This document shows positions 1 to 64,000 of a DNA stretch of 64,000 nucleotides, piece after piece (within the stretch, counting starts at the first letter, position 1; each line of letters starts with the position of its first letter). Source of the stretch: Amphiscolops sp. MND2022 (taxonomy: Eukaryota); NCBI GenBank assembly GCA_964187785.1, contig OZ076410.1:71672001-71736000 (forward strand), read 5' to 3'. The notes beneath the pieces are model-generated. The model had not been told where the DNA came from, did not search any database, and was given only the letters and a program-made list of their open reading frames with translations. The position numbers were made by a program, and so were the translations under genes.

Positions 1-1045
1 AGTAGTGAATAATTTCGCATGAAAGTATCTTGAGCCATTGTGGTTTATCGTTCTCAAGGAAGCGAATGAGATGATTGAGGAAGATTTCACACTCCATAAT
101 CAGGGGCTCCGTGTATCGGGATATCAGTATGTTTATAATGCGAAACAGCCGAACATATAACCCGAAGTTTATGTCTTGATCACCTCCTGCACTAGTCATA
201 GTCCCAGGAATTATTTTCAACTTAGTGCATGGGGATATTAGTTTCAGAACCAATTTACACACATGATCCTTAATTACTGCCAGTAATGTTGGACAGAGAA
301 TCAACTTTTGATAATAAATTTGTAAAAGATTTTCCAACAACTCAATGCCAAGAATAGGTGAAACTTCCGAAGTTGTACGAGGTTGGCTTTGCTCGTTGGT
401 AACATTGGCACACAAATCTTTAATGAAAGTTTCGGCATCTAGGAGAAAAACTGACTGAGATACTTCACTTCCATCTTGAATTTTTTGCGCTGGTAATTTC
501 TTTTCGTCAATTCTATCGAAAATAGTATTTACTAATTGTTTCACTGTAGCCTCAGCAGTATTAGCTATAATTCCTTCCTTTGAGAAAGTCAAGTTTATGC
601 ATATGGCCATTGTTCGTTGTAGAGAAGCCTTGACAACAATGGAATCAGTTGTAACTAACTGAAGAAGAGTCTGTAAAACTTTCAGGGCTTCCATTTCGAC
701 TAAAACTGACATCATTTCAACCACCTTTCCCGCAGCAGCTTCACTGATCAAGGAAGCCATAATCAGCTTTTGCACAGCTTGCAAGCTAATTTGATTAAGC
801 CGGGGTATTTTAGCGTCAACGGCTAAAAGGAAGGGTTCAATCAGATCTGAGGAAACATCGCGGATACCAGAGGCTAAATCGATTGGTTTATTTGTTTGAA
901 TGCTTCTTATTTTGAGGATGGACGCATCGCACAATTCTTTAATGTTGGGGTGCTTCCGTTTCGTTTCAGCTGCGGTGAGACGTAAATCTGTAAGGAAATT
1001 CTCAATAACTTTCTTCAGAGTGAAGTCGGCTGTCTGTTGTGCCAT
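1..1045 (-). CDS. MON2: MON2 (Sec7-family-related ARF-GEF-like scaffold), N-terminal 348 codons; continues beyond window start
   Basis: Manual minus-strand translation from ATG at 1045 is open to the window edge: MAQQTADFTLKKVIENFLTDLRLTAAETKRKHPNIKE...EALKVLQTLLQLVTT...NTAEATVKQLVNTIFDR...GIELLENLL...ECEIFLNHLIRFLENDKPQWLK. It is colinear with the metazoan MON2 N-terminus as recalled (LKLLQT, NTAAATVRQ, GLELLES, ECEIFL, DKPQWL). It is missing from the ORF track, presumably because it has no stop codon in the window. Confidence 0.93.
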   Translation of the reverse strand, partial: MAQQTADFTLKKVIENFLTDLRLTAAETKRKHPNIKELCDASILKIRSIQTNKPIDLASGIRDVSSDLIEPFLLAVDAKIPRLNQISLQAVQKLIMASLISEAAAGKVVEMMSVLVEMEALKVLQTLLQLVTTDSIVVKASLQRTMAICINLTFSKEGIIANTAEATVKQLVNTIFDRIDEKKLPAQKIQDGSEVSQSVFLLDAETFIKDLCANVTNEQSQPRTTSEVSPILGIELLENLLQIYYQKLILCPTLLAVIKDHVCKLVLKLISPCTKLKIIPGTMTSAGGDQDINFGLYVRLFRIINILISRYTEPLIMECEIFLNHLIRFLENDKPQWLKILSCEIIHY

Positions 1046-1180
1046 TGTGTCCTGGAACAATCACTCACATAGTCAGTTACATGAAGAACAACGATGTACA
1101 GTTGAATCAGTCTACTTCGTTTCGCTAGAGACCGAATCAAATAATACGAATAATGAATACGAGTTGATGGATCACACCTA

Positions 1181-1494
1181 CACCTGCTAATTATTTATCT
1201 GCTAATCGCGATAGTAAATACCTGCTAATAGTAAAAGTTATTATTTGCTAAAGAAATAGCGCTGGTAAATACCTGCTAATAATTACAGTACTTCTTTAAA
1301 GGTTTGCGTATTTGTTGTATGGCTCGGTCGCTTCGCTCCCTTCGCCAAGTAGCAACATTGAGGCATGGATTCAATTCGCTTATATTCTTGTGTTTGCAGG
1401 TATTTACTATCAATGTTAGCAGGTATTTACTAAAAGAGTATTATTAGCAGATACATACTGCTCATTTTATCAGCAGCTAAATAATTAGCAGGTA
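1181..1494. mobile_element. MITE with ~25-bp TIRs and TA flanks (Tc1/mariner-like non-autonomous)
   Basis: Left end CACCTGCTAATTATTTATCTGCTAAT; right end reverse-complements to TACCTGCTAATTATTTAGCTGCTGAT; TA on both flanks; internal ACCTGCTAAT subrepeats are mirrored in the two arms. Confidence 0.7.
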
Positions 1495-1831
1495 TATGCT
1501 TCCCCCGAATTGATATTGTTGTTTTGTGGATTAACTGGAGGGATTTCTCCCAATGTTTCATTGAACACATATCCAGGTGTTGCAGCAGTTTTGGCAGTCA
1601 CACGCGATTGCCCAAGAGCAAATCAAGCTTTCATTGAAGAAATTTCTTATGTAGCTCCACATATAGTCTACGAGCCGATTTTTGAGACCATCTGGATTGA
1701 AGAAGTCCACATACCATTTGGCTTAATTTTTTCGTCGAGTCATTTGGCTTAAAAATTTTAAGCCAAGTGACCGCAAAATTAAGCCAACTCCATTCCAACT
1801 CAAGGAATAAATATGTCAACTCCCGGAAATA

Positions 1832-2015
1832 TCATATTGTGGGGCATATGCGGTGTATGCACGCTCGACCTCACCGTCGCAAAGACCAGCTCCCACTATG
1901 ATCGCTTCGCGATCTTCGTTCCCGCTAGGCCTTTGCTCCTGTTCGACCTCGCTTAGCAAGATGGGAATATAAGCAGCCCCAAGGGGCCGCAGGGCACTAG
2001 AGGAAATGGGGACAT
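1832..2015. repeat. ~190-bp GC-rich interspersed core; other copies at ~3302-3488, ~9690-9825, ~40245-40432, and a diverged piece at ~9325-9370
   Basis: Direct sequence matches, e.g. GAGGTCGAACAGGAGCAAAG...GGGAGCTGGTCTTTGCGA; this copy is inverted relative to the others. Confidence 0.85.
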
Positions 2016-2105
2016 TCCCGAGGGGTACTTGATATGACATGTTATAATAATACGCTGACTACGTTATAAAGATAAATTCGACAAAATCTGCCACGTGTTT
2101 TCAAC

Positions 2106-2450
2106 AGGGCAGGGACATTTCGTCACCAGCCATTTGGGCGACAAAAATTTCTGCCAATTTGGGCGACAATAATGTCGCCCAAATGTCCCATCAAATATGT
2201 TCACATACCCCCTAGTGCCCTAAACGCAGGAGCGAAGCGGAGCGGAGCGACGTGCCATATGGCCATGCCTCAATGTTGTTACTTGGCGAAGGGAGCGAGG
2301 CGACCGAGCCATACAACAAATATGCTAACCTCTTTAAATATATCAGTTAATTGATCACTTTGATCAACCCATTTGGTCGACACTTGTGTCGCCCATGTGA
2401 CCGACGCCATATTGTCGCCCAAATGGCTGGTGACGAAATGTCCCTGACCC
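2106..2450. mobile_element. Mutator-like MITE, ~39-bp TIRs, 9-bp TSD
   Basis: TIR CAGGGACATTTCGTCACCAGCCATTTGGGCGACAA at both ends; GTTTTCAAC duplicated at 2097-2105 and 2451-2459. Confidence 0.88.
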
Positions 2451-2604
2451 GTTTTCAACTACGTGGTTTTAAGTCAAATGACTTTAAGCCAAGTGACCAA
2501 TACCCGAGACACTTAGCTTAAAAAAATTAGACCAAGTGACTAATTGTATTCAGCCAAATGACTTTAAGCCAAATGGCATTAGGTCAAGTGACCACTTACC
2601 ATGT

Positions 2605-2917
2605 AAATAGGTCGAATTTTTCTGGTCGAAAGGACCTTTTGATCGAATTGCAGGGATCGAATGGAATGCAGTCGAGTTTTATTGTATTTGTTGTATGGCT
2701 CGATCGCTTCGCTCCCTTCGCCAAGTAGCAACATTGAGGCATGGCCATATGGCACGTCGCTCCGCTTCGCTCCTGCATTCAGGGCACTAGGGGTATGTGA
2801 ACATATCTGAATACGTTATAAAAATTTCGATCCGAGTTATTTCGATCCCATTCAAAAACTTGGTATGTCGACCTGAGGACAAACTCTGATTTTCGATCCC
2901 GTTCCTTCGACCTATTT
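2605..2917. mobile_element. MITE-like element with AAATAGGTCGAA / TTCGACCTATTT termini carrying the ~120-bp core
   Basis: 12-bp terminal inverted match; TCGA-rich subrepeats; core at ~2686-2808 is an inverted copy of ~2200-2320. Confidence 0.6.
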
Positions 2918-3121
2918 CCGCCCACCCATGATTGATGTGTATACTGATTTTTGCCTTTATTATATATTGCTGTAATTGACATATGTTTTATTTTAGAAGT
3001 CGATGTCCCTTTGACATGTGCTTTGATAATTGCCGTCTAGAGAATACTAGCTTTTATAGAAAAGCGTCTTGATCTGTGAGAAACACGACAATTGGTGTCT
3101 AGACCAGGATACATTTCAAGG

Positions 3122-3622
3122 GCTACGTGGAATCAGCAAATGAAATAGATCTGAAAGTGGGGGCAAAACTGAGATCTAAATAAATTGATCTAAATAATCA
3201 CGTCTAAAAATCTCTTCCTTTTTGATCTTATTTGAGAAAAAAAATGAGTCACTTGAGATCTAAAACTAAAAAGTGATATAAAGTATAAAACGTGCCTTGA
3301 ATATGTCCTCATTTCCTCTAGTGCCCGTGGCCCCTTGGGGCCGCTTATATTCCCATCTTGCTAAGGGAGGTCGAACAGGAGCAAAGACCTAGCGGGAACG
3401 GAGATCGCGAATCGATCGTAGTGGGAGCTGGTCTTTGCGACAGTGAGGGCGAGCGTGCATACATCGCATATGCCCCACATTATATTTTTGCTTTCAGAAC
3501 ACATATTAGATCATAAAGGGGTTAGACGTAAGTATTTCAGATAAAATTAGATCTGAAAGTTGGACCTAACAGTTAGATCTGATTCCATTAGACCCAAGCA
3601 ATTAGATCAAAGGCGTCACTCC
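3122..3622. mobile_element. Non-autonomous AGATCT-rich element with 9-10-bp TSD (Mutator-like), inserted in the Gypsy-1 5' LTR
   Basis: CATTTCAAGG duplicated at 3112-3121 and 3623-3632; the empty site is present in the 3' LTR (~8364-8373); second copy at 40064-40590. Confidence 0.88.
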
Positions 3623-3637
3623 CATTTCAAGGTTAGC

Positions 3638-4231
3638 ATGCCTAAAATTATTGCTGCCAGTACCTTGTTCAACTCAATTGAACAACTTCAAATCAGTTTG
3701 CGTAAACAACTACGAGAACTCGTCCACGTCGGTCCCGGTTTCAGCCTGAACACAGAGTCCGTGAACAAGTCAAAAGACGTTTACAACTATCTAAAGTCCG
3801 AAGAACTGAAAAATACGAGAATATTCCTGTGGCACGATCTGATTAACAATACTATCACACCCCACAAAAGTAATAACTATCAACGGCAAAGTGTAAATCA
3901 GCTTGTGGCTTCATTGAGAAGTCTCAAAAACTCATGCGGCATAGTTTATTGTCAATATACAGGATCCCCGGATATCTTTGAAGACCTGAGAACATTGGAC
4001 TGCCCAATCATCTAAGTCACGACAGGTATTTTGAGCAAGTCAAAGCAGCGCAGTGAAGTACTCGTCGAGAAATACAATGCCTTACATCAATCCAGCGATC
4101 TCGAACTCAGATCCCTAGGCGCTGTCGTACATTATTATCCGAATCTGAGGAAGATCTTGAAAACAAGAGGCACCACGAAGAGAACTCACGAGCAACGAAG
4201 AGAGGCAAAGAGAAAAGGAGAAGACAATTAA
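3638..4231 (+). pseudogene. LTR-encoded ~197-aa ORF, SGNH/GDSL-hydrolase-like fold inferred; one in-frame stop at 4013-4015
   Basis: ORF-track segments 3560-4015 and 4031-4231 share a frame; the TAA is CAA in the 3' LTR copy. Motifs IIAAS, PGFSLN, WHDLINN, YCQ, ALHQ. Confidence 0.7.
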
Positions 4232-4400
4232 AGGTGAGCTTTTGGAGTCTAGGGCTCAGAGCCGCTGTTGTTACCTCTTCACAGCTTTTCGAATTAAAGG
4301 TGATCTTTTAGAGTCTTGAACTCAAAGCCCCGTTAGTAATTCTTAGCCATTAAAACTCAAATAGTTTGAATCGTGTTTTTCCAAGTCATCAGCAAAATCA

Positions 4401-5244
4401 ATGCGTAAACCGGAATTGAACCTCAAGGAACCCGATCAAGCACAGATGTGGCTCAAGGCGTTCGAGAGGCGAGCGCGGGTTGAAAAGCAAAGGGACATCG
4501 ACGCAACACCTGGAACTAGTGGACCACCAGCTGTCGCTGCCGTAGCGAAAGAATATCAAGTGACTGATTTCTTCATGAGCGATTGCGGCCTCGAAGCGTT
4601 GATAATGCTCAGTAGCCTCGTCGCGCCCAGAAACATCGAAGACATGAAATTCATAGATATTCGTAAGCATCTCATAAATTACTTGAAGCCACAAGAGAGA
4701 CTGGTGGTTGCAGAACGCACTGGCTTCCTTCAGATCTCTCAAGGGGGAGAAGAACCAGAAACCGACTACCTTGCTAGGATCCGAGAGGCTGCACGTTATT
4801 GTAAGTTTCTCGATCTCAAAGCTCCTCCGGATCCTGAAGCTGAAATGATCCGAATACAATTCATCGCCGGACTACGGGACAGCGAATCAAATCTCAAGTT
4901 GCTTGAAGCACTCAAAGCAAACAACAATTTGACTTTGGAAGAACTGCTTCAGCTTATTCGATATAGTACCCAGGCCAAGAGTTTTGCTGAGAGCTCAGTT
5001 CATCAGTCCACTTCAAGTGTAATTGCCTATGCAGTATAATAATACAAAAGATCTGAGTCGCCGTCAGAAGCCAGAGCAGTGTGGACGATGTGGACGAAAG
5101 CCATTTCACCTACTTTTTGAGTGCCCTGCTAAGGATGAAAAGTGCCACAATTGTTCCAAGGACACTATTCTAAAAGGTGCAAAGCAAAAAGACAATAAGC
5201 ATCGCGAACTGAGGGGAAAACTTATCGAAAATCAAACGCATTAG
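4401..5244 (+). pseudogene. Gypsy-1 gag (frameshifted) with Cys/His knuckle
   Basis: 212-aa ORF with YLARIREAARYCKF...IRIQFIAGLRD, followed by CGRCGRKPFH...C...CHNC. Confidence 0.85.
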
Positions 5245-5339
5245 TGCACCATTTTGGGGAAGAACAAGAATTCGAAGCTCCCGCCTCATCTGAGGAAACT
5301 ATGTAGTATGTAGAACAAATCGCAACTGTAGAAAAAGTC

Positions 5340-8160
5340 CATCACATTGGAAGCAAAGCTGAATTTCATGACATCAAGATAAATGGTCATGACGTTCGAA
5401 TGCAGAACGACACTGGTTCTTCAGTGACCATTATCCCAACCAAAAATTGGCGGGAAATTGGCTCTCTAACCTTGAGCACTAGCCCCCGATAGATTGAAGC
5501 ATGAGATGGACACCGAATGACTTATCTTGGTCATCTAAAGTGTGAGATCCCATGAGAAAGGAAAATTCATAGCGTTGATGTTGCACTTATCGAGTTCGAG
5601 AAGGAGTTAAAGGAGTTAAAACCTGTTTTGCGTCGCGCTCCGAAAGTTGCACTTGCCATGGAAGACCAGGTCAAGATTGAATTGACGAAACTTCAGGCAC
5701 AAAGAATCAGCGCCCCAGTCGATCCAGGAGGTGTCATGAATGCTTCGCCAGTCGTGTAGCAAAGGAAGAAAAACGGATTTTTTTCGGCTTTGTGCAGACT
5801 TCAAAGTTCATGTAAACGATAAGATCATGACTGAAGACTACCCTCTTTCCGACATAGAAACATTATTTCACGAGCTGGAAGGATCAAAATTTACGTCAAC
5901 ATTGACTTATCATCTGCTTATTACCAAATAATGCTGGATGATGCAGCGCAGGAACTTTGTGTCATCAACACAACGCTGGGTCTCTTCAAGTTACTCAGAC
6001 TACCTCAAGGAATGGAAAACGCATCCGGAATGTTCCAGCGAACAATCGAGAACACTCAAAAAGGATTGGCTGGCACTATCTGTTTCCAGGACGACGTACT
6101 GGTACACGGAAGAACAAAAAGTCAATGTGAGAAGCGTTGGAGGGCAGTTTAGGATAGCCTGAAAGACAAGGGGTTGACCATGAACGAAATCAAGTCTGGA
6201 AATGTCATGGAGAAAACCACGTTTCTCGATTTCACAATTTCAGGAAACGGGATTGAGGCTGATGATCGCCTTGTCAATAAAGTCAGGAAAATCCATCCTC
6301 CTCAAAGTGTTAAGGAAGTCGAACAATTTTGTGGGTTGGTCAACTTCTACGGCCGGTTCATCTCAAACGTCACGTCGAAAATTGCCCCAATATCTGATCT
6401 GAGGAAGAAGTCGGAGGCTGAGTTCCTGTGGACCGACAAATGTCAACGTGCATTCGAAAGGCTGAAGTCCGAGCTAGCATCGAAACCTGTTGTTCAGCCC
6501 TATTCTCCGAAAAAGGAAGTAACGATCACAACTGATGCCTCTGAGAAAGCTTTTGGCGGAGTCTTATCTCAAGAGGGGAACCCTGTCATTTATGTATCGA
6601 AGACATTGTCTCAAGCTGAGCAAAGATACTCTAACATTGAGGGTGAAGCTCTAGGGATAGTTCTTGTGCTAAAACGGTTGAAGCAGTTTTTACTTGGCCG
6701 GAAATTCAACCTTGGAACTGATCATCTTCCCCTGGAATTCATATTTGCTCCAAACAAGGGACCCTCAAAATCGGTATCACCAAGGATCACAAGATGGGCA
6801 ATTTTGCTGATGGTTTTTGATACGAGATTAACTACAAAGAAGGTTTCTCGATTCCTCATGCTGACGCTATGAGTAGACTGAATTTCGATAAGGTTGACGA
6901 CGAGTGCAGTCTAGTCAACTACTTGAGTTTCAATCTTGATGAATTCTGTGTTCATTTTGCCGTGCATAAACTCATTCCATTCGAATTAACAGGCGTGTAA
7001 TTGATGGCGATTGGAAAGAATGTACTCAAGTAGAGAGTGTTTTCAAGAAAGTATCTGGTTTCCTCACAGTCGCGAATGGACGAATGGACTGCTATACAAC
7101 GGAACTAGAACTTACATTTCACCAAGAATGCGGAACCTCGTAACTGAACGAGCCCATGACACGAATCCTTGTGTCCAGGCGACTAAGAACATGGTGAACC
7201 TAATGTCTTGGTGGCCTGGGGTAGGAAAAGATGTTGAAACATTCACAAGTGCCTGCTCTGAATGTGGAACAATCCGACCACTAACTGAGAATTCGATCGA
7301 TACTTGGCCAGATGCACAACCATGGGAGAGACTACATATGGATCGGGCTCATATCCAAGAAGTAGGCAACATTCTTATTATTGTCGACGCTGGTTCTGGT
7401 TGGATAGAAGCGTTCATATGCAGCGATCGGCTCACGGAAAAAGTCATACCTTGTCTGTCCGCCGTTTTTGGGAGGTTTGGGGTCCCGCACACTTTAGTTT
7501 CCGACAATGTAAAGGAATTTATCAACGACAAAATTGTTACGTGGTTACAGGCGCAAGGCGGCACCAAATTAGAGAGTCCAATCTACAATCCAAGGAGTAA
7601 TGGACTTGCCGAACGGGCTGTGCAGACTGTAAAGAAAGCATTGAGGGCATGGAACTTGTCTCTTCGTGTCAGCTTCCTTGCATTTCTGCAGCGAGTCCTG
7701 TTCAGACACCGTAACACTTCTTCCGTGAGAGGGAAGGCTCCCTCAGAAGTTCTGCTGTCTACTCCCTGCTGTCATCAATTATCCCATCGGAGAGCTTGTA
7801 GTTTTTCGTGCTGGACCTCACGCTGCGTCTTTTCCTGCGAAGTATGTTGTTCGGAAATGCAATAATACAGCATGGCTCTTTAAGGAAGATTCAGAGGTGT
7901 CCGAGGGAACACTTCTAGCAAGTACTAGCCAAATTGCTCCCTTTGTCTGTCCAACTACCGTTGCCCCTGATCTAGTGACGGCTAGATCAACTACAGATGG
8001 TGCTACGACCACGGGAGTGGCGGAACAAACTTCGACATGCGTTACTAGAAGAGACTCGTCTTTGGTTGTGAAGTCTTCTATCACTCCCGAGGTCCCGATT
8101 AGGAGGTCTGCACGAGTCAGGAAACCGAACCCAAGATTCAACAACTTCCTTTGCAAATAG
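5340..8160 (+). pseudogene. Gypsy-1 pol (protease, RT, RNase H, integrase), fragmented
   Basis: QNDTGSSVTII protease; RLPQGMENASGMFQ...FQDDVLV RT; TDAS...RYSNIEGEAL...TDH RNase H; PWERLHMD...VSDN...SNGLAERAVQT integrase; C-terminal RRSARVRKP. Confidence 0.92.
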
Positions 8161-8184
8161 CCATGAGAACTGTTGGAAGGGGGA

Positions 8185-8810
8185 TGATGTATATACTGAT
8201 TTAAGCCTTTATTATATAATGATGTATTTGACATATGTTTTACTTTAGATGTCGATGTCCTTTTGACTTGTGCTTTCATAATTGCCGTCTAGGGAACACT
8301 AGCTTTTATAGAAAAGCGTCTTGATCTGCAAGAAACACGACAATTGGTGTCCAGACCAGGATACATTTCAAGGTTAGCATGCTTAAAATTATCGCTGCCT
8401 GTTCCTTGTTCAACATCAATTGAAGAACGTCAAATCCGTTTGCGTAAACAACTACGAGAACTCGTCCACGCCGGTCGGGTTTCAGCCTGAACCCAGAGTA
8501 CGTGAACAAGTCAAAAGACGTTTACAACTATCTAAAGTCCGAAGAACTGAAAAATACGAGAAGAATCTTGTGGCACGATCTGATTAACAATACTATCACA
8601 CCCCACAGTAGTAATAAATATCAACCGCAAAGTGTAAACCAGCTTGTGGCTTCATTGAGAAGTCTCACAAACTCATGCGGCATAGTTTATTGTCAACTTA
8701 CAGGATCCCCGAATGTCTTTGAAGACCTGAGAACATTGGACTGCCCAATCATCCAAGTCACGACAGGTATTTTGAGCAAGTCAGAGCTGCGCAGTTAAGT
8801 ACTCGTCGTC
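8185..8810 (+). repeat. Gypsy-1 3' LTR, truncated; carries a frameshifted copy of the LTR ORF from ATG 8379
   Basis: Alignment to the 5' LTR; follows the PPT; similarity ends where the LINE fragment begins. Confidence 0.9.
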
Positions 8811-9185
8811 AAAAAGACATCCCCGATTCCAATTTCACCATTTGTGACTAATAACTCAGGATGCGGAACAGTATCGAATGCTTTCGAGAAGTCGCTATAA
8901 AAAGATATTATATTAGCTCGTGAATTGTCATCGAGACCATCATTGATTTTGTGCAACTAGGCTAGTATATTTGTTAAAACCGACCTTTTTTCACAAAACC
9001 ATGTTGCTCTTTGGTAACGGTTTCATCAAAGAGCTTGTAAACATCTTCGTACAAGCATCTCTCGAAGACTTTGCTGACAATGTTGAGAACTGTAATCGGC
9101 CTATAATTGGAGACAACTGTTTTATCACCTTTTTCATGTATTGGAGTGTTTTGACCTGTTTTCCACTTTTTTGGTAAATTTCTTA
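8805..9185 (-). mobile_element. Non-LTR retrotransposon (CR1/L2/Jockey-like) RT fragment
   Basis: Manual translation PIHEKGDKTVVSNYRPITVLNIVSKVFERC...QHGFVKKRS...SDFSKAFDTVPH with one stop. Confidence 0.9.
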
Positions 9186-9834
9186 AACGCTAAACGTTTT
9201 TGAAAAACAAATTCAGAGTGACGCTCAGCGGAGCCGCGAGTTGCTGGAAAAAGACTGGAGGAATTCCATCCGGGCCCCTTGCCTTTCAAATACCAAGCGT
9301 TTTCAAATAACATTGTTTTCCCTTTGCGGGAACGGAGAGCAATCGAAGAGCGAGCTAGTCTTTGCGACAGGGATTGCAATTAATTGCAATTGCGATAATT
9401 AAAATTGCATGAGCCAGAAATATTTACTAATTGCAATTGCAAAATTTTATATGTTGATATTTGCAGATGCAATTGCGTTTTAGTATATTTCAGAATCTTA
9501 CAATTGGACAAGAAAAGTGGTAAAAAGCAGCTTGTAAGATCTCTCGCACAAAAAACAAAACTATGAAGAGAAAACATAAAATATGCTCAGTGTGAAAAAA
9601 CGCTTTGAAAGCAAGCACTGCATTACCCCTATTAAAAAACAAATTTTGTTGTAATTAAGGTAATGGACAAAACTGCATGGCCACTTATGTTCATATCTTG
9701 CTGAGCGAGGTCGAACAGGACCAAAGCCCTAACGGGAACGGAGATCGCGAAGGGACCGTAGTGGAAGCTGGTCTTTGCGATGGTGAGAACGAGCGTGCAT
9801 TCATCGGAGATGCCCCACATTTCAGTTTTTAGAC

Positions 9835-10095
9835 ACAGTATCATTTCCTGTTTATCTATGAATTCATTCAATGGAGTATCTAAGGTTTCTTCCAATTTCT
9901 TGAATCAGTTTCAAATTTCGACTTCCATACAGACATTGATTTTCGTCAGCGAAGTTTTCTGATCGACGAGCTGTTATTCATTTTTCTCCATTTTTAACTT
10001 AGTGCCCTCTTCAAGTTCATCTTTGAGTTTACGCCTACCGTGTTCCTCGCATAGTTTGCAAAACCAGATGAGTCTTTTACATTTCTTGAATGCAT
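9835..10095 (-). pseudogene. Possible LINE ORF1 fragment (end of PHD-like finger plus coiled coil)
   Basis: Manual translation KCKRLIWFCKLCEEHGRRKLKDELEE followed by charged helical sequence with stops; close to the RT fragment on the same strand. Confidence 0.4.
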
Positions 10096-10429
10096 TCAGT
10101 AATGAAGATGGAAGACCCCAACATAAGTTCCCGTGATACCAAATACCAGACATTTGGCAAGCGAGGCTTCCTTCTTATCACTCATTTCCACATTCACCAC
10201 AAGGATATTTTGCAGAAGGATTTCTCCTGCCACCATTCATTCCGAATCAGATATGCCCCTTTTATCCATCTAAGGTTTTTGAAGGCATAATTCTGACGAA
10301 GGATGACTACAAAGACTGAAAGACTGAAGTCACTTAAATGTAATAACTTCAGGTTGTCTTTTGTCTTCTTTGTCTCTCTGATAAAATTTACTCTTCTTGG
10401 GTTTTTTCTTCCTACCGAATGATCCAAAG

Positions 10430-10672
10430 TTATTGCGTCGATTCCAGATTGTGTTGAAGAAATTCAACTCTAGTGCATCCGACAGAAAGCTCGAAGTGTA
10501 TTGAAGTCTGCTTCAGCTTTCTACTTGATACGAGTTTTCTTCTAGCGTCTTTGATGAGGTTTCCTGTTTTCTGTAGGTCTTTCAAGATATTCTTTGTGCC
10601 AAGTCGCTGACAGTGGGTTCTGTAATCGTTGCTGCTGTCCTTTGAGGTAGTGTTATTCACGATGTCGTGCCG
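10430..10672 (-). pseudogene. Third, diverged fragment of the SGNH-like accessory ORF family
   Basis: RHDIVNNTTSKDSSNDY...HCQRLGTKNILKDL...KLVSSRK matches WHDLINNTITPHKSNNY...YCQxTGSPDIFEDL...ILSKSK. Confidence 0.65.
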
Positions 10673-13029
10673 GTTGAAAAAATTTTTGGTGTGACGTAGG
10701 CTCCCACAGAATGTTCTTGTTTGGAAAACTACCAGTCTATAGTCAGCAAGAACTTACAATGGCTAACAAAGGGGAGAGTTCCCCAGAGGAAATCAAACCT
10801 TACCTCATGAGAAAGCACCAACACCAGCAGATGACAACGCCTCAAACAGCAATACAACCCTTCAACGCAGTCACTTCCAACGCTACAACCAGCAAAACAC
10901 CAACTCCACCACCACAACCAGAACGCAAATAGTTCGAGGGAAAAAAATGCTACTGTGGGAAGACTGGGCACCGGAAGATCGAATGCCGAGCAAAGGAGCG
11001 AGACGAAGCGAATGGAATCACAAAAGAGGACGCAATTAAGATGAAATAACCTGCTGACCCCGACAAACTAAAATAAACCCCTAAATTGGTCTGCCAAATT
11101 TGCGGGGCATTGGGCTCGTGATTGCAGACGCCGAGTAACAAAAGAGAGCAGTTCTGAATCTGGAAAGGTTCCATACACCACCAACTCACAAGAGGACAAC
11201 AAGAACAAACGATAAGACCTAATAACAACGAACCCTCAACTCAATCGAGGTCGTAAAGGAAGACGATGAACAAGAAAGCTACTCTGACGAAGACCTTCTA
11301 CAGGGTTTTTGAAAACGCCACAAAGTCCCCCCGATAACAGCGACGCGCGAACGACCAGACTGACTAACAACACTTCACAAGGACGTCCAATGAAGACATG
11401 GCAGCCTTCACTGGACAAACGATCGAAAGCTTACGACGTCTATCAGCAAAAATGCAACCACAATGAAAATGGGAAGGGAAATTCATTTCCACACACTGGA
11501 ATTAGATTCTCTCCAGTCGCTGAGATTGACGATGACAAAACGGTGAACTGGCAGAACAACGAGGCAGGTGGACGATGCCAAAGAGATGAAGAGTAATCAT
11601 CTAACTGATGACTACGGCTCTACTACAAACACTGCAAGACACACGGCTTAGTACTAAAAATCCTGTAAAACAAACTAGTATTAACCTTAAAAGTAAAAAA
11701 CATTCAACAAAACGGAAATTCTTGTGCTTAGTCCAACTTTATAAAAAAACAAAAAATAAAAAACGTTGTACTCCTGGACACTGGTACAATTCAAAGTGAC
11801 ATGTCGCAAGCTGAATTACAAAAAACACTACGGCTCACCCCGAAGCTGTTTTCACCGAACTACCAACTTCAAAATTTAAAGTCCATGTCGCAAATGGTAA
11901 CCTCGTCGCAGTTCGTAAACAAGTTTTACTTAGTATTTACGTTACCGGAAAAGTATTTGAAACCTTTTTAGTCTTACCAACCATGGGAACCATTTTAATA
12001 GGATTGTCATTTTTTGAAAGACTGGGTTAGTTTAGACGTCAAAAAGCATCTTGTACACTTTCCCAGCAACATGATGTCCACGCAAGTACGCCAACGTAGA
12101 AACATCGATTCAAAACCGGGTTAATCAAGTTTTGTTCCAACTCCAGAACAGTTATCCCTCCTCTCCACCTAGTAATTACACAGGTCCACAGCGACACGGA
12201 AATCTCACTCAACTGGAGCAGTCGAGGGAGCCCCGGCATTTAAGCGGAAGACCTGTTTGCTTGTTTCACCAGCAGTGGTGGTCCTTGACGAGGGCAAGAC
12301 AACATTTCAGGTCACCAATCCAATCAACCAGACGTACGCACTCTATGCCAACACCACCTTGGCACCTTTCCGAATTTCCACACCACATCAGGCAGCAAAC
12401 ATCACGCCCATGCCGGTGGAACACTTGAACTTGATCACAGCGTACCAAGACGAGGCAAAAGCAGTGATCATGCTTTTGTGAACCCTGACACGAAAGCAAC
12501 CAAGTGGTAAACTACACCAGAGACGTGCAATGAACCAGACAAACTCAACGCCACAAAACGACGAATTTAGGATGAGACCCTGGCTCTGCAAGAACTGAAG
12601 AATCTGAACCCGTCCAAACCCGAATCACAACGGATGAACTTCACATGGCACGACTCGCTTCCCACACCGTCTGAACGGTTACAAGTAAAGGAGTTGCTGG
12701 TAAAGTACAACTCCATTTTTGCTAGACATCGGCTTGATATTGACATGAACAACGATTTTAATGTTATGCTAACGCCCCAACTTGAAGAACCATTACTCTC
12801 AAAGTCTGCCTAGTCCGACAAAACTGAAGGACGATTTGCTTGTAGAGTTAGCTTTAAAGCAAGAGTATGGGATTATAACTACTTGACCTCATAGCAAATG
12901 TTTTTCCCCAATTTATGCTCAACGAAAACCAAAGGGAGGATTTTAGTTGATTCGAGAACATTTAGCCATCTCATCAGAAATGACTACAGCGAACGAAACT
13001 ACCCAGTGACTACAATTGCTGATGCTGCG

Positions 13030-13512
13030 TTTGACTCACTTCAACTCAATGTCTGGTGGTCGTCGTTTTGGAGAAAGATTGACAAAAGTAACGTCAATTG
13101 ATAAGCTTCTGTAACGTTCGGCATAACATCACAGTAATACCAAAGCTGTCCCAACACAGCAAGGATTGTATAAGGTTTCAGTATGTTTATCAAAACAACT
13201 ATGCTCTTCAACAATTATGTAATTGACGTGTTACATGTACAGTTGAACTTGTTTACAAACATTAAAACAAAAGACAGACAAATGATTGACGGGCAGGTAC
13301 ATTCGTTTGGGATCGTTTAGGGTCACGGTAAAAAAGGGGAAAAGTCGAAAAAAAGGAAAAATGGTCGAGTCCCAGAAGTGTTAGAACCCGGTTCTCGAAC
13401 ATGGGTTAGGTATTTAACCACTATGCCATTTGGAGTTACATGGTCAAGGTTGAAGGTCAACCATAATGGGAAATTTAATTAATGTTAACAAAGTTGCCTT
13501 CAGTCGGCAACA
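13030..13512 (-). repeat. Pao-A 3' LTR
   Basis: Aligns with 29043-29508; starts TGTTGCCGA on the minus strand right after the PPT. Confidence 0.9.
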
Positions 13513-16500
13513 TCCTCCCACCCGAAGGACGAGGAGGAAAGTACAGGGACAAGTTTTACTAGAAATCGGATACAACAACCTGATTGCGCTTTCAGGTTCG
13601 CGGAACGTGCTGTACTATCTTGCCCATAGTTCAGCGATTCAACCCAAGCCATTGGATAGTAACTCCGGGGGCTACTCTTTTCCCAAATCCAAACAAGGTT
13701 GCCTGTTGGGAGCTTGTGAGGTGAGGGAGTCTGCCACTTCGACCTTCGGTCGAGTGATGGCACATACTCATTGAGCAACCTGGACCAGATCGCATTTGCG
13801 TACGCTTTCGCTCGCATATGATTCTTTCGATGATCAAAATAAGTCGCAATTGCCAAAGACGATATACTTGAACAACGGTGCCCTAAGAGAAAATGATTCG
13901 GTGTGACCGCATCGAGTTCATTAGGGTTAGAGCTAACAGCTGTTATGGGTCGAGCGTTAAGACTTTGATCCACAAGGGCAAACGTAGTACGAAGAACTTC
14001 ATCAGTAAATTTCTGATTGCCAATAATTGAAAAAAAGACCTGTTTGCAGCTCCTCACAAGTCTTGCTCTTGCTCCGCTAAGGTGTGGCGCAACCGGGGAG
14101 GATTGAACTTTATTTTATTCCTCTGTCTGCCAAGAACGGCGGTGCACCGGAGTTCCAAGATCCGAACGTGGATACTAATTCCATCTCAGCGGCGACGAAA
14201 TTTGTCTCATTAACGTGCCAAATGGTTGACGGCTTTCCTCGTCAAGCAATGAACTTCTCAATACCCACGATGCAAGAACTCGTGTCCATTGAAGATACGA
14301 TTTCGATGTGTATTGCGCTTGTCGTTTAACACCAGAAAAGAAAGCACCATCTTATCTTAATTGACATTTGAACAGACACGTGGAACGGTCCGAAGTAATC
14401 AACACCTTTATTCCAAAAGACTGGTGGTTGGGGACTGAGGCGTTCTTTCGGGAGGTCAGACATCATTGGCGTGATTGTCGGAGCTCGACGTTTTCGACAA
14501 AAGAAGCAACTGGAATGAATGCTGCAAAGGACTGAACGAAGTTTCAAAACACCGTAGTTCTGTTGAACAACAGCTTGCAAATAGTCGACATCCTGGTGAT
14601 GATGACTGCGATGTAAGTGCGACAGAAAAAGTGTCACAACAGGGTGACGGGCGTTGAAGAGGATCGGGTGTTTCATACCGATTGCGACACCTGCAAGACG
14701 CTGAATGTGACCGGTAGACCGAACGAGTCCAGCGGATCCGACGAAGGGTGAGTACTGTATAAACGGACTTAAACGACTTATGCACTTGTTCTCAAGTAAT
14801 TGCTTCCGAATACAAGAAAAGGATTCGCCTTGGGCTAGGTACGGCACTTTTTACTGAGCGATGTCCATTTGAAACGGATCTGGAAAACTTTCGTCCATAG
14901 TTCGGTAGCGTTTGGATGAACACGCATTACATATGCCATGATTCGAAGAATTTTGGCATAGGAAATATTTTTCTCCCAAGGAAAAACATTCCCAGGGGTA
15001 ACGATACCTTCACTGTGACAAAAGTTACTTTTAGAGGCAATGTTTCAGATTTCGGACTTACCAATAGGCCTTGTACGTTAGACGTTGAAAAAAAAACAGA
15101 AAAAGTGCGTCTTCAGCCAGCAACTATCGAAGAGAGACTCAGCGGTTACTCCCCGGGTACCGGCGTCTGCGAGGATATCTGAAGTGCCAACGTGGTTCCA
15201 TTGGTCCACTGTTGTGAGCTCAAGGATCTCTGAAACTCTGTTCGCACGAGTTCGGGCAACGAGATCGCCACGAAAGGTGGCTGTTTTCACTCGAATGAAG
15301 ACATTGAATCACAGTTGTACTGTCTGTCCAAAGAGAAATTCTATCTATCGTGTTGGCCAGTGCCTTCAGACTTTCATTTTTCAGACACGAGTTTGCCACG
15401 AAGAAATGCGACAGCACAAAGTATCTCCTGAGAGCTATCGCCAAATACATGAAGTTCGACAGAATCGACAGGGGAAGGAAAATAGCATCGAGGATATGCT
15501 AATTCGCTGAGCATGGGAAGACCTTTTCTCCAATGTAGGAAACGTTGACAGATATCTTCAGTCACGTGGAACGCCATTGTTGGCCATGAAGACGCCAAAT
15601 TTCTTTGAGAAGCAACCTTGAGGACACTGTAAGGTGCTAACAAACCGATCGGGTCGAAGACAGAAAAAACCTGCCTCAGTGTAACTCGTTGAGTTATGAT
15701 CAAATGATTGATAGTATCAAAACCACGACTGACTACTAAGGTGTCTTCAACATGGTTTCATCTCAATCGGTGGACTTGAGATGTTTCTTCTGACTCCTGG
15801 GGGGGAGGGGTGATGGAAATCGATTTCTGTTCCGGTTTAGTTGCGTCATTGCTCAATTGTGAAGCGAGGTTTGGTACGTCACTTACGAACTTCGTCAGCT
15901 CGAAACCTTCAAGTTTCAAAAGGACAACGAGTTCATCGGCTCTGTGGATTGCTTTCAATTCCGAATCTAGAGAATCCAATTAGTCATTAGTCATCCATGT
16001 AGAACTTTAACTTCACTAGCAAAGCTGCGGCAGGAAACTTGTCTTCGTGGTCGAAAGCGGTCTTTCCTAAGCCAAAATTAGACCAAGTCGGGGAACTTTT
16101 GGCGCCAAAATGTGTCGGATGTATTTATAAACCTCCACATCGCGTGAGGGGTCCTCCCGCCACAAAAAGCTAACCGACTTCTGATATCCCGGTATTACTC
16201 CAACTTGCATAAACATAGCCTCAAAATCCGCAGAACCTGGGTACCTATGTTCTCAAAAACGGAAAATCACATGGAGAAGACTCTGTGAAAGTTCAGGACC
16301 AGTTAACAAACAATTGTTGAGCGAACAGTCATGACATTTGGAGGTACCGTTTAAAACTCTTCGCACTTTACCGGGTGTTTGCGTTATGCGGGTTAACAAC
16401 GGCATGATGCGGAAGATACCACTCTCGGTCGGTTCTCTCAGAAAGGTTATGAGGTGACACTTTGGTTATGTAACCTTTGTGGAGGTCATCCTGAATAGTC

Positions 16501-18505
16501 TTGCTATAGCTACTCATTAGGTCGGCGTTTATGTTCAGCTTGTTAGCGAGTGATTCAGGCTGGACTAGAGCAGAAAAGTAGGTGTCCGGAAGTTTGCAAT
16601 TATCTTCAGCCCATAACATTGTCACTTGGTAATGTTCACCGTAGTGGAAGGTAGTGCTTTTGAGAATTCGAAGAGCCCGGTTGTCGGCTTTCGAACGGGA
16701 TTCAACGGACTTGTATGCACCGAACGACTCGATGTTATACCAATGTTTCATTTGATCAGCTAACATGACTTTCTTTACGTTGGCTCTATAGCAAGTCGAA
16801 GATAGACATGAACTTAATGGCAAGGGTCCACTCAACAACTATCCTAAAGGAAGTCGGACAATGACTGGGGCCTTTTTCGAATCGGTTACGAATTACTCCA
16901 GAGGTCAGATGGCGCTGCAGCTCCAATGGTTGGAGAGGTGGATACTTATCTTGTAAGCAAGCAACATCAATGACGTCCGAACGTGTTTTGTTCACTCGCA
17001 GATGAGACTGAACAAGAGGCCTTCATTGTGACGGGAGATGTCTTTGATATTCTCAACGGGAAAACACGTTCAGCTCCGTGGAGGAGGGGATTGTGTGAGC
17101 TGGTGCCTACCATTTTTCTCGCATTTCCGAGGACGGGAACAACTCCTGAGAAATGATTAGCTCTGAAACAAGTAAAAGACAATTGTTGTTTTGCAATAAA
17201 TCTTCCGCGTGTGTAGGGGTTTTCCCTTTGAAAAAAGCTCAATTCCACAAAAAGCGATGCCCTATACACACCATGCACTGAGTAGAAGATTTCTGTTGCA
17301 AGCCAGGAGATTGCTTCACCTACCGATTGTCTGACTGGTTCGACACAAACGCTCTGATAGATGTTTTAGTTTTACTGGCTAGTATTGGGCTTTCGTCTGT
17401 TTTGCCTTTCGAAGACCATGATTGCATGCTCACATGCGCCTCGGCTTCTCTCGGCCATGAGTGTGGGTCTCACCCCAGTTTGTTTAACAGTGAAATGGGA
17501 CCATCCCTCCTTCACAATTGGAGGAAGCTTGCTGATAGCTTTATTCAGTCGTGAAGTACTCTGTAAATTAGCATCATAACGTAAGGAATCGGAAATGCCC
17601 ATGAGGCTCAAAATTGCTATTTAGCAATTGATGATGTGTTCAGAATTGTGCATGTTGGCGCCAGTCATCCGCAGGCAAAGAAAGTTGATTTGGAACATGT
17701 TGGTTGAGAAACAAGAACTTAAACTCTAAAAAACTTAGATGAAAAATTTAAGAAAATGCAATCATCACAAATCTTTAAACCCCCCCAAATGGGTTTTCTC
17801 GAAGACTGTTAGTCATAGAGCCTTGAAATTTGGTACACATATGTACGGACCTGACACGCACACACCGGCCAAGTTTCAAGGTCATTACCCCATTATAACC
17901 CCCTTTATTCTTCACATGTGTGGTGTTCAAGGTCATTATGACAAAAATGTAAACTTTGTTATTTACCTCTATGACCACATTAGAATGTAACTCTGTTGCA
18001 ATTGATGATATTTACATTGTGTAAACATGCCTTAGAGCCCACCTAACCAACATGCTATACCCACACTATGGTTTGTTTACATAGCCAATAACTTTAATAA
18101 TTCACTTAATTGTCATTTATTTATACTTCATATTTTGACTTATATTTACTGTAGAATTGTAAACGATATGTATACCACAACTAGTTAGGCACAAATTGAT
18201 TGGAAAGCTGTATTCAAGTTGGGTCTTAGCACCATTTCAATTCTCAATTCATTTCTTCACCTCTTTTCGACTTTTCACCAAAGACTTATGGCGACTAAGT
18301 TAGTTACTCTCAACTTGTGGAGAGTTGGACGTGTTAAGAGACAATGAAGAAGTGCAATTCGGGATCATTGGATCCTACTAAGTCAAGATACAGTCCTTTT
18401 AATCTAAGAAGCAAGCAGTGTTCGGTAACGATCTGCAGTGCCGAGCACCGATTTCAGGGCGGCATAAAGTTTGGTCAAGTGAAGGGATCAAGCAGCCGTT
18501 ACATT

Positions 18506-18521
18506 TGGTCCGCCGACCCGG
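18506..18521 (+). promoter_or_regulatory. Pao-B primer-binding site, probably tRNA-Tyr
   Basis: TGGTCCGCCGACCCGG 2 nt after the LTR; the implied tRNA end GTCGGCGGACCA has G72/A73, the eukaryotic Tyr identity pattern. Near-identical PBS in Pao-A. Confidence 0.7.
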
Positions 18522-18724
18522 ACATCATCGATTGGGCGGATATCATCAGTTTTGGGGCGCACATAATCAATTGGGCGGACAACTGGATGATCATCTGATT
18601 GCTACACAGCCAAAACAGCACTGTGCGAACAAGTGAACGTGTACAGTGAACCACCACTGGTGGTGATCTATACAAAACTGTGTGCGCTGCAAAGCGGTCT
18701 CGTCTGGGCTCTCCTGGGTGTATT

Positions 18725-19080
18725 GTGTACTCTGGGGCTTGGGATACTTCTGCAGCCTCTGGGAGATTGTATTCGCAGTGGTATTACTGGAGCTCTTGGG
18801 TATAAGGTGTACTCTGGGGTTTTGGGGTACTTCATCGGTTTGTTGGGAATTGTATTCACAGCAGAATTTGGATTCCTGTGGTTAGTTAGTGTACTCTGGG
18901 GTTTTGGGCTACTTCATCCGTTAGTTGGGAATTGTATTCACAGCAGAATTTGGACTCCTGTGGTTAGTAAGTGTACTCTGGGGTTTTGGGCTACTTCATT
19001 GGCTTGTTGGGAGTTGTATTCACAGCAGAATTTGGACTCCTGTGGTTAGTAAGCGTACTCTGTGGTTTTGGGCTAGTTCA
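18725..19080 (+). repeat. 82-nt tandem repeat (~4.3 units) in the Pao-B leader
   Basis: GTGTACTCTGG starts at 18725, 18807, 18889, 18971 and (variant) 19053. Confidence 0.92.
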
Positions 19081-19126
19081 AAATGGCTGAACCTAAGAGA
19101 ATTGATTACAAAAAATTGACAACTAC

Positions 19127-22100
19127 TTGAAGAGTTCTATCGATAAGCCACAATGGGAGAGCAACATGAGAGCAATTCAAAACTTCGAGACAAAAATGGG
19201 TGAAATACATGCTGAGCTACGCAAAGCAGACACGACGAAGGAGAAACTCGCAGACCTTCTACCGAACCGACAAGACCTACTGCTCAGATGGAAGAGACTC
19301 GTCGCGGCGAACACAGCGCTCTTGAAAGCCAAGTATCAACCAGAATGGTCGTATAGCAAAGGTGACAGTTTTTGCAGATATCGGAATGAATTAGACTCCT
19401 TGGAAACACGACATAAAAACATTGGTCAGATGCTCACAAGGATGAGGAGCCTAAAGAATGAAGGACAGTTGAAGAGGTTCCTACAACTTCAAAACTCCAA
19501 AGAGAAATGTGATGAAATGCTTCGGAAAAACGAAGATGAAATCAATAAAAATCGGTATACTCTTTGCAACTCAGATGATTACAGAGAATTGGTAGAAACA
19601 AACAAAAAAACCTTCAAAAGGAGCGATGAAATTGTGGCCGAGATGAATGAGTTGTTGAAACACAGTGGAGATACTTCAATCTACAGTGAGTTGCATCGTA
19701 TGGAGGGAGTCATGGCCCGTGCCAGGGTGAATTGGCAAGAGCAGCAACTAAAGTCCCGCGACACTTCTCCTCAAAAGAACGCGAATGAAGAAGAGACACA
19801 AGGTACCGTTGGACCCAATTCGTTTGTGAATCGTTGTATTAATGAGGTGAATTCGTTACCCGGGGAAAGATATCAATGTGCAAGCAAGACACATTCAAGG
19901 GGCAACAGAACATCAGTTAGTTCAAAGTCAACTACTACAAAACGAGTGATGCTCCTAGAATTGGAAGCAATGAAGAAACAAGACGAAATCGATGAACAAC
20001 TAGCTGCAAAGAAACGTCAAGCAGAAATCCGAAACACGAGGAAACGGATAAACTCACAGAAGAACTCGAAATAGCTAAACTCCAAGAGGAGAAGGCAAGG
20101 ACTAAACGAATCGCAGAGAAGGAAATGGAAGTCGCTCGGGCGGAGGGAAACAGAGCAAGCACAAGTTTGCGAAGCATCTCGCCAATACCCATCCACAGCG
20201 ATCCGTTCGAAAAGGTACCTTATTGGCTTGATGAAAATGGATGTGACAAAAAACAACGAAGTTTGGAGAAGAGGTATCCAGAATCGCACTGGCCAGCGAA
20301 CCCATCAAACCACAACCTGACCCTTTGCCACACACAACGCAAATGTCCCACCTGGCTGCTAAAACAGCGCAGCCGACTATGGTAAAGGATGGCACGTCGG
20401 CCAGTCAATTCGCGCCGAACGCTGCATCAGCGAAGATGCAAATGAATGAGACTTTTCAACAGCATGTGCAGTTTGGGAACTTCGAACCTCCAAACCAACC
20501 AATGTTAAGTAATTAAACGAGAAATGGCACATTGCCTCCACCAGTGGCACCCTCAGCTAAATACTCTGCCCCCATACAGAGTCAGTTCGCGACATCAAGA
20601 AATGAAGCAGTGAGCCTACCAGCCAGTTTGCCGAAGCTGAAGCTGGCAGAACTCTCAGGCGACCCATTGGAATGGCCTGAGTGGTCAGGGTTGTTCCTCT
20701 CGACCGTGCACGCTGCAAACATCGACGCCAGCTTGAAGATGAATCATCTCAAAACGCTGGTCACTGGGAAAGCGAAAGAAGTGATAGCTGGACTAGGCTA
20801 CACTGGAGACATGTATGATATTGCTTGGAATACCTTGGTCGCGCACTTTGGAAGACCACAAGTGGTAGTTAACGCACAATTGAGACGAATATACACCTTT
20901 CCGCCAGCGAAAGCGTACGACTCCGTAGCATTGGTCAAATACTCGAGAAAAGTTTCAAGTTGTGTACAAGTTCTGACGCATATGAACCATGTTGGCGACT
21001 TGCAGTCAGAAGGCGTCCTGAGTAGTGCGACCGGAAAATTGCCAATGAACATGAAGACAAAATGGTTGACGCACGCGAGACAAAATGCTAATTACTACAT
21101 GGGGCTAGAAGCGTTCAGCTTATGGTTGCAAATGGTAGCAGCGGTGCAGGAAGATGGTCTCATGACAGGCAATCCCAACGCCGACAAATGGACAAGTAAA
21201 GACAAACCAAAGAACTCTACTTTCTCAACTTTCGCTGACGACAATTCCGACAAAGAGACTGGTCAAGATTGTCTTTTGAGAGATGGTAAACATCCTTTGT
21301 GGAAATGCGAGAAGTTTCTGAAGATGACATGTCAAGCGCGATACGAGAAAGTCAAAGAGCTGAAACTCTGTTTTTGCTGTTTGGCTGTTAAACATGTAGT
21401 GAAAGACTGCACATACAAAGCGTGTGGAGTCAAAGGTTGTAACAAGCGGCACCATGGATTGCTACATCGCGAAGCAAATGAACGGCCGGAAGATAGTGGA
21501 GTAGAAGACCCACAACAGAAGGCGGAGGCGATTTCTGCATTTTGCTCACTGAAGAACAGTGGGATTCTGCCAGTTATACCTGTCATCATCCAAATTGGAA
21601 AAAAGCAAGAATCGACCTTGGCGTTGTGTGACTCTGGAGCGAGCCTATCGTTCATAGACAAGAAATTAGCTGACAAGGTAAATGCTCACGGGGAAGAAAC
21701 CTGAGTGTGGCTGGAATACATGGGACCAGTGATGTGAAATGTGAAGGATTCACTGTGGGAATTCGTGGCAAGGCAATGAACGACACACCACATGACAGTT
21801 TACACTCATCCAAACATAGACGCCGGAACAAAGATCTACAACTTTCAGGAGCTCAAACTTGCCAACCCCATTTGTCGGTCCTAAGCGAAGAAACATTGAA
21901 ACTCAAAAATGTAAAAATGATATTGGGACAAAACTGCTACCATATTCATCGGCCTGAAGAATATAAAAGCTGCGCGAATGGTGAGCCTTGGGCAGTAAAA
22001 ACGAAACTTGGATGGACTCTCTGTGGACCACTTCCACGGCAAAGGGCTGTGCAGATGACTGCATCTTGCGTAACAGCTTCTGAAGATGATGTGCTGGCAG

Positions 22101-25100
22101 AACAAATTAAAACTTGGTGGGACATTGAATCCTACGCACCACCCGCATCCCGCTGTGATGTATCTGGAAGGTCCAAGGACGACGAGAAAGCGTTGCAGAT
22201 GCTAGAACAAACCACAAAGTTTGATGGTGAAAGATACGAAGTTGGACTCCTCTGGAAAAGAAGGCACCCCTTCTTGCCGAACAATTATTTGTCGGCATTG
22301 AACCAAATGAAATCATTGGAGTATAGACTTGAAAGGCAGCCAGAATTGAAAAAACTTTATCAAGACACCATCAAAGTAGATGTTGAGAAGGGACTCGTCA
22401 GAATCTTAAAGCAGGAAGAATTAGAAGCTACAAAATTAGAAAGACAGTGGTATGTACCACATCACCCAGTGCAAAACCCAAACAAACCTGGAAAAGTAAG
22501 GCGAATGTGCAACGCAGCCTCTAAATTCAGAGGAATTTCACTGAACGATAACCTTTTGACAGGACCGGACTTACTGCAGAATCTAATTGGAATCATCTTC
22601 AGGTTCAGAGAACAAAGGGTCGCCATCACCGCCGACATTGAGGCGATGTTCCTCCAGGTGAAAGTACCACCGGGAGATTGTAAAGTGTTGAGATTTTTAT
22701 GGAGAGACAATCCAAACGAACCCGTTAAGGTGTATGAGTATGGAAGACATATCTTCGGAGCCAAAAGTTTGCCGACTTGCGCCAATTATGCTCTGCAACA
22801 AGTTGCAGGAGATAACGCACAGGAGTCCCCACAATTTACCAAACTGATAAGGCAAACTTCTATATGAATGACTTTGTCAAGTCTGTTCCCAGCGCGGAGC
22901 AGGCTATTGAAACCTACAATATATTGAGAGCGATGTTAGCAAGGGGAGGCTGTCACTTAACAAAATGGATTAGCAACTGCGAACAGACTATGACATCTAT
23001 CGACCAAGCAGACAAGTCACCGTCCTCTAGCAAAACCTTCGAAGCTGAGCCGACCTCTCCATTCATCTTGGGATTGCAATGAAACGTTGATGCAGATAAT
23101 CTGGAAGTCTGCAGAGACATGCAGAAGGAGATACCGGTGAAGATAACTCAGCGAGCGGTGTTATCCCATGTTTCAGCTGTGTTCGACCCTCTGGGAATAG
23201 TGTCTCCTTTTACTATCAGAATGCGACTGCTACTAAAATCAATATGGAAGGAGGACGGACAGTCGTGGGATAAAGAACTGAATGAAGGAAATCGACATGA
23301 GTTTAAGAAATGGGCATCCGAGATGATTCATGTGAATCAAATGGTCCTTAAAAGAACATACTTCGAGTCTGGAGTGAACAAAGTTGATCTACTTATCTTC
23401 TCAGACGCTTCGTTGGAAGCAATGTGTATGGTTGCTTATTTGAGAAAACAAGACAATGGCGAAGTGACCTTCGTCATTGGATAATGCAGAGTAGCTCCAA
23501 TTAGGAACATGACAGTGGCCAAGTTGGAGATGCAGGCAGCAGTCTTTGGAGTAAGACTGCGTGAACTCATTTTAGAAGAACATGATATTGAAGTAGACCG
23601 AATCGTACACTGGACCGATTCAACAACGGTCCTACATCGACTTCACGCAAGCAACAACAAGCAACCTGTCTTTGTAGCGAACATAGTCGCAGAGATCCTC
23701 GAAAATTCAACTATAGACCAATGGCGACATGTGGAAGGAAAAGTGAATCCTGCTGACATTGGAACTCGAGGAATAACAGTTGAAGCCCTGAAAGAGAGTG
23801 AGTGGCTCACAGGGCCGGCATGGCTTACCGAGACAGAGGACGCCTGGCCTAAGGCGCCTGAAAAATTGCAATTCAGCATTCAAGAAGAGCAAGAACCAGT
23901 CATGGAAGCTACTGTGATGGAACCCGCATTCGAATGGGAAAGATTCGGGTCTTTCAAGAAGATGATTTGAGTGTTCTCATACTGTCTAAGGTAAAAGAAA
24001 AGGAATTCTGGAGAAATTCTGACAGTTGAAGAACTCAATGCGGCAAAACTGGCAGTTTTGAAGCGTTGTCAGAAGGAAAGTTTCCATGATTCCTACGAGA
24101 AGATCTACAAAGGGCAGCCGTTGCCGGCATCACTTCAATTGAATAAATTATCGCCGTTTCTGGATGAAAAAGCATTGCTGCGACTACATGGCCGACTGCA
24201 GCATTCAAGATCAAGTTAAGAGATCAAACACCCGATCTTGTTGTCAGCAAAGCACTATGTAGTCATCAAGTTGATTGAAGATATTCATCGAGCGAATTTT
24301 CATGAAGTCACAGAATACGTCAGAAGTGTTCTGAGGCAAAAATACTGGATTATTGGATTGCGAAACGCTTTGAGGAACGTCAAAGCGAAATGTGATAATT
24401 GTAGAAAGCAACGAGCTGGAGTGTCTCAACCATTTATAGCTGATTTACCACGAGAGAGATTGCAGGAACGAACATTCCCCTTTACCAACACTGGAGTTGA
24501 CTATTTTGGTCCCTTTGGAATGAAGTTCATGCGCAAGATCATGAAGATATGGTGCTGCTTCTTCACCTGTTTGACAACTAGAGCAGTACACATCGAAGTT
24601 GTTCCATCTTTGGAAGCAGAAACCTGCTTAACTGCTATCACACGGTTTATTGCCCGGAGAGGCAAACCTGCTACAATTCTGAGCGATAATGGGACGAACT
24701 TCGTGGGTGCAGCCAAAGAAAGGAGAGATTGTATAAAAGCGTGGAATCTGTCAGACATTGAGATGTCTTTAGTTCAAAAAGACATCAAGTGGAAATTCAA
24801 CCCTCCTGGAGCCCCTCATTTTGGAGGAATCTGGGAACGATTGGTCCGAAGTTGTAAAAAAGCAATGATGGCTGTATTGGATGGGCGATCCTTGACGGAC
24901 GACGTCCTTATAAAAACTATGTGTTTAGTAGAGCAGACATTGCACGATAGACCACTGACTAGTGTTAGTGCCTATCCTGATGACCTGGAAGCTTTGACAC
25001 CGAACCACTTCTTAATGGGAAGAACTATTTTAGCCACACCGTTTCTACCAGACGGTCAACGTTACACAGATTTGAGACGGGTATTCAGAGTGTCGCAAGC

Positions 25101-25446
25101 TTATTCAGATATGATCTGGAGCAGATGGACAAAAGAATATATGCCGGAATGGAATGTGCGTAATAAATGGAACAAAGATGACGTGAGACAGCTGAAAGTC
25201 AACTATTTGGTTTGGGTCGTGTATGAAAATGTGAAGCGGTCCAACTACAAGATGGCGAGAGTATTGGAGATGCAAGAAGGAAGCGACGGCAGAGTTAGAT
25301 CTGCGACAGTGGTGACGAAAGATGGCAAACTCAAAAGACCAGTAGTGAAACTGGCACCCCTGTTCTATGAAAGTGTTTTTCGGGAGAAAAACAGGGCCGG
25401 CAATGTTGGCGTCAGACACCCGCAGGCAAAGAAAGTTGAATTGTAA
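19127..25446 (+). pseudogene. Pao-B gag-pol polyprotein (gag/DUF1759, Cys/His knuckles, protease, RT, RNase H, integrase) with stops and frameshifts
   Basis: GDPLEWPEW, CFCCLAVKH, LCDSGA, WYVPHHPV, ADIEAMFLQV, VFDPLG, FSDAS, GVDYFGP, LTPNHFLMG; the final ORF ends inside the 3' LTR. Confidence 0.95.
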
Positions 25447-28032
25447 CATGTTGGATGAGAAACCAGAACTTAAACTCTAAAAAACTTAGATGAAATTTTG
25501 AAGAAAATCCAATCATCACAAATCTTTAAACCACCCCAAATGGGTTTTCTCGAAGACTGTTAGTTATAGAGCCTTGAAACTTGGTACACATATGCACGGA
25601 CCTAACACACACACACCGGCCAAGTTTCAAGGTCATTACCCCATTATAACCCACTTTACCCTTCACATGTGTGGTGTTCAAGGTCATTATGACAAAAATG
25701 TAAACTTTGTTATTTACCTCTATGACCACATTAGAATGTAACTCTGTTGCAATTGATGATATTTACATTGTGTAAACATGCCTTAGAGCCCACCTAACCA
25801 ACATGCTATACCCACACTATGGTTTGTTTACATAGCCAATAACTTAATAATTCACTCAATTGTCATTTGTTTATACTTCATATTTTGACTTATATTTATT
25901 GTAGAATTGTAAACGATATGTATACCACAACTAGTTAGGCACAAATTGATTGGAAAGCTGTATTCAAGTTGGGTCTTACCACCATTTCAATTCTCAATTC
26001 ATTTCTTCACCTCTTTTCGACTTTTCGCCAAAGACTTATGAAGACTTACGGAGAGTTGGACGTGTTAAGAGACAATGAAGAAGTGCAATTCGGGATCATT
26101 GGATCCTAGTAAGTCAAGATACAGTCCTTTTAATCTGAGAAGCAAGCAGTGTTCGGTAACAATCCGCAGTGTCGAACACCGAATTCAGGGCGGCGTAAAG
26201 TTTTGTCAAGTGAAGGGATCAAGCAGCCGTTACAGTGCATCTTGAAACTCGGGTGATTGCTCAACTTCTCCAAATGGACTGTTAGAACTGCTTGAGGTTG
26301 TCCGAACTTTCTTTCAAGTGTATGGAGTGCTGGTATATTGCACCACAGTATGCATAATCAGAAATAGTTGCTTTTACTTTTCCACTGACAAGCGTTTCCA
26401 GATACGTTAACTTTACATCAGCTGTCAGTGGCGCCGAACCTTTGGCACTCTGGAATTGTCCGTACCTTTCGTGCCACTGTAACGGGTCTCCATTATATAC
26501 GGAAAACTTCCATTCAGGCAATGGATCTTTACGGCTCAGCATTTCAACTAACTCATTTATGGTCACTGGATGACTAAAGCAGTGTTTGGTTGTGTCAATT
26601 CATATGTGGTTCCAGTCGAGGATCCATGTGTTGAAACGAATCTAACACTTTGATGACTCCGCAGTTGTGTTTGATTTGAATTCGGACCGGTAGTGTTTAT
26701 TGACTGTTGGACAGAATCGGGAGTAACGTCGGTCTGTACTTCACCTGCAGACATAGTTGCGATTGAACCAACAGGTGTTGAATGCTGGAATGGGCGGGCA
26801 TACGGATTCAACAACGGTCATTGCGATTGGCTCACGGACGTTGATGGGTAATGATTGCCAATTGCAGTGTTTTGTACTGCCGGAAAGAAAACCCAATTAC
26901 CATTGGAGTTCGGAGAGAAGTTCGTGGAATAACGTTGGGCAAACGGCGATTCCGCTTGGGGATGACAGATTCTCACCATGAGTATTTGCATTGGGGTCAA
27001 CCGGGGGAACTGTCACACCCGTCAACGCTTCGTTCAATGCTGGGGTGGTTGTGTTGTTAGGTATCCGCACCGATTCATCAATGGCAAAAACACTATCAGT
27101 CTCATGTCGGTTTCAGGTACCAGATGTTATCACTGTTTTTTTTCAGTATTGTCGACCAACTCTCTTGTTCGGCTTATTTTGTTAGCTGCTTCATCATTTA
27201 ACTCAGCTTCGACGTGATTATGACTCGTTTCAGATATAGCATCTTCCAATTCTGTTTCCTTCAATTTGCTTCCCTATTTGCCGACAATTTTCTTCGTCAA
27301 GCACTTCAAGTTCAAGTCGAGACATCTCTTCTTCTTCTCTCAATTCTTCTTCTAGCATTCTCGACTTCATTTGTTTGCCTCTCAAGGCGGCTTCGTGTTT
27401 ATTTTTGGCTTAAATCGAGTCAGCTGTCGCTTGTTTTTCAATCTCCTCACGGTTGAGTTTGGCTATCTATTGCTTCTTCTTACGTTGAGAGAAACAGAGA
27501 CTTGAGAGGAGCGGGAATTGCGTGCGCTATTCAGTCTTTTTTGCGTCTTTTTTCCGGAAGACTGCGATACGTGCGACGCCTCGGAAAAACTTTTTTCGTC
27601 GTCAAAGTATCTACATAGGCCCTCGCGTTAGCAAGGTTGTTATCGTTGGAGACTGTTAATTCGTTCAACCAAGATTCGAACTCGACGTGAGGGATGTGGC
27701 GTTGTCACTCACACTAACTAATAGATTCAATTCATCGTTTTTTGCTACTGCTTTTCCCAAAAGTTCCTTATATGAAACCGTATGGTGTTCGACAACTACT
27801 TATCTCTTTTTTAAATTCACAATTTCATTCAATGCCACTTAAGCATTCTCAAACTCTTGTTGACTTTTGTCACATTTTTCTCTCAACTTATCATCCATAA
27901 TTGACAGGAAAATATAGGGCAGTTGAATATTCTGTTACAAATATTACAAACAAACCACCGTAACTATGAAATGGATCGTTTCAGTGGGGAAAGGAGCTTG
28001 AAGGTCTTCACGACTCCACCATAACCCTGCAG

Positions 28033-28675
28033 CTAAGCGGGGACACAGCAGAGAAGCGAAAATCTTCGGGCGCCAACAGGGAGCTGTTTGTTTTTCAAAG
28101 CGCTTCGTCTTCGCAGATTATGTCTTTTGGGTTGACTCTTAGCTACAATTCGGTTCAAGTTACAGCTGTTTCGTAGTACAATAGAAAGAGTTTTGAGTTC
28201 TACTTCATGTTTCTGGTGGAGAGCTTGATAGGATTTTACCAGTGAATTGCTCTTTTTCCCACGTTTAGAGATGATGTCTTTCAAAATACTAGTGGTGAGA
28301 AACTTTCGCTTCAAGAAGCCGTAAATGTCTTCCGTGCTGTCACGTCGGTAGTAAAAGAAAGCTGCAACTCTTGACCGAAACTGATTGAGTGTATTCACCA
28401 GTTGCTGAGGTGAGGGTCCAAGAAGTATAATTATTAGACACTTGCCGACTAATCGAGTTTTGTTAGCACGTCATGCCAAATTGCGAGTTCTCTTCGATAG
28501 GGAAAAAAGTCTTGCAGAACAAACTGTACAGTTTGACGGGGGTTTTACAAGAAGGATTGAAACTGAGTCCAGGGGCTGTATACGCTTTTTTTGCATACCG
28601 GTTTTCCTTTTTTGGCTTTACCGGAAAATTTTTCTAAAGCGGGCGAAGAGAACATGCTCCAAGGATGAAAACCAT
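28033..28675 (-). pseudogene. SGNH-like accessory ORF in the Pao-A leader, between PBS and gag, in element sense
   Basis: Manual translation MVFILGACSL...APGLSFNP..(fs)..IWHDVL..SISRQVSNNY..(fs)..QLVNTLNQFRSRVAAFFYYRRDSTEDIYGFL...IISKRGKKSNSLVKSYQALHQKHEVELKTL; colinear with the Gypsy-1 LTR ORF. Confidence 0.72.
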
Positions 28676-29020
28676 TTAGGCGGAGGGGTAGCATCAAAGC
28701 TCGGGAGGGGTACCTTTTGCTTATCAATATTTTGGCTGTGCGGGAACGAAATTAAAAATTCAAAAGTTTCCAGCTTCAAATATTGGAGTTTGAATAGTTT
28801 TGATTCACTTACAGTTTTTCTTGTGATAAATACTTTACACTTCTCCGGGTTACTATATTATCGGTTGTGGGTATCAAAGATTGTACATTCCACGTCTGCC
28901 CAGAACTGCGGGTTCGTGAACACCAGGAAAAGATCGGGAAATAGCTCCTCGAAATGTCACCAAATCACTTTTGTTGTCGAAGTGCTCCACCAGTTGCTCG
29001 GGTTCTCGGGTGGTAGCAGA

Positions 29021-29038
29021 ATCCGGGTCGGCTGACCA
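29021..29038 (-). promoter_or_regulatory. Pao-A primer-binding site
   Basis: TGGTCAGCCGACCCGGAT on the minus strand, 4 nt after the 5' LTR. Confidence 0.75.
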
Positions 29039-29042
29039 AAAA

Positions 29043-29508
29043 TGTGGCTCACTTTAATTCAATGTCTTGTGGTTGTCGTTTTGGAGAAAAGTTGATAAAA
29101 GTAATGTCAATTGATAAGCCTCTGTAACGTTCGGCATAACATCACAGTGATACCAAAGCTGTCACAACACAGCAATGATTGTATAATGTTTCAGGATGTT
29201 TATCAAAACAACTATGCTCTCAAACATTTATGTAACTGACATATTACATGCACAGTTGAACTTGTTTACAGACAAATGATTGACGGGCAGGTACGTCCGT
29301 TTGGGGTCGTTTAGAGTCACGGTAAATAGGAGAAAAAGTCGGAAAAAGGGAAAAGGGTCGGGTCCCGGCACGGCTCGAACGCGGTTCTCTAACCTCATTG
29401 CTTAGGTATTTAACCACCATGCCATTCGGAGTTACATGAACAAGGTTGAAGGTCAATCATTATGAGAAAGTTAATAAATGTAAACAAAGTTGCATTCAAT
29501 CGGCAACA
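29043..29508 (-). repeat. Pao-A 5' LTR
   Basis: Aligns with 13030-13512; followed by the PBS. Confidence 0.9.
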
Positions 29509-32500
29509 CTGCTCTACACATGACCCGGGAATTTTTTTTGCAAACTTGATTGTTGCCAGGCCTACCATTGTATCTCAATAGCAATGGATTTTTTGCCTTT
29601 TTACGTATATCACAACGTCTAAATCGTTCTTTATCTGCAATCACTAGTGTAGTCCACAAATATCAGGACCCCTTTGTCAAAGCGGACCGGTGTGCTCAGT
29701 ATGTTGATTACATTAGAATTGCAGCACACACACCAGACGAACTGATTATTAACCTTGAACATGTATTTGAGCAATTGGACAAAGCCGGATTGAAAGTTAA
29801 CATGGGAATATGTGAGTTTGGACAAAAAGACAAAAACAAATCGAGAACTCAGGCAAAACCATTTCGAGCACTGGAATAGCTCCCATTGAAAAACGTGTAA
29901 CTGACTTTTTAGCTAAACTGAAACCACCAAACCCTGTAAAAGCACTTGAACGTTCTCTTGGATTTGTCAACTTTTACAGATCCTACATTTCCCGTTTAGC
30001 TTATCAAACTTGCTGTTTACAGGCACTCATCAAGAAAGGTGTTCCTTTTGAACTAGAACAACAACACAAAGTTGCTTTTTTTGAAATAAGTGAAAACCTC
30101 TTGAAAGCAACTAAAGTATTTTTGAAAATACCTCTACCTGATAAACAAATCGCGATAATGTATGACACCAGCGAACACGCTGTTGGCTATGTTTTATTGA
30201 TTGAAGATTATGATTCTCAGCAAAACAATTATACACCCCTTTCACATTTGGATCAAAGAAAGTTTCAGGGAGGTCATACGTCTCTAACAATGTATGCCAA
30301 GGAGTTATTAGCAGTGCACTTTGCATTTGTTGAATTTAGCCACATTTTGTGAGGTGCGAAAAAACCATCCTTGTTATGACTGACAATAAAGCCTGAACTC
30401 AATTTTGTTAGAGCTAAACACATCTCCCGCCTTCCTTCACTTTGGAAATTTTGTGATCACACTCTAGGATTTAGTTTCTTTAGCACACGTACCAGGAGTT
30501 AAAAATCCCGCAGCGAATTACCTGTTTCGCCTTGAAACTAGACTTGAAGATCGCGTCCATTTGACTGATTAATTGATCGTATTCCCATTCACAGAATTGA
30601 GATCGACATCGCCCAAAGACCCCGAAACAGGAGGAAGATGACCCTGACTACTTCTCACCAAATGAACCAGTCAGGTGCTGACGCAAGGCAAATGCAAAAC
30701 AGATGAAATCTGCTAACAGCTCAGACGTTTTACACGTTGATGGGAAACGGATGAATTTCACCAACTGTGACCGAACAGCGGCCTCAGATGGAATCCCGAT
30801 GATTGATCAACATCTGACATACCACCTCACAGACGTGATTGTGCCAATCCAACTCACACAATTCATCTGTAAAATCAACCCCGGTAAGGAATCAGGTTAG
30901 CCCCGTACAAGGGGTTGATCTAATTGATAAACAAAAAAAAACTGGGTTATCCAACGTATGATTAAAATGTTAAACGGCTCTGCAACACCCAGTTAACACG
31001 CAAGAACAGTTTTTCCTGAAAACTATTTGAAAACCGTCAAAGGCTTCAAGTAGTGAACGGCACCCTGTACAAGCTGTTTTCCATTATACGGTGCTGGAGT
31101 CTCATAAACAACTAGTTGTTCCTGAAGGCTGTGTAATGCAAATCATTAGAGCACTGCATAACAACCCAGTAAAGGGACACCCCGGCTTAAAGGAATTGTA
31201 ACACTACCACTCGCCAAACCTAGCAACTACAGTTCAAAAAGTAATAGACGGATGTGAGACTTGCATGAAATTAAAAGTGTAAGGGAATCCCAATTACGTC
31301 CACCGTTACAGAAATTCTACGACCCGAGCGACGGACCAGACGAGATGTTAGAACTAGATTTAGTAGGTCCGCTCCCGGCGTCGAATGGTTTTACGCACAT
31401 TCTAACGTCTGTCGACGTTTTCTCCAGATACTTGTTCGCAGTTCCGTTAGGAAGACCTGACGCGCTGTCGGTAGTGAACGGACTACTATCGATCTTCACG
31501 AGACACGTATCTAAATACATCCTGACAGACAAGGGAACGGCGTTTACTGCTGAATTAGTGACTGAACTTGCAAAAGTAGCCGGAATACAGATCTCCCATG
31601 GCACGATAAAACGCGCACAGACTATAGTGCGCGCACAGAGAAGTCACGCTGAGCTAAAACGTCTTCAAAATTAGCCTGAACGCTGACACACCACGATAGG
31701 GCCCCTATGTCGACAAAGCAATGATGGCCCATAACACGACATACCACAATTCGCTGAAAAGTTCTCTTACGGCATTTTTCTATGGGAGAGTTCCGTACAA
31801 TTCGCTCGACTTACAGTTCCGAAACCCCGAAAACCAACTCGAGCCGAAATAAAAAGACGTTAATGAGATTTTGGATAGAATGAACTTTGTCTTCCGAGAG
31901 AAGTCAAACAGCATCACCTTTGCTTATCACTAGTACAAAAACTACTACGATAAAAGAGCTCGAGCACAACCGTTAAAGGTGAACAAGTGCCTGTTCCTAC
32001 TAGACCCCAAGTAGCAAGGAAGATTTAAAACTTTCCATTGGAAAGGACCCTATAAGGGACCGTCATCAGGAAAGTAGGCATTAGCAAGACTCAGTGTGTC
32101 CAGAGAATGGGACTGAGACTTTTCAAACCGGAATTTAGTATCGACGACATAAGTGTGTCTAAGCAAATCTACCCCGATAATGACAAAGTAGAAGAAACCG
32201 ACATATTTGATTCTTATAATCCGTGTGCTGGTGACGCGAGTCAAGACCAAAATGATAGCTTAGACCAAGGAATTGTAGAAAACGAACACTCCGACGAAAC
32301 GTCCGTCAGACGGATAGACTTCAGAAAAGATAGGCCTCTAAACAGAGTCCCCAGACCACTGACTAGAACGCCTAACTCTTAAATCGGATTTGAAGTTGAT
32401 GATCCGAGACCATCAAGTGTTCGTTTTATCACACGTAAAAAATTATTCTACTATGTAACGAACGAGATTGAGCTACTCCGATGTAAACATGATGAAAGTG

Positions 32501-33894
32501 CACCTCACTGCGCCAGTAACCAAAATGTGGCGAGATATCCAGCACTTTCTTATCGCCGAGGACTGACTCTGGAGAGACGATGAGAAAGTGAGGAGTTTAG
32601 CCGAGAAGTACGTAGTTCTTTAGGAGGCATGAAATGAACATACATGTAATTAATTGAAACAGTTGATGTGACGTCATCAAAGTAAAAGACAGGCTAGCAT
32701 ACATGTAACCGTTTGAACGAAAAGATGAAACAACTAACAAATAACGCAACTTCCGATGCATGATAAACTAGTCAATTTACACGGACTTGGACAATCGTAG
32801 CACCAAGAAAACAACACCCTAGATCCGAAAAACAATGTGCAAAATGAAAAACACTCACGAAAGAGGGAACGGAATTGACTAGTGTAAAAGCCAATACTGG
32901 AAATGGAGCTGTCCCTAGTAGGTTAGTTCATGATGGTAGAGAGCACCGATTCAAATAGAAAAAGCATTGCCATCGTGCTGGCAGACAATTCTCTGCAAAG
33001 AGTGTCTGTTTACTAGGGAGGGTGCTCACAACCATACAGATTAAACTAAGCTTCCCGGATAGCCGATGACACAGTGAACTCTTAGATAGTTTTGAAGATG
33101 TTTTTGACCACAAAACCATATCCATTTGATAGAACGTTTTAGAATAAGATAACAGTCACTTGGAAAACTCGGGTGAAAAATTAAAACAAAAAAACTAATG
33201 TAAATGAAATCGACATGCACAGACATTCGGGAAACATTGTTTTTTATAAATGTTTCAAAATAAATATTATAGTTTGAGTCTGTAAAGTCAAATGGATCAC
33301 CCAAGTATAATTTATTAGGGCGAATGTCCAACATTTAACTACGACATGTATGATATCATTCATCTGATGTGTACAAACAGGAACGTGTCAAGGAGACGTC
33401 GTGACAGATGCCGATCAATAGTGATCATTGTTTTAAAATTACATGAAAGACGTGAAATGAAGAACTGGCAGTAACCGACCTGTACAAGACTCGCAAATTG
33501 AGCATAAACGCGATCAAAGCTGAATATTCCATCATTTGCAAGGAGCGGAGCAGCTCCGCCCTACCACCTAGTCCTAGGCCCAGAGCATTCGCGGCCAAAA
33601 CGTTGCGATGGTAGGACTGGGTAGAGGGAAGTTTTTCCTAGTAGGTGGTTTCAGTCGTGACAACCCTACCATCGCACTGAAAAATTTAGACAATACTAAA
33701 TGGCTCTAACAAGTAGCGACTCCGAGAAAACAAAAACTCAAGTGCTAATTCAAGAAAAAAACTTAACGCAATCTTACACACTGGTCAACCACTAATTAAA
33801 AAATGGAAAACAATATAATTCGTTGACATAAAGTTTGAGAAAAATTGAAGCAAAATGGAGGAATTTTTTCAGATTTTGACTAGAAAATCGACAC

Positions 33895-33940
33895 GTCATG
33901 CGACTGCACGTCACAAAACTCGAACGGCGTATAAATAGAG
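33895..33940 (+). promoter_or_regulatory. Candidate Pol II promoter (two CACGTCA CRE-like boxes plus TATAAATA)
   Basis: GACACGTCATGCGACTGCACGTCACAAAACTCGAACGGCGTATAAATAGAG; motif-only evidence. Confidence 0.3.
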
Positions 33941-34354
33941 TTTAAAGGATGGAAGACGTTCACGGTGAAAGCTACAAGATGAATTAACGAAGAAAAAGAG
34001 CAAAAAATAAAACTTAACTCATCGCAGGACGTAAGGTGGAAAAATGATGACAATTTTCAAATTGTGGAAATCTCCAAAACGTGCGGCTTTCCAAAATCCT
34101 TGTACCGAATTGATACTTCGTAGGCTTCACCTCGTGTTAGTTAGGTAGCGAAACATTAGCAAGCAATAGTCGACGGGAAACTGAGACGAACTTGGTTGTT
34201 TCCCGATTGGAGTGGTCGTGAGAGAAAAGTAAAGTTTACGAAACTAAATGCTTGACGACATGTAAATATGACCTCGGTTCTGATTCCTGGTAAATCAGTG
34301 CCTTTACGCAGTAACTCAGAAAATCACAGAAAACGCAATTAGGGATTGTATACT

Positions 34355-37300
34355 TTACTCTCTCGCTAAAAAGGGCAAGGATACTGTTCTACCGTGTTTT
34401 CCGACGTAGAACTCAACCCTAATACTCAAGTCAGGCTTTGTCTTGTAAAATAATAAAATTCCTGCTCGGCAGGCCTCAACAACATGGGAGAAAATATAAG
34501 AAAAAAAGTTTGAACAACAGACAAAATTTGTTTCTAAAGGTATTGGAATGTGTTCGCCACGACTGACAATTTCAGGACTTACAGCCCGTTCTCCATCTGA
34601 GTTGTTACCTAGCCGGTCGTACAATGATTGTCGAGAGTCTTCTCCAGCAACGATTCCAATGTCATCCCACAGTAACTCCTCGTTTAATTCAGCGAGATCT
34701 AACAATCGCTCGTTGGACTTAATGACTTCGTCCAGTAGTTGTCCTTGCACGCTCTCAAGATAACGCATCCCATGTTTGGCTAAAGATCTGAGAATCCTGT
34801 TACAGATCCCACTGGTTACGTCACATGTAAGTTCACCAACTGCGACGCACGACGAGGCCCACCGCCAAGAAATAGGACGCTCCTGAGTAGGCGTCGCGAT
34901 GCAGGAGTAGCACACGCACGTAGGTAGCAAGTCTGTTATCGAACTTGCAGCTAGCGCATCAGTTGAAGGAGTGGCACCGCGGTATTCTGCGACAAAATCC
35001 AAACATCCGTGTTCAAGCTGATTTTTTTTCGGACAAAGTAATCCGCTGCAGATCGACTAGCAGACCAGTATATAGTCGAATCTCATCCACTATGGAGATC
35101 TCCTCACGGTACATCAAGACCAGCGGGCAGAAGATTCCAAGTACAGCATTAACGTTAGCGTGTAGGCTAGACAGTTGTAACTGTTTTTTCTCAAGTCTAG
35201 ATAAAAAGTGCTGAGAAGATTGTAACCCACTGTTATACTCGTCTTTGATATCGAGAGTATCTCTGACACTTTGAAACTTGCTATGGAACGCCTGATGCTT
35301 CCCCTCTGAGACAGTCAGAGTCATCGGGTCCAGTTCCAGCCACTGACTAAATTCTAACTCCCTAGGCAAATTCGTTTCCTCGAAAAGATGTAACAGTGGC
35401 AACTCCGGACTGAAGTATTAACTCATTGATATCAAGTATCAACTGACACACGGCATAAGACGAGTTACCGATCATCATGATGAGAAAACGAAATAAAGGA
35501 CAACCCTATGCCTAGATCATTGAAAAATAGCGAAACATTCAGCCCTTAACAAAACTGTAAGCAATAAAAACATCCAAAACTCATCATGAAAAATGGAATT
35601 GACAACGGGAGTGTGATTGTGATTTTCCCTCCCCAAGGATAGCAAAGTATGACTAACAAGCACAGTCATAACAACGGTCACTAACAAAACACTAGTCCCA
35701 AGACTCGGAGTCACAGCGGTTGCCCACTTTCCAAACACAGGGTTAGGTCCAAAGAGTCCACAGGCTCCGCGACACTTAACGTTTTCAACAACGCTGAGAG
35801 AGCCCTGCAACTAGTGGAAAGTTCATCGCAGACATCGGCTAGGCTCCATAATGACATTCCAATAGATAATATTGCCTGTCAAGACACAAAACATACCGAA
35901 TTCCGAAATGTTATCAACAATCATGCAAGAGTTCCTAAGGAGTAGTTGAAAAAAACAAGCTCCCATGCAAGTAGTTGCTTGCAGGCAAAGTATGAGAACA
36001 AGAACGTGGGTGAATTAGAGACAAAAAGTCGTTGCAAGTTTAGTCTGAGGTATACGTACGCCTAAAACTGCCGGACAAGTTTGAACGAGTTCGTAGCGCA
36101 AATACTCCTTCAATTGCAGCTCTAAATGATTTAACATCGTGTACATGTCTGTGCCTTCAAGAACGTGTACACTGGTATCCACGATTAAACTGTACATATA
36201 CTTGAGAGCAACGGTTTTTAGCGTCTCAATTTTAGGCCCTTCTCCCTATCGATTAGTCCAGACAACGGGGGTAGACGATCACAGTTTATTCCTAGTGGTG
36301 TAGGCTCCCACAACATACAGCACCCCATCCGTGGCCTCACGAAAAGTAACCGCGTCACGAATTTGTTCTTCCAACTTTGGACTAATCTGAAAGAGCAGAC
36401 GATGTAATTCCTGATTCCTTCGCCTCCACAGACAGTTAAAGTAGCAACCACGTGACTAGCTACAAACTATTGGCTTCACTGTTGGGCCACGAGACCACAA
36501 GTTGGCGCATCAAGTATGGCCACAGTCCCAATAGTATCACCCTCTAAAATACGGAAAAAGAGAAACATGGTTAAATGCTAGTGGTAAATTCCCCTAAGAA
36601 GTTTCAGTTTTCAACTCGGAACACAAATTTGTGTAAATTTTAAAAACAAGAAGACAAAATTTACCAACTGAAATCAGTAACGAGAATCAGAGTAATAGTT
36701 TGTTTTTCACCTTTAATTTGTAATTTGTAAACAGCCACGTGTAATTTAAGGCATAGTTACCAGGACATCACCAGTATGGCATGCTTGACCGCACAATGAC
36801 GTGCGGTGCGGTTCTGCTGCCACCATCACTTCCCACAATCTGGCGACTGCAGGAAAGTCGCGATCACGGTACAGCGTGTCCAGAACGAGGCATACAAACA
36901 AGCGCAACGTACTGGTGTTGAGCCCATCATAGAGTGGCATCTCACGCCACACAGACTTCCTGGAAAGTTCCTACTGGAACACTTCCTCCACGAACAAATT
37001 CGGACAAATCCGCCACGGACGTTCAATCCTTCTAGCCGCACTCGAGACTCCCCACTGTCTACTTCGCTCATCAGATTCCCATCTCGCCGCCTGAGTACCA
37101 GATCTCTTTTCAAACGCACCAGACAGTTTAGTCGATGTTGTTTTAGTCCTCGACAGCGTTGCTTGAAGGTTGTGATGCCATGACTAGCCGCATTGACGTC
37201 CCGCTTGCACAGAAGGCAACGACGAACAAATGAAAGACGAGACTGGTGACATCTCACCTAACAAAATTCTAGGTCACAATAGTGGTGGTTGAACCACCTC

Positions 37301-38700
37301 GCCCTGATCTCGTTTTCTCCTACAAAAAATAAAGGAAACAACTCAAAATACAAAAAAATCAATAAACATAATCAGGAAAGTCAATCTAAAATTTTACCAA
37401 AGAACTCTCTGCCCTGTCCTGAAGGACACAACACTCTAAAATCTTGAAAACCACGGGGAGAGACGGAACAACTTGTAAAAAAGTAATTTGGTCTGAAAAT
37501 ACAAAACAGAACTCAAAAAAGGACAGAAGATGAAAAAATTGTTTTTGAAAACTTTGTCCCTAAGAGAAGTTGAGTAATACTAATGCAAAATACATCACAT
37601 GTTTTTCGTAAACTGTTCACGTAACCTGACGGACGGGAGGCGAACAGCTCTCCGTCAGGATCAAACAAACTAGGACCAATCAAGGAGGTTTCTTCAAGAA
37701 CATCCTCAGGTTGAAGAGTGACAGTCTCGGAGGGAACAGTAGAGGTGGAAACGACATCGGGCGTTAACAAATTGCGGTCCCCACTAAGAGACGGTGAAGG
37801 CTCAGGGGACGAAGGAGATGGCGGATCGTATGCAGTGGAGACATCGACGAGGACGACGAGATCATCAGTCCCAGTTGCAGCACCAACAAGATCAGCGAGA
37901 CCATCAGTCGAGGTCGCAACATCAACTCCAGGAGCAACGAGGCCCTCAGTGGTAGTAGCGGCGTCTAAACTGATATGAACAACGGATCTGCCCATCGAGG
38001 CCGCTGCATCCAAGAATTGAGTAAATCAAGAAATGCTACACAAGCAGTTCGCGTTGGTAAAGGAGAACTGGTGGCTCCAAAACTCAAATTATTCAAGAAG
38101 GATGAACAGTCGAATGTAAACATCGGAATTACATCGGAGTGTTTGGACAATAGTGAAAAGAGAAACACATTCAAAAAATGATCTCACTGAATTGAAGAAC
38201 ACTTTCACGAAGGACTTCACGAAAGTACCGGTCGTACCATCTCGAGAGATATACTGCCCAGGGTGGTATGCCAAGAGAATTAATCTGAACAGAAAAAGAA
38301 AAACACTTACCAAAGTAACGACGAACAAAGTGAACTAATGAATGAGGTGCCACAACCAGAGTTGTCAGAGAGGACAACTCATCACTGACAGAAATGAATT
38401 CAACTGAAGTAAACAACAAAGAGGCTTTACTCCACTCCTACCCGAAACGTGTTGAGTAAAAAGAAAAATGAATGGTAGCACTCTTCTTCTGGGCTTTCAG
38501 TCGCGGATAAACTCGGCACGGAATAAAATTGGTCGCGCAAGGGAAAATCGTCGCGGGAAAGAGACTGACTCCGGACTAATAGTTCATAAAGTATTGCTGC
38601 TGACAAACAGTTGTTATAGTTAAATTCAGCCCTCTGCCAAAGAGAATGTTCCATAGTTGCTATGGTGACCGACCATCGAAAATTCATCGTTCGCAAGACG
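34355..38700 (-). pseudogene. Spliced antisense gene downstream of Gypsy-2 pol; hAT-transposase-like (zinc finger, RNase H-like core) with an S/T/P-rich N-terminal exon; decayed
   Basis: Candidate GT-AG introns 37320-37625, 36544-36760 and 35410-35468, with pyrimidine-rich acceptors; motifs CLLC..SHG...KQH and HTLLSLG; several stops and frameshifts. The 5' limit is uncertain. Confidence 0.55.
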
Positions 38701-39190
38701 GACTCAAGACGCTGTTTACAGTGCTAAATCAACAACACAGGACAATGGTACTGCTAATTGCTGACTTTGGCAAGAGAACGCATTTTTTCAGGAACAATTT
38801 GTGCAGCCCACGCAAAGAAGACATCAAATACTCATCCCTTGAAGCATCACAGCCATAAAAATGCAGGTCAGCGGACATTCATTAAAGCCAAGAACTAGGC
38901 GAAAATATCCGAAATAACCAAGGATTTGCCAGAAGATAACCAACAGAAGCAGTCTCCTTCTCAGGGTAGATTACAAGGGACAGAACTAACGAAGGAAAAT
39001 ATCTCCCCAGACTACCGAATAAAAATGTCGACGCCCACGCCGAGACAACGATCCTCTGCACATCTGGCCTCTGCACTCTTATTCCAAAGCCTTCCCCGGA
39101 AGGGTCATGCCACCATGATGGAAATATAGCCTACTAAGTATCTGTAAAGAAAACACTGTTTCATTTTCTGATTTATGGACAATATGGAGT

Positions 39191-40750
39191 CATTTAATAA
39201 GAGCTATGGTTGTGCGCAACGCTACGTTTTTGTACCTAATCACAATTTTCCATCTTGAGTTTGAGTTATTCATTTGATGATTATTGAGCTCCCTAGTTCC
39301 GGTGTCCGAATATATTGTCATGCTGTTTAGCGAAAGAGCTATCTCGAACTTATGGTTTGTCACAGTAAGGAAAAGAGTGGCTTTGAGCCAGACTGGGCTT
39401 ACAGATGGACACGAGATGGAGTGTGTTAATTAGTTAGTAAGCTCACACCTCAGAGCTAACTACAGTGGCAATTCATTGCAAATCCATCGTTGCTAATCTA
39501 TTTCACTTCGAAACTGAAAACGTGAACGAAGGTTCAGCTGTTTTTCATCGCTACTCCAGGACTGCGAAGCGTTTGTAATAGATTGACAACTTTTATGTGA
39601 AAGTTCATCATGAATTCATCATCGAATTCAACTGCTTAAGTAGTAATTTTTATACAAGTATAAACTCATCACAAATCCATCTGCGGCTTTGAATTGTTCA
39701 GCAGCTCATTTAATAAGAGCAATGGTTGTGCGCACGGCTAGGTTTTTGTACCCAATCACAATTTTCCATCTTGAGTTTGAGTTATTCATTTGATGATTAT
39801 TGAGCTTCCTAGTTCCGGTGTCCGCATATATTGTCATGCTGTTTAGCGAAAGAGCTATCTCGACTTTATGGTTTGTCACAGTAAGGAAAAGAGTGGCTTT
39901 GAGCCAGACTGTGCTTACAGTTGGACACGAGATGGAGTGTGTTAATTAGTTAGTAAGCTCACACCTCAGAGCTAACTACAGTGGCAATTCATTGCAAAGC
40001 CATCGTTGCTAATCTATTTCACTTAGAAACTGAAAACGTGAACGAAAGTTCAGCTGTTTGTCAGGTGCGTGGAATCAGGTCTAATGAAATAGATCTAAGA
40101 GAGGGGGCAAAACTGAGATCTAAATAAATTGATCTAAATAATCAGGTCTAAAAATCTCTTCTAATTTGATCTAATTTGAGAAAAACAATAAGTCAATGAG
40201 GATCTAAAACTAAAAAGTGATATAAAGTATAAAACGTACCTCGGATATGTCCCCATTTCCTCTAGTGCCCCGCGGCCCCTTGGGGCCGCCTATATTCCCA
40301 TCTTGCTAAGCGAGGTCGAACAGGAGCAAAGACCTAGCGGGAACGGAGTTCGCGAAGCGATCGTAGTGGGAGCTGGTCTTTGCGACGGTGAGGGCGAGCG
40401 TGCATACATCGCACATGCCCCTCATTATATTTTTGCTCTCAGAACACATATTAGGTCATAAAGGGGTTAGACTAAGTATTATAGCCAAAATTAGATCGGA
40501 AAGTTAGACCTAAAGTTAGACCTAAATTAGATCTGAAAGTTAGATCTAATTCCATTAGACCTAATGAATTAGATCAAAGGCGTACACTCCCTGTTTTTCA
40601 TCGCTACTCCAGGACTGCGAAGCGTTTGTGTTAGATTGACAACTTTTATGTGAAAGTTCATCCTGAATTCATCATCGAATTCAACTGCTTAAGTAATAAT
40701 TTTTATACAAGTATAAACTCATCACAAATCCATCAGCGGCTTTGAATTGT
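39191..40750. repeat. 516-bp tandem duplication; the second unit carries a 527-bp insertion
   Basis: Units start CATTTAATAAGAGC at 39191 and 39707; unit 2 resumes at 40591. Confidence 0.9.
40064..40590. mobile_element. Second copy of the AGATCT-rich Mutator-like element
   Basis: Colinear with 3122-3622; near-TSD CTGTTTGTCA / CTGTTTTTCA; empty site in tandem unit 1. Confidence 0.88.
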
Positions 40751-41234
40751 TCATTTTGCATGCGAATTTCATCGTAATTTCATCAGTGGTTTGAATTTTC
40801 CTGTTTGTTTGGTAAAATTGATCACAAGTTCATCGGAACTTTTGTTTAAAATGTTTACTTCCTCAAAAAGAAGAACCTCCCTAAATTTCTCAGTTTCTCG
40901 TCTAAACGTACCAATAACGTACCACCGTACCTAAATACGCAATGAAAAGAAAAAAAAATGTCCATCTTAAATTCATCCATAAAGAGTGATTGTCCTGGTT
41001 TAGTAGATATGATATGAAAGGTATTCGTTCATTCATCGGTGATCCAGGTTTGCGCTAGATTTAGTGGGTATAGCCAAAAATTCTTTGGTTGTAAATTAGG
41101 CTTCCAAACTTGTGCTGAAGATTGCCTAATTTACTCGAATTTCATCACCTTTTCATCAGTTTGTGTAATTAGTGTGGAGATAATCAAATGAAGGCAGTAT
41201 TAGTGTAAAAGTTCATTATTTTTACATCACCATG

Positions 41235-42094
41235 TTTATAATTACGCTCTGCAGGCAATTACCAATGTGTAAATTCCTGATTCCCACTCAATTGGCGCAA
41301 TATGTAAATTTGGCTTATGGGACGGCAATCCAGCGGCAATTTGCACAACTGGTAGTCACGTGACTTACCAACTTAGCATCTACCAGAGTGACCAATGGAA
41401 GAACCGGAAGGTGAGAATTGAGTCTTACCATGCGCGTAGCACACGTGAATTGCAAGAAGTTGAGCTGCAACAGAAATTAGTCAGTAAGGACTGGTGACGA
41501 GGTACAGTGAAGTTGATACCTTATGGCAATAAACTGATCTAAGTTCCATCTACATTTCTAACGCAAATTGAAACTAATACCTACTGAGAACTAATTCTAT
41601 CTGCCTCGATAACTATCTACCTTGATAATTCGTGGTTGTAAAACCAATGTACCAGCGCAATAATTCGTTATTTCATCACATTTACATCGTAAACCTGAAA
41701 TGTTCGTTGAATAACTTGAAATTACTATATCCAGTTCAGATTTCTTTATTATCCAGTCTTCACTCAAACCCTTCTTTTTGTCATTGTGTGAGTATTAAAC
41801 AAGGCACAAAGCTCAGAAACGGTAAAATCCTTGAGAGTAATATTGAAAATCATCTGACAAGTTCTTCCACAGTGACTGAAGTTGATTCTGCCTAGATTGA
41901 ATCCATAGAAAGTAACGACGTTTCTTCTCAATTAGCTGAAATCAGAGAGAGTTACGAAAGGAAGATTATTGATCCTCAAACAGAATTTGGCCAACTGAAG
42001 GACCTAATGATGGCTGTACTAGAAACTTCCAGCAATAGCAGACAAGATGAGAACACTCAGGGCGCTTCAAAAGAGCTTAAACACGGGTTTGATA
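41235..42094 (+). mobile_element. Probable truncated LTR retrotransposon 5' end (LTR remnant, PBS-like TGGTGAC, gag-like start)
   Basis: TGGTGACGAGG at ~41492 followed by TKLRNGKIL...SQLAEIRESYERKI...FGQLKDLMMAVL; no partner LTR in the window. Confidence 0.4.
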
Positions 42095-42943
42095 GTCCCC
42101 AATTCAAATTTTCTAATCTTTTGCAACCTAATGGATGTTCAAAAAACCCCAAAGCCCCCTTTTTTCAATATTTTTGACCTCGTGAATGTTTTTTCAATTT
42201 CTGTCTCGAATAGTTTCCCAGTTTTCCCAGCACGCTATAACCGAATTTTGTTTTTCAAGACCGGAGTTTTTTCCATGCGACTTTTTTCCAATTTGTTTTT
42301 ATCGAAACCCCCATTTCAACTTTCACTAGAAACGAAACGTTTTGCGAGCGTAGGGAATCCTTAGGGTTTTTGGCATTATGCGACTTACCGGAGATTTCAA
42401 AAAAATCAAAGAAAATTGGGAATTTTTTCCCTCAATTTTCAGTTTAATGAGAGGTTTTGTTGTCTCCAGTTGGGAAAAAAGTGGTTTTCGAGTCTTATGC
42501 GTATACCTTGAGGTATGTTTTGAGGCTGTAAAACTGATGAACTTTTAACAAAAGAGTGCTTTGTCATCTGTGAAAACTTTTTTTCAACCTTGAGCGGGGC
42601 CCGACTTGTACCGTTCTGACTAGAAACATGCTGAGTTAGACTTTCCGTCGATCGCAACAGTTTAAAACCTCACTGCTGTCTGAGCGTTTCTGTTCTATCA
42701 AAAAGATCTCTTAACATTTTGATCAATCAATTTTGGCGACAAAAAAATATATCAGTGATGTGGTCTGAAAGCTAAGTCAAGAAAAATACTCTTCAAATTT
42801 TTTTTGTGCTACTTGTTGATCTACAGTCGCGCTCAGATTTTCTAAGTTTCTTCACAAAAACCATCACTTATTAATACAACAGATAAACAAAAAGGATCTA
42901 GACGTAAAAGTAATCAGTGCTTGAACTCTAGGGTTTGATCAGT

Positions 42944-45900
42944 TGTTCAATTTCATTTTCTAATTAACTACCTGTCATATAGATCAAATTGTTATCAGTT
43001 GCGTTCTCAAAGATGACTCACAACATTGACTCAGCATAAACTAAACTATTTTATCTTCACTTCCTGACTTGCCATGCTGGTTTTCATAACTTTTGTTCAA
43101 ACTGTTGATCATACTGGTGACTCAGTAAATGAAATAAAAGACGTTTCTTATATGTTTTGGCGCTCTTTCAACTTGACTTTCAAAACCAACCTTTTCGATG
43201 AAATTCTGATGCAACCTCAAAAGAAATTATTCTTTGGGTTGCTTTTCCGAGCTCTCGCTGGAGAACATGATTAGTCCATTCCAAGTGTTTGTGGTTCCCA
43301 GCGCCCACAATTCATCTCCTCTACAAAGATTCTGCTTCCCACACCAAACATCGGGTTTTTTTGGACTTTTTTCTCGCTTACCTCAAGCAGCAAAAATGAT
43401 TTTCGCTTCAATCAAGCGAAAAAGAATAGTTCCTCAACAAACAGAAAAGAACTTTTTTCGAACGACAACCGAATTGGCAATCCTTTAAGCTACTCTCCAG
43501 TGTGTACCCCAACCTTCAAAGTCTCCATACACGAAAACGTTTTAAGGCTTTACTTAGTTTCATTGAGTAGAGAGTAGAGAGTGTTCTTTGAAAAGATTTT
43601 TCTTAACCAATCAGGGTGATACAAAAGTAAAACCTCCTTTATTATCCTTCTGTGATTAGAGAAAGAAAAGTAGCCATTTAAAAATTCTCGGAACTCACAC
43701 CTGAGTCTTTTTGTCGATTTTTCCTCAACATTCCATTTCAAGCCTTTTTTCAAAGTAGCGTCCAGTCCCGTCCAGTTTCTTCAACTACCGTCCAGCAAAG
43801 GCAAGTAACAGATCGTTCGTTTCGTAGGGTGCCCGTGCAGACCCAAACCGTTGCTCGTCCGTAAGTACGACCCGGAACAGGAAAAAACTTTTATTTTGCT
43901 GTCCTTAAGTTGTTTTGTTTACCAGTTCGCAGCTGTTCTCTTTCCGTAAGCTGTCTGACTTCTACTGCGTTCAACGATGGCGAACGCAAAGATCGACACT
44001 CTCAATTTTCACTTTCGACTGCACGAGTGAAATTTTGAGAATACTTCGAACTATCTTGCATCGAAGTTGACCTCGGACAACAACCTCCAGCGCCTGCTTG
44101 AAATTCTTGCGCAGTTTAAAACTATCGCCGCCAAACTAGAAGAAATCTGCGAACAGATGTCTGCCTTCATGACCTCGATGATTTGGAGCCATTTCTGCAG
44201 AAGTCAGTCGACGTCTCTTTACTTCTTTTACACTATGCTTACAAAATTGATAATCTAACCCAGAGCGGCCCCAATCGCATTCATCAACCTTTGCTACCTT
44301 CGAGCGCCGATGCGAAGATTCACTTTCAGCACCCACCATTCCAGCCTCACAACAGCAGCAGGATTTTGCAACTGCACCCAGCAACAGAACACCCCTGCCG
44401 CACACGACACCCCTGCCGCAGTTTCTCATCAACTCCGCACAACCTGCAACTCGCGCTCCATCACAACCACAATCTACCAGACATATCATGGACAAGACGG
44501 GTACCGAGTTGTCCCGCCTCTTAGGAAGTTTGGATAACTCTCATGTTTCTGCAACTGATCATCAGGACCCTTCCTACACCGAAGACATACAAAGAAACAC
44601 CGAGTTCGATCCGGAACAACAGGACTTCGTCTCTGAAGCCATTCCGTCACAGATCTGTGAACCGCATTTGGACAATTCAGTTGTCACTCTCCCTCTTCAA
44701 CACCAACCATTGAGTATTGCCTGTCATTTGCCACACCCGTCACCCTCATCAATTTCAACCAGCCAATTAGTCTACACCACCAACTATCAGCTACCAACTT
44801 TCGACACTGTTTTGACAAACAGCGTCCATCCATCATATCAGGTGGTCAATCCCCATTTTCCGTTACCCCATATGCAACGCGCCAATCTTCAACATCTTCC
44901 ACCTTCATCAGTTCCGCCTCCAGCTGATACGCTAACACAATTTTGTCCGTCGTCCAATCACCAGACTTTTCTGCCTGTATCGCAACCCATTGCCGCTCAC
45001 CCTGACATTTGCTTTGCCACCAACATCAAATGGATAACACGGACCTTTCCTAACCCAGCCCTTGAGTGTCCGCCAATGATACATCCTTGTTGTAACCTTG
45101 TTCTTCAGGATCAACCTCATTTTATCAACCAGCCGATTCAGCAGTCAGTTACCTCCGCCACTACCGCTGTTCAGTTTCATATTTTAATCAACTACCTGTC
45201 CTATCGATCAAATTGTTTTCAGTTGCGTTGTCAATGATGACTCACAACATTGACTCAGCATAAACTCAAACTATTTTATCTTCACTTCCTGACTTGCCAT
45301 GCTGGTTTTCATAACTTTTGTTCAAACTGTTGATCATACTGGTGACTCAGTAAATGAAATAAAAGACGTTTCTTATATGTTTTGGCGCTCTTTCAAATTG
45401 ACTTTCAAAACCAACCTTTTCGATGAAATTCTGATGCAACCTCAAAAGAAATTATTCTTTGGGTTGCTTTTCTGAGCTCTCGCTGGAGAACATGATTAGT
45501 CCATTCCAAGTGTTTGTGGTTCCCAGCGCCCACAATTCATCTCCTCTACAAAGATTCTGCTTCCCACACCAAACATAGGGTTTTTTTGGACTTTTTTCTC
45601 GCTTACCTCAAGCAGCAAAAATGATTTTCGCTTCAATCAAGCGAAAAAGAATAGTTCCTCAACAAACAGAAAAGAACTTTTTTCGAACGACAACCGAATT
45701 GGCAATCCTTTAAGCTACTCTCCAGTGTGTACCCCAACCTTCAAAGTCTCCATACACGAAAACGTTTTAAGCCTTTACTTAGTTTCATTGAGTAGAGAGT
45801 AGAGAGTGTTCTTTGAAAAGATTTTTCTTAACCAATCAGGGTGATACAAAAGTAAAACGTCCTTTATTATCCTTCTGTGATTAGAGAAAGAAAAGTAGCC

Positions 45901-48900
45901 ATTTAAAAATTCTCAGAACTCACACCTGAGTCTTTTTGTTGATTTTTCCTCAACATTCCATTTCAAGCCTTTTTTCAAAGTAGCGTCCAGTCCCGTCCAG
46001 TTTCTTCAACTACCGTCCAGCAAAGGCAAGTAACAGATCGTTCGTTTCGTAGGGTGCCTGTGCAGACCCAAACCGTCGCTCGTCCGTAAGTACGACGAGG
46101 AACAGGAAAAAACTTTTATTTTGCTGTCCTTAAGTTGTTTTTTTTTACCAGTTCGCAGCTGTTCTCTTTCCGTAAGCTGTCTGACTTCTACTGCGTTCAA
46201 CGATGGCGAACGCAAAGATCGACACTCTCAATTTTCACTTTCGACTGCACGAGTGAAATTTTGAGAATACTTCGAACTATCTTGCATCGAAGTTGACCTC
46301 GGACATCAACCTCCAGTGCTTGCTTGAAATTCTTGCGCAGTTCAAAACTATCGCCGCCAAACTAGAAGAAATCTGCGAACAGATGTCTGCCTTCATGACC
46401 TCGATGATTTGGAGCCATTTCTGCAGAAGTCAGTCGACGTCTCTTTACTTCTTTTACACTATGCTTACAAAATTGATAATCTAACCCAGAGCGGCCCCAA
46501 TCGCATTCATCAACCTTTGCTACCTTCGAGCGCCGATGCGAAGATTCACTTTCAGCACCCACCATTCCAGCCTCACAACAGCAGCAGGATTTTGCAACTG
46601 CAACCAGCAACAGAACACCCCTGCCGCACACGACACCCCTGCCGCAGTTTCTCATCAACTCCGCACAACCTGCAACTCGCGCTCCATCACAACCACAATC
46701 TACCAGACATATCATGGACAAGACGGGTACCGAGTTGTCCCGCCTCTTAGGAAGTTTGGATAACTCTCATGTTTCTGCAACTGATCATCAGGACCCTTCC
46801 TACACCGAAGACATACAAAGAAACACCGAGTTCGATCCGGAACAACAGGACTTCGTCTCTGAAGCCATTCCGTCACAGATCTGTGAACCGCATTTGGACA
46901 ATTCAGTTGTCACTCTCCCTCTTCAACACCAACCATTGAGTATTGCCTGTCATTTGCCACACCCGTCACCCTCAACAACTTCAACCAGCCAAATAGTGTA
47001 CACCACCAACTATCATCTACCAACTTTCGACACTGTTTTGACAAACAGCGTCCATCCATCATATCAGGTGGTCAATCCCCATTTTCCGTTACCCCATATG
47101 CAAAGCGCCAATCTTCAACATCTTCCACCTTCATCAGTTCCGCCTCCAGCTGATACGCTAACACAATTTTGTCCGTCATCCAATCACCAGACTTTTCTGC
47201 CTGTATCGCAACCCATTGCCGCTCACCCTGACATTTGCTTTGCCACCAACATCAAATGGATAACACGGACCTTTCCTAACCCAGCCCTTGAGTGTCCGCC
47301 AATGATACATCCTTGTTGTAACCTTGTTCTTCAGGATCAACCTCATTTTATCAACCAGCCGATTCAGCGGTCAGTTACCTCCGCCACTACCGCTGTTCAG
47401 TTTCATATTTTAATTAACTACCTGTAATATCGATCAAACTGTTTTCAGTTGCGTTGTCAATGATGACTCACAACATTGACTCAGCATAAACTCAAACTAT
47501 TTTATCTTCACTTCCTGACTTGTCATGCTGGTTTTCATAACTTTGTTCAAACTGTTGATCATACGGGTGACTCAGTAAATGAAATAAAAGACGTTTCTTA
47601 TATGTTTTGGCGCTCTTTCAACTTGACTTTCAAAACCAACCTTTTCGATGAAATTCTGATGCAACCTTAGAAGAAATTATTCTTTGGGTTTCTTTTCCGA
47701 GCTCTCGCTGGAGAACATGATTAGTCCATTCCAATTGTTTGTGGTTCCCAGCGCCCACAATTTATCTCCTCTACAAAGATTCTGCTTCCCACTCCAAACA
47801 TCGGTTTTTTTTGGACTTTTTTCTCGCTTACCTTAAGCAGCAAAAATGATTTTCGCTTCAATCAAGCGAAAAAGAATAATTCCTCAACAAACAGAAAAGA
47901 ACTTTTTTCGAACGACAACCGAATTGGCAATCCTTTAAGCTACTCTCCAGTGTGTACCCCAACCTTCAAAGTCTCCATACACGAAAATGTTTTAAGCCTT
48001 TACTTAGTTTCATTGAGTAGAGAGTAGGGAGCGTTCTTTGAAAAGATTTTTTTAACCAATCAGGGTGATACAAAAGTAAAACGTCCTTTATTATCCTTCT
48101 GTGATTAGAGAAAGAAAAGTAGCCATTTAAAAATTCTCGGAACTCACACCTGAGTCTTTTTGTCGATTTTTCCTCAACATTCCATTTCAAGCCTTTTTTC
48201 AAAGTAGCGTCCAGTCCCGTCCAGTTTCTTCAACTACCGTCCAGCAAAGGCAAGTAACAGATCGTTCGTTTCGTAGGGTGCCCGTGCAGACCCAAACCGT
48301 CGCTCGTCCGTAAGTACGACCCGGAACAGGAAAAAACTTTTATTTTGCTGTCCTTAAGTTGTTTTGTTTACCAGTTCGCAGCTGTTCTCTTTCCGTAAGC
48401 TGTCTGTCTTCTACTGCGTTCAACGATGGCGAACGCAAAGATCGACACTCTCAATTTTCACTTTCGACTGCACGAGTGAAATTTTGAGAATACTTCGAAC
48501 TATCTTGCATCGAAGTTGACCTCGGACAACAACCTCCAGCGCCTGCTTGAAATTCTTGCGCAGTTTAAAACTATCGCCGCCAAACTAGAAGAAATCTGCG
48601 AACAGATGTCTGCCTTCATGACCCCGATGATTTGGAGCCATTTCTGCAGAAGTCAGTCGACGTCTCTTTAATTCTTTTACACTATGCTTACAAAATTGAT
48701 AATCTAACCCAGAGCGGCCCCAATCGCTCTTCATCAACCTTTGCTACCTTCGAGCGCCGATGCGAAGATTCACTTTCAGCACCCACCATTCCAGCCTCAC
48801 AACAGCAGCAGGATTTTGCAACTGCACCCAGCAACAGAACACCCCTGCCGCAGTTTCTCATCAACTCCGCACAACCTGCAACTCGCGCTCCATCACAACC

Positions 48901-49660
48901 ACAATCTACCAGACATATCATGGACAAGACGGGTACCGAGTTGTCCCGCCTCTTAAGAAGTTTGGATAACTCTCATGTTTCTGCAACTGATCATCAGGAC
49001 CCTTCCTACACCGAAGACATACAAAGAAACACCGAGTTCGATCCGGAACAACAGGACTTCGTCTCTGAAGCCATTCCGTCACAGATCTGTGAACCGCATT
49101 TGGACAATTCAGTTGTCACTCTCCCTCTTCAACACCAACCATTGAGTATTGCCTGTCATTTGCCACACCCGTCACCCTCAACAACTTCAACCAGCCAAAT
49201 AGTGTACACCACCAACTATCATCTACCAACTTTCGACACTGTTTTGACAAACAGCGTCCATCCATCATATCAGGTGGTCAATCCCCATTTTCCGTTACCC
49301 CATATGCAACGCGCCAATCTTCAACATCTTCCACCTTCATCAGTTCCGCCTCCAGCTGATACGCTAACACAATTTTGTCCGTCGTCCAATCACCAGACTT
49401 TTCTGCCTGTATCGCAACCCATTGCCGCTCACCCTGACATTTGCTTTGCCACCAACATCAAATGGATAACACGGATCTTTCCTACCCCAGCCCTTGAGTG
49501 TCCGCCAATGATACATCCTTGTTGTAACCTTGTTCTTCAGGATCAACCTCATTTTATCAACCAGCCGATTCAGCAGTCAGTTACCTCCGCCACTACCGCT
49601 GTTCAGTTTCAAATTTTAATTAACTACCTGTCCTACCGATCAAATTGTTTTCAGTTGCGT
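42944..49660 (+). repeat. Three tandem ~2.2-kb units (LTR, PBS, leader, 5' gag, 60-bp host flank)
   Basis: LTR-to-LTR periods 2224, 2226 and 2206 bp; near-identical ORFs in the ORF track. Confidence 0.95.
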
Positions 49661-52600
49661 TGTCAATGATGACTCACAACATTGACTCAGCATAAACTCA
49701 AACTTTTTATCTTCACTTCCTGACTTGTCATGCTGGTTTTCATAACTTTTGTTCAAACTGTTGATCATACTGGTGACTCAGTAACTGAAATATAAGACGT
49801 TTCTTATATGTTTTGGCGCTCTTTCAACTTGACTTTCAAAGCCAACCTTTTCGATGAAATTCTGATGCAACCTCAGAAGAAATTGTTCTTTGGGTTTCTT
49901 TTCCGAGGTCCCTCTGGAAAATGTGGTTAGTCCATTGCAATTTTTCGTGATTCCCAGCGCCCATAATTCATCTCCATTACAAGGATTCTGCTTCCCACTC
50001 CAAAAATCAGGCTTTTTTGGAACTTTTTCTCGCTTACCTCAAGCAGCAAAAAAGATTTTTGCTTCAATCAAACAACAAAAATGGTTCCTCAACAAAGAGA
50101 AAAGATTTTTTCGAACGACAACCAAAATGACAATCTTTAAAGCTACTCTCCAGTGTGTACTCCAACCTTCAAAGTTTCCATACACGAAATCTTTTTCAAC
50201 CTTTACCTAGCTTCATTGAGTAGAGAGTAGGGAGTGTTTTTTGAAAAGTTTTTCCTTAAAAAATCAGGGTGATACAAGCGTAAAATGTCCTTTATTATCC
50301 TTCTGTGATTAGAGAAAGAAAAGTAGTCTTTTAAAAAATTCTAGGAACGCACACCTCTGATTAGAGGTCTCAAAACGCCTGAGTCGTTTTTGTCAGATGT
50401 TTCCTCCACATTCCATTACCAGCCTTTTTTCAAAGAAAAACTCCCGCATCATTTATTGCTCAAATGGACTGAACATACAGTTAGAAGCAACATGTCAACA
50501 CCTACTCTCCTACTCTGCTCGATTTCCAACAATGGTTGGATATTCAAACAAAAGTACTAGAAACACTCGACTCAGCTTGTGATAAATCCAACGAAAACGA
50601 ACGTTCTTCCAGCACCACCGCACAAAGACATCGACATTCAAATCCCTTGATTGCCCAATCAGTGCTGCGCTGCACTTTATCTACAAATGCCCCCAATACG
50701 CATCCGCTTCCAAGAACGAATAACATCAAAAGGTCAAAGATCTCAAGTTATGCTACAAATGTTTGAGCAACTCCCACTTGAAGCCCGACTGCCCCTCCTA
50801 AATTCGATGCCAAGAACCCAATTGTGGAGCTTCCCACCACACTTCCGTCTACACTCAACTCCGAAAAGACCTTGCCAATGTCAACGAAAAAATCCTTCGA
50901 CTGACAAAAAGTTAGTTTTTAGCAAATCCAATTTACAAATTAAAGACCAAGATACCGGAACGTCAACACAGTTTCAACGTTCCCAGAACCAAAACCAATG
51001 CTTGCGACAGCCACAGTTTAACGCTGCCGCCATCGACGACCTTCCCAAAGATCTTTTCTCCGTTCTTCAAATTATCCCCGTTTCCATCATCAATGGAGGC
51101 AAAACATTTGATACATAAGCCTTGATTGATCCCGGTAGCACTGGAACGTACATTTCAGTCCATATCTCGAATTTCCTCAGCTTGAAAACTGGCAAAGTAT
51201 AAAAACTAGATGTACAGTTTTTGAGTCTTTCCCGTTCTTTGTCAGTCTCCGCCACATCATTTGACCTTGCACCGTCCGCCGACAAGGACAACAATTTTTG
51301 CGTACAAAAGGCTTTCTCCACCGCTAATATCAACCTTCCCCATGCCGATACCACCGAACTGAATGATATTTGTCAACAATTCTCTCAGCTCCGTCACATA
51401 CAGTTCGCAGACATCAATCAGGGAAAAATTGGTGTCCTCCTCGGTACACCTTGTGTCCCGTTCACCCATTCGTTAGAGTGGATTCGAGGAGCTCACAACC
51501 GTCCTTCAGATACTTCAAGACACCTGCCGCCACAATGGCGAAAGGTACGAAATAGGACTTCCTTGGAAACGCGACACGCCACTCCCGAACAATTATTTCG
51601 CCGCATTAAGTCAACTCCGCAGCCCCGAAAAACGCTTCCGAGAACACCCACAGAGGACAGTCAAATTCGACAAAACCTTGATGAAGGATCTCGAAAAAGG
51701 TTTTAAGAGACAAGTCAAAATGCAACATCCGCCGCCCCCGCGAATTTGGTACCTCCCCACGCATACCGTCGAGAATCCCAATAAACCAGGAAAAGTCCGC
51801 CGAGTAGCCAATGGCCAACGCAGCCTCCAAGCTAAATAACGCTCTTCTAACCGGTCCAGACTTTTTTGCTAACTTGCTCGAAATCATTCTTTGTTTCGCA
51901 AATATCCAGTGGTTGTGTTAGCCGACATCGAAGGAATGTTTATGCATGTTGCCATCCGTGAAGAAGACCAGTCTGCGCTCCGCTTCCTCTGGTTAAAAAA
52001 TGGCATCGTTTGCCAATATCATTGCATTCGCCTTATGTTTGGCGCCAACTGCTCGACCCGCTGCGCCGTTTTCGCTCTACGCCGTTGCGTTGGCGGCCTA
52101 TCCGACCACTTTCCCGACGTTTATGCAGCAGTTTTACACAACTTCTACATGGATGAATTCATAATGTCTTTTGCCACCGCTGAAACCGCCCGTCGCGTTA
52201 CCTCTAATCTACGTACTGTTCTTAAACACGGATGGTTCCGCCTAACTAAATTCGTTCCGAACAATCCTGCCGCTCTTACTGCTCTTCCCGAAGAAGACAA
52301 AGAAATCATTCAGAACACAACGAAAGTCCTTGGTCAAACCTGGTGTCTTCCTAATGACACATTCACAGCTCCAACGCCGAAAACAATCGGCCCGCCGCAA
52401 ACGCTTCGACAACTGTTCAGCATGGTGTCCTCCATTTTCGATCCTATTGGATTGCTCGCCCCTTTCGTGATACAACTCAAAGTCATTCTTCAGAACCTCT
52501 GGAAACGAAGACAAACATGGGACCAGCCCGTGCATGACGATCTCTATCCTCGCATCAACAAGTATGCCACCATGCCTGACATCGCCGTACCATGTCAAAT

Positions 52601-54844
52601 AGCGCCTCTTCTAACCTCTGCAGAACTTCATAATATCACTGACGCGTCCATTTCCGCATTATCCGCCGTTATCTACGTACGTCAACCACTGTCTGACACT
52701 GCTCCTGCTTGTCTCGTATTCGTTCTTGGCAAGAGCCGTGTCGCTCCCATCAAACAACGCAGTGTTTTAAAACTGGAACTCGAAGCCGCCGTTTTCAGCG
52801 TCCGCTTACTCCACACCATTCTAAACGCTTTCGAATGTAATTTTCGCCAAGTTTTTTTGGTCCGATAGTTGCGTCGTTCTGGATTGGATTCAGAACCAAA
52901 AGAAACTTGAAACATTCGTTGCTCACCGAGTGAACGAAATCGTTCAACACACAAACCCGAAGCAGTGGAACTACTTTCCAATTGAATTGAACCGCGCCGA
53001 TCACGGAACTCGCGGTTTGAAATTCTCAGACATTTCCCTCAAATGGACAAAAGGACCCGATTTCCTTTTGAAGCCAGGAAACGATTGGCAGTCAAGATTG
53101 CCCGCAAACCCGGATAGGTCAATCTACACCGCAACCGTCGTCATGTCGCAAACCGGCCTCGTTAATATTTCAAGATTTAATCAAAACAACCGCAATCGTC
53201 CGCTTCTTCATCCGCCGTCTCCGAAACCCGTCGTCTACGCCAAACTTAACCGCTAATGATTTTCAACTAGCAACAGGAACACTTCTCCGTCAATTGCAAC
53301 TAGCGTCTTTTCCAGCGGTTCTAGAGAAACTGCTTCGAAAAGAACCATTGTCGTCCAAAGACAAACTCCTATCTCTGAACCCTTTCATTGACGAACGCCA
53401 AATTGTACGCTCTTCCGGACGTCTACAATACGCACCGTTGCCCGCAACTTCCTGCCTGCCCGTCGTTCTAGATGCCCAAAACGCAATAACCCGCCTCCTC
53501 ATGCTACACTTTCACGGAATCTGCCACCGGTCCCGAATACGTTAAGTCATTTCTGAAACAACAATGTTTCATTTTTGGCGTCCGTGCCGCTCTCCGTACC
53601 ATCAGTTATCGTTGCTTCCAATGCCGTCGCATTCGAGCAGAAAACGTCGAGCCAATGATGGCGCCTTTACCCAGGTGCCGATTTCCATCCACAGATGTAC
53701 CATATCCGTTCACAAACGCCGGAGTCGATGCATTCGGACCGTTCTTCCCTTCCTGGTCAACGGAAAGCGAACTGAGAAACACTACAGCCTGATCTTCGCC
53801 TACCTTGTCACCCGTGCCTGTCATTTAGAACCTTGTCCTGCCTTAACCACGGCCTCTTTCATCAACGCTTTTCGCCGCTTCATTGCCAGAAGGGGCCAGC
53901 CGCAATACACCCTTTCGGACAATCGAAAAACTTTCTTTGGTGCCTGTCGTGATCTTCAGGAAGCATTGAACGCAGCCATCAGCACAGCTCTGCAAACTCT
54001 CCTTTTAGCTCCTGCGATGGAATGGCACCTGAATCCACCGTTCGCGCGACACTTTGGTGGGGCGTGGGAATGCCTTATCCAAACTGCCAGAAAGACTCTA
54101 CTCCTGATTTTGGGTTCCAGAAAACTTACTCAGAACTGTTTCACACAATCCTTGCCGAAACAGAACTGATGCTCAACTCACGACATCTGACCCATGTTGC
54201 CGATTACCCTCTGCCTCCCAACCATTTTCTTCTCCACAGACCCTATGCGAACCTGCCACCTGGTGTTTTCCACGATTCCAGTTATCAGCTCACGCAGAAG
54301 TCTTGAAAAAAACTCAAAAACTTGTCAACCATTTATGGAAGAGACTGCTAACTGGATACCTTTCAACTCTGCATCAACGTTCCAAGTGAAACCAAAAACT
54401 ACCACCAATCACTGTTGGAGAACTTTTGTGGGTGCTACGAGACGTCACATCTCGTGGTGTTTGGCCTACTGGGTGAGTGGAAGCAGTTTTCCCTAGACGA
54501 GACGGACAGACCCGAGTTTGTTCTGTGAAGACAGCTTACGGAACCATCGAGCGCCTCGCCGTCTCTCTTTCCCGTGTTTTCGCTCCTTGACGCCTCGTTC
54601 GCCACGACTCACATTTCGAACTTTTTTTCCGGTCCGCCTTTTTCTTCTCTCTCTTCTCCCTGCAGCTTGGGGGGGCTGGAATGGGGGGCTGGAGCATGTC
54701 AATGATGACTCACAACATTGACTCAGCATGAACCAAACTATTTTATCTTCACTTCCTGACTTTTCACGCTTGTTTTTATACTTTCTGTTCAAACTGTTGA
54801 TCATACTGGTGACTCAATAAATGAAATATAAGACGTTTCCTATA
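43005..54844 (+). mobile_element. BEL/Pao element Pao-C with tandemly amplified 5' end and an internal gag deletion
   Basis: ~150-bp LTR at 43005, 45229, 47455, 49661 and 54697; PPT GGAATGGGGGGCTGGAGCA; TSD TGCGT at 43000-43004 and 54845-54849; pol motifs ADIEGMFM, IFDPIG, RSVLKLELEAA, HFGGAWE at 50.4-54.6 kb. Confidence 0.92.
48632..49669 (+). CDS. Truncated Pao gag N-terminal fragment (345-aa open frame, P/S/T/Q-rich) ending in the next LTR; frameshifted paralogues in units 1 and 2
   Basis: Follows MANAKIDTLNFHFRLHE...LQRLLEILAQF (coiled-coil-like gag start); reads through the duplicated flank and stops at TGA inside the LTR. Expression is unknown. Confidence 0.5.
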   Translation: MEPFLQKSVDVSLILLHYAYKIDNLTQSGPNRSSSTFATFERRCEDSLSAPTIPASQQQQDFATAPSNRTPLPQFLINSAQPATRAPSQPQSTRHIMDKTGTELSRLLRSLDNSHVSATDHQDPSYTEDIQRNTEFDPEQQDFVSEAIPSQICEPHLDNSVVTLPLQHQPLSIACHLPHPSPSTTSTSQIVYTTNYHLPTFDTVLTNSVHPSYQVVNPHFPLPHMQRANLQHLPPSSVPPPADTLTQFCPSSNHQTFLPVSQPIAAHPDICFATNIKWITRIFPTPALECPPMIHPCCNLVLQDQPHFINQPIQQSVTSATTAVQFQILINYLSYRSNCFQLRCQ

Positions 54845-56117
54845 TGCGTGTTAGCAATCTGTCCTGAATATTATCACCGCGACTGTATTGCATAGTGAAT
54901 TTTTCGTCTCGGACAAAATATTTTCCTTTCAGGCGAGTGTGAATCGGTGAGTCTCGTGAATGTTTTTTACTTCTCAGTTTGTGTTCAGAGACTTCCTGTT
55001 CAGGCCCATAAATATCCCTCTGGGTCCAAAACTTTCCTTGCCCGGGCGCAGATTTGGCCCCTGACAAAACATTTTCAAACACTTAGGCAGTTTATTAAAC
55101 AGATTCGAAAACTGTTTGCTACTTAGTGTGATCGTGATCGCTTCAACGGCCCTATGGGTTCGTTTTCTGAACTCCTCAAACGCGACTTCTCAGAAGAAGT
55201 AAGAGCAATCACCAAAAACATTCACATTTCAGCATAACAAAACAGCATAAACTCAATAAAACTGTCATAGATTGACATACTGAATTTTTTGCACACCATT
55301 ACGATGTAAGGATCCATAATTGAGAATTGAATGTTTTGGGACCCAGTTCACTACAGTATGGAGAAAGAAAACAGAAATTTTGGGTCATTTTATAGTACTT
55401 CTTTCTTCTGTTTGCATATGGTTTTCTTAAACGCAGTCATTGACTCCCATCAGTGATGTTTTCAATGGACCCATTGCAGTTATGAACCCTCAACTTTTTG
55501 TTGATTTTTGAGCGCATTGTTCTGATGCGGAGCAAAGTCATTATTAATTATTTCACGTAATTTATCGAGTTTTCCGACGTATATTGAACAATTTTCTTCG
55601 TAATTTGACTGACTAGCTGCCATAAGGTTTTATCTTCTCTCAATATTTTAGTTGACAGTTTTGATATTGATTCGGGCATGGTGAAGTGGTTTGGGACCAT
55701 GGCGTAGTGATTATAGAGCACCATTACGACGATTTCTTCGATTTCAATTATTCCAGAGATTTCAAATTAGAGGTAACAAGATCTAAAGTAGAAGGAATAA
55801 GATCTAAAACCATAAAATTTTAGGCCTTATTCCCCCTCTAATGAATCAAATCTAAAGGGAACAAGACATAAATGGAATAAGATCTAAAGGAAATAAGATG
55901 TAAAATTCACCAGAAGGACAATATTTTCTCCAATTTTATCACCAAAACGTACGTCCGTTCTCATTTCACTGTAATCAGATCTAAAGTCACTGGAATAAGG
56001 AATAAAATTTCTGAAGTAAGATGTAAAATAACCCAGAACGACTTTTTTTTCCAATATCACTCAAAAAACCCCATGAAAAACCTTGTACATCGGTTCTCAG
56101 TGGTTCTCATTTCACTG

Positions 56118-57570
56118 CCCATGTTGACCCTCTTACTAACATCTTGGATGTCTTGGCAAGATCTTACCAAATTCTTACTACATCTTGGCGACCATGGAAC
56201 CCATGGCAAGATTCCTAATAAGACCTTACTAAGATAATACATTATTCCAAGATCGTATCTTGTCACGATGGACAACATTCTAAGATTGTAAAAACATTAT
56301 ACCTTCGGTACAAGCAGCCGAGACTCAATCTAAAGGCTCATTTCACCCAACAACGACTATTTCTACTCGTTTCCATAATCAAAATGCTTCAACCCGCTGA
56401 ACTAAATTTGCATGCAAAAGTGTGCAAAAAATTACGATAACGTGTTCTGGCTTCCGAAATTCTGACGAGAATCCTAATAAACCTCATCTGTTTAAGACTG
56501 AGAAATGCGAATGTTCCAAATGAACGCTCATTTCAAGGAATTTTAAAAACTTGTAACTTATCACTCCTGTCGATAACAGAGACGGAAAAAATGGTCTCAA
56601 ACGTCCAAAACCACTATAGGAAAGTTACACAGGGAACACTAAGAAAACCGGACTTTTTTTCGAAATCCGGTTTGTAAATTCTCATTTCCATCATTCTTTG
56701 AGCTTTTTTCAGCCGTATTAATGTTGGAATGGAGGTCATTGTCCCGGTTTGCGCAATGATTCAGCTTGAAGATTTTCTGACGCCGTTGTTGGCGACGGTT
56801 TTGCAATTGGTAGAACAATTCAATCAGTGCATCCCTGAATAAACAGCATGATGACTCTTCAATCAAATTGTATACCTTGCTAACAGAAAATGTTGAGGTC
56901 TAACAATATAAATCTGCTAAAATGTTGATTTCTGTTGACTTCCTTTCAGATTTTATTCTGGCCAAATAGGATTTTGCAATAAAATTTCTCTTGAAAACAT
57001 GGCTCTCTTGATAAGATCTTACCATGACATCTTGCATTTCTTGGCAATATCTTGGCAAGATCTTACTACGATATCCATGGAGGGTCGACCCGGGTGTAGA
57101 AAGATCTAAAGCCAATGGAGTTAGGACTAAAGCCTCTGGAATATGATCTAAAAGTCCCCAGAAGTATATTTCCTCCGAAAAACCCCTGAAAAATTACAAA
57201 AAAATCTTGTACATCTGTTCTCATTTCACCGTAATAAAATTTAAAACCACTGGAATAAGACTAAAAATCCCCAGTACGACTATGATTTGTTCGACCTTAT
57301 TCCAAAGATTTTCAAGTTTCACAGGAAATCAATGTCTACGCTGAAAAATCGCGTAAAGACCTGCCAAAAAACTTTGTGATCATTTTTAGAACTCTTGATT
57401 GATCGAAAATTTGAAATATTAGATCTTTTCTGTTTATTCGATCTTGGGATATTATGTTATTCGTAAGAATTTTGCCATGGGATCCATGGTTTCCAAGATA
57501 TTGTAAGAATATGGGAAAATCCCTGTCATGGCAGCCAAGATGCAAGTAAGAGGGTCAACTCGGGTAAAGC
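56118..57570. repeat. Cluster of MITE-like arms with CCC(G/A)(A/T)GTTGACCCTC termini and TCTTGGCAAGATCTTAC subrepeats, interleaved with GATCTAAA/GGAATAAG repeats
   Basis: 56118 CCCATGTTGACCCTCTTACT is inverted relative to AGTAAGAGGGTCAACTCGGG at ~57546-57565; a related end GGAGGGTCGACCCGGG lies at ~57080-57095. Confidence 0.6.
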
Positions 57571-57750
57571 ATTGTGCCTGGACTGGGGCGATATCAGGTT
57601 CCAATCTCTCCCAACTCACCATTGTTGGGCCTTAAGCAAGTCCTTCATCCCTAGCTTAGTGGTATGGGTCAGTGACAGAAAAATGCTTGCTATGGGAAGA
57701 TAGTATCCTGAAGGGCGTCGACTTAAAATAGCAGAAATGCTTATTGAGCG
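57570..57750 (+). mobile_element. Possible tRNA-derived SINE
   Basis: B-box-like GGTTCCAATC followed by CCTTAAGCAAGTCCTTCATCCC, resembling conserved SINE central domains; A box unclear. Confidence 0.35.
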
Positions 57751-58299
57751 TCCACCCCGCGAAATTGGGGAAACTAACTTTCTTCGTTTATTGAAGACGA
57801 TAGATGGCTACAGTTTTTGGGCTAAATTTTTTTTTGTTTGAATACGCTGAAACTTTTTTCTAATGTTGGATGGAGTACCGAAATGACATAAATCAGTTGC
57901 TAGTTCTTTTCAGTCTTTGCTCTTTTCCAGTTTAAGTTCATTTTATTGAAAAATTAAAATCTGTGTTTTCAAAAAGCTTAGTTAATTGCACCATTCGAGT
58001 TTTTTTCAGCACTAAAACAAAAAGAAACTCGGGTAAGCACGAACATTTTCGGCCTACAATTGTGCGTCCATGAACTCGTGTTCCATCGTAACTTACATCA
58101 AATATTGGCTCTGAAATTCGCGAATGCTGGCTGTGAGCTTAATCTCCATGTGAGAACAACATTCATGCTCTGTCCAAAACAAATGCATACCCTATCCAAG
58201 TTTTTATTGGCTCCAATTCAAAGTTGTGTAATTTTCAAAATTGTTTCATAACCCGCTACCAAAGGTTAATACTGTTTGAAACCGTCACTCATATGAATT

Positions 58300-61200
58300 T
58301 TAGTAGACCTTGGCCTCGCAAATGACGATCCGTTCGTCTGGGTTGGTGAACCTGATTACATTACCCTGAATGTTGTTTTTGCAGGACACCCCAGTGTAAT
58401 TATGAGCCACGTCTGTCACTGTTCCACAAGTTTCGCAATTATTCTTACCATCCATGCAAACTTCAACTACAATTCCTTTCAAATTGCTACCTGTTATCAA
58501 AAAAGATGCGCTAAAAACTACCAATACTGCGAGAACTTGTTGGAGAAGTTGTTGGAGAAAACAAAAGTCACACAATTCTCGTTATTTTGGCACAAAACGA
58601 AGGGGTTCTTCACAAATTTATATCGTTAAAGGTATCCCGCGAGCAGTATGCACTTAAAAACTATGGGAGTAAAATTGTCTGATAAGCTCTTGGGCAATCC
58701 CAACCTCAGCAAAATTATCCGAGATAGCCGGAGTATACAATATACCTCAGGCGAAGAAACCTTTGTTCTCTCAGGTTGAAACTGCTTGAACTTTTTGTAG
58801 GTTACCAAGCTAACTTTTCATGATTTTTAAAAATTCTGAAAAAAACTTCCATGCAACAACATTTCACTGATTCGATGTGATTTTATCAAGCTGCCTACAA
58901 GATGCATCCTAAATTTGAGATGCATTTCAGAGCCGCGAAGTTCTGCAAGTTTCATTAAGAAGCAGTTCTAATTTTGAAAGCAGCTGAGATCAATTTTACC
59001 GAAATTTTCAATGCAAATGAACTTCAGTCACATTATAAACTTCAAACTAGCCCGTCCTATTTGACGGTGATCACTTACTTGAGGTACTTACTTGAGAAAC
59101 TTGAGCTTGAAAACAAAGTGATCGCGACGATGAAGAAGAGGAAAAGTTTTCAGTTTTAATTGAAATAGTGCTAGCTGCATTGTAATCCTACAAAATTTTT
59201 CCATGTATGCTCGCTGGATTTTCCCTGTTTTAAAACATTTCTCGCTGGATTTTTCATGTTGCTCGCTGGATTTTCCATGTTGCTCGCTAGATTTTCCATG
59301 TTGCTCGCTTGATTTTCGATGTTTTAAAACCAACAATTGTTAAAAACAATTAGCCTGCATGTTTCCATGTAGCATGTAAAAAGTTCAAGCAATCTCAACT
59401 AGGGCTGTAAAAAAATGGTTGATGAACCCAGGTTGGTAATCAATCGCAGTCCACCTGTGGTGACCGATGATCAACCCAAGTCCCACCGGTTGACAACGGC
59501 GTAACATTGTTTCAAAAACAATTATGAAATGAATTTCGGAAAATAAGTGAAAATGTTATGTTTGCGTTTAAATGCCGAACTGGTTTGCAGTTGAGTGCCA
59601 GTGCGGGAACGTATTGTGTATTCCTAAACCCAAAATACGAACCTGTCTCAACTGCAAATATTACAACGATCACCACTTTTTGAACTTTTCTCAATTTATT
59701 CGATCATGATCCTAAAGGAACCCCGTTGTCGAAAAATGTGTTCTGAGGATGTAAAAAGCATAACAGATTGGGCTGTATATAATTTCCAAACTTCACTAAC
59801 AATCCAATGACCAAAAAATGCGTTCACCACTAGCTCCAGAAAAATTTCTCTTTGAGGAGCAAGTAGAGTAATCATTACTTGATAATTTAGTGCAAAGGTA
59901 TCACTCAAATCTCAAGGTTACTGCAGGTGACAATTCAGTCTTTTTGAAGTAATTTTGCTGAAGTCTTTTTTACAGTGTCAGTAAATCTATATTGCTGATC
60001 CTTTTGCTATTTTCCCCATAGCGTTTCCCCCACAACGTTTCGCCAATTTTTATCAGGTATAATTTACTGTAAAAATGATTTGCGCAACTTGACTTGAAAA
60101 TTTACTAGTAATTGCATGTAATTGTTCCTGGAAAACAAGTACATAAGAATTATCCGAGAAATGGAGTAAGTTTGCAGAAGAAACTTTGAAAGGACAGCAT
60201 GTGAATTACACATGTAGCTGAGATTTTTAGGTTAAAAAAGCACAAACTATAGAAGGTTTTTGTTCCTGTGCCATATGTAAAACATCATTTATTCGAAGTG
60301 CTGTTTTACCTGATGCTACTTTGATAATTGAGGTAAATTTCCACCATATTATCAGGCAAAAATACCTGTAACGTCGTAGGGTCAAATTCACTCTAGAAAA
60401 AAAAGAGTCTTTTCACTCTAAAATCAGTGGCAATTGTACCCTCTGGTCATTAAAATACCATTTTAAATACGAAAAATTAAAACTAAAAAGCAGCACCTTC
60501 TTTGCTATCGCAAAACTCATTTTTGACAATGGAGCTTCATTTTTTATCAAGAACGGATAAATCGAGCTAAAATTTCACCACTAAGTGATTGTGATAAAGT
60601 TTACAGTTCAGAGTTGTAAATTTGCATTCTGTTTCAAGAATACACAGTAAGTTCGTGGAGTATCTGCGTTAGTTCACTACGTTAAGTTAATTCTCTGTTG
60701 CTCAAGGAAACCCAAGGCTATTTAGGAACATCACAGAAATTTTCAACCTAGATTTTTTAAGTAATTTTGCCCAACCTGTTGTTGCGAAAAGCATTCCCTG
60801 GCTGAAAATAAATACAATTCTTGCAAGATTCTTACAAGATCTTGACAAAAAATACAAATCGTGCAAGATGCTGGCAGAAAATACATTTCTTACAAGAACC
60901 TGACAGAAAAAATATTTCTTGCAAGAAATACTTTTTCTGTCAGATTCTTGCAAGAAATACATCAAACCAAATCCTTTTTTGTCAAAAAATTCACTAAAAA
61001 TGGCCAACACGGGTACCGGAGAGTTTGTTGTCCATTTTCGCTTCTAGAGAGAGACAAACACAGACACAATCACAGGTGAAAGTTTTCTTTCTTAGATAAA
61101 TGGCGCTTTAGGAGCAAAAGAACCCAGAAGTTACAGTTATTAAGTTTAAATACAGTAGACCTTTCCAGGGAAAAAGCACGGCTCTTGCAGTGACTAGTTT

Positions 61201-62232
61201 CTTTCTCCAGTTTTTTATCGGTGCACTAAAAAACGAAAAAAAGAACGAAACAGACAAAACTCGGAGTTAAGTGAAAATTGCAAGTCACCGGTACCAAAAT
61301 TTCGAAAAAGTACCCACGAAGCATCCCAAAAAATTGCCATACGGTTGTCTTTCTGTCAAACTAGAACTTCAAAGGTACGATGCTGAAGCATGCTACGAGG
61401 ACTATTTGGAACATGCTGAACACAACAATCTAGAAATTGCATATCTTGCAAGAATCTTGCAAGAGAAATATTTGTCTTGCAAGAATCTTGCAAGCTAAAG
61501 TTTCATCTTTATCTTACAAGGTAAGATCTTTATCTTGCAAAGGTATATCTTGCAAGATTCTTGCAAGATATACCTCATCTTGCAAGATTCTTGCAAGAAA
61601 CCTGCCAGAAAATGCATTGCCTAATATACTTTATCTTGCAAAGGTATATCTTGCAAGATTCTTGCAAGATATACCTCATCTTGCAAGATTCTTGCAAGAA
61701 ACCTGCCACAAAATGCATTGCCTTGCAAGATCTTGCAAGACATCTTGCAAGATTCTTGCAACATTTGTATTTTTTCAACTGAGGTTATCTCGTATATCAA
61801 ACATTATCAAGCATATCTACTCCCGCTCTTTTCACAGTAAATATATCTTCTGTTTTTTTTTTAAATTTATCAACTAGTTCAAAAATATGCTTTTCAAGAA
61901 ATGAAATTGAACTAACCGCTGCTTCTAGAGAGCAAGTAAACTTCAGAGACGGATGAAGTTTTCTTGAGGTAAAGTTCACTCCATATCTTGTAGCTTCCCT
62001 TAGAGGCATAACATCCCCCGTCTTCAATTACACGAGACTCGTCTCCGTCAAACATGTTTTGGCATGATGTAGAAATATCTGATGTTCCACTGTCAGCGCA
62101 TGATGTAATTGCAATTTCTGGTTTGTCCACTGAAAGTACAAACCTTACGTCGATTTCTCAAAATTTGTCAATTCAATTGATACTAGTCGTAAAAGATCCT
62201 ACCTCTAGGTGCAATGCTAATCTCTCCTGGTT
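58300..62232 (-). CDS. Host gene 3' exons encoding an F5/8 type C / fucolectin (FTP)-like domain; exons 62232-62203, 62129-61917, 58490-58300
   Basis: All junctions are GT-AG and phase 1. Spliced product PGEISIAPRVDKPEIAITSC...CQNMFDGDE...GGCYAS...WSELYL...VSEVYLLSRSSGSNLKGIVVEVC...CGTV...SCKNNIQGNVIRF...VICEAKVY* has the FTP Cys, DG, W and CEVEV pattern. Confidence 0.75.
59205..59325. repeat. 21-nt minisatellite (TTGCTCGCTGGATTTTCCATG, ~4-5 units)
   Basis: Direct tandem copies. Confidence 0.85.
60797..61785. repeat. TCTTGCAAGA-palindrome-rich MITE/foldback arms within the FTP gene intron
   Basis: Arms at ~60797-61010 and ~61430-61785; outer ends are roughly inverted (GAAAATAAATACAA / TTGTATTTTTTC); ~95-bp internal tandem duplication at ~61530-61730. 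Confidence 0.75.
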
Positions 62233-63289
62233 CTGAAATAGCAAATAGATGAATTTGATAGCAATAGATTCACAAACATTCTGTCTTTACTGGGGTTACA
62301 TGTCATTTCGTCCCATGCAATTTCAACCGCTGCCATTTCAACATATTACTAGGTGAACAAAAAAAAGGAAAACACAAAATTTTTTGTGTTCTCAAAATGT
62401 CAAATATTTGTCAACAACTTTGAACGCTGAAATTCAGCTTGTCAATAATTCAATTTGACAACATTGCTTTCAAACATTCTAGTATGAAACAACTTCCACA
62501 CATCAGAAGTGCAAACAAAGTGACTGGTAAAGATATCAAGATTTCACTCAGGGTTCAAATCATCTCTTGTTACAGATTTGATAACGTAATGAGAGCTCCG
62601 ATTTCAAAGATTGACTGGACAATTTTCAGAGCCTCGTTTACAAATAATACAATTTTGAAGAGCATGCAATTTCAACCGCTTGCAATTTCAACCGCTGACA
62701 AATTCAACTTATTTTCGAACGTCCTAAAACTTATTGAACATAATCAAAGTGGGGCAAAATAAAAGCACACAAACTGACAAGACACATGGTATTAAACGCA
62801 TTCAAAACGTTCGTTGAACTAAAATTTGCATTGTACGAAAAGGACAGAAAGATGTAATCGTATGAAGCATTGTGAAAATGCATTCAACAACATGCCACAC
62901 GCGATCAAAAACTGACCATCGACGACGTCCATTTAAAAGCGTGAAGATTAGGTGACTGAACATTCGTGATAAGAAATACTTTGGTGAAACGCAATTGAAA
63001 TTCAGTTACAATTAACAACTTAGACAAGTGCTACTCCTTCAAAAGAGTGGTCTGATTCCTCTGTCACGCTCTGGTGGTTTCAAGGACATGGTTCTATTGA
63101 AACTATCCCAGAAGTAAAAATTGAATTGAGTAAAATTCGATTTTCAAATACGCACTCACAAAACAAATGAATCAATTCGAACAAATCAATGCAGCAAAAT
63201 AGATAATTCATTGTTTTCATCTAAAGTTGGCTAGTGCTAGCAAATGAGGCAAGACGTTCTCAAAAATATAGCCGCCTTGTATGACTTGC

Positions 63290-63745
63290 ATCTGGTTTTT
63301 GATTTTTTTTTGCATATAGGGGCCGCTTGGAACAAACAACTCCAGTCGCGGCTTTTTTATTTTAATGTATTTCAATTTCTGCAATTTTGAATCTTTCTCT
63401 AGATTACGTAGAAGCAACCATATGTTTGGTTAGGATCAAGTGAACTAAGCTTGAAGTCCATATTGCCAGCGTTGTTGTCCTTGCCTTGCCACTGCTTCGC
63501 CAGCGGCCTCATACTGGTTCCATTTTTCTATCGGGAAAAGTGCCTTTTTGGTGACTGTGGGGCCCTCTTTATAAATTTTTTTAAAGTAGAGTGCAAGTTC
63601 GTCCACTTTTTTGCTGATACTGTTATCAAACTTCTCTATATCGATGACTTCAAGCATTCGGGAATAGGTTTTTTCTGTTTTGCTGGGTAGCAGCAAATAA
63701 ACACAAGGCGGTGCAAAAACTTTGAACTCAATGTGGATTGGTTAC
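63290..63745 (-). pseudogene. Mutator (MULE) transposase remnant
   Basis: IHIEFKVFAPPCVYLLLPSKTEKTYSRML...FPIEKWNQYE matches the recalled MULE motifs PxVYxLLPxKxxxTY and FPxxxWNxY. Confidence 0.75.
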
Positions 63746-64000
63746 TTGCTTGCTGTGTGGAATGGTTACAATTCAGTTGACTTCGCTATTTATACCACAA
63801 AAACTTTCTAAGTAGTTATCACGTTTCATAGTGTGAAAGATTATTGTTAGTAGCTGGACCTTTTTATAGCTTTACTAATTACAATGAAGACTTTCATAAT
63901 TAGCACTGTTTGAGTGTAATTATGTGGAAGTGTGATAAGTTGAAATTGCCATAGGTTGAAAATGCAAAAGGGTGAAATTGTGAACGGATGCAAGTGCAAG

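What the first reader, a model, noticed from the sequence alone, without database searches (positions are those of the whole stretch)
3638..28675. One SGNH/GDSL-like accessory ORF family is carried by unrelated retrotransposon superfamilies
Seen: three divergent but colinear ORFs, in both Gypsy-1 LTRs (3638-4231; from 8379), in the Pao-A leader (28675-28033, element sense) and in a fragment at 10672-10430. Shared order: [IL]-[AG]-A-S/C-[ST]-L, PG[FL]S[LF]N, WHDxxNNxI/T...SNNY, [YH]CQR-like, DI...L, [IV]SK, LHQ...EL[KR][ST]L. Established: SGNH hydrolases have blocks I (GxS), II (G), III (GxND) and V (DxxH), and such esterase domains are known from CR1/L2 ORF1p and some bdelloid retroelements. 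Inference: this is an SGNH-fold module exchanged between Gypsy and BEL/Pao lineages, possibly for membrane or lipid interaction of particles or for host evasion. Block V lacks the Asp, so catalysis may be altered.
Basis: partly seen in the sequence, partly recalled or inferred. Interest (0 to 1): 0.85.

Follow-up and report, generated by a model that had tools for sequence, protein, structure and literature searches.

The report
Esterase-like first gene shared by retrotransposons
A small, well-conserved protein with the fold of an SGNH/GDSL esterase is encoded as the very first gene of three unrelated kinds of animal retrotransposon (a LINE, BEL/Pao elements and a Gypsy element), all present in this window, which suggests that very different mobile elements have repeatedly borrowed the same accessory module.

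Summary
The Gypsy-type and Pao-type proteins align at BLASTP E=6e-31 (33% identity over 164 residues). They belong to a large unannotated family: 787 clusters at 50% identity, nearly all stand-alone proteins of about 200 aa, with no Pfam match.

Two natural intact members gave AlphaFold models with pLDDT 96-97. In both PDB searches and the one BFVD search, the matches Foldseek rates as likely homologues are almost all SGNH/GDSL hydrolases. The matches are weak (TM 0.42-0.55, E about 1e-3 to 5e-2), so the SGNH reading is supported but remote. Ser, Gly, Asn and His stay near-invariant in canonical order. The block V Asp is absent.

Two corrections:
- **Not in the LTR.** The true Gypsy LTR is 158 bp. 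The ORF starts 27 nt after the primer-binding site, in the same leader position as in Pao. The "3' LTR copy" is the start of a tandem second unit.
- **The fragment is a LINE gene.** The fragment near 10.5 kb is the first ORF of a degraded LINE. Elsewhere a 4,982-bp LINE (three copies, 99.3-99.5% identical) carries the family as ORF0, ahead of ORF1 and APE-RT ORF2.

The module therefore sits in three retrotransposon classes. All four window copies are broken. I rate it a new variant of a known kind, after LINE ORF1p esterases and bdelloid GDSL ORF3s.

The parts
2933..3090 (+). Gypsy 5' LTR (158 bp, TG...CA)
   Evidence: Alignment of 7 LTR copies from the window, L002 and L003. Similarity of the 3' copies stops at ...ACGACA. 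Sequence read.
3093..3110 (+). Primer-binding site (TGG...) of the Gypsy element
   Evidence: Follows the LTR in every 5' copy and is absent after terminal 3' LTRs.
3122..3622 (.). 501-bp repeat inserted into the Gypsy leader, flanked by a 10-bp duplication CATTTCAAGG (3112-3121 and 3623-3632). Not part of the ORF.
   Evidence: A second copy lies at 40068-40590 (87% identity).
3638..4231 (+). ORF0 copy 1 (Gypsy leader), SGNH-like, 197 codons, broken by one in-frame stop at 4013-4015
   Evidence: 81-86% identical to the full-length (197-aa) natural copies over its first 125 codons.
4401..8160 (+). Gypsy gag-pol (gag, RT, RNase H, integrase), fragmented
   Evidence: tblastn with the L003 gag/RT/RH-IN proteins. 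Pfam domains of the L003 products.
8175..8184 (+). Polypurine tract GGAAGGGGGA
8185..8342 (+). Second LTR copy, shared by the first unit (as its 3' LTR) and a truncated tandem unit (as its 5' LTR)
8345..8362 (+). Primer-binding site of the tandem unit
8379..8813 (+). ORF0 copy 2 (tandem unit), with frame breaks. Similarity ends near 8813, at about residue 145.
10333..10753 (-). ORF0 remnant of a degraded LINE (profile positions 55-197, internal gap)
   Evidence: The LINE ORF1 and ORF2 homologues lie directly downstream on the same strand.
9773..10240 (-). LINE ORF1 remnant
   Evidence: tblastn with L096 ORF1: 32% identity over 161 residues, E=8e-18.
8822..9306 (-). LINE ORF2 (reverse transcriptase part) remnant, abutting the truncated Gypsy unit
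   Evidence: tblastn with L096 ORF2 residues 427-587, E=4e-27.
29045..29508 (-). Pao-A 5' LTR
   Evidence: blastn against the 3' LTR 13032-13512 and against the L001 LTRs.
28033..28675 (-). ORF0 copy in the Pao-A leader, 370 nt after the LTR, spread over three frames with stops
   Evidence: The last 121 codons are 81% identical to the intact P0040.
13032..13512 (-). Pao-A 3' LTR. Pao-A pol lies at 17653-13506 and its gag at about 26569-26217. The element is split by the nested Pao-B (17652-26234, + strand).

Best explanation
Shown. The window holds four decayed copies of one family of ~200-aa proteins. In intact elements this protein is the first open reading frame ('ORF0') of the element's RNA. 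It lies between the primer-binding site and gag in a Ty3/Gypsy element and in BEL/Pao elements. It lies ahead of ORF1 and ORF2 in an APE-type LINE. The family is large, old and constrained at the protein level. Its predicted structure is a five-stranded alpha/beta domain. The structural neighbours that Foldseek rates as likely homologues are almost all SGNH/GDSL hydrolases, followed by C-terminal helices and a Lys/Arg-rich tail.

Inferred. It is a very divergent SGNH module. Ser8 (motif [GA]-A-S-S-L) is the nucleophile. Gly34 and Asn70/71 (motif W-H-D-x-x-N-N) form the oxyanion hole. His150 is the base. There is no block V Asp, so it would work as a Ser-His enzyme or mainly as a lipid-binding module. 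By analogy with the ORF1p esterase of CR1/L2 LINEs, I propose that it attaches the element's particle to negatively charged membranes or lipids, with the basic tail contacting RNA or serving nuclear import. Because one family sits in three element classes, it must have been passed between classes at least twice. The Gypsy version most likely came from a LINE-type donor.
For: Homology and size of the family:
- BLASTP E=6e-31 between Gypsy-type and Pao-type proteins.
- 787 clusters at E<=1e-3 and 446 at E<=1e-10.

Conserved residues in 254 full-length members:
- S8 in 247, G34 in 224, H66 in 244, N70 in 225, N71 in 243, H150 in 247, E156 in 240.

Fold:
- Two AlphaFold models built from natural sequences: pLDDT 96.0 / pTM 0.88 and pLDDT 97.4 / pTM 0.91.
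- Foldseek against PDB: nearly all hits with probability >=0.9 are SGNH proteins (two designed scaffolds, 9hi4/9hi5, are the exception). They include PAF-AH 1vyh/1wab/3dt6, 3p94, 1z8h, 7ddy and OatA 6wn9, at TM 0.42-0.55.
- Foldseek against BFVD: most named matches with probability >=0.8 are GDSL/SGNH, esterase or 'hydrolase' phage proteins, best E=8.4e-4.
- 3p94 is also the top HHpred hit of the known L2 esterase ORF1 (PMC4120745).

Literature parallels:
- The His-x-x-x-Asn spacing equals the transposon-specific H191...N195 of the ZfL2-1 esterase (PMC3905857).
- Some SGNH enzymes work without an Asp acid (PMC10792757).

Context:
- Gypsy leader.
- Pao leader in five lineages.
- LINE: three copies 99.3-99.5% identical over exactly 4,982 bp that include ORF0.
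- LINE remains sit downstream of ORF0 in L010, in L012 and in the window.

Selection:
- Between lineages, synonymous sites are saturated (pS 0.72-0.94) while pN is 0.34-0.57.
- omega is 0.41-0.46 between the window copy and intact Gypsy-type copies.

Tree:
- Gypsy-type P0001 groups with LINE-adjacent P0064, support 100/97.
Against: - No sequence-level link to any SGNH family. Pfam on 64 members, profile and single-sequence searches of all PDB sequences including 4c1b, and hhalign to a narrow TesA profile all found nothing.
- Foldseek E-values never pass 1e-3 in PDB, and TM is about 0.5.
- No model coordinates were available, so the geometry of the proposed Ser/His/oxyanion site is untested.
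- The Asp residues of block I and block V are both absent.
- Other near-invariant polar residues (D67, H76, Y104, R107, S133, E156) are not explained by the SGNH template.
- No biochemical or expression data exist.
- Direction and number of transfers are unresolved. The AU test does not reject a single LINE clade (p=0.083). Only 10 lineages have a known context.
Confidence: 0.6

Rival explanations
1. It has an SGNH-derived fold but is not an enzyme. Like the OSK domain of Oskar, it would have lost catalysis and act as an RNA- or protein-binding module, an ORF1p-like chaperone that uses its basic tail.
For: - The Asp residues of block I and block V are absent.
- The C-terminal tail is Lys/Arg-rich.
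- Oskar is a documented non-catalytic SGNH protein (PMC3905857, PMC10792757).
- The ZfL2-1 esterase is itself a poor catalyst whose liposome binding does not need the active site (PMC3905857).
Against: Ser8, Gly34, Asn70/71 and His150 are kept in 88-97% of 254 members that are only ~30% identical overall. That is hard to explain without a role for exactly these residues. Oskar, in contrast, lacks a catalytic triad (PMC10792757).
Confidence: 0.2
2. It is not an SGNH relative. It would be a different flavodoxin-like alpha/beta protein whose conserved W-H-D, H76, R107 and E156 residues form another kind of active or binding site. The SGNH matches would be fold-level convergence.
For: - No sequence or profile link to SGNH families.
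- Foldseek E-values are only about 1e-3 to 5e-2, with TM about 0.5.
- Several invariant residues fall outside the four SGNH blocks.
Against: - Foldseek hits to other alpha/beta folds score probabilities of 0.1-0.6 and TM 0.17-0.35. SGNH hits score 0.85-0.99 and TM 0.42-0.55, consistently for two models and two libraries.
- The order and spacing S...G...N...H (8, 34, 70/71, 150) resembles TAP (10, 44, 73, 157; PMC10792757) and ZfL2-1.
- LINEs are already known to carry SGNH esterases in the same 5' position.
Confidence: 0.12
3. One reading: an ORF carried inside the Gypsy LTRs and exchanged specifically between Gypsy and BEL/Pao.
For: Two copies flank the Gypsy internal region in the window.
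Against: - The LTR ends 48 nt before the ATG and is followed by a primer-binding site. Terminal 3' LTRs in L002 and L003 carry no ORF.
- LINEs carry the family as part of their mobile unit.
- The window's own fourth copy is in a LINE.
Confidence: 0.03
4. The ORFs are functionless passengers: a captured host gene fragment, or chance ORFs kept only by recent copying.
For: - All four window copies are broken.
- Close copies have omega 0.56-1.03.
Against: - Hundreds of lineages that are ~30% identical keep the same length, start and about 20 near-invariant residues.
- pN is far below the saturated pS between lineages.
- Recently active elements keep the ORF intact: 18 contigs with an identical ORF and three LINE copies 99.3-99.5% identical.
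Confidence: 0.03

Closest known systems
Esterase (SGNH) domain of ORF1p in CR1, L2 and RTEX LINEs and some Penelope-like elements (ZfL2-1 ORF1p, PDB 4c1b; Kapitonov & Jurka 2003; Schneider et al. 2013, PMC3905857)
   Same: - A 5'-proximal protein of a retrotransposon with an SGNH-type fold.
- Ser, Gly, Asn and His are conserved.
- A His sits four residues before the oxyanion Asn, the 'transposon-specific' H191 of ZfL2-1.
- PAF-AH and 3p94 are the nearest solved structures in both cases.
- It also occurs in LINEs whose ORF1 has a PHD-like finger.
   Different: - It is a stand-alone ~200-aa ORF ahead of ORF1 or gag, not a domain of ORF1p.
- It has no N-terminal coiled coil.
- It lacks the block V Asp (D279 in ZfL2-1) and the Asp of GDS.
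- It is invisible to Pfam and to profile searches of PDB sequences, whereas known LINE esterases reach HHpred probability 99.7-99.9 (PMC4120745).
- It is also carried by BEL/Pao and Gypsy elements.
GDSL esterase/lipase ORF3 of bdelloid rotifer Vesta LTR retrotransposons, shared with Athena (Penelope-like) elements (Rodriguez et al. 2017, PMC5408684)
   Same: An SGNH/GDSL accessory ORF in LTR retrotransposons, with the same ORF type shared between retroelements of different classes.
   Different: - The bdelloid ORFs lie downstream of pol (the env position). This family lies upstream of gag.
- The bdelloid ORFs keep the invariant catalytic residues and were found by HHpred.
- The host classes differ: Vesta and Athena there; LINE, BEL/Pao and Gypsy here.
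- That paper's tree treats the bdelloid ORFs and the LINE esterases as independent captures.
PAF acetylhydrolase Ib alpha subunits and small bacterial GDSL-like lipases/acetylesterases (1wab, 1vyh, 3p94, 1z8h, 7ddy)
   Same: These are the best structural matches to both models (TM 0.42-0.55, Foldseek probability 0.9-0.99), of similar size (~200 aa) and with the same order of blocks.
   Different: - Sequence identity is 9-15%, with no profile-level similarity.
- They have full Ser-Asp-His triads.
- They are cellular enzymes, not transposon-borne.
OSK domain of Drosophila Oskar (non-catalytic SGNH-like RNA-binding domain)
   Same: An SGNH-derived fold with an incomplete catalytic set, acting in RNP biology.
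   Different: Oskar lacks a catalytic triad (PMC10792757). This family keeps the Ser, the His and both oxyanion residues.

Membership tests
SGNH/GDSL hydrolase superfamily | Three-layer alpha/beta/alpha fold with five parallel strands, closest to solved SGNH structures | tested here: met
   Two AlphaFold models (pLDDT 96-97), each with five strands alternating with helices. Nearly all Foldseek hits with probability >=0.9 in PDB are SGNH proteins, and most named BFVD matches with probability >=0.8 are GDSL/SGNH, esterase or hydrolase proteins. The match is weak: TM 0.42-0.55, best E 8.4e-4.
SGNH/GDSL hydrolase superfamily | Block I: nucleophilic Ser in G-D-S-(L), straight after strand 1 | tested here: inconclusive
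   Ser8 is present in 247 of 254 members and sits at the start of helix 1, after strand 2-6. The motif is [GA]-A-S-S-L. The Asp is always replaced: Ala7 in 245 of 254.
SGNH/GDSL hydrolase superfamily | Block II Gly and block III Asn (G-x-N-D) forming the oxyanion hole | tested here: inconclusive
   Gly34 (224/254) follows strand 2. Asn70 (225/254) and Asn71 (243/254) follow strand 3 in the motif W-H-D-x-x-N-N, not G-x-N-D. No coordinates were available to test the geometry.
SGNH/GDSL hydrolase superfamily | Block V D-x-x-H (acid and base) | tested here: not met
   His150 is present in 247 of 254. Position -3 is Lys/Gln/Arg, never a conserved Asp. Some accepted SGNH enzymes also lack the Asp (PMC10792757).
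SGNH/GDSL hydrolase superfamily | Significant match to a curated SGNH/GDSL sequence model or to an SGNH protein sequence | tested here: not met
   No GDSL or SGNH family among 64 members scanned against Pfam. Profile and phmmer searches of PDB sequences at E<=10 found none. hhalign to a TesA profile gave probability 0.3%, but that profile was very shallow.
Retrotransposon ORF1p esterase (CR1/L2/RTEX type, ZfL2-1) | Transposon-specific His four residues before the oxyanion Asn (H191...N195) and its partner (S228) on strand 4 | tested here: inconclusive
   H66-x-x-x-N70 has the same spacing and is near-invariant. The strand 4 partner would be Tyr104 or Cys105, not Ser. This is inferred from spacing only, because no alignment to 4c1b could be obtained.
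Retrotransposon ORF1p esterase (CR1/L2/RTEX type, ZfL2-1) | Esterase is a domain of ORF1p, preceded by a coiled coil, in a non-LTR element | tested here: not met
   The protein starts at strand 1. The N-terminal extensions on some database entries look like upstream read-through. It is a separate ORF ahead of a PHD-like/coiled-coil ORF1. It also occurs in Pao and Gypsy elements.
Retrotransposon ORF1p esterase (CR1/L2/RTEX type, ZfL2-1) | Hydrolytic activity and binding of negatively charged lipids | not testable with these tools
   Needs protein biochemistry.
Ty3/Gypsy, BEL/Pao and APE-type LINE hosts | The ORF lies inside the mobile unit of each class | tested here: met
   Gypsy: LTR-PBS-ORF0-gag-RT-RH-IN. 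Pao: LTR-ORF0-gag-pol with Peptidase_A17, DUF1759 and DUF5641 in five lineages. LINE: three copies share exactly 8914-13895, including ORF0.

The most novel reading that the evidence does not exclude
A previously unannotated, very divergent SGNH-derived 'ORF0' protein family has moved repeatedly between LINEs, BEL/Pao and Ty3/Gypsy retrotransposons. It is kept under purifying selection as the first gene of each. That would imply a common, class-independent step of retrotransposition, most plausibly one that depends on lipids or membranes, served by a portable module.
Probability: 0.4. Interest if true: 0.75.

Novelty: new variant of a known kind. Interest (0 to 1): 0.62.

Why it matters
- **Current picture.** Esterase modules are known in some LINE ORF1 proteins and as a downstream ORF in bdelloid LTR elements. 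Their role in retrotransposition remains unsettled (PMC3905857, PMC5408684).
- **What this adds.** A stand-alone, strongly conserved SGNH-like protein heads the RNA of three mechanistically different element classes. Recently active copies exist. This offers a compact natural system for asking what such a module does, for example esterase activity, lipid binding or particle localisation.
- **Module exchange.** It shows that accessory genes are exchanged across the LINE/LTR divide.
- **Annotation.** The family has hundreds of clusters and no Pfam model. It is currently missed by annotation and may be mistaken for host genes or for LTR sequence.

Tried and rejected
- **Pfam.** Scans of the window pieces and of 64 family members found no GDSL/SGNH hit. 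The weak hits were scattered and mutually inconsistent.
- **PDB sequences.** Profile and single-sequence searches found nothing relevant.
- **TesA comparison.** I fetched E. coli tesA and 80 relatives to build an SGNH profile for hhalign. The relatives were all >=88% identical, so the profile was too shallow. The result (probability 0.3%) is uninformative rather than negative.
- **Public collections.** IMG/VR gave no relative. JGI metagenomes gave only three short contigs with no usable context.
- **Host organism.** Accession searches in the literature, Rfam and tRNA scans gave nothing. I can only say the host is an animal, because BEL/Pao elements are restricted to metazoans (established knowledge).
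- **AU test of one LINE clade.** p=0.083, so the number of class switches beyond the minimum of two is unresolved.
- **PHD finger of LINE ORF1.** It is seen only as a Cys/His pattern. The Pfam PHD match has E=4.4.
- **Split LINE.** I could not show whether the LINE ORF2 fragment at 1734-1585 is the other half of the LINE split by the Gypsy element.
- **N-terminal extensions.** I rejected the idea that extensions on some database proteins are coiled coils. They look like upstream read-through by the gene caller.

Full report
**1. The observation**

All four are damaged:
- 3638-4231 has one in-frame stop at 4013-4015.
- The copy from 8379 has frame breaks and loses similarity near 8813.
- The Pao-A copy (28675-28033, minus strand) is spread over three frames.
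- The fourth piece lacks its first third.

Word-based protein searches with the unbroken pieces found natural intact copies in the same assembly (ENA ERZ25074608):
- P0001 and P0003 (197 aa) for the Gypsy type.
- P0040 (199 aa) for the Pao type.

P0001 and P0040 align over 164 residues at 33% identity, E=6e-31. A profile of 64 family members recovers all four window copies in six-frame translation, with E from 2.6e-38 to 4.5e-08. The similarity is far beyond chance.

**2. Where the ORF sits in the Gypsy element**

I aligned seven LTR copies from the window and from two full elements elsewhere (L002, L003). The repeat is only 158 bp, TGTTGT...ACGACA.
- Internal-side 3' copies are preceded by the polypurine tract GGAAGGGGGA.
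- Terminal 3' copies lose all similarity straight after ...ACGACA.
- 5' copies continue with a primer-binding site (TGGTGTCCAGACCAGGAT) and, 27 nt later, the ATG of the ORF.

In the window the coordinates are:
- LTRs at 2933-3090 and 8185-8342.
- Primer-binding sites at 3093-3110 and 8345-8362.

So the ORF is a leader ORF between the primer-binding site and gag (ATG at 4401). It is not LTR-encoded. The "3' LTR copy" from 8379 is the start of a second, tandem unit that shares the middle LTR and is cut off near 8813. L002 shows the same tandem habit, with three LTR copies.

The extra 501 bp in the 5' leader (3122-3622) is a separate short repeat. It is flanked by a 10-bp duplication and has another copy at 40068-40590.

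**3. The Pao copies**

Pao-A lies on the minus strand.
- Its LTRs are at 29508-29045 and 13512-13032.
- It is split by a nested Pao-B (17652-26234, plus strand).
- Its ORF starts 370 nt after the 5' LTR.

The intact relative in L001 has the same layout: LTR 9170-9643, ORF 10001-10600, gag from 10768.

**4. The fourth copy is in a LINE**

The remnant spans 10753-10333 (minus strand). Directly downstream on the same strand are:
- A homologue of a LINE ORF1 at 10240-9773 (E=8e-18).
- A homologue of a LINE reverse transcriptase at 9306-8822 (E=4e-27).

The queries for these came from another assembly (ERZ25071359). There, family member P0235 lies in three different genomic places. The three loci are 99.3-99.5% identical over exactly 8914-13895 (4,982 bp) and unrelated outside that span. 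That unit holds:
- ORF0 (the family, 211 aa).
- ORF1 (333 aa) with a Cys/His finger of PHD pattern, a coiled coil and an RRM-like end.
- ORF2 (943 aa) with the Exo_endo_phos and RVT_1 domains.
- An (AAT)n tail.

Two further, very different family members (P0064 in L010 and P0075 in L012, assembly ERZ26859043) are also followed by APE and RT remains. The window itself therefore holds the family in all three classes.

**5. Size and conservation of the family**

An exhaustive profile search of 1.84 billion representative proteins found 787 clusters at E<=1e-3 and 446 at E<=1e-10. Nearly all are stand-alone proteins of about 200 aa. None carries a name or a Pfam domain. They come from at least ten separate data sets.

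Further context look-ups gave BEL/Pao elements with intact gag-pol:
- P0354 in NCBI GCA_029980085.1.
- P0281, a cluster with 432 members.
- P0249, identical on 18 contigs of the window's own assembly.
- P0295.

In 254 full-length members that are only about 30% identical overall, these positions are near-invariant (P0001 numbering):
- Block I region: A7, S8, S9, L10.
- Block II region: P33, G34, L35, S36, N38.
- Block III region: W65, H66, D67, N70, N71, H76.
- Elsewhere: Y104, R107, S133, H150, E156.

Between lineages, synonymous sites are saturated (pS 0.72-0.94) while pN is 0.34-0.57. Between the window copy and intact Gypsy-type copies, omega is 0.41-0.46. Very close copies approach 1, as expected for decay after insertion. 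The protein has been under long-term constraint.

**6. Is it SGNH?**

Sequence methods found nothing:
- Pfam.
- Profile and single-sequence searches of every PDB sequence.
- A comparison with a TesA profile, which was too shallow to be informative.

Structure methods found a match:
- A model of P0001 with 64 natural homologues has pLDDT 96.0 and pTM 0.88.
- A model of the core of the Pao-type P0281 with 99 homologues has pLDDT 97.4 and pTM 0.91.
- Both show five strands alternating with helices.

In PDB, nearly every Foldseek hit with probability >=0.9 is an SGNH protein (two designed scaffolds, 9hi4/9hi5, are the exception). These include PAF-AH Ib, GDSL-like lipases 3p94 and 1z8h, acetyl-xylan esterase 7ddy and OatA. 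TM is 0.42-0.55. Most other folds score probability 0.1-0.6 and TM 0.17-0.35. In BFVD most named matches with probability >=0.8 are GDSL/SGNH, esterase or hydrolase proteins of phages and giant viruses. No PDB hit passes E=1e-3.

The conserved Ser, Gly, Asn and His lie after strands 1, 2 and 3 and near the C-terminus, in the canonical order. Their spacing (8, 34, 70/71, 150) resembles E. coli TAP (10, 44, 73, 157; PMC10792757). The motif H66-x-x-x-N70 matches the "transposon-specific" H191...N195 of the ZfL2-1 ORF1p esterase (PMC3905857). 3p94 is also the best HHpred hit of the known L2 esterase ORF1 (PMC4120745).

The Asp residues of blocks I and V are absent. Some accepted SGNH enzymes also lack the acid (PMC10792757). 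I could not test active-site geometry because no coordinates were available.

My reading is that this is a very divergent SGNH-fold module, with moderate confidence.

**7. Mechanism (inferred)**

The ZfL2-1 esterase is a weak esterase. It binds acidic phospholipids and liposomes, and its authors proposed that it targets the LINE particle to membranes (PMC3905857). I propose the same kind of role for this family. A Ser-His esterase or lipid-binding head would be joined to C-terminal helices and a Lys/Arg-rich tail that could contact RNA or act in nuclear import.

As the 5'-most ORF it would be translated first from the full-length RNA. How gag or ORF1 downstream is then reached (169 to about 1,300 nt later) is unknown.

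A non-catalytic, Oskar-like binding role is the main rival.

**8. Exchange between classes**

One family in LINE, BEL/Pao and Gypsy elements needs at least two transfers between classes. In a maximum-likelihood tree of 99 representatives:
- The Gypsy type sits in a well-supported clade (100/97) with P0064, which lies next to LINE remains.
- The three LINE-context tips do not group together.
- A single LINE clade is not rejected (AU p=0.083).

Direction and number of transfers therefore remain open. Not every Pao element has the ORF. Pao-B carries an unrelated 315-aa leader ORF, and a third Pao element (about 48.6-54.6 kb) has none.

**9. Comparison with what is known**

Precedents are:
- The ORF1p esterase of CR1/L2/RTEX LINEs.
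- The GDSL ORF3 of bdelloid Vesta LTR elements, shared with Athena elements (PMC5408684).

This family differs in five ways:
- It is a stand-alone first ORF.
- It lacks both Asp residues.
- It has no coiled coil.
- It is undetectable by current sequence models.
- It occurs in BEL/Pao. I found no report of that in the searchable literature.

I rate it a new variant of a known kind.

**10. A limit I kept**

All searches and folds used natural intact copies or the unbroken pieces of the window copies.

Noticed in passing
window 8185-8813; L002 4082-4237, 9807-9962, 14680-14835: The Gypsy family tends to occur as tandem units that share an LTR (LTR-internal-LTR-internal). The window's second unit is cut off near 8813, where it abuts a LINE ORF2 remnant.
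   Followed up: partly
window 3122-3622 and 40068-40590; partial matches at 2015-1834, 9679-9829 and in L002 8188-9098: A ~500-bp repeat of unknown class is inserted in the Gypsy leader, with a 10-bp target duplication (CATTTCAAGG). The other copy in the window is 87% identical.
   Followed up: partly
window 19127-20074 (+): The nested Pao-B element has a different 315-aa ORF in the same leader position (between LTR and gag). It is rich in charged residues, has no Pfam match and is not a member of the family.
   Followed up: partly
window 18797-19080: Three overlapping 120-nt repeat copies spaced 82 nt apart (an 82-bp tandem repeat) lie in the Pao-B leader, just upstream of its 315-aa ORF.
   Followed up: no
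window about 48600-54600 (+): A third, degraded BEL/Pao element (Peptidase_A17 at 51891-52865) has no copy of the family. The unexplained ORFs at 44488-45237, 46714-47427 and 48632-49669 have no Pfam match.
   Followed up: partly
window 1585-1734 (-): This stretch encodes the last 50 residues of a LINE ORF2 (46% identical to L096 ORF2). It may be the far end of the LINE interrupted by the Gypsy element, but the stretch in between gave no match.
   Followed up: partly
L003 and L004 10001-10594 (P0003, 32 member sequences): This ORF is intact but carries changes at two near-invariant positions (A7V and D67Y). L003 and L004 share their called flanking genes, so this looks like a duplicated, probably inactive copy rather than an active lineage.
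   Followed up: no
L101 and L102 5884-6432 and 9001-9648: Two family ORFs, 97% identical, lie 3 kb apart. The first is followed by a 433-aa ORF without a Pfam match and the second by Pao gag-pol. This is probably one Pao element inserted into or recombined with another.
   Followed up: no
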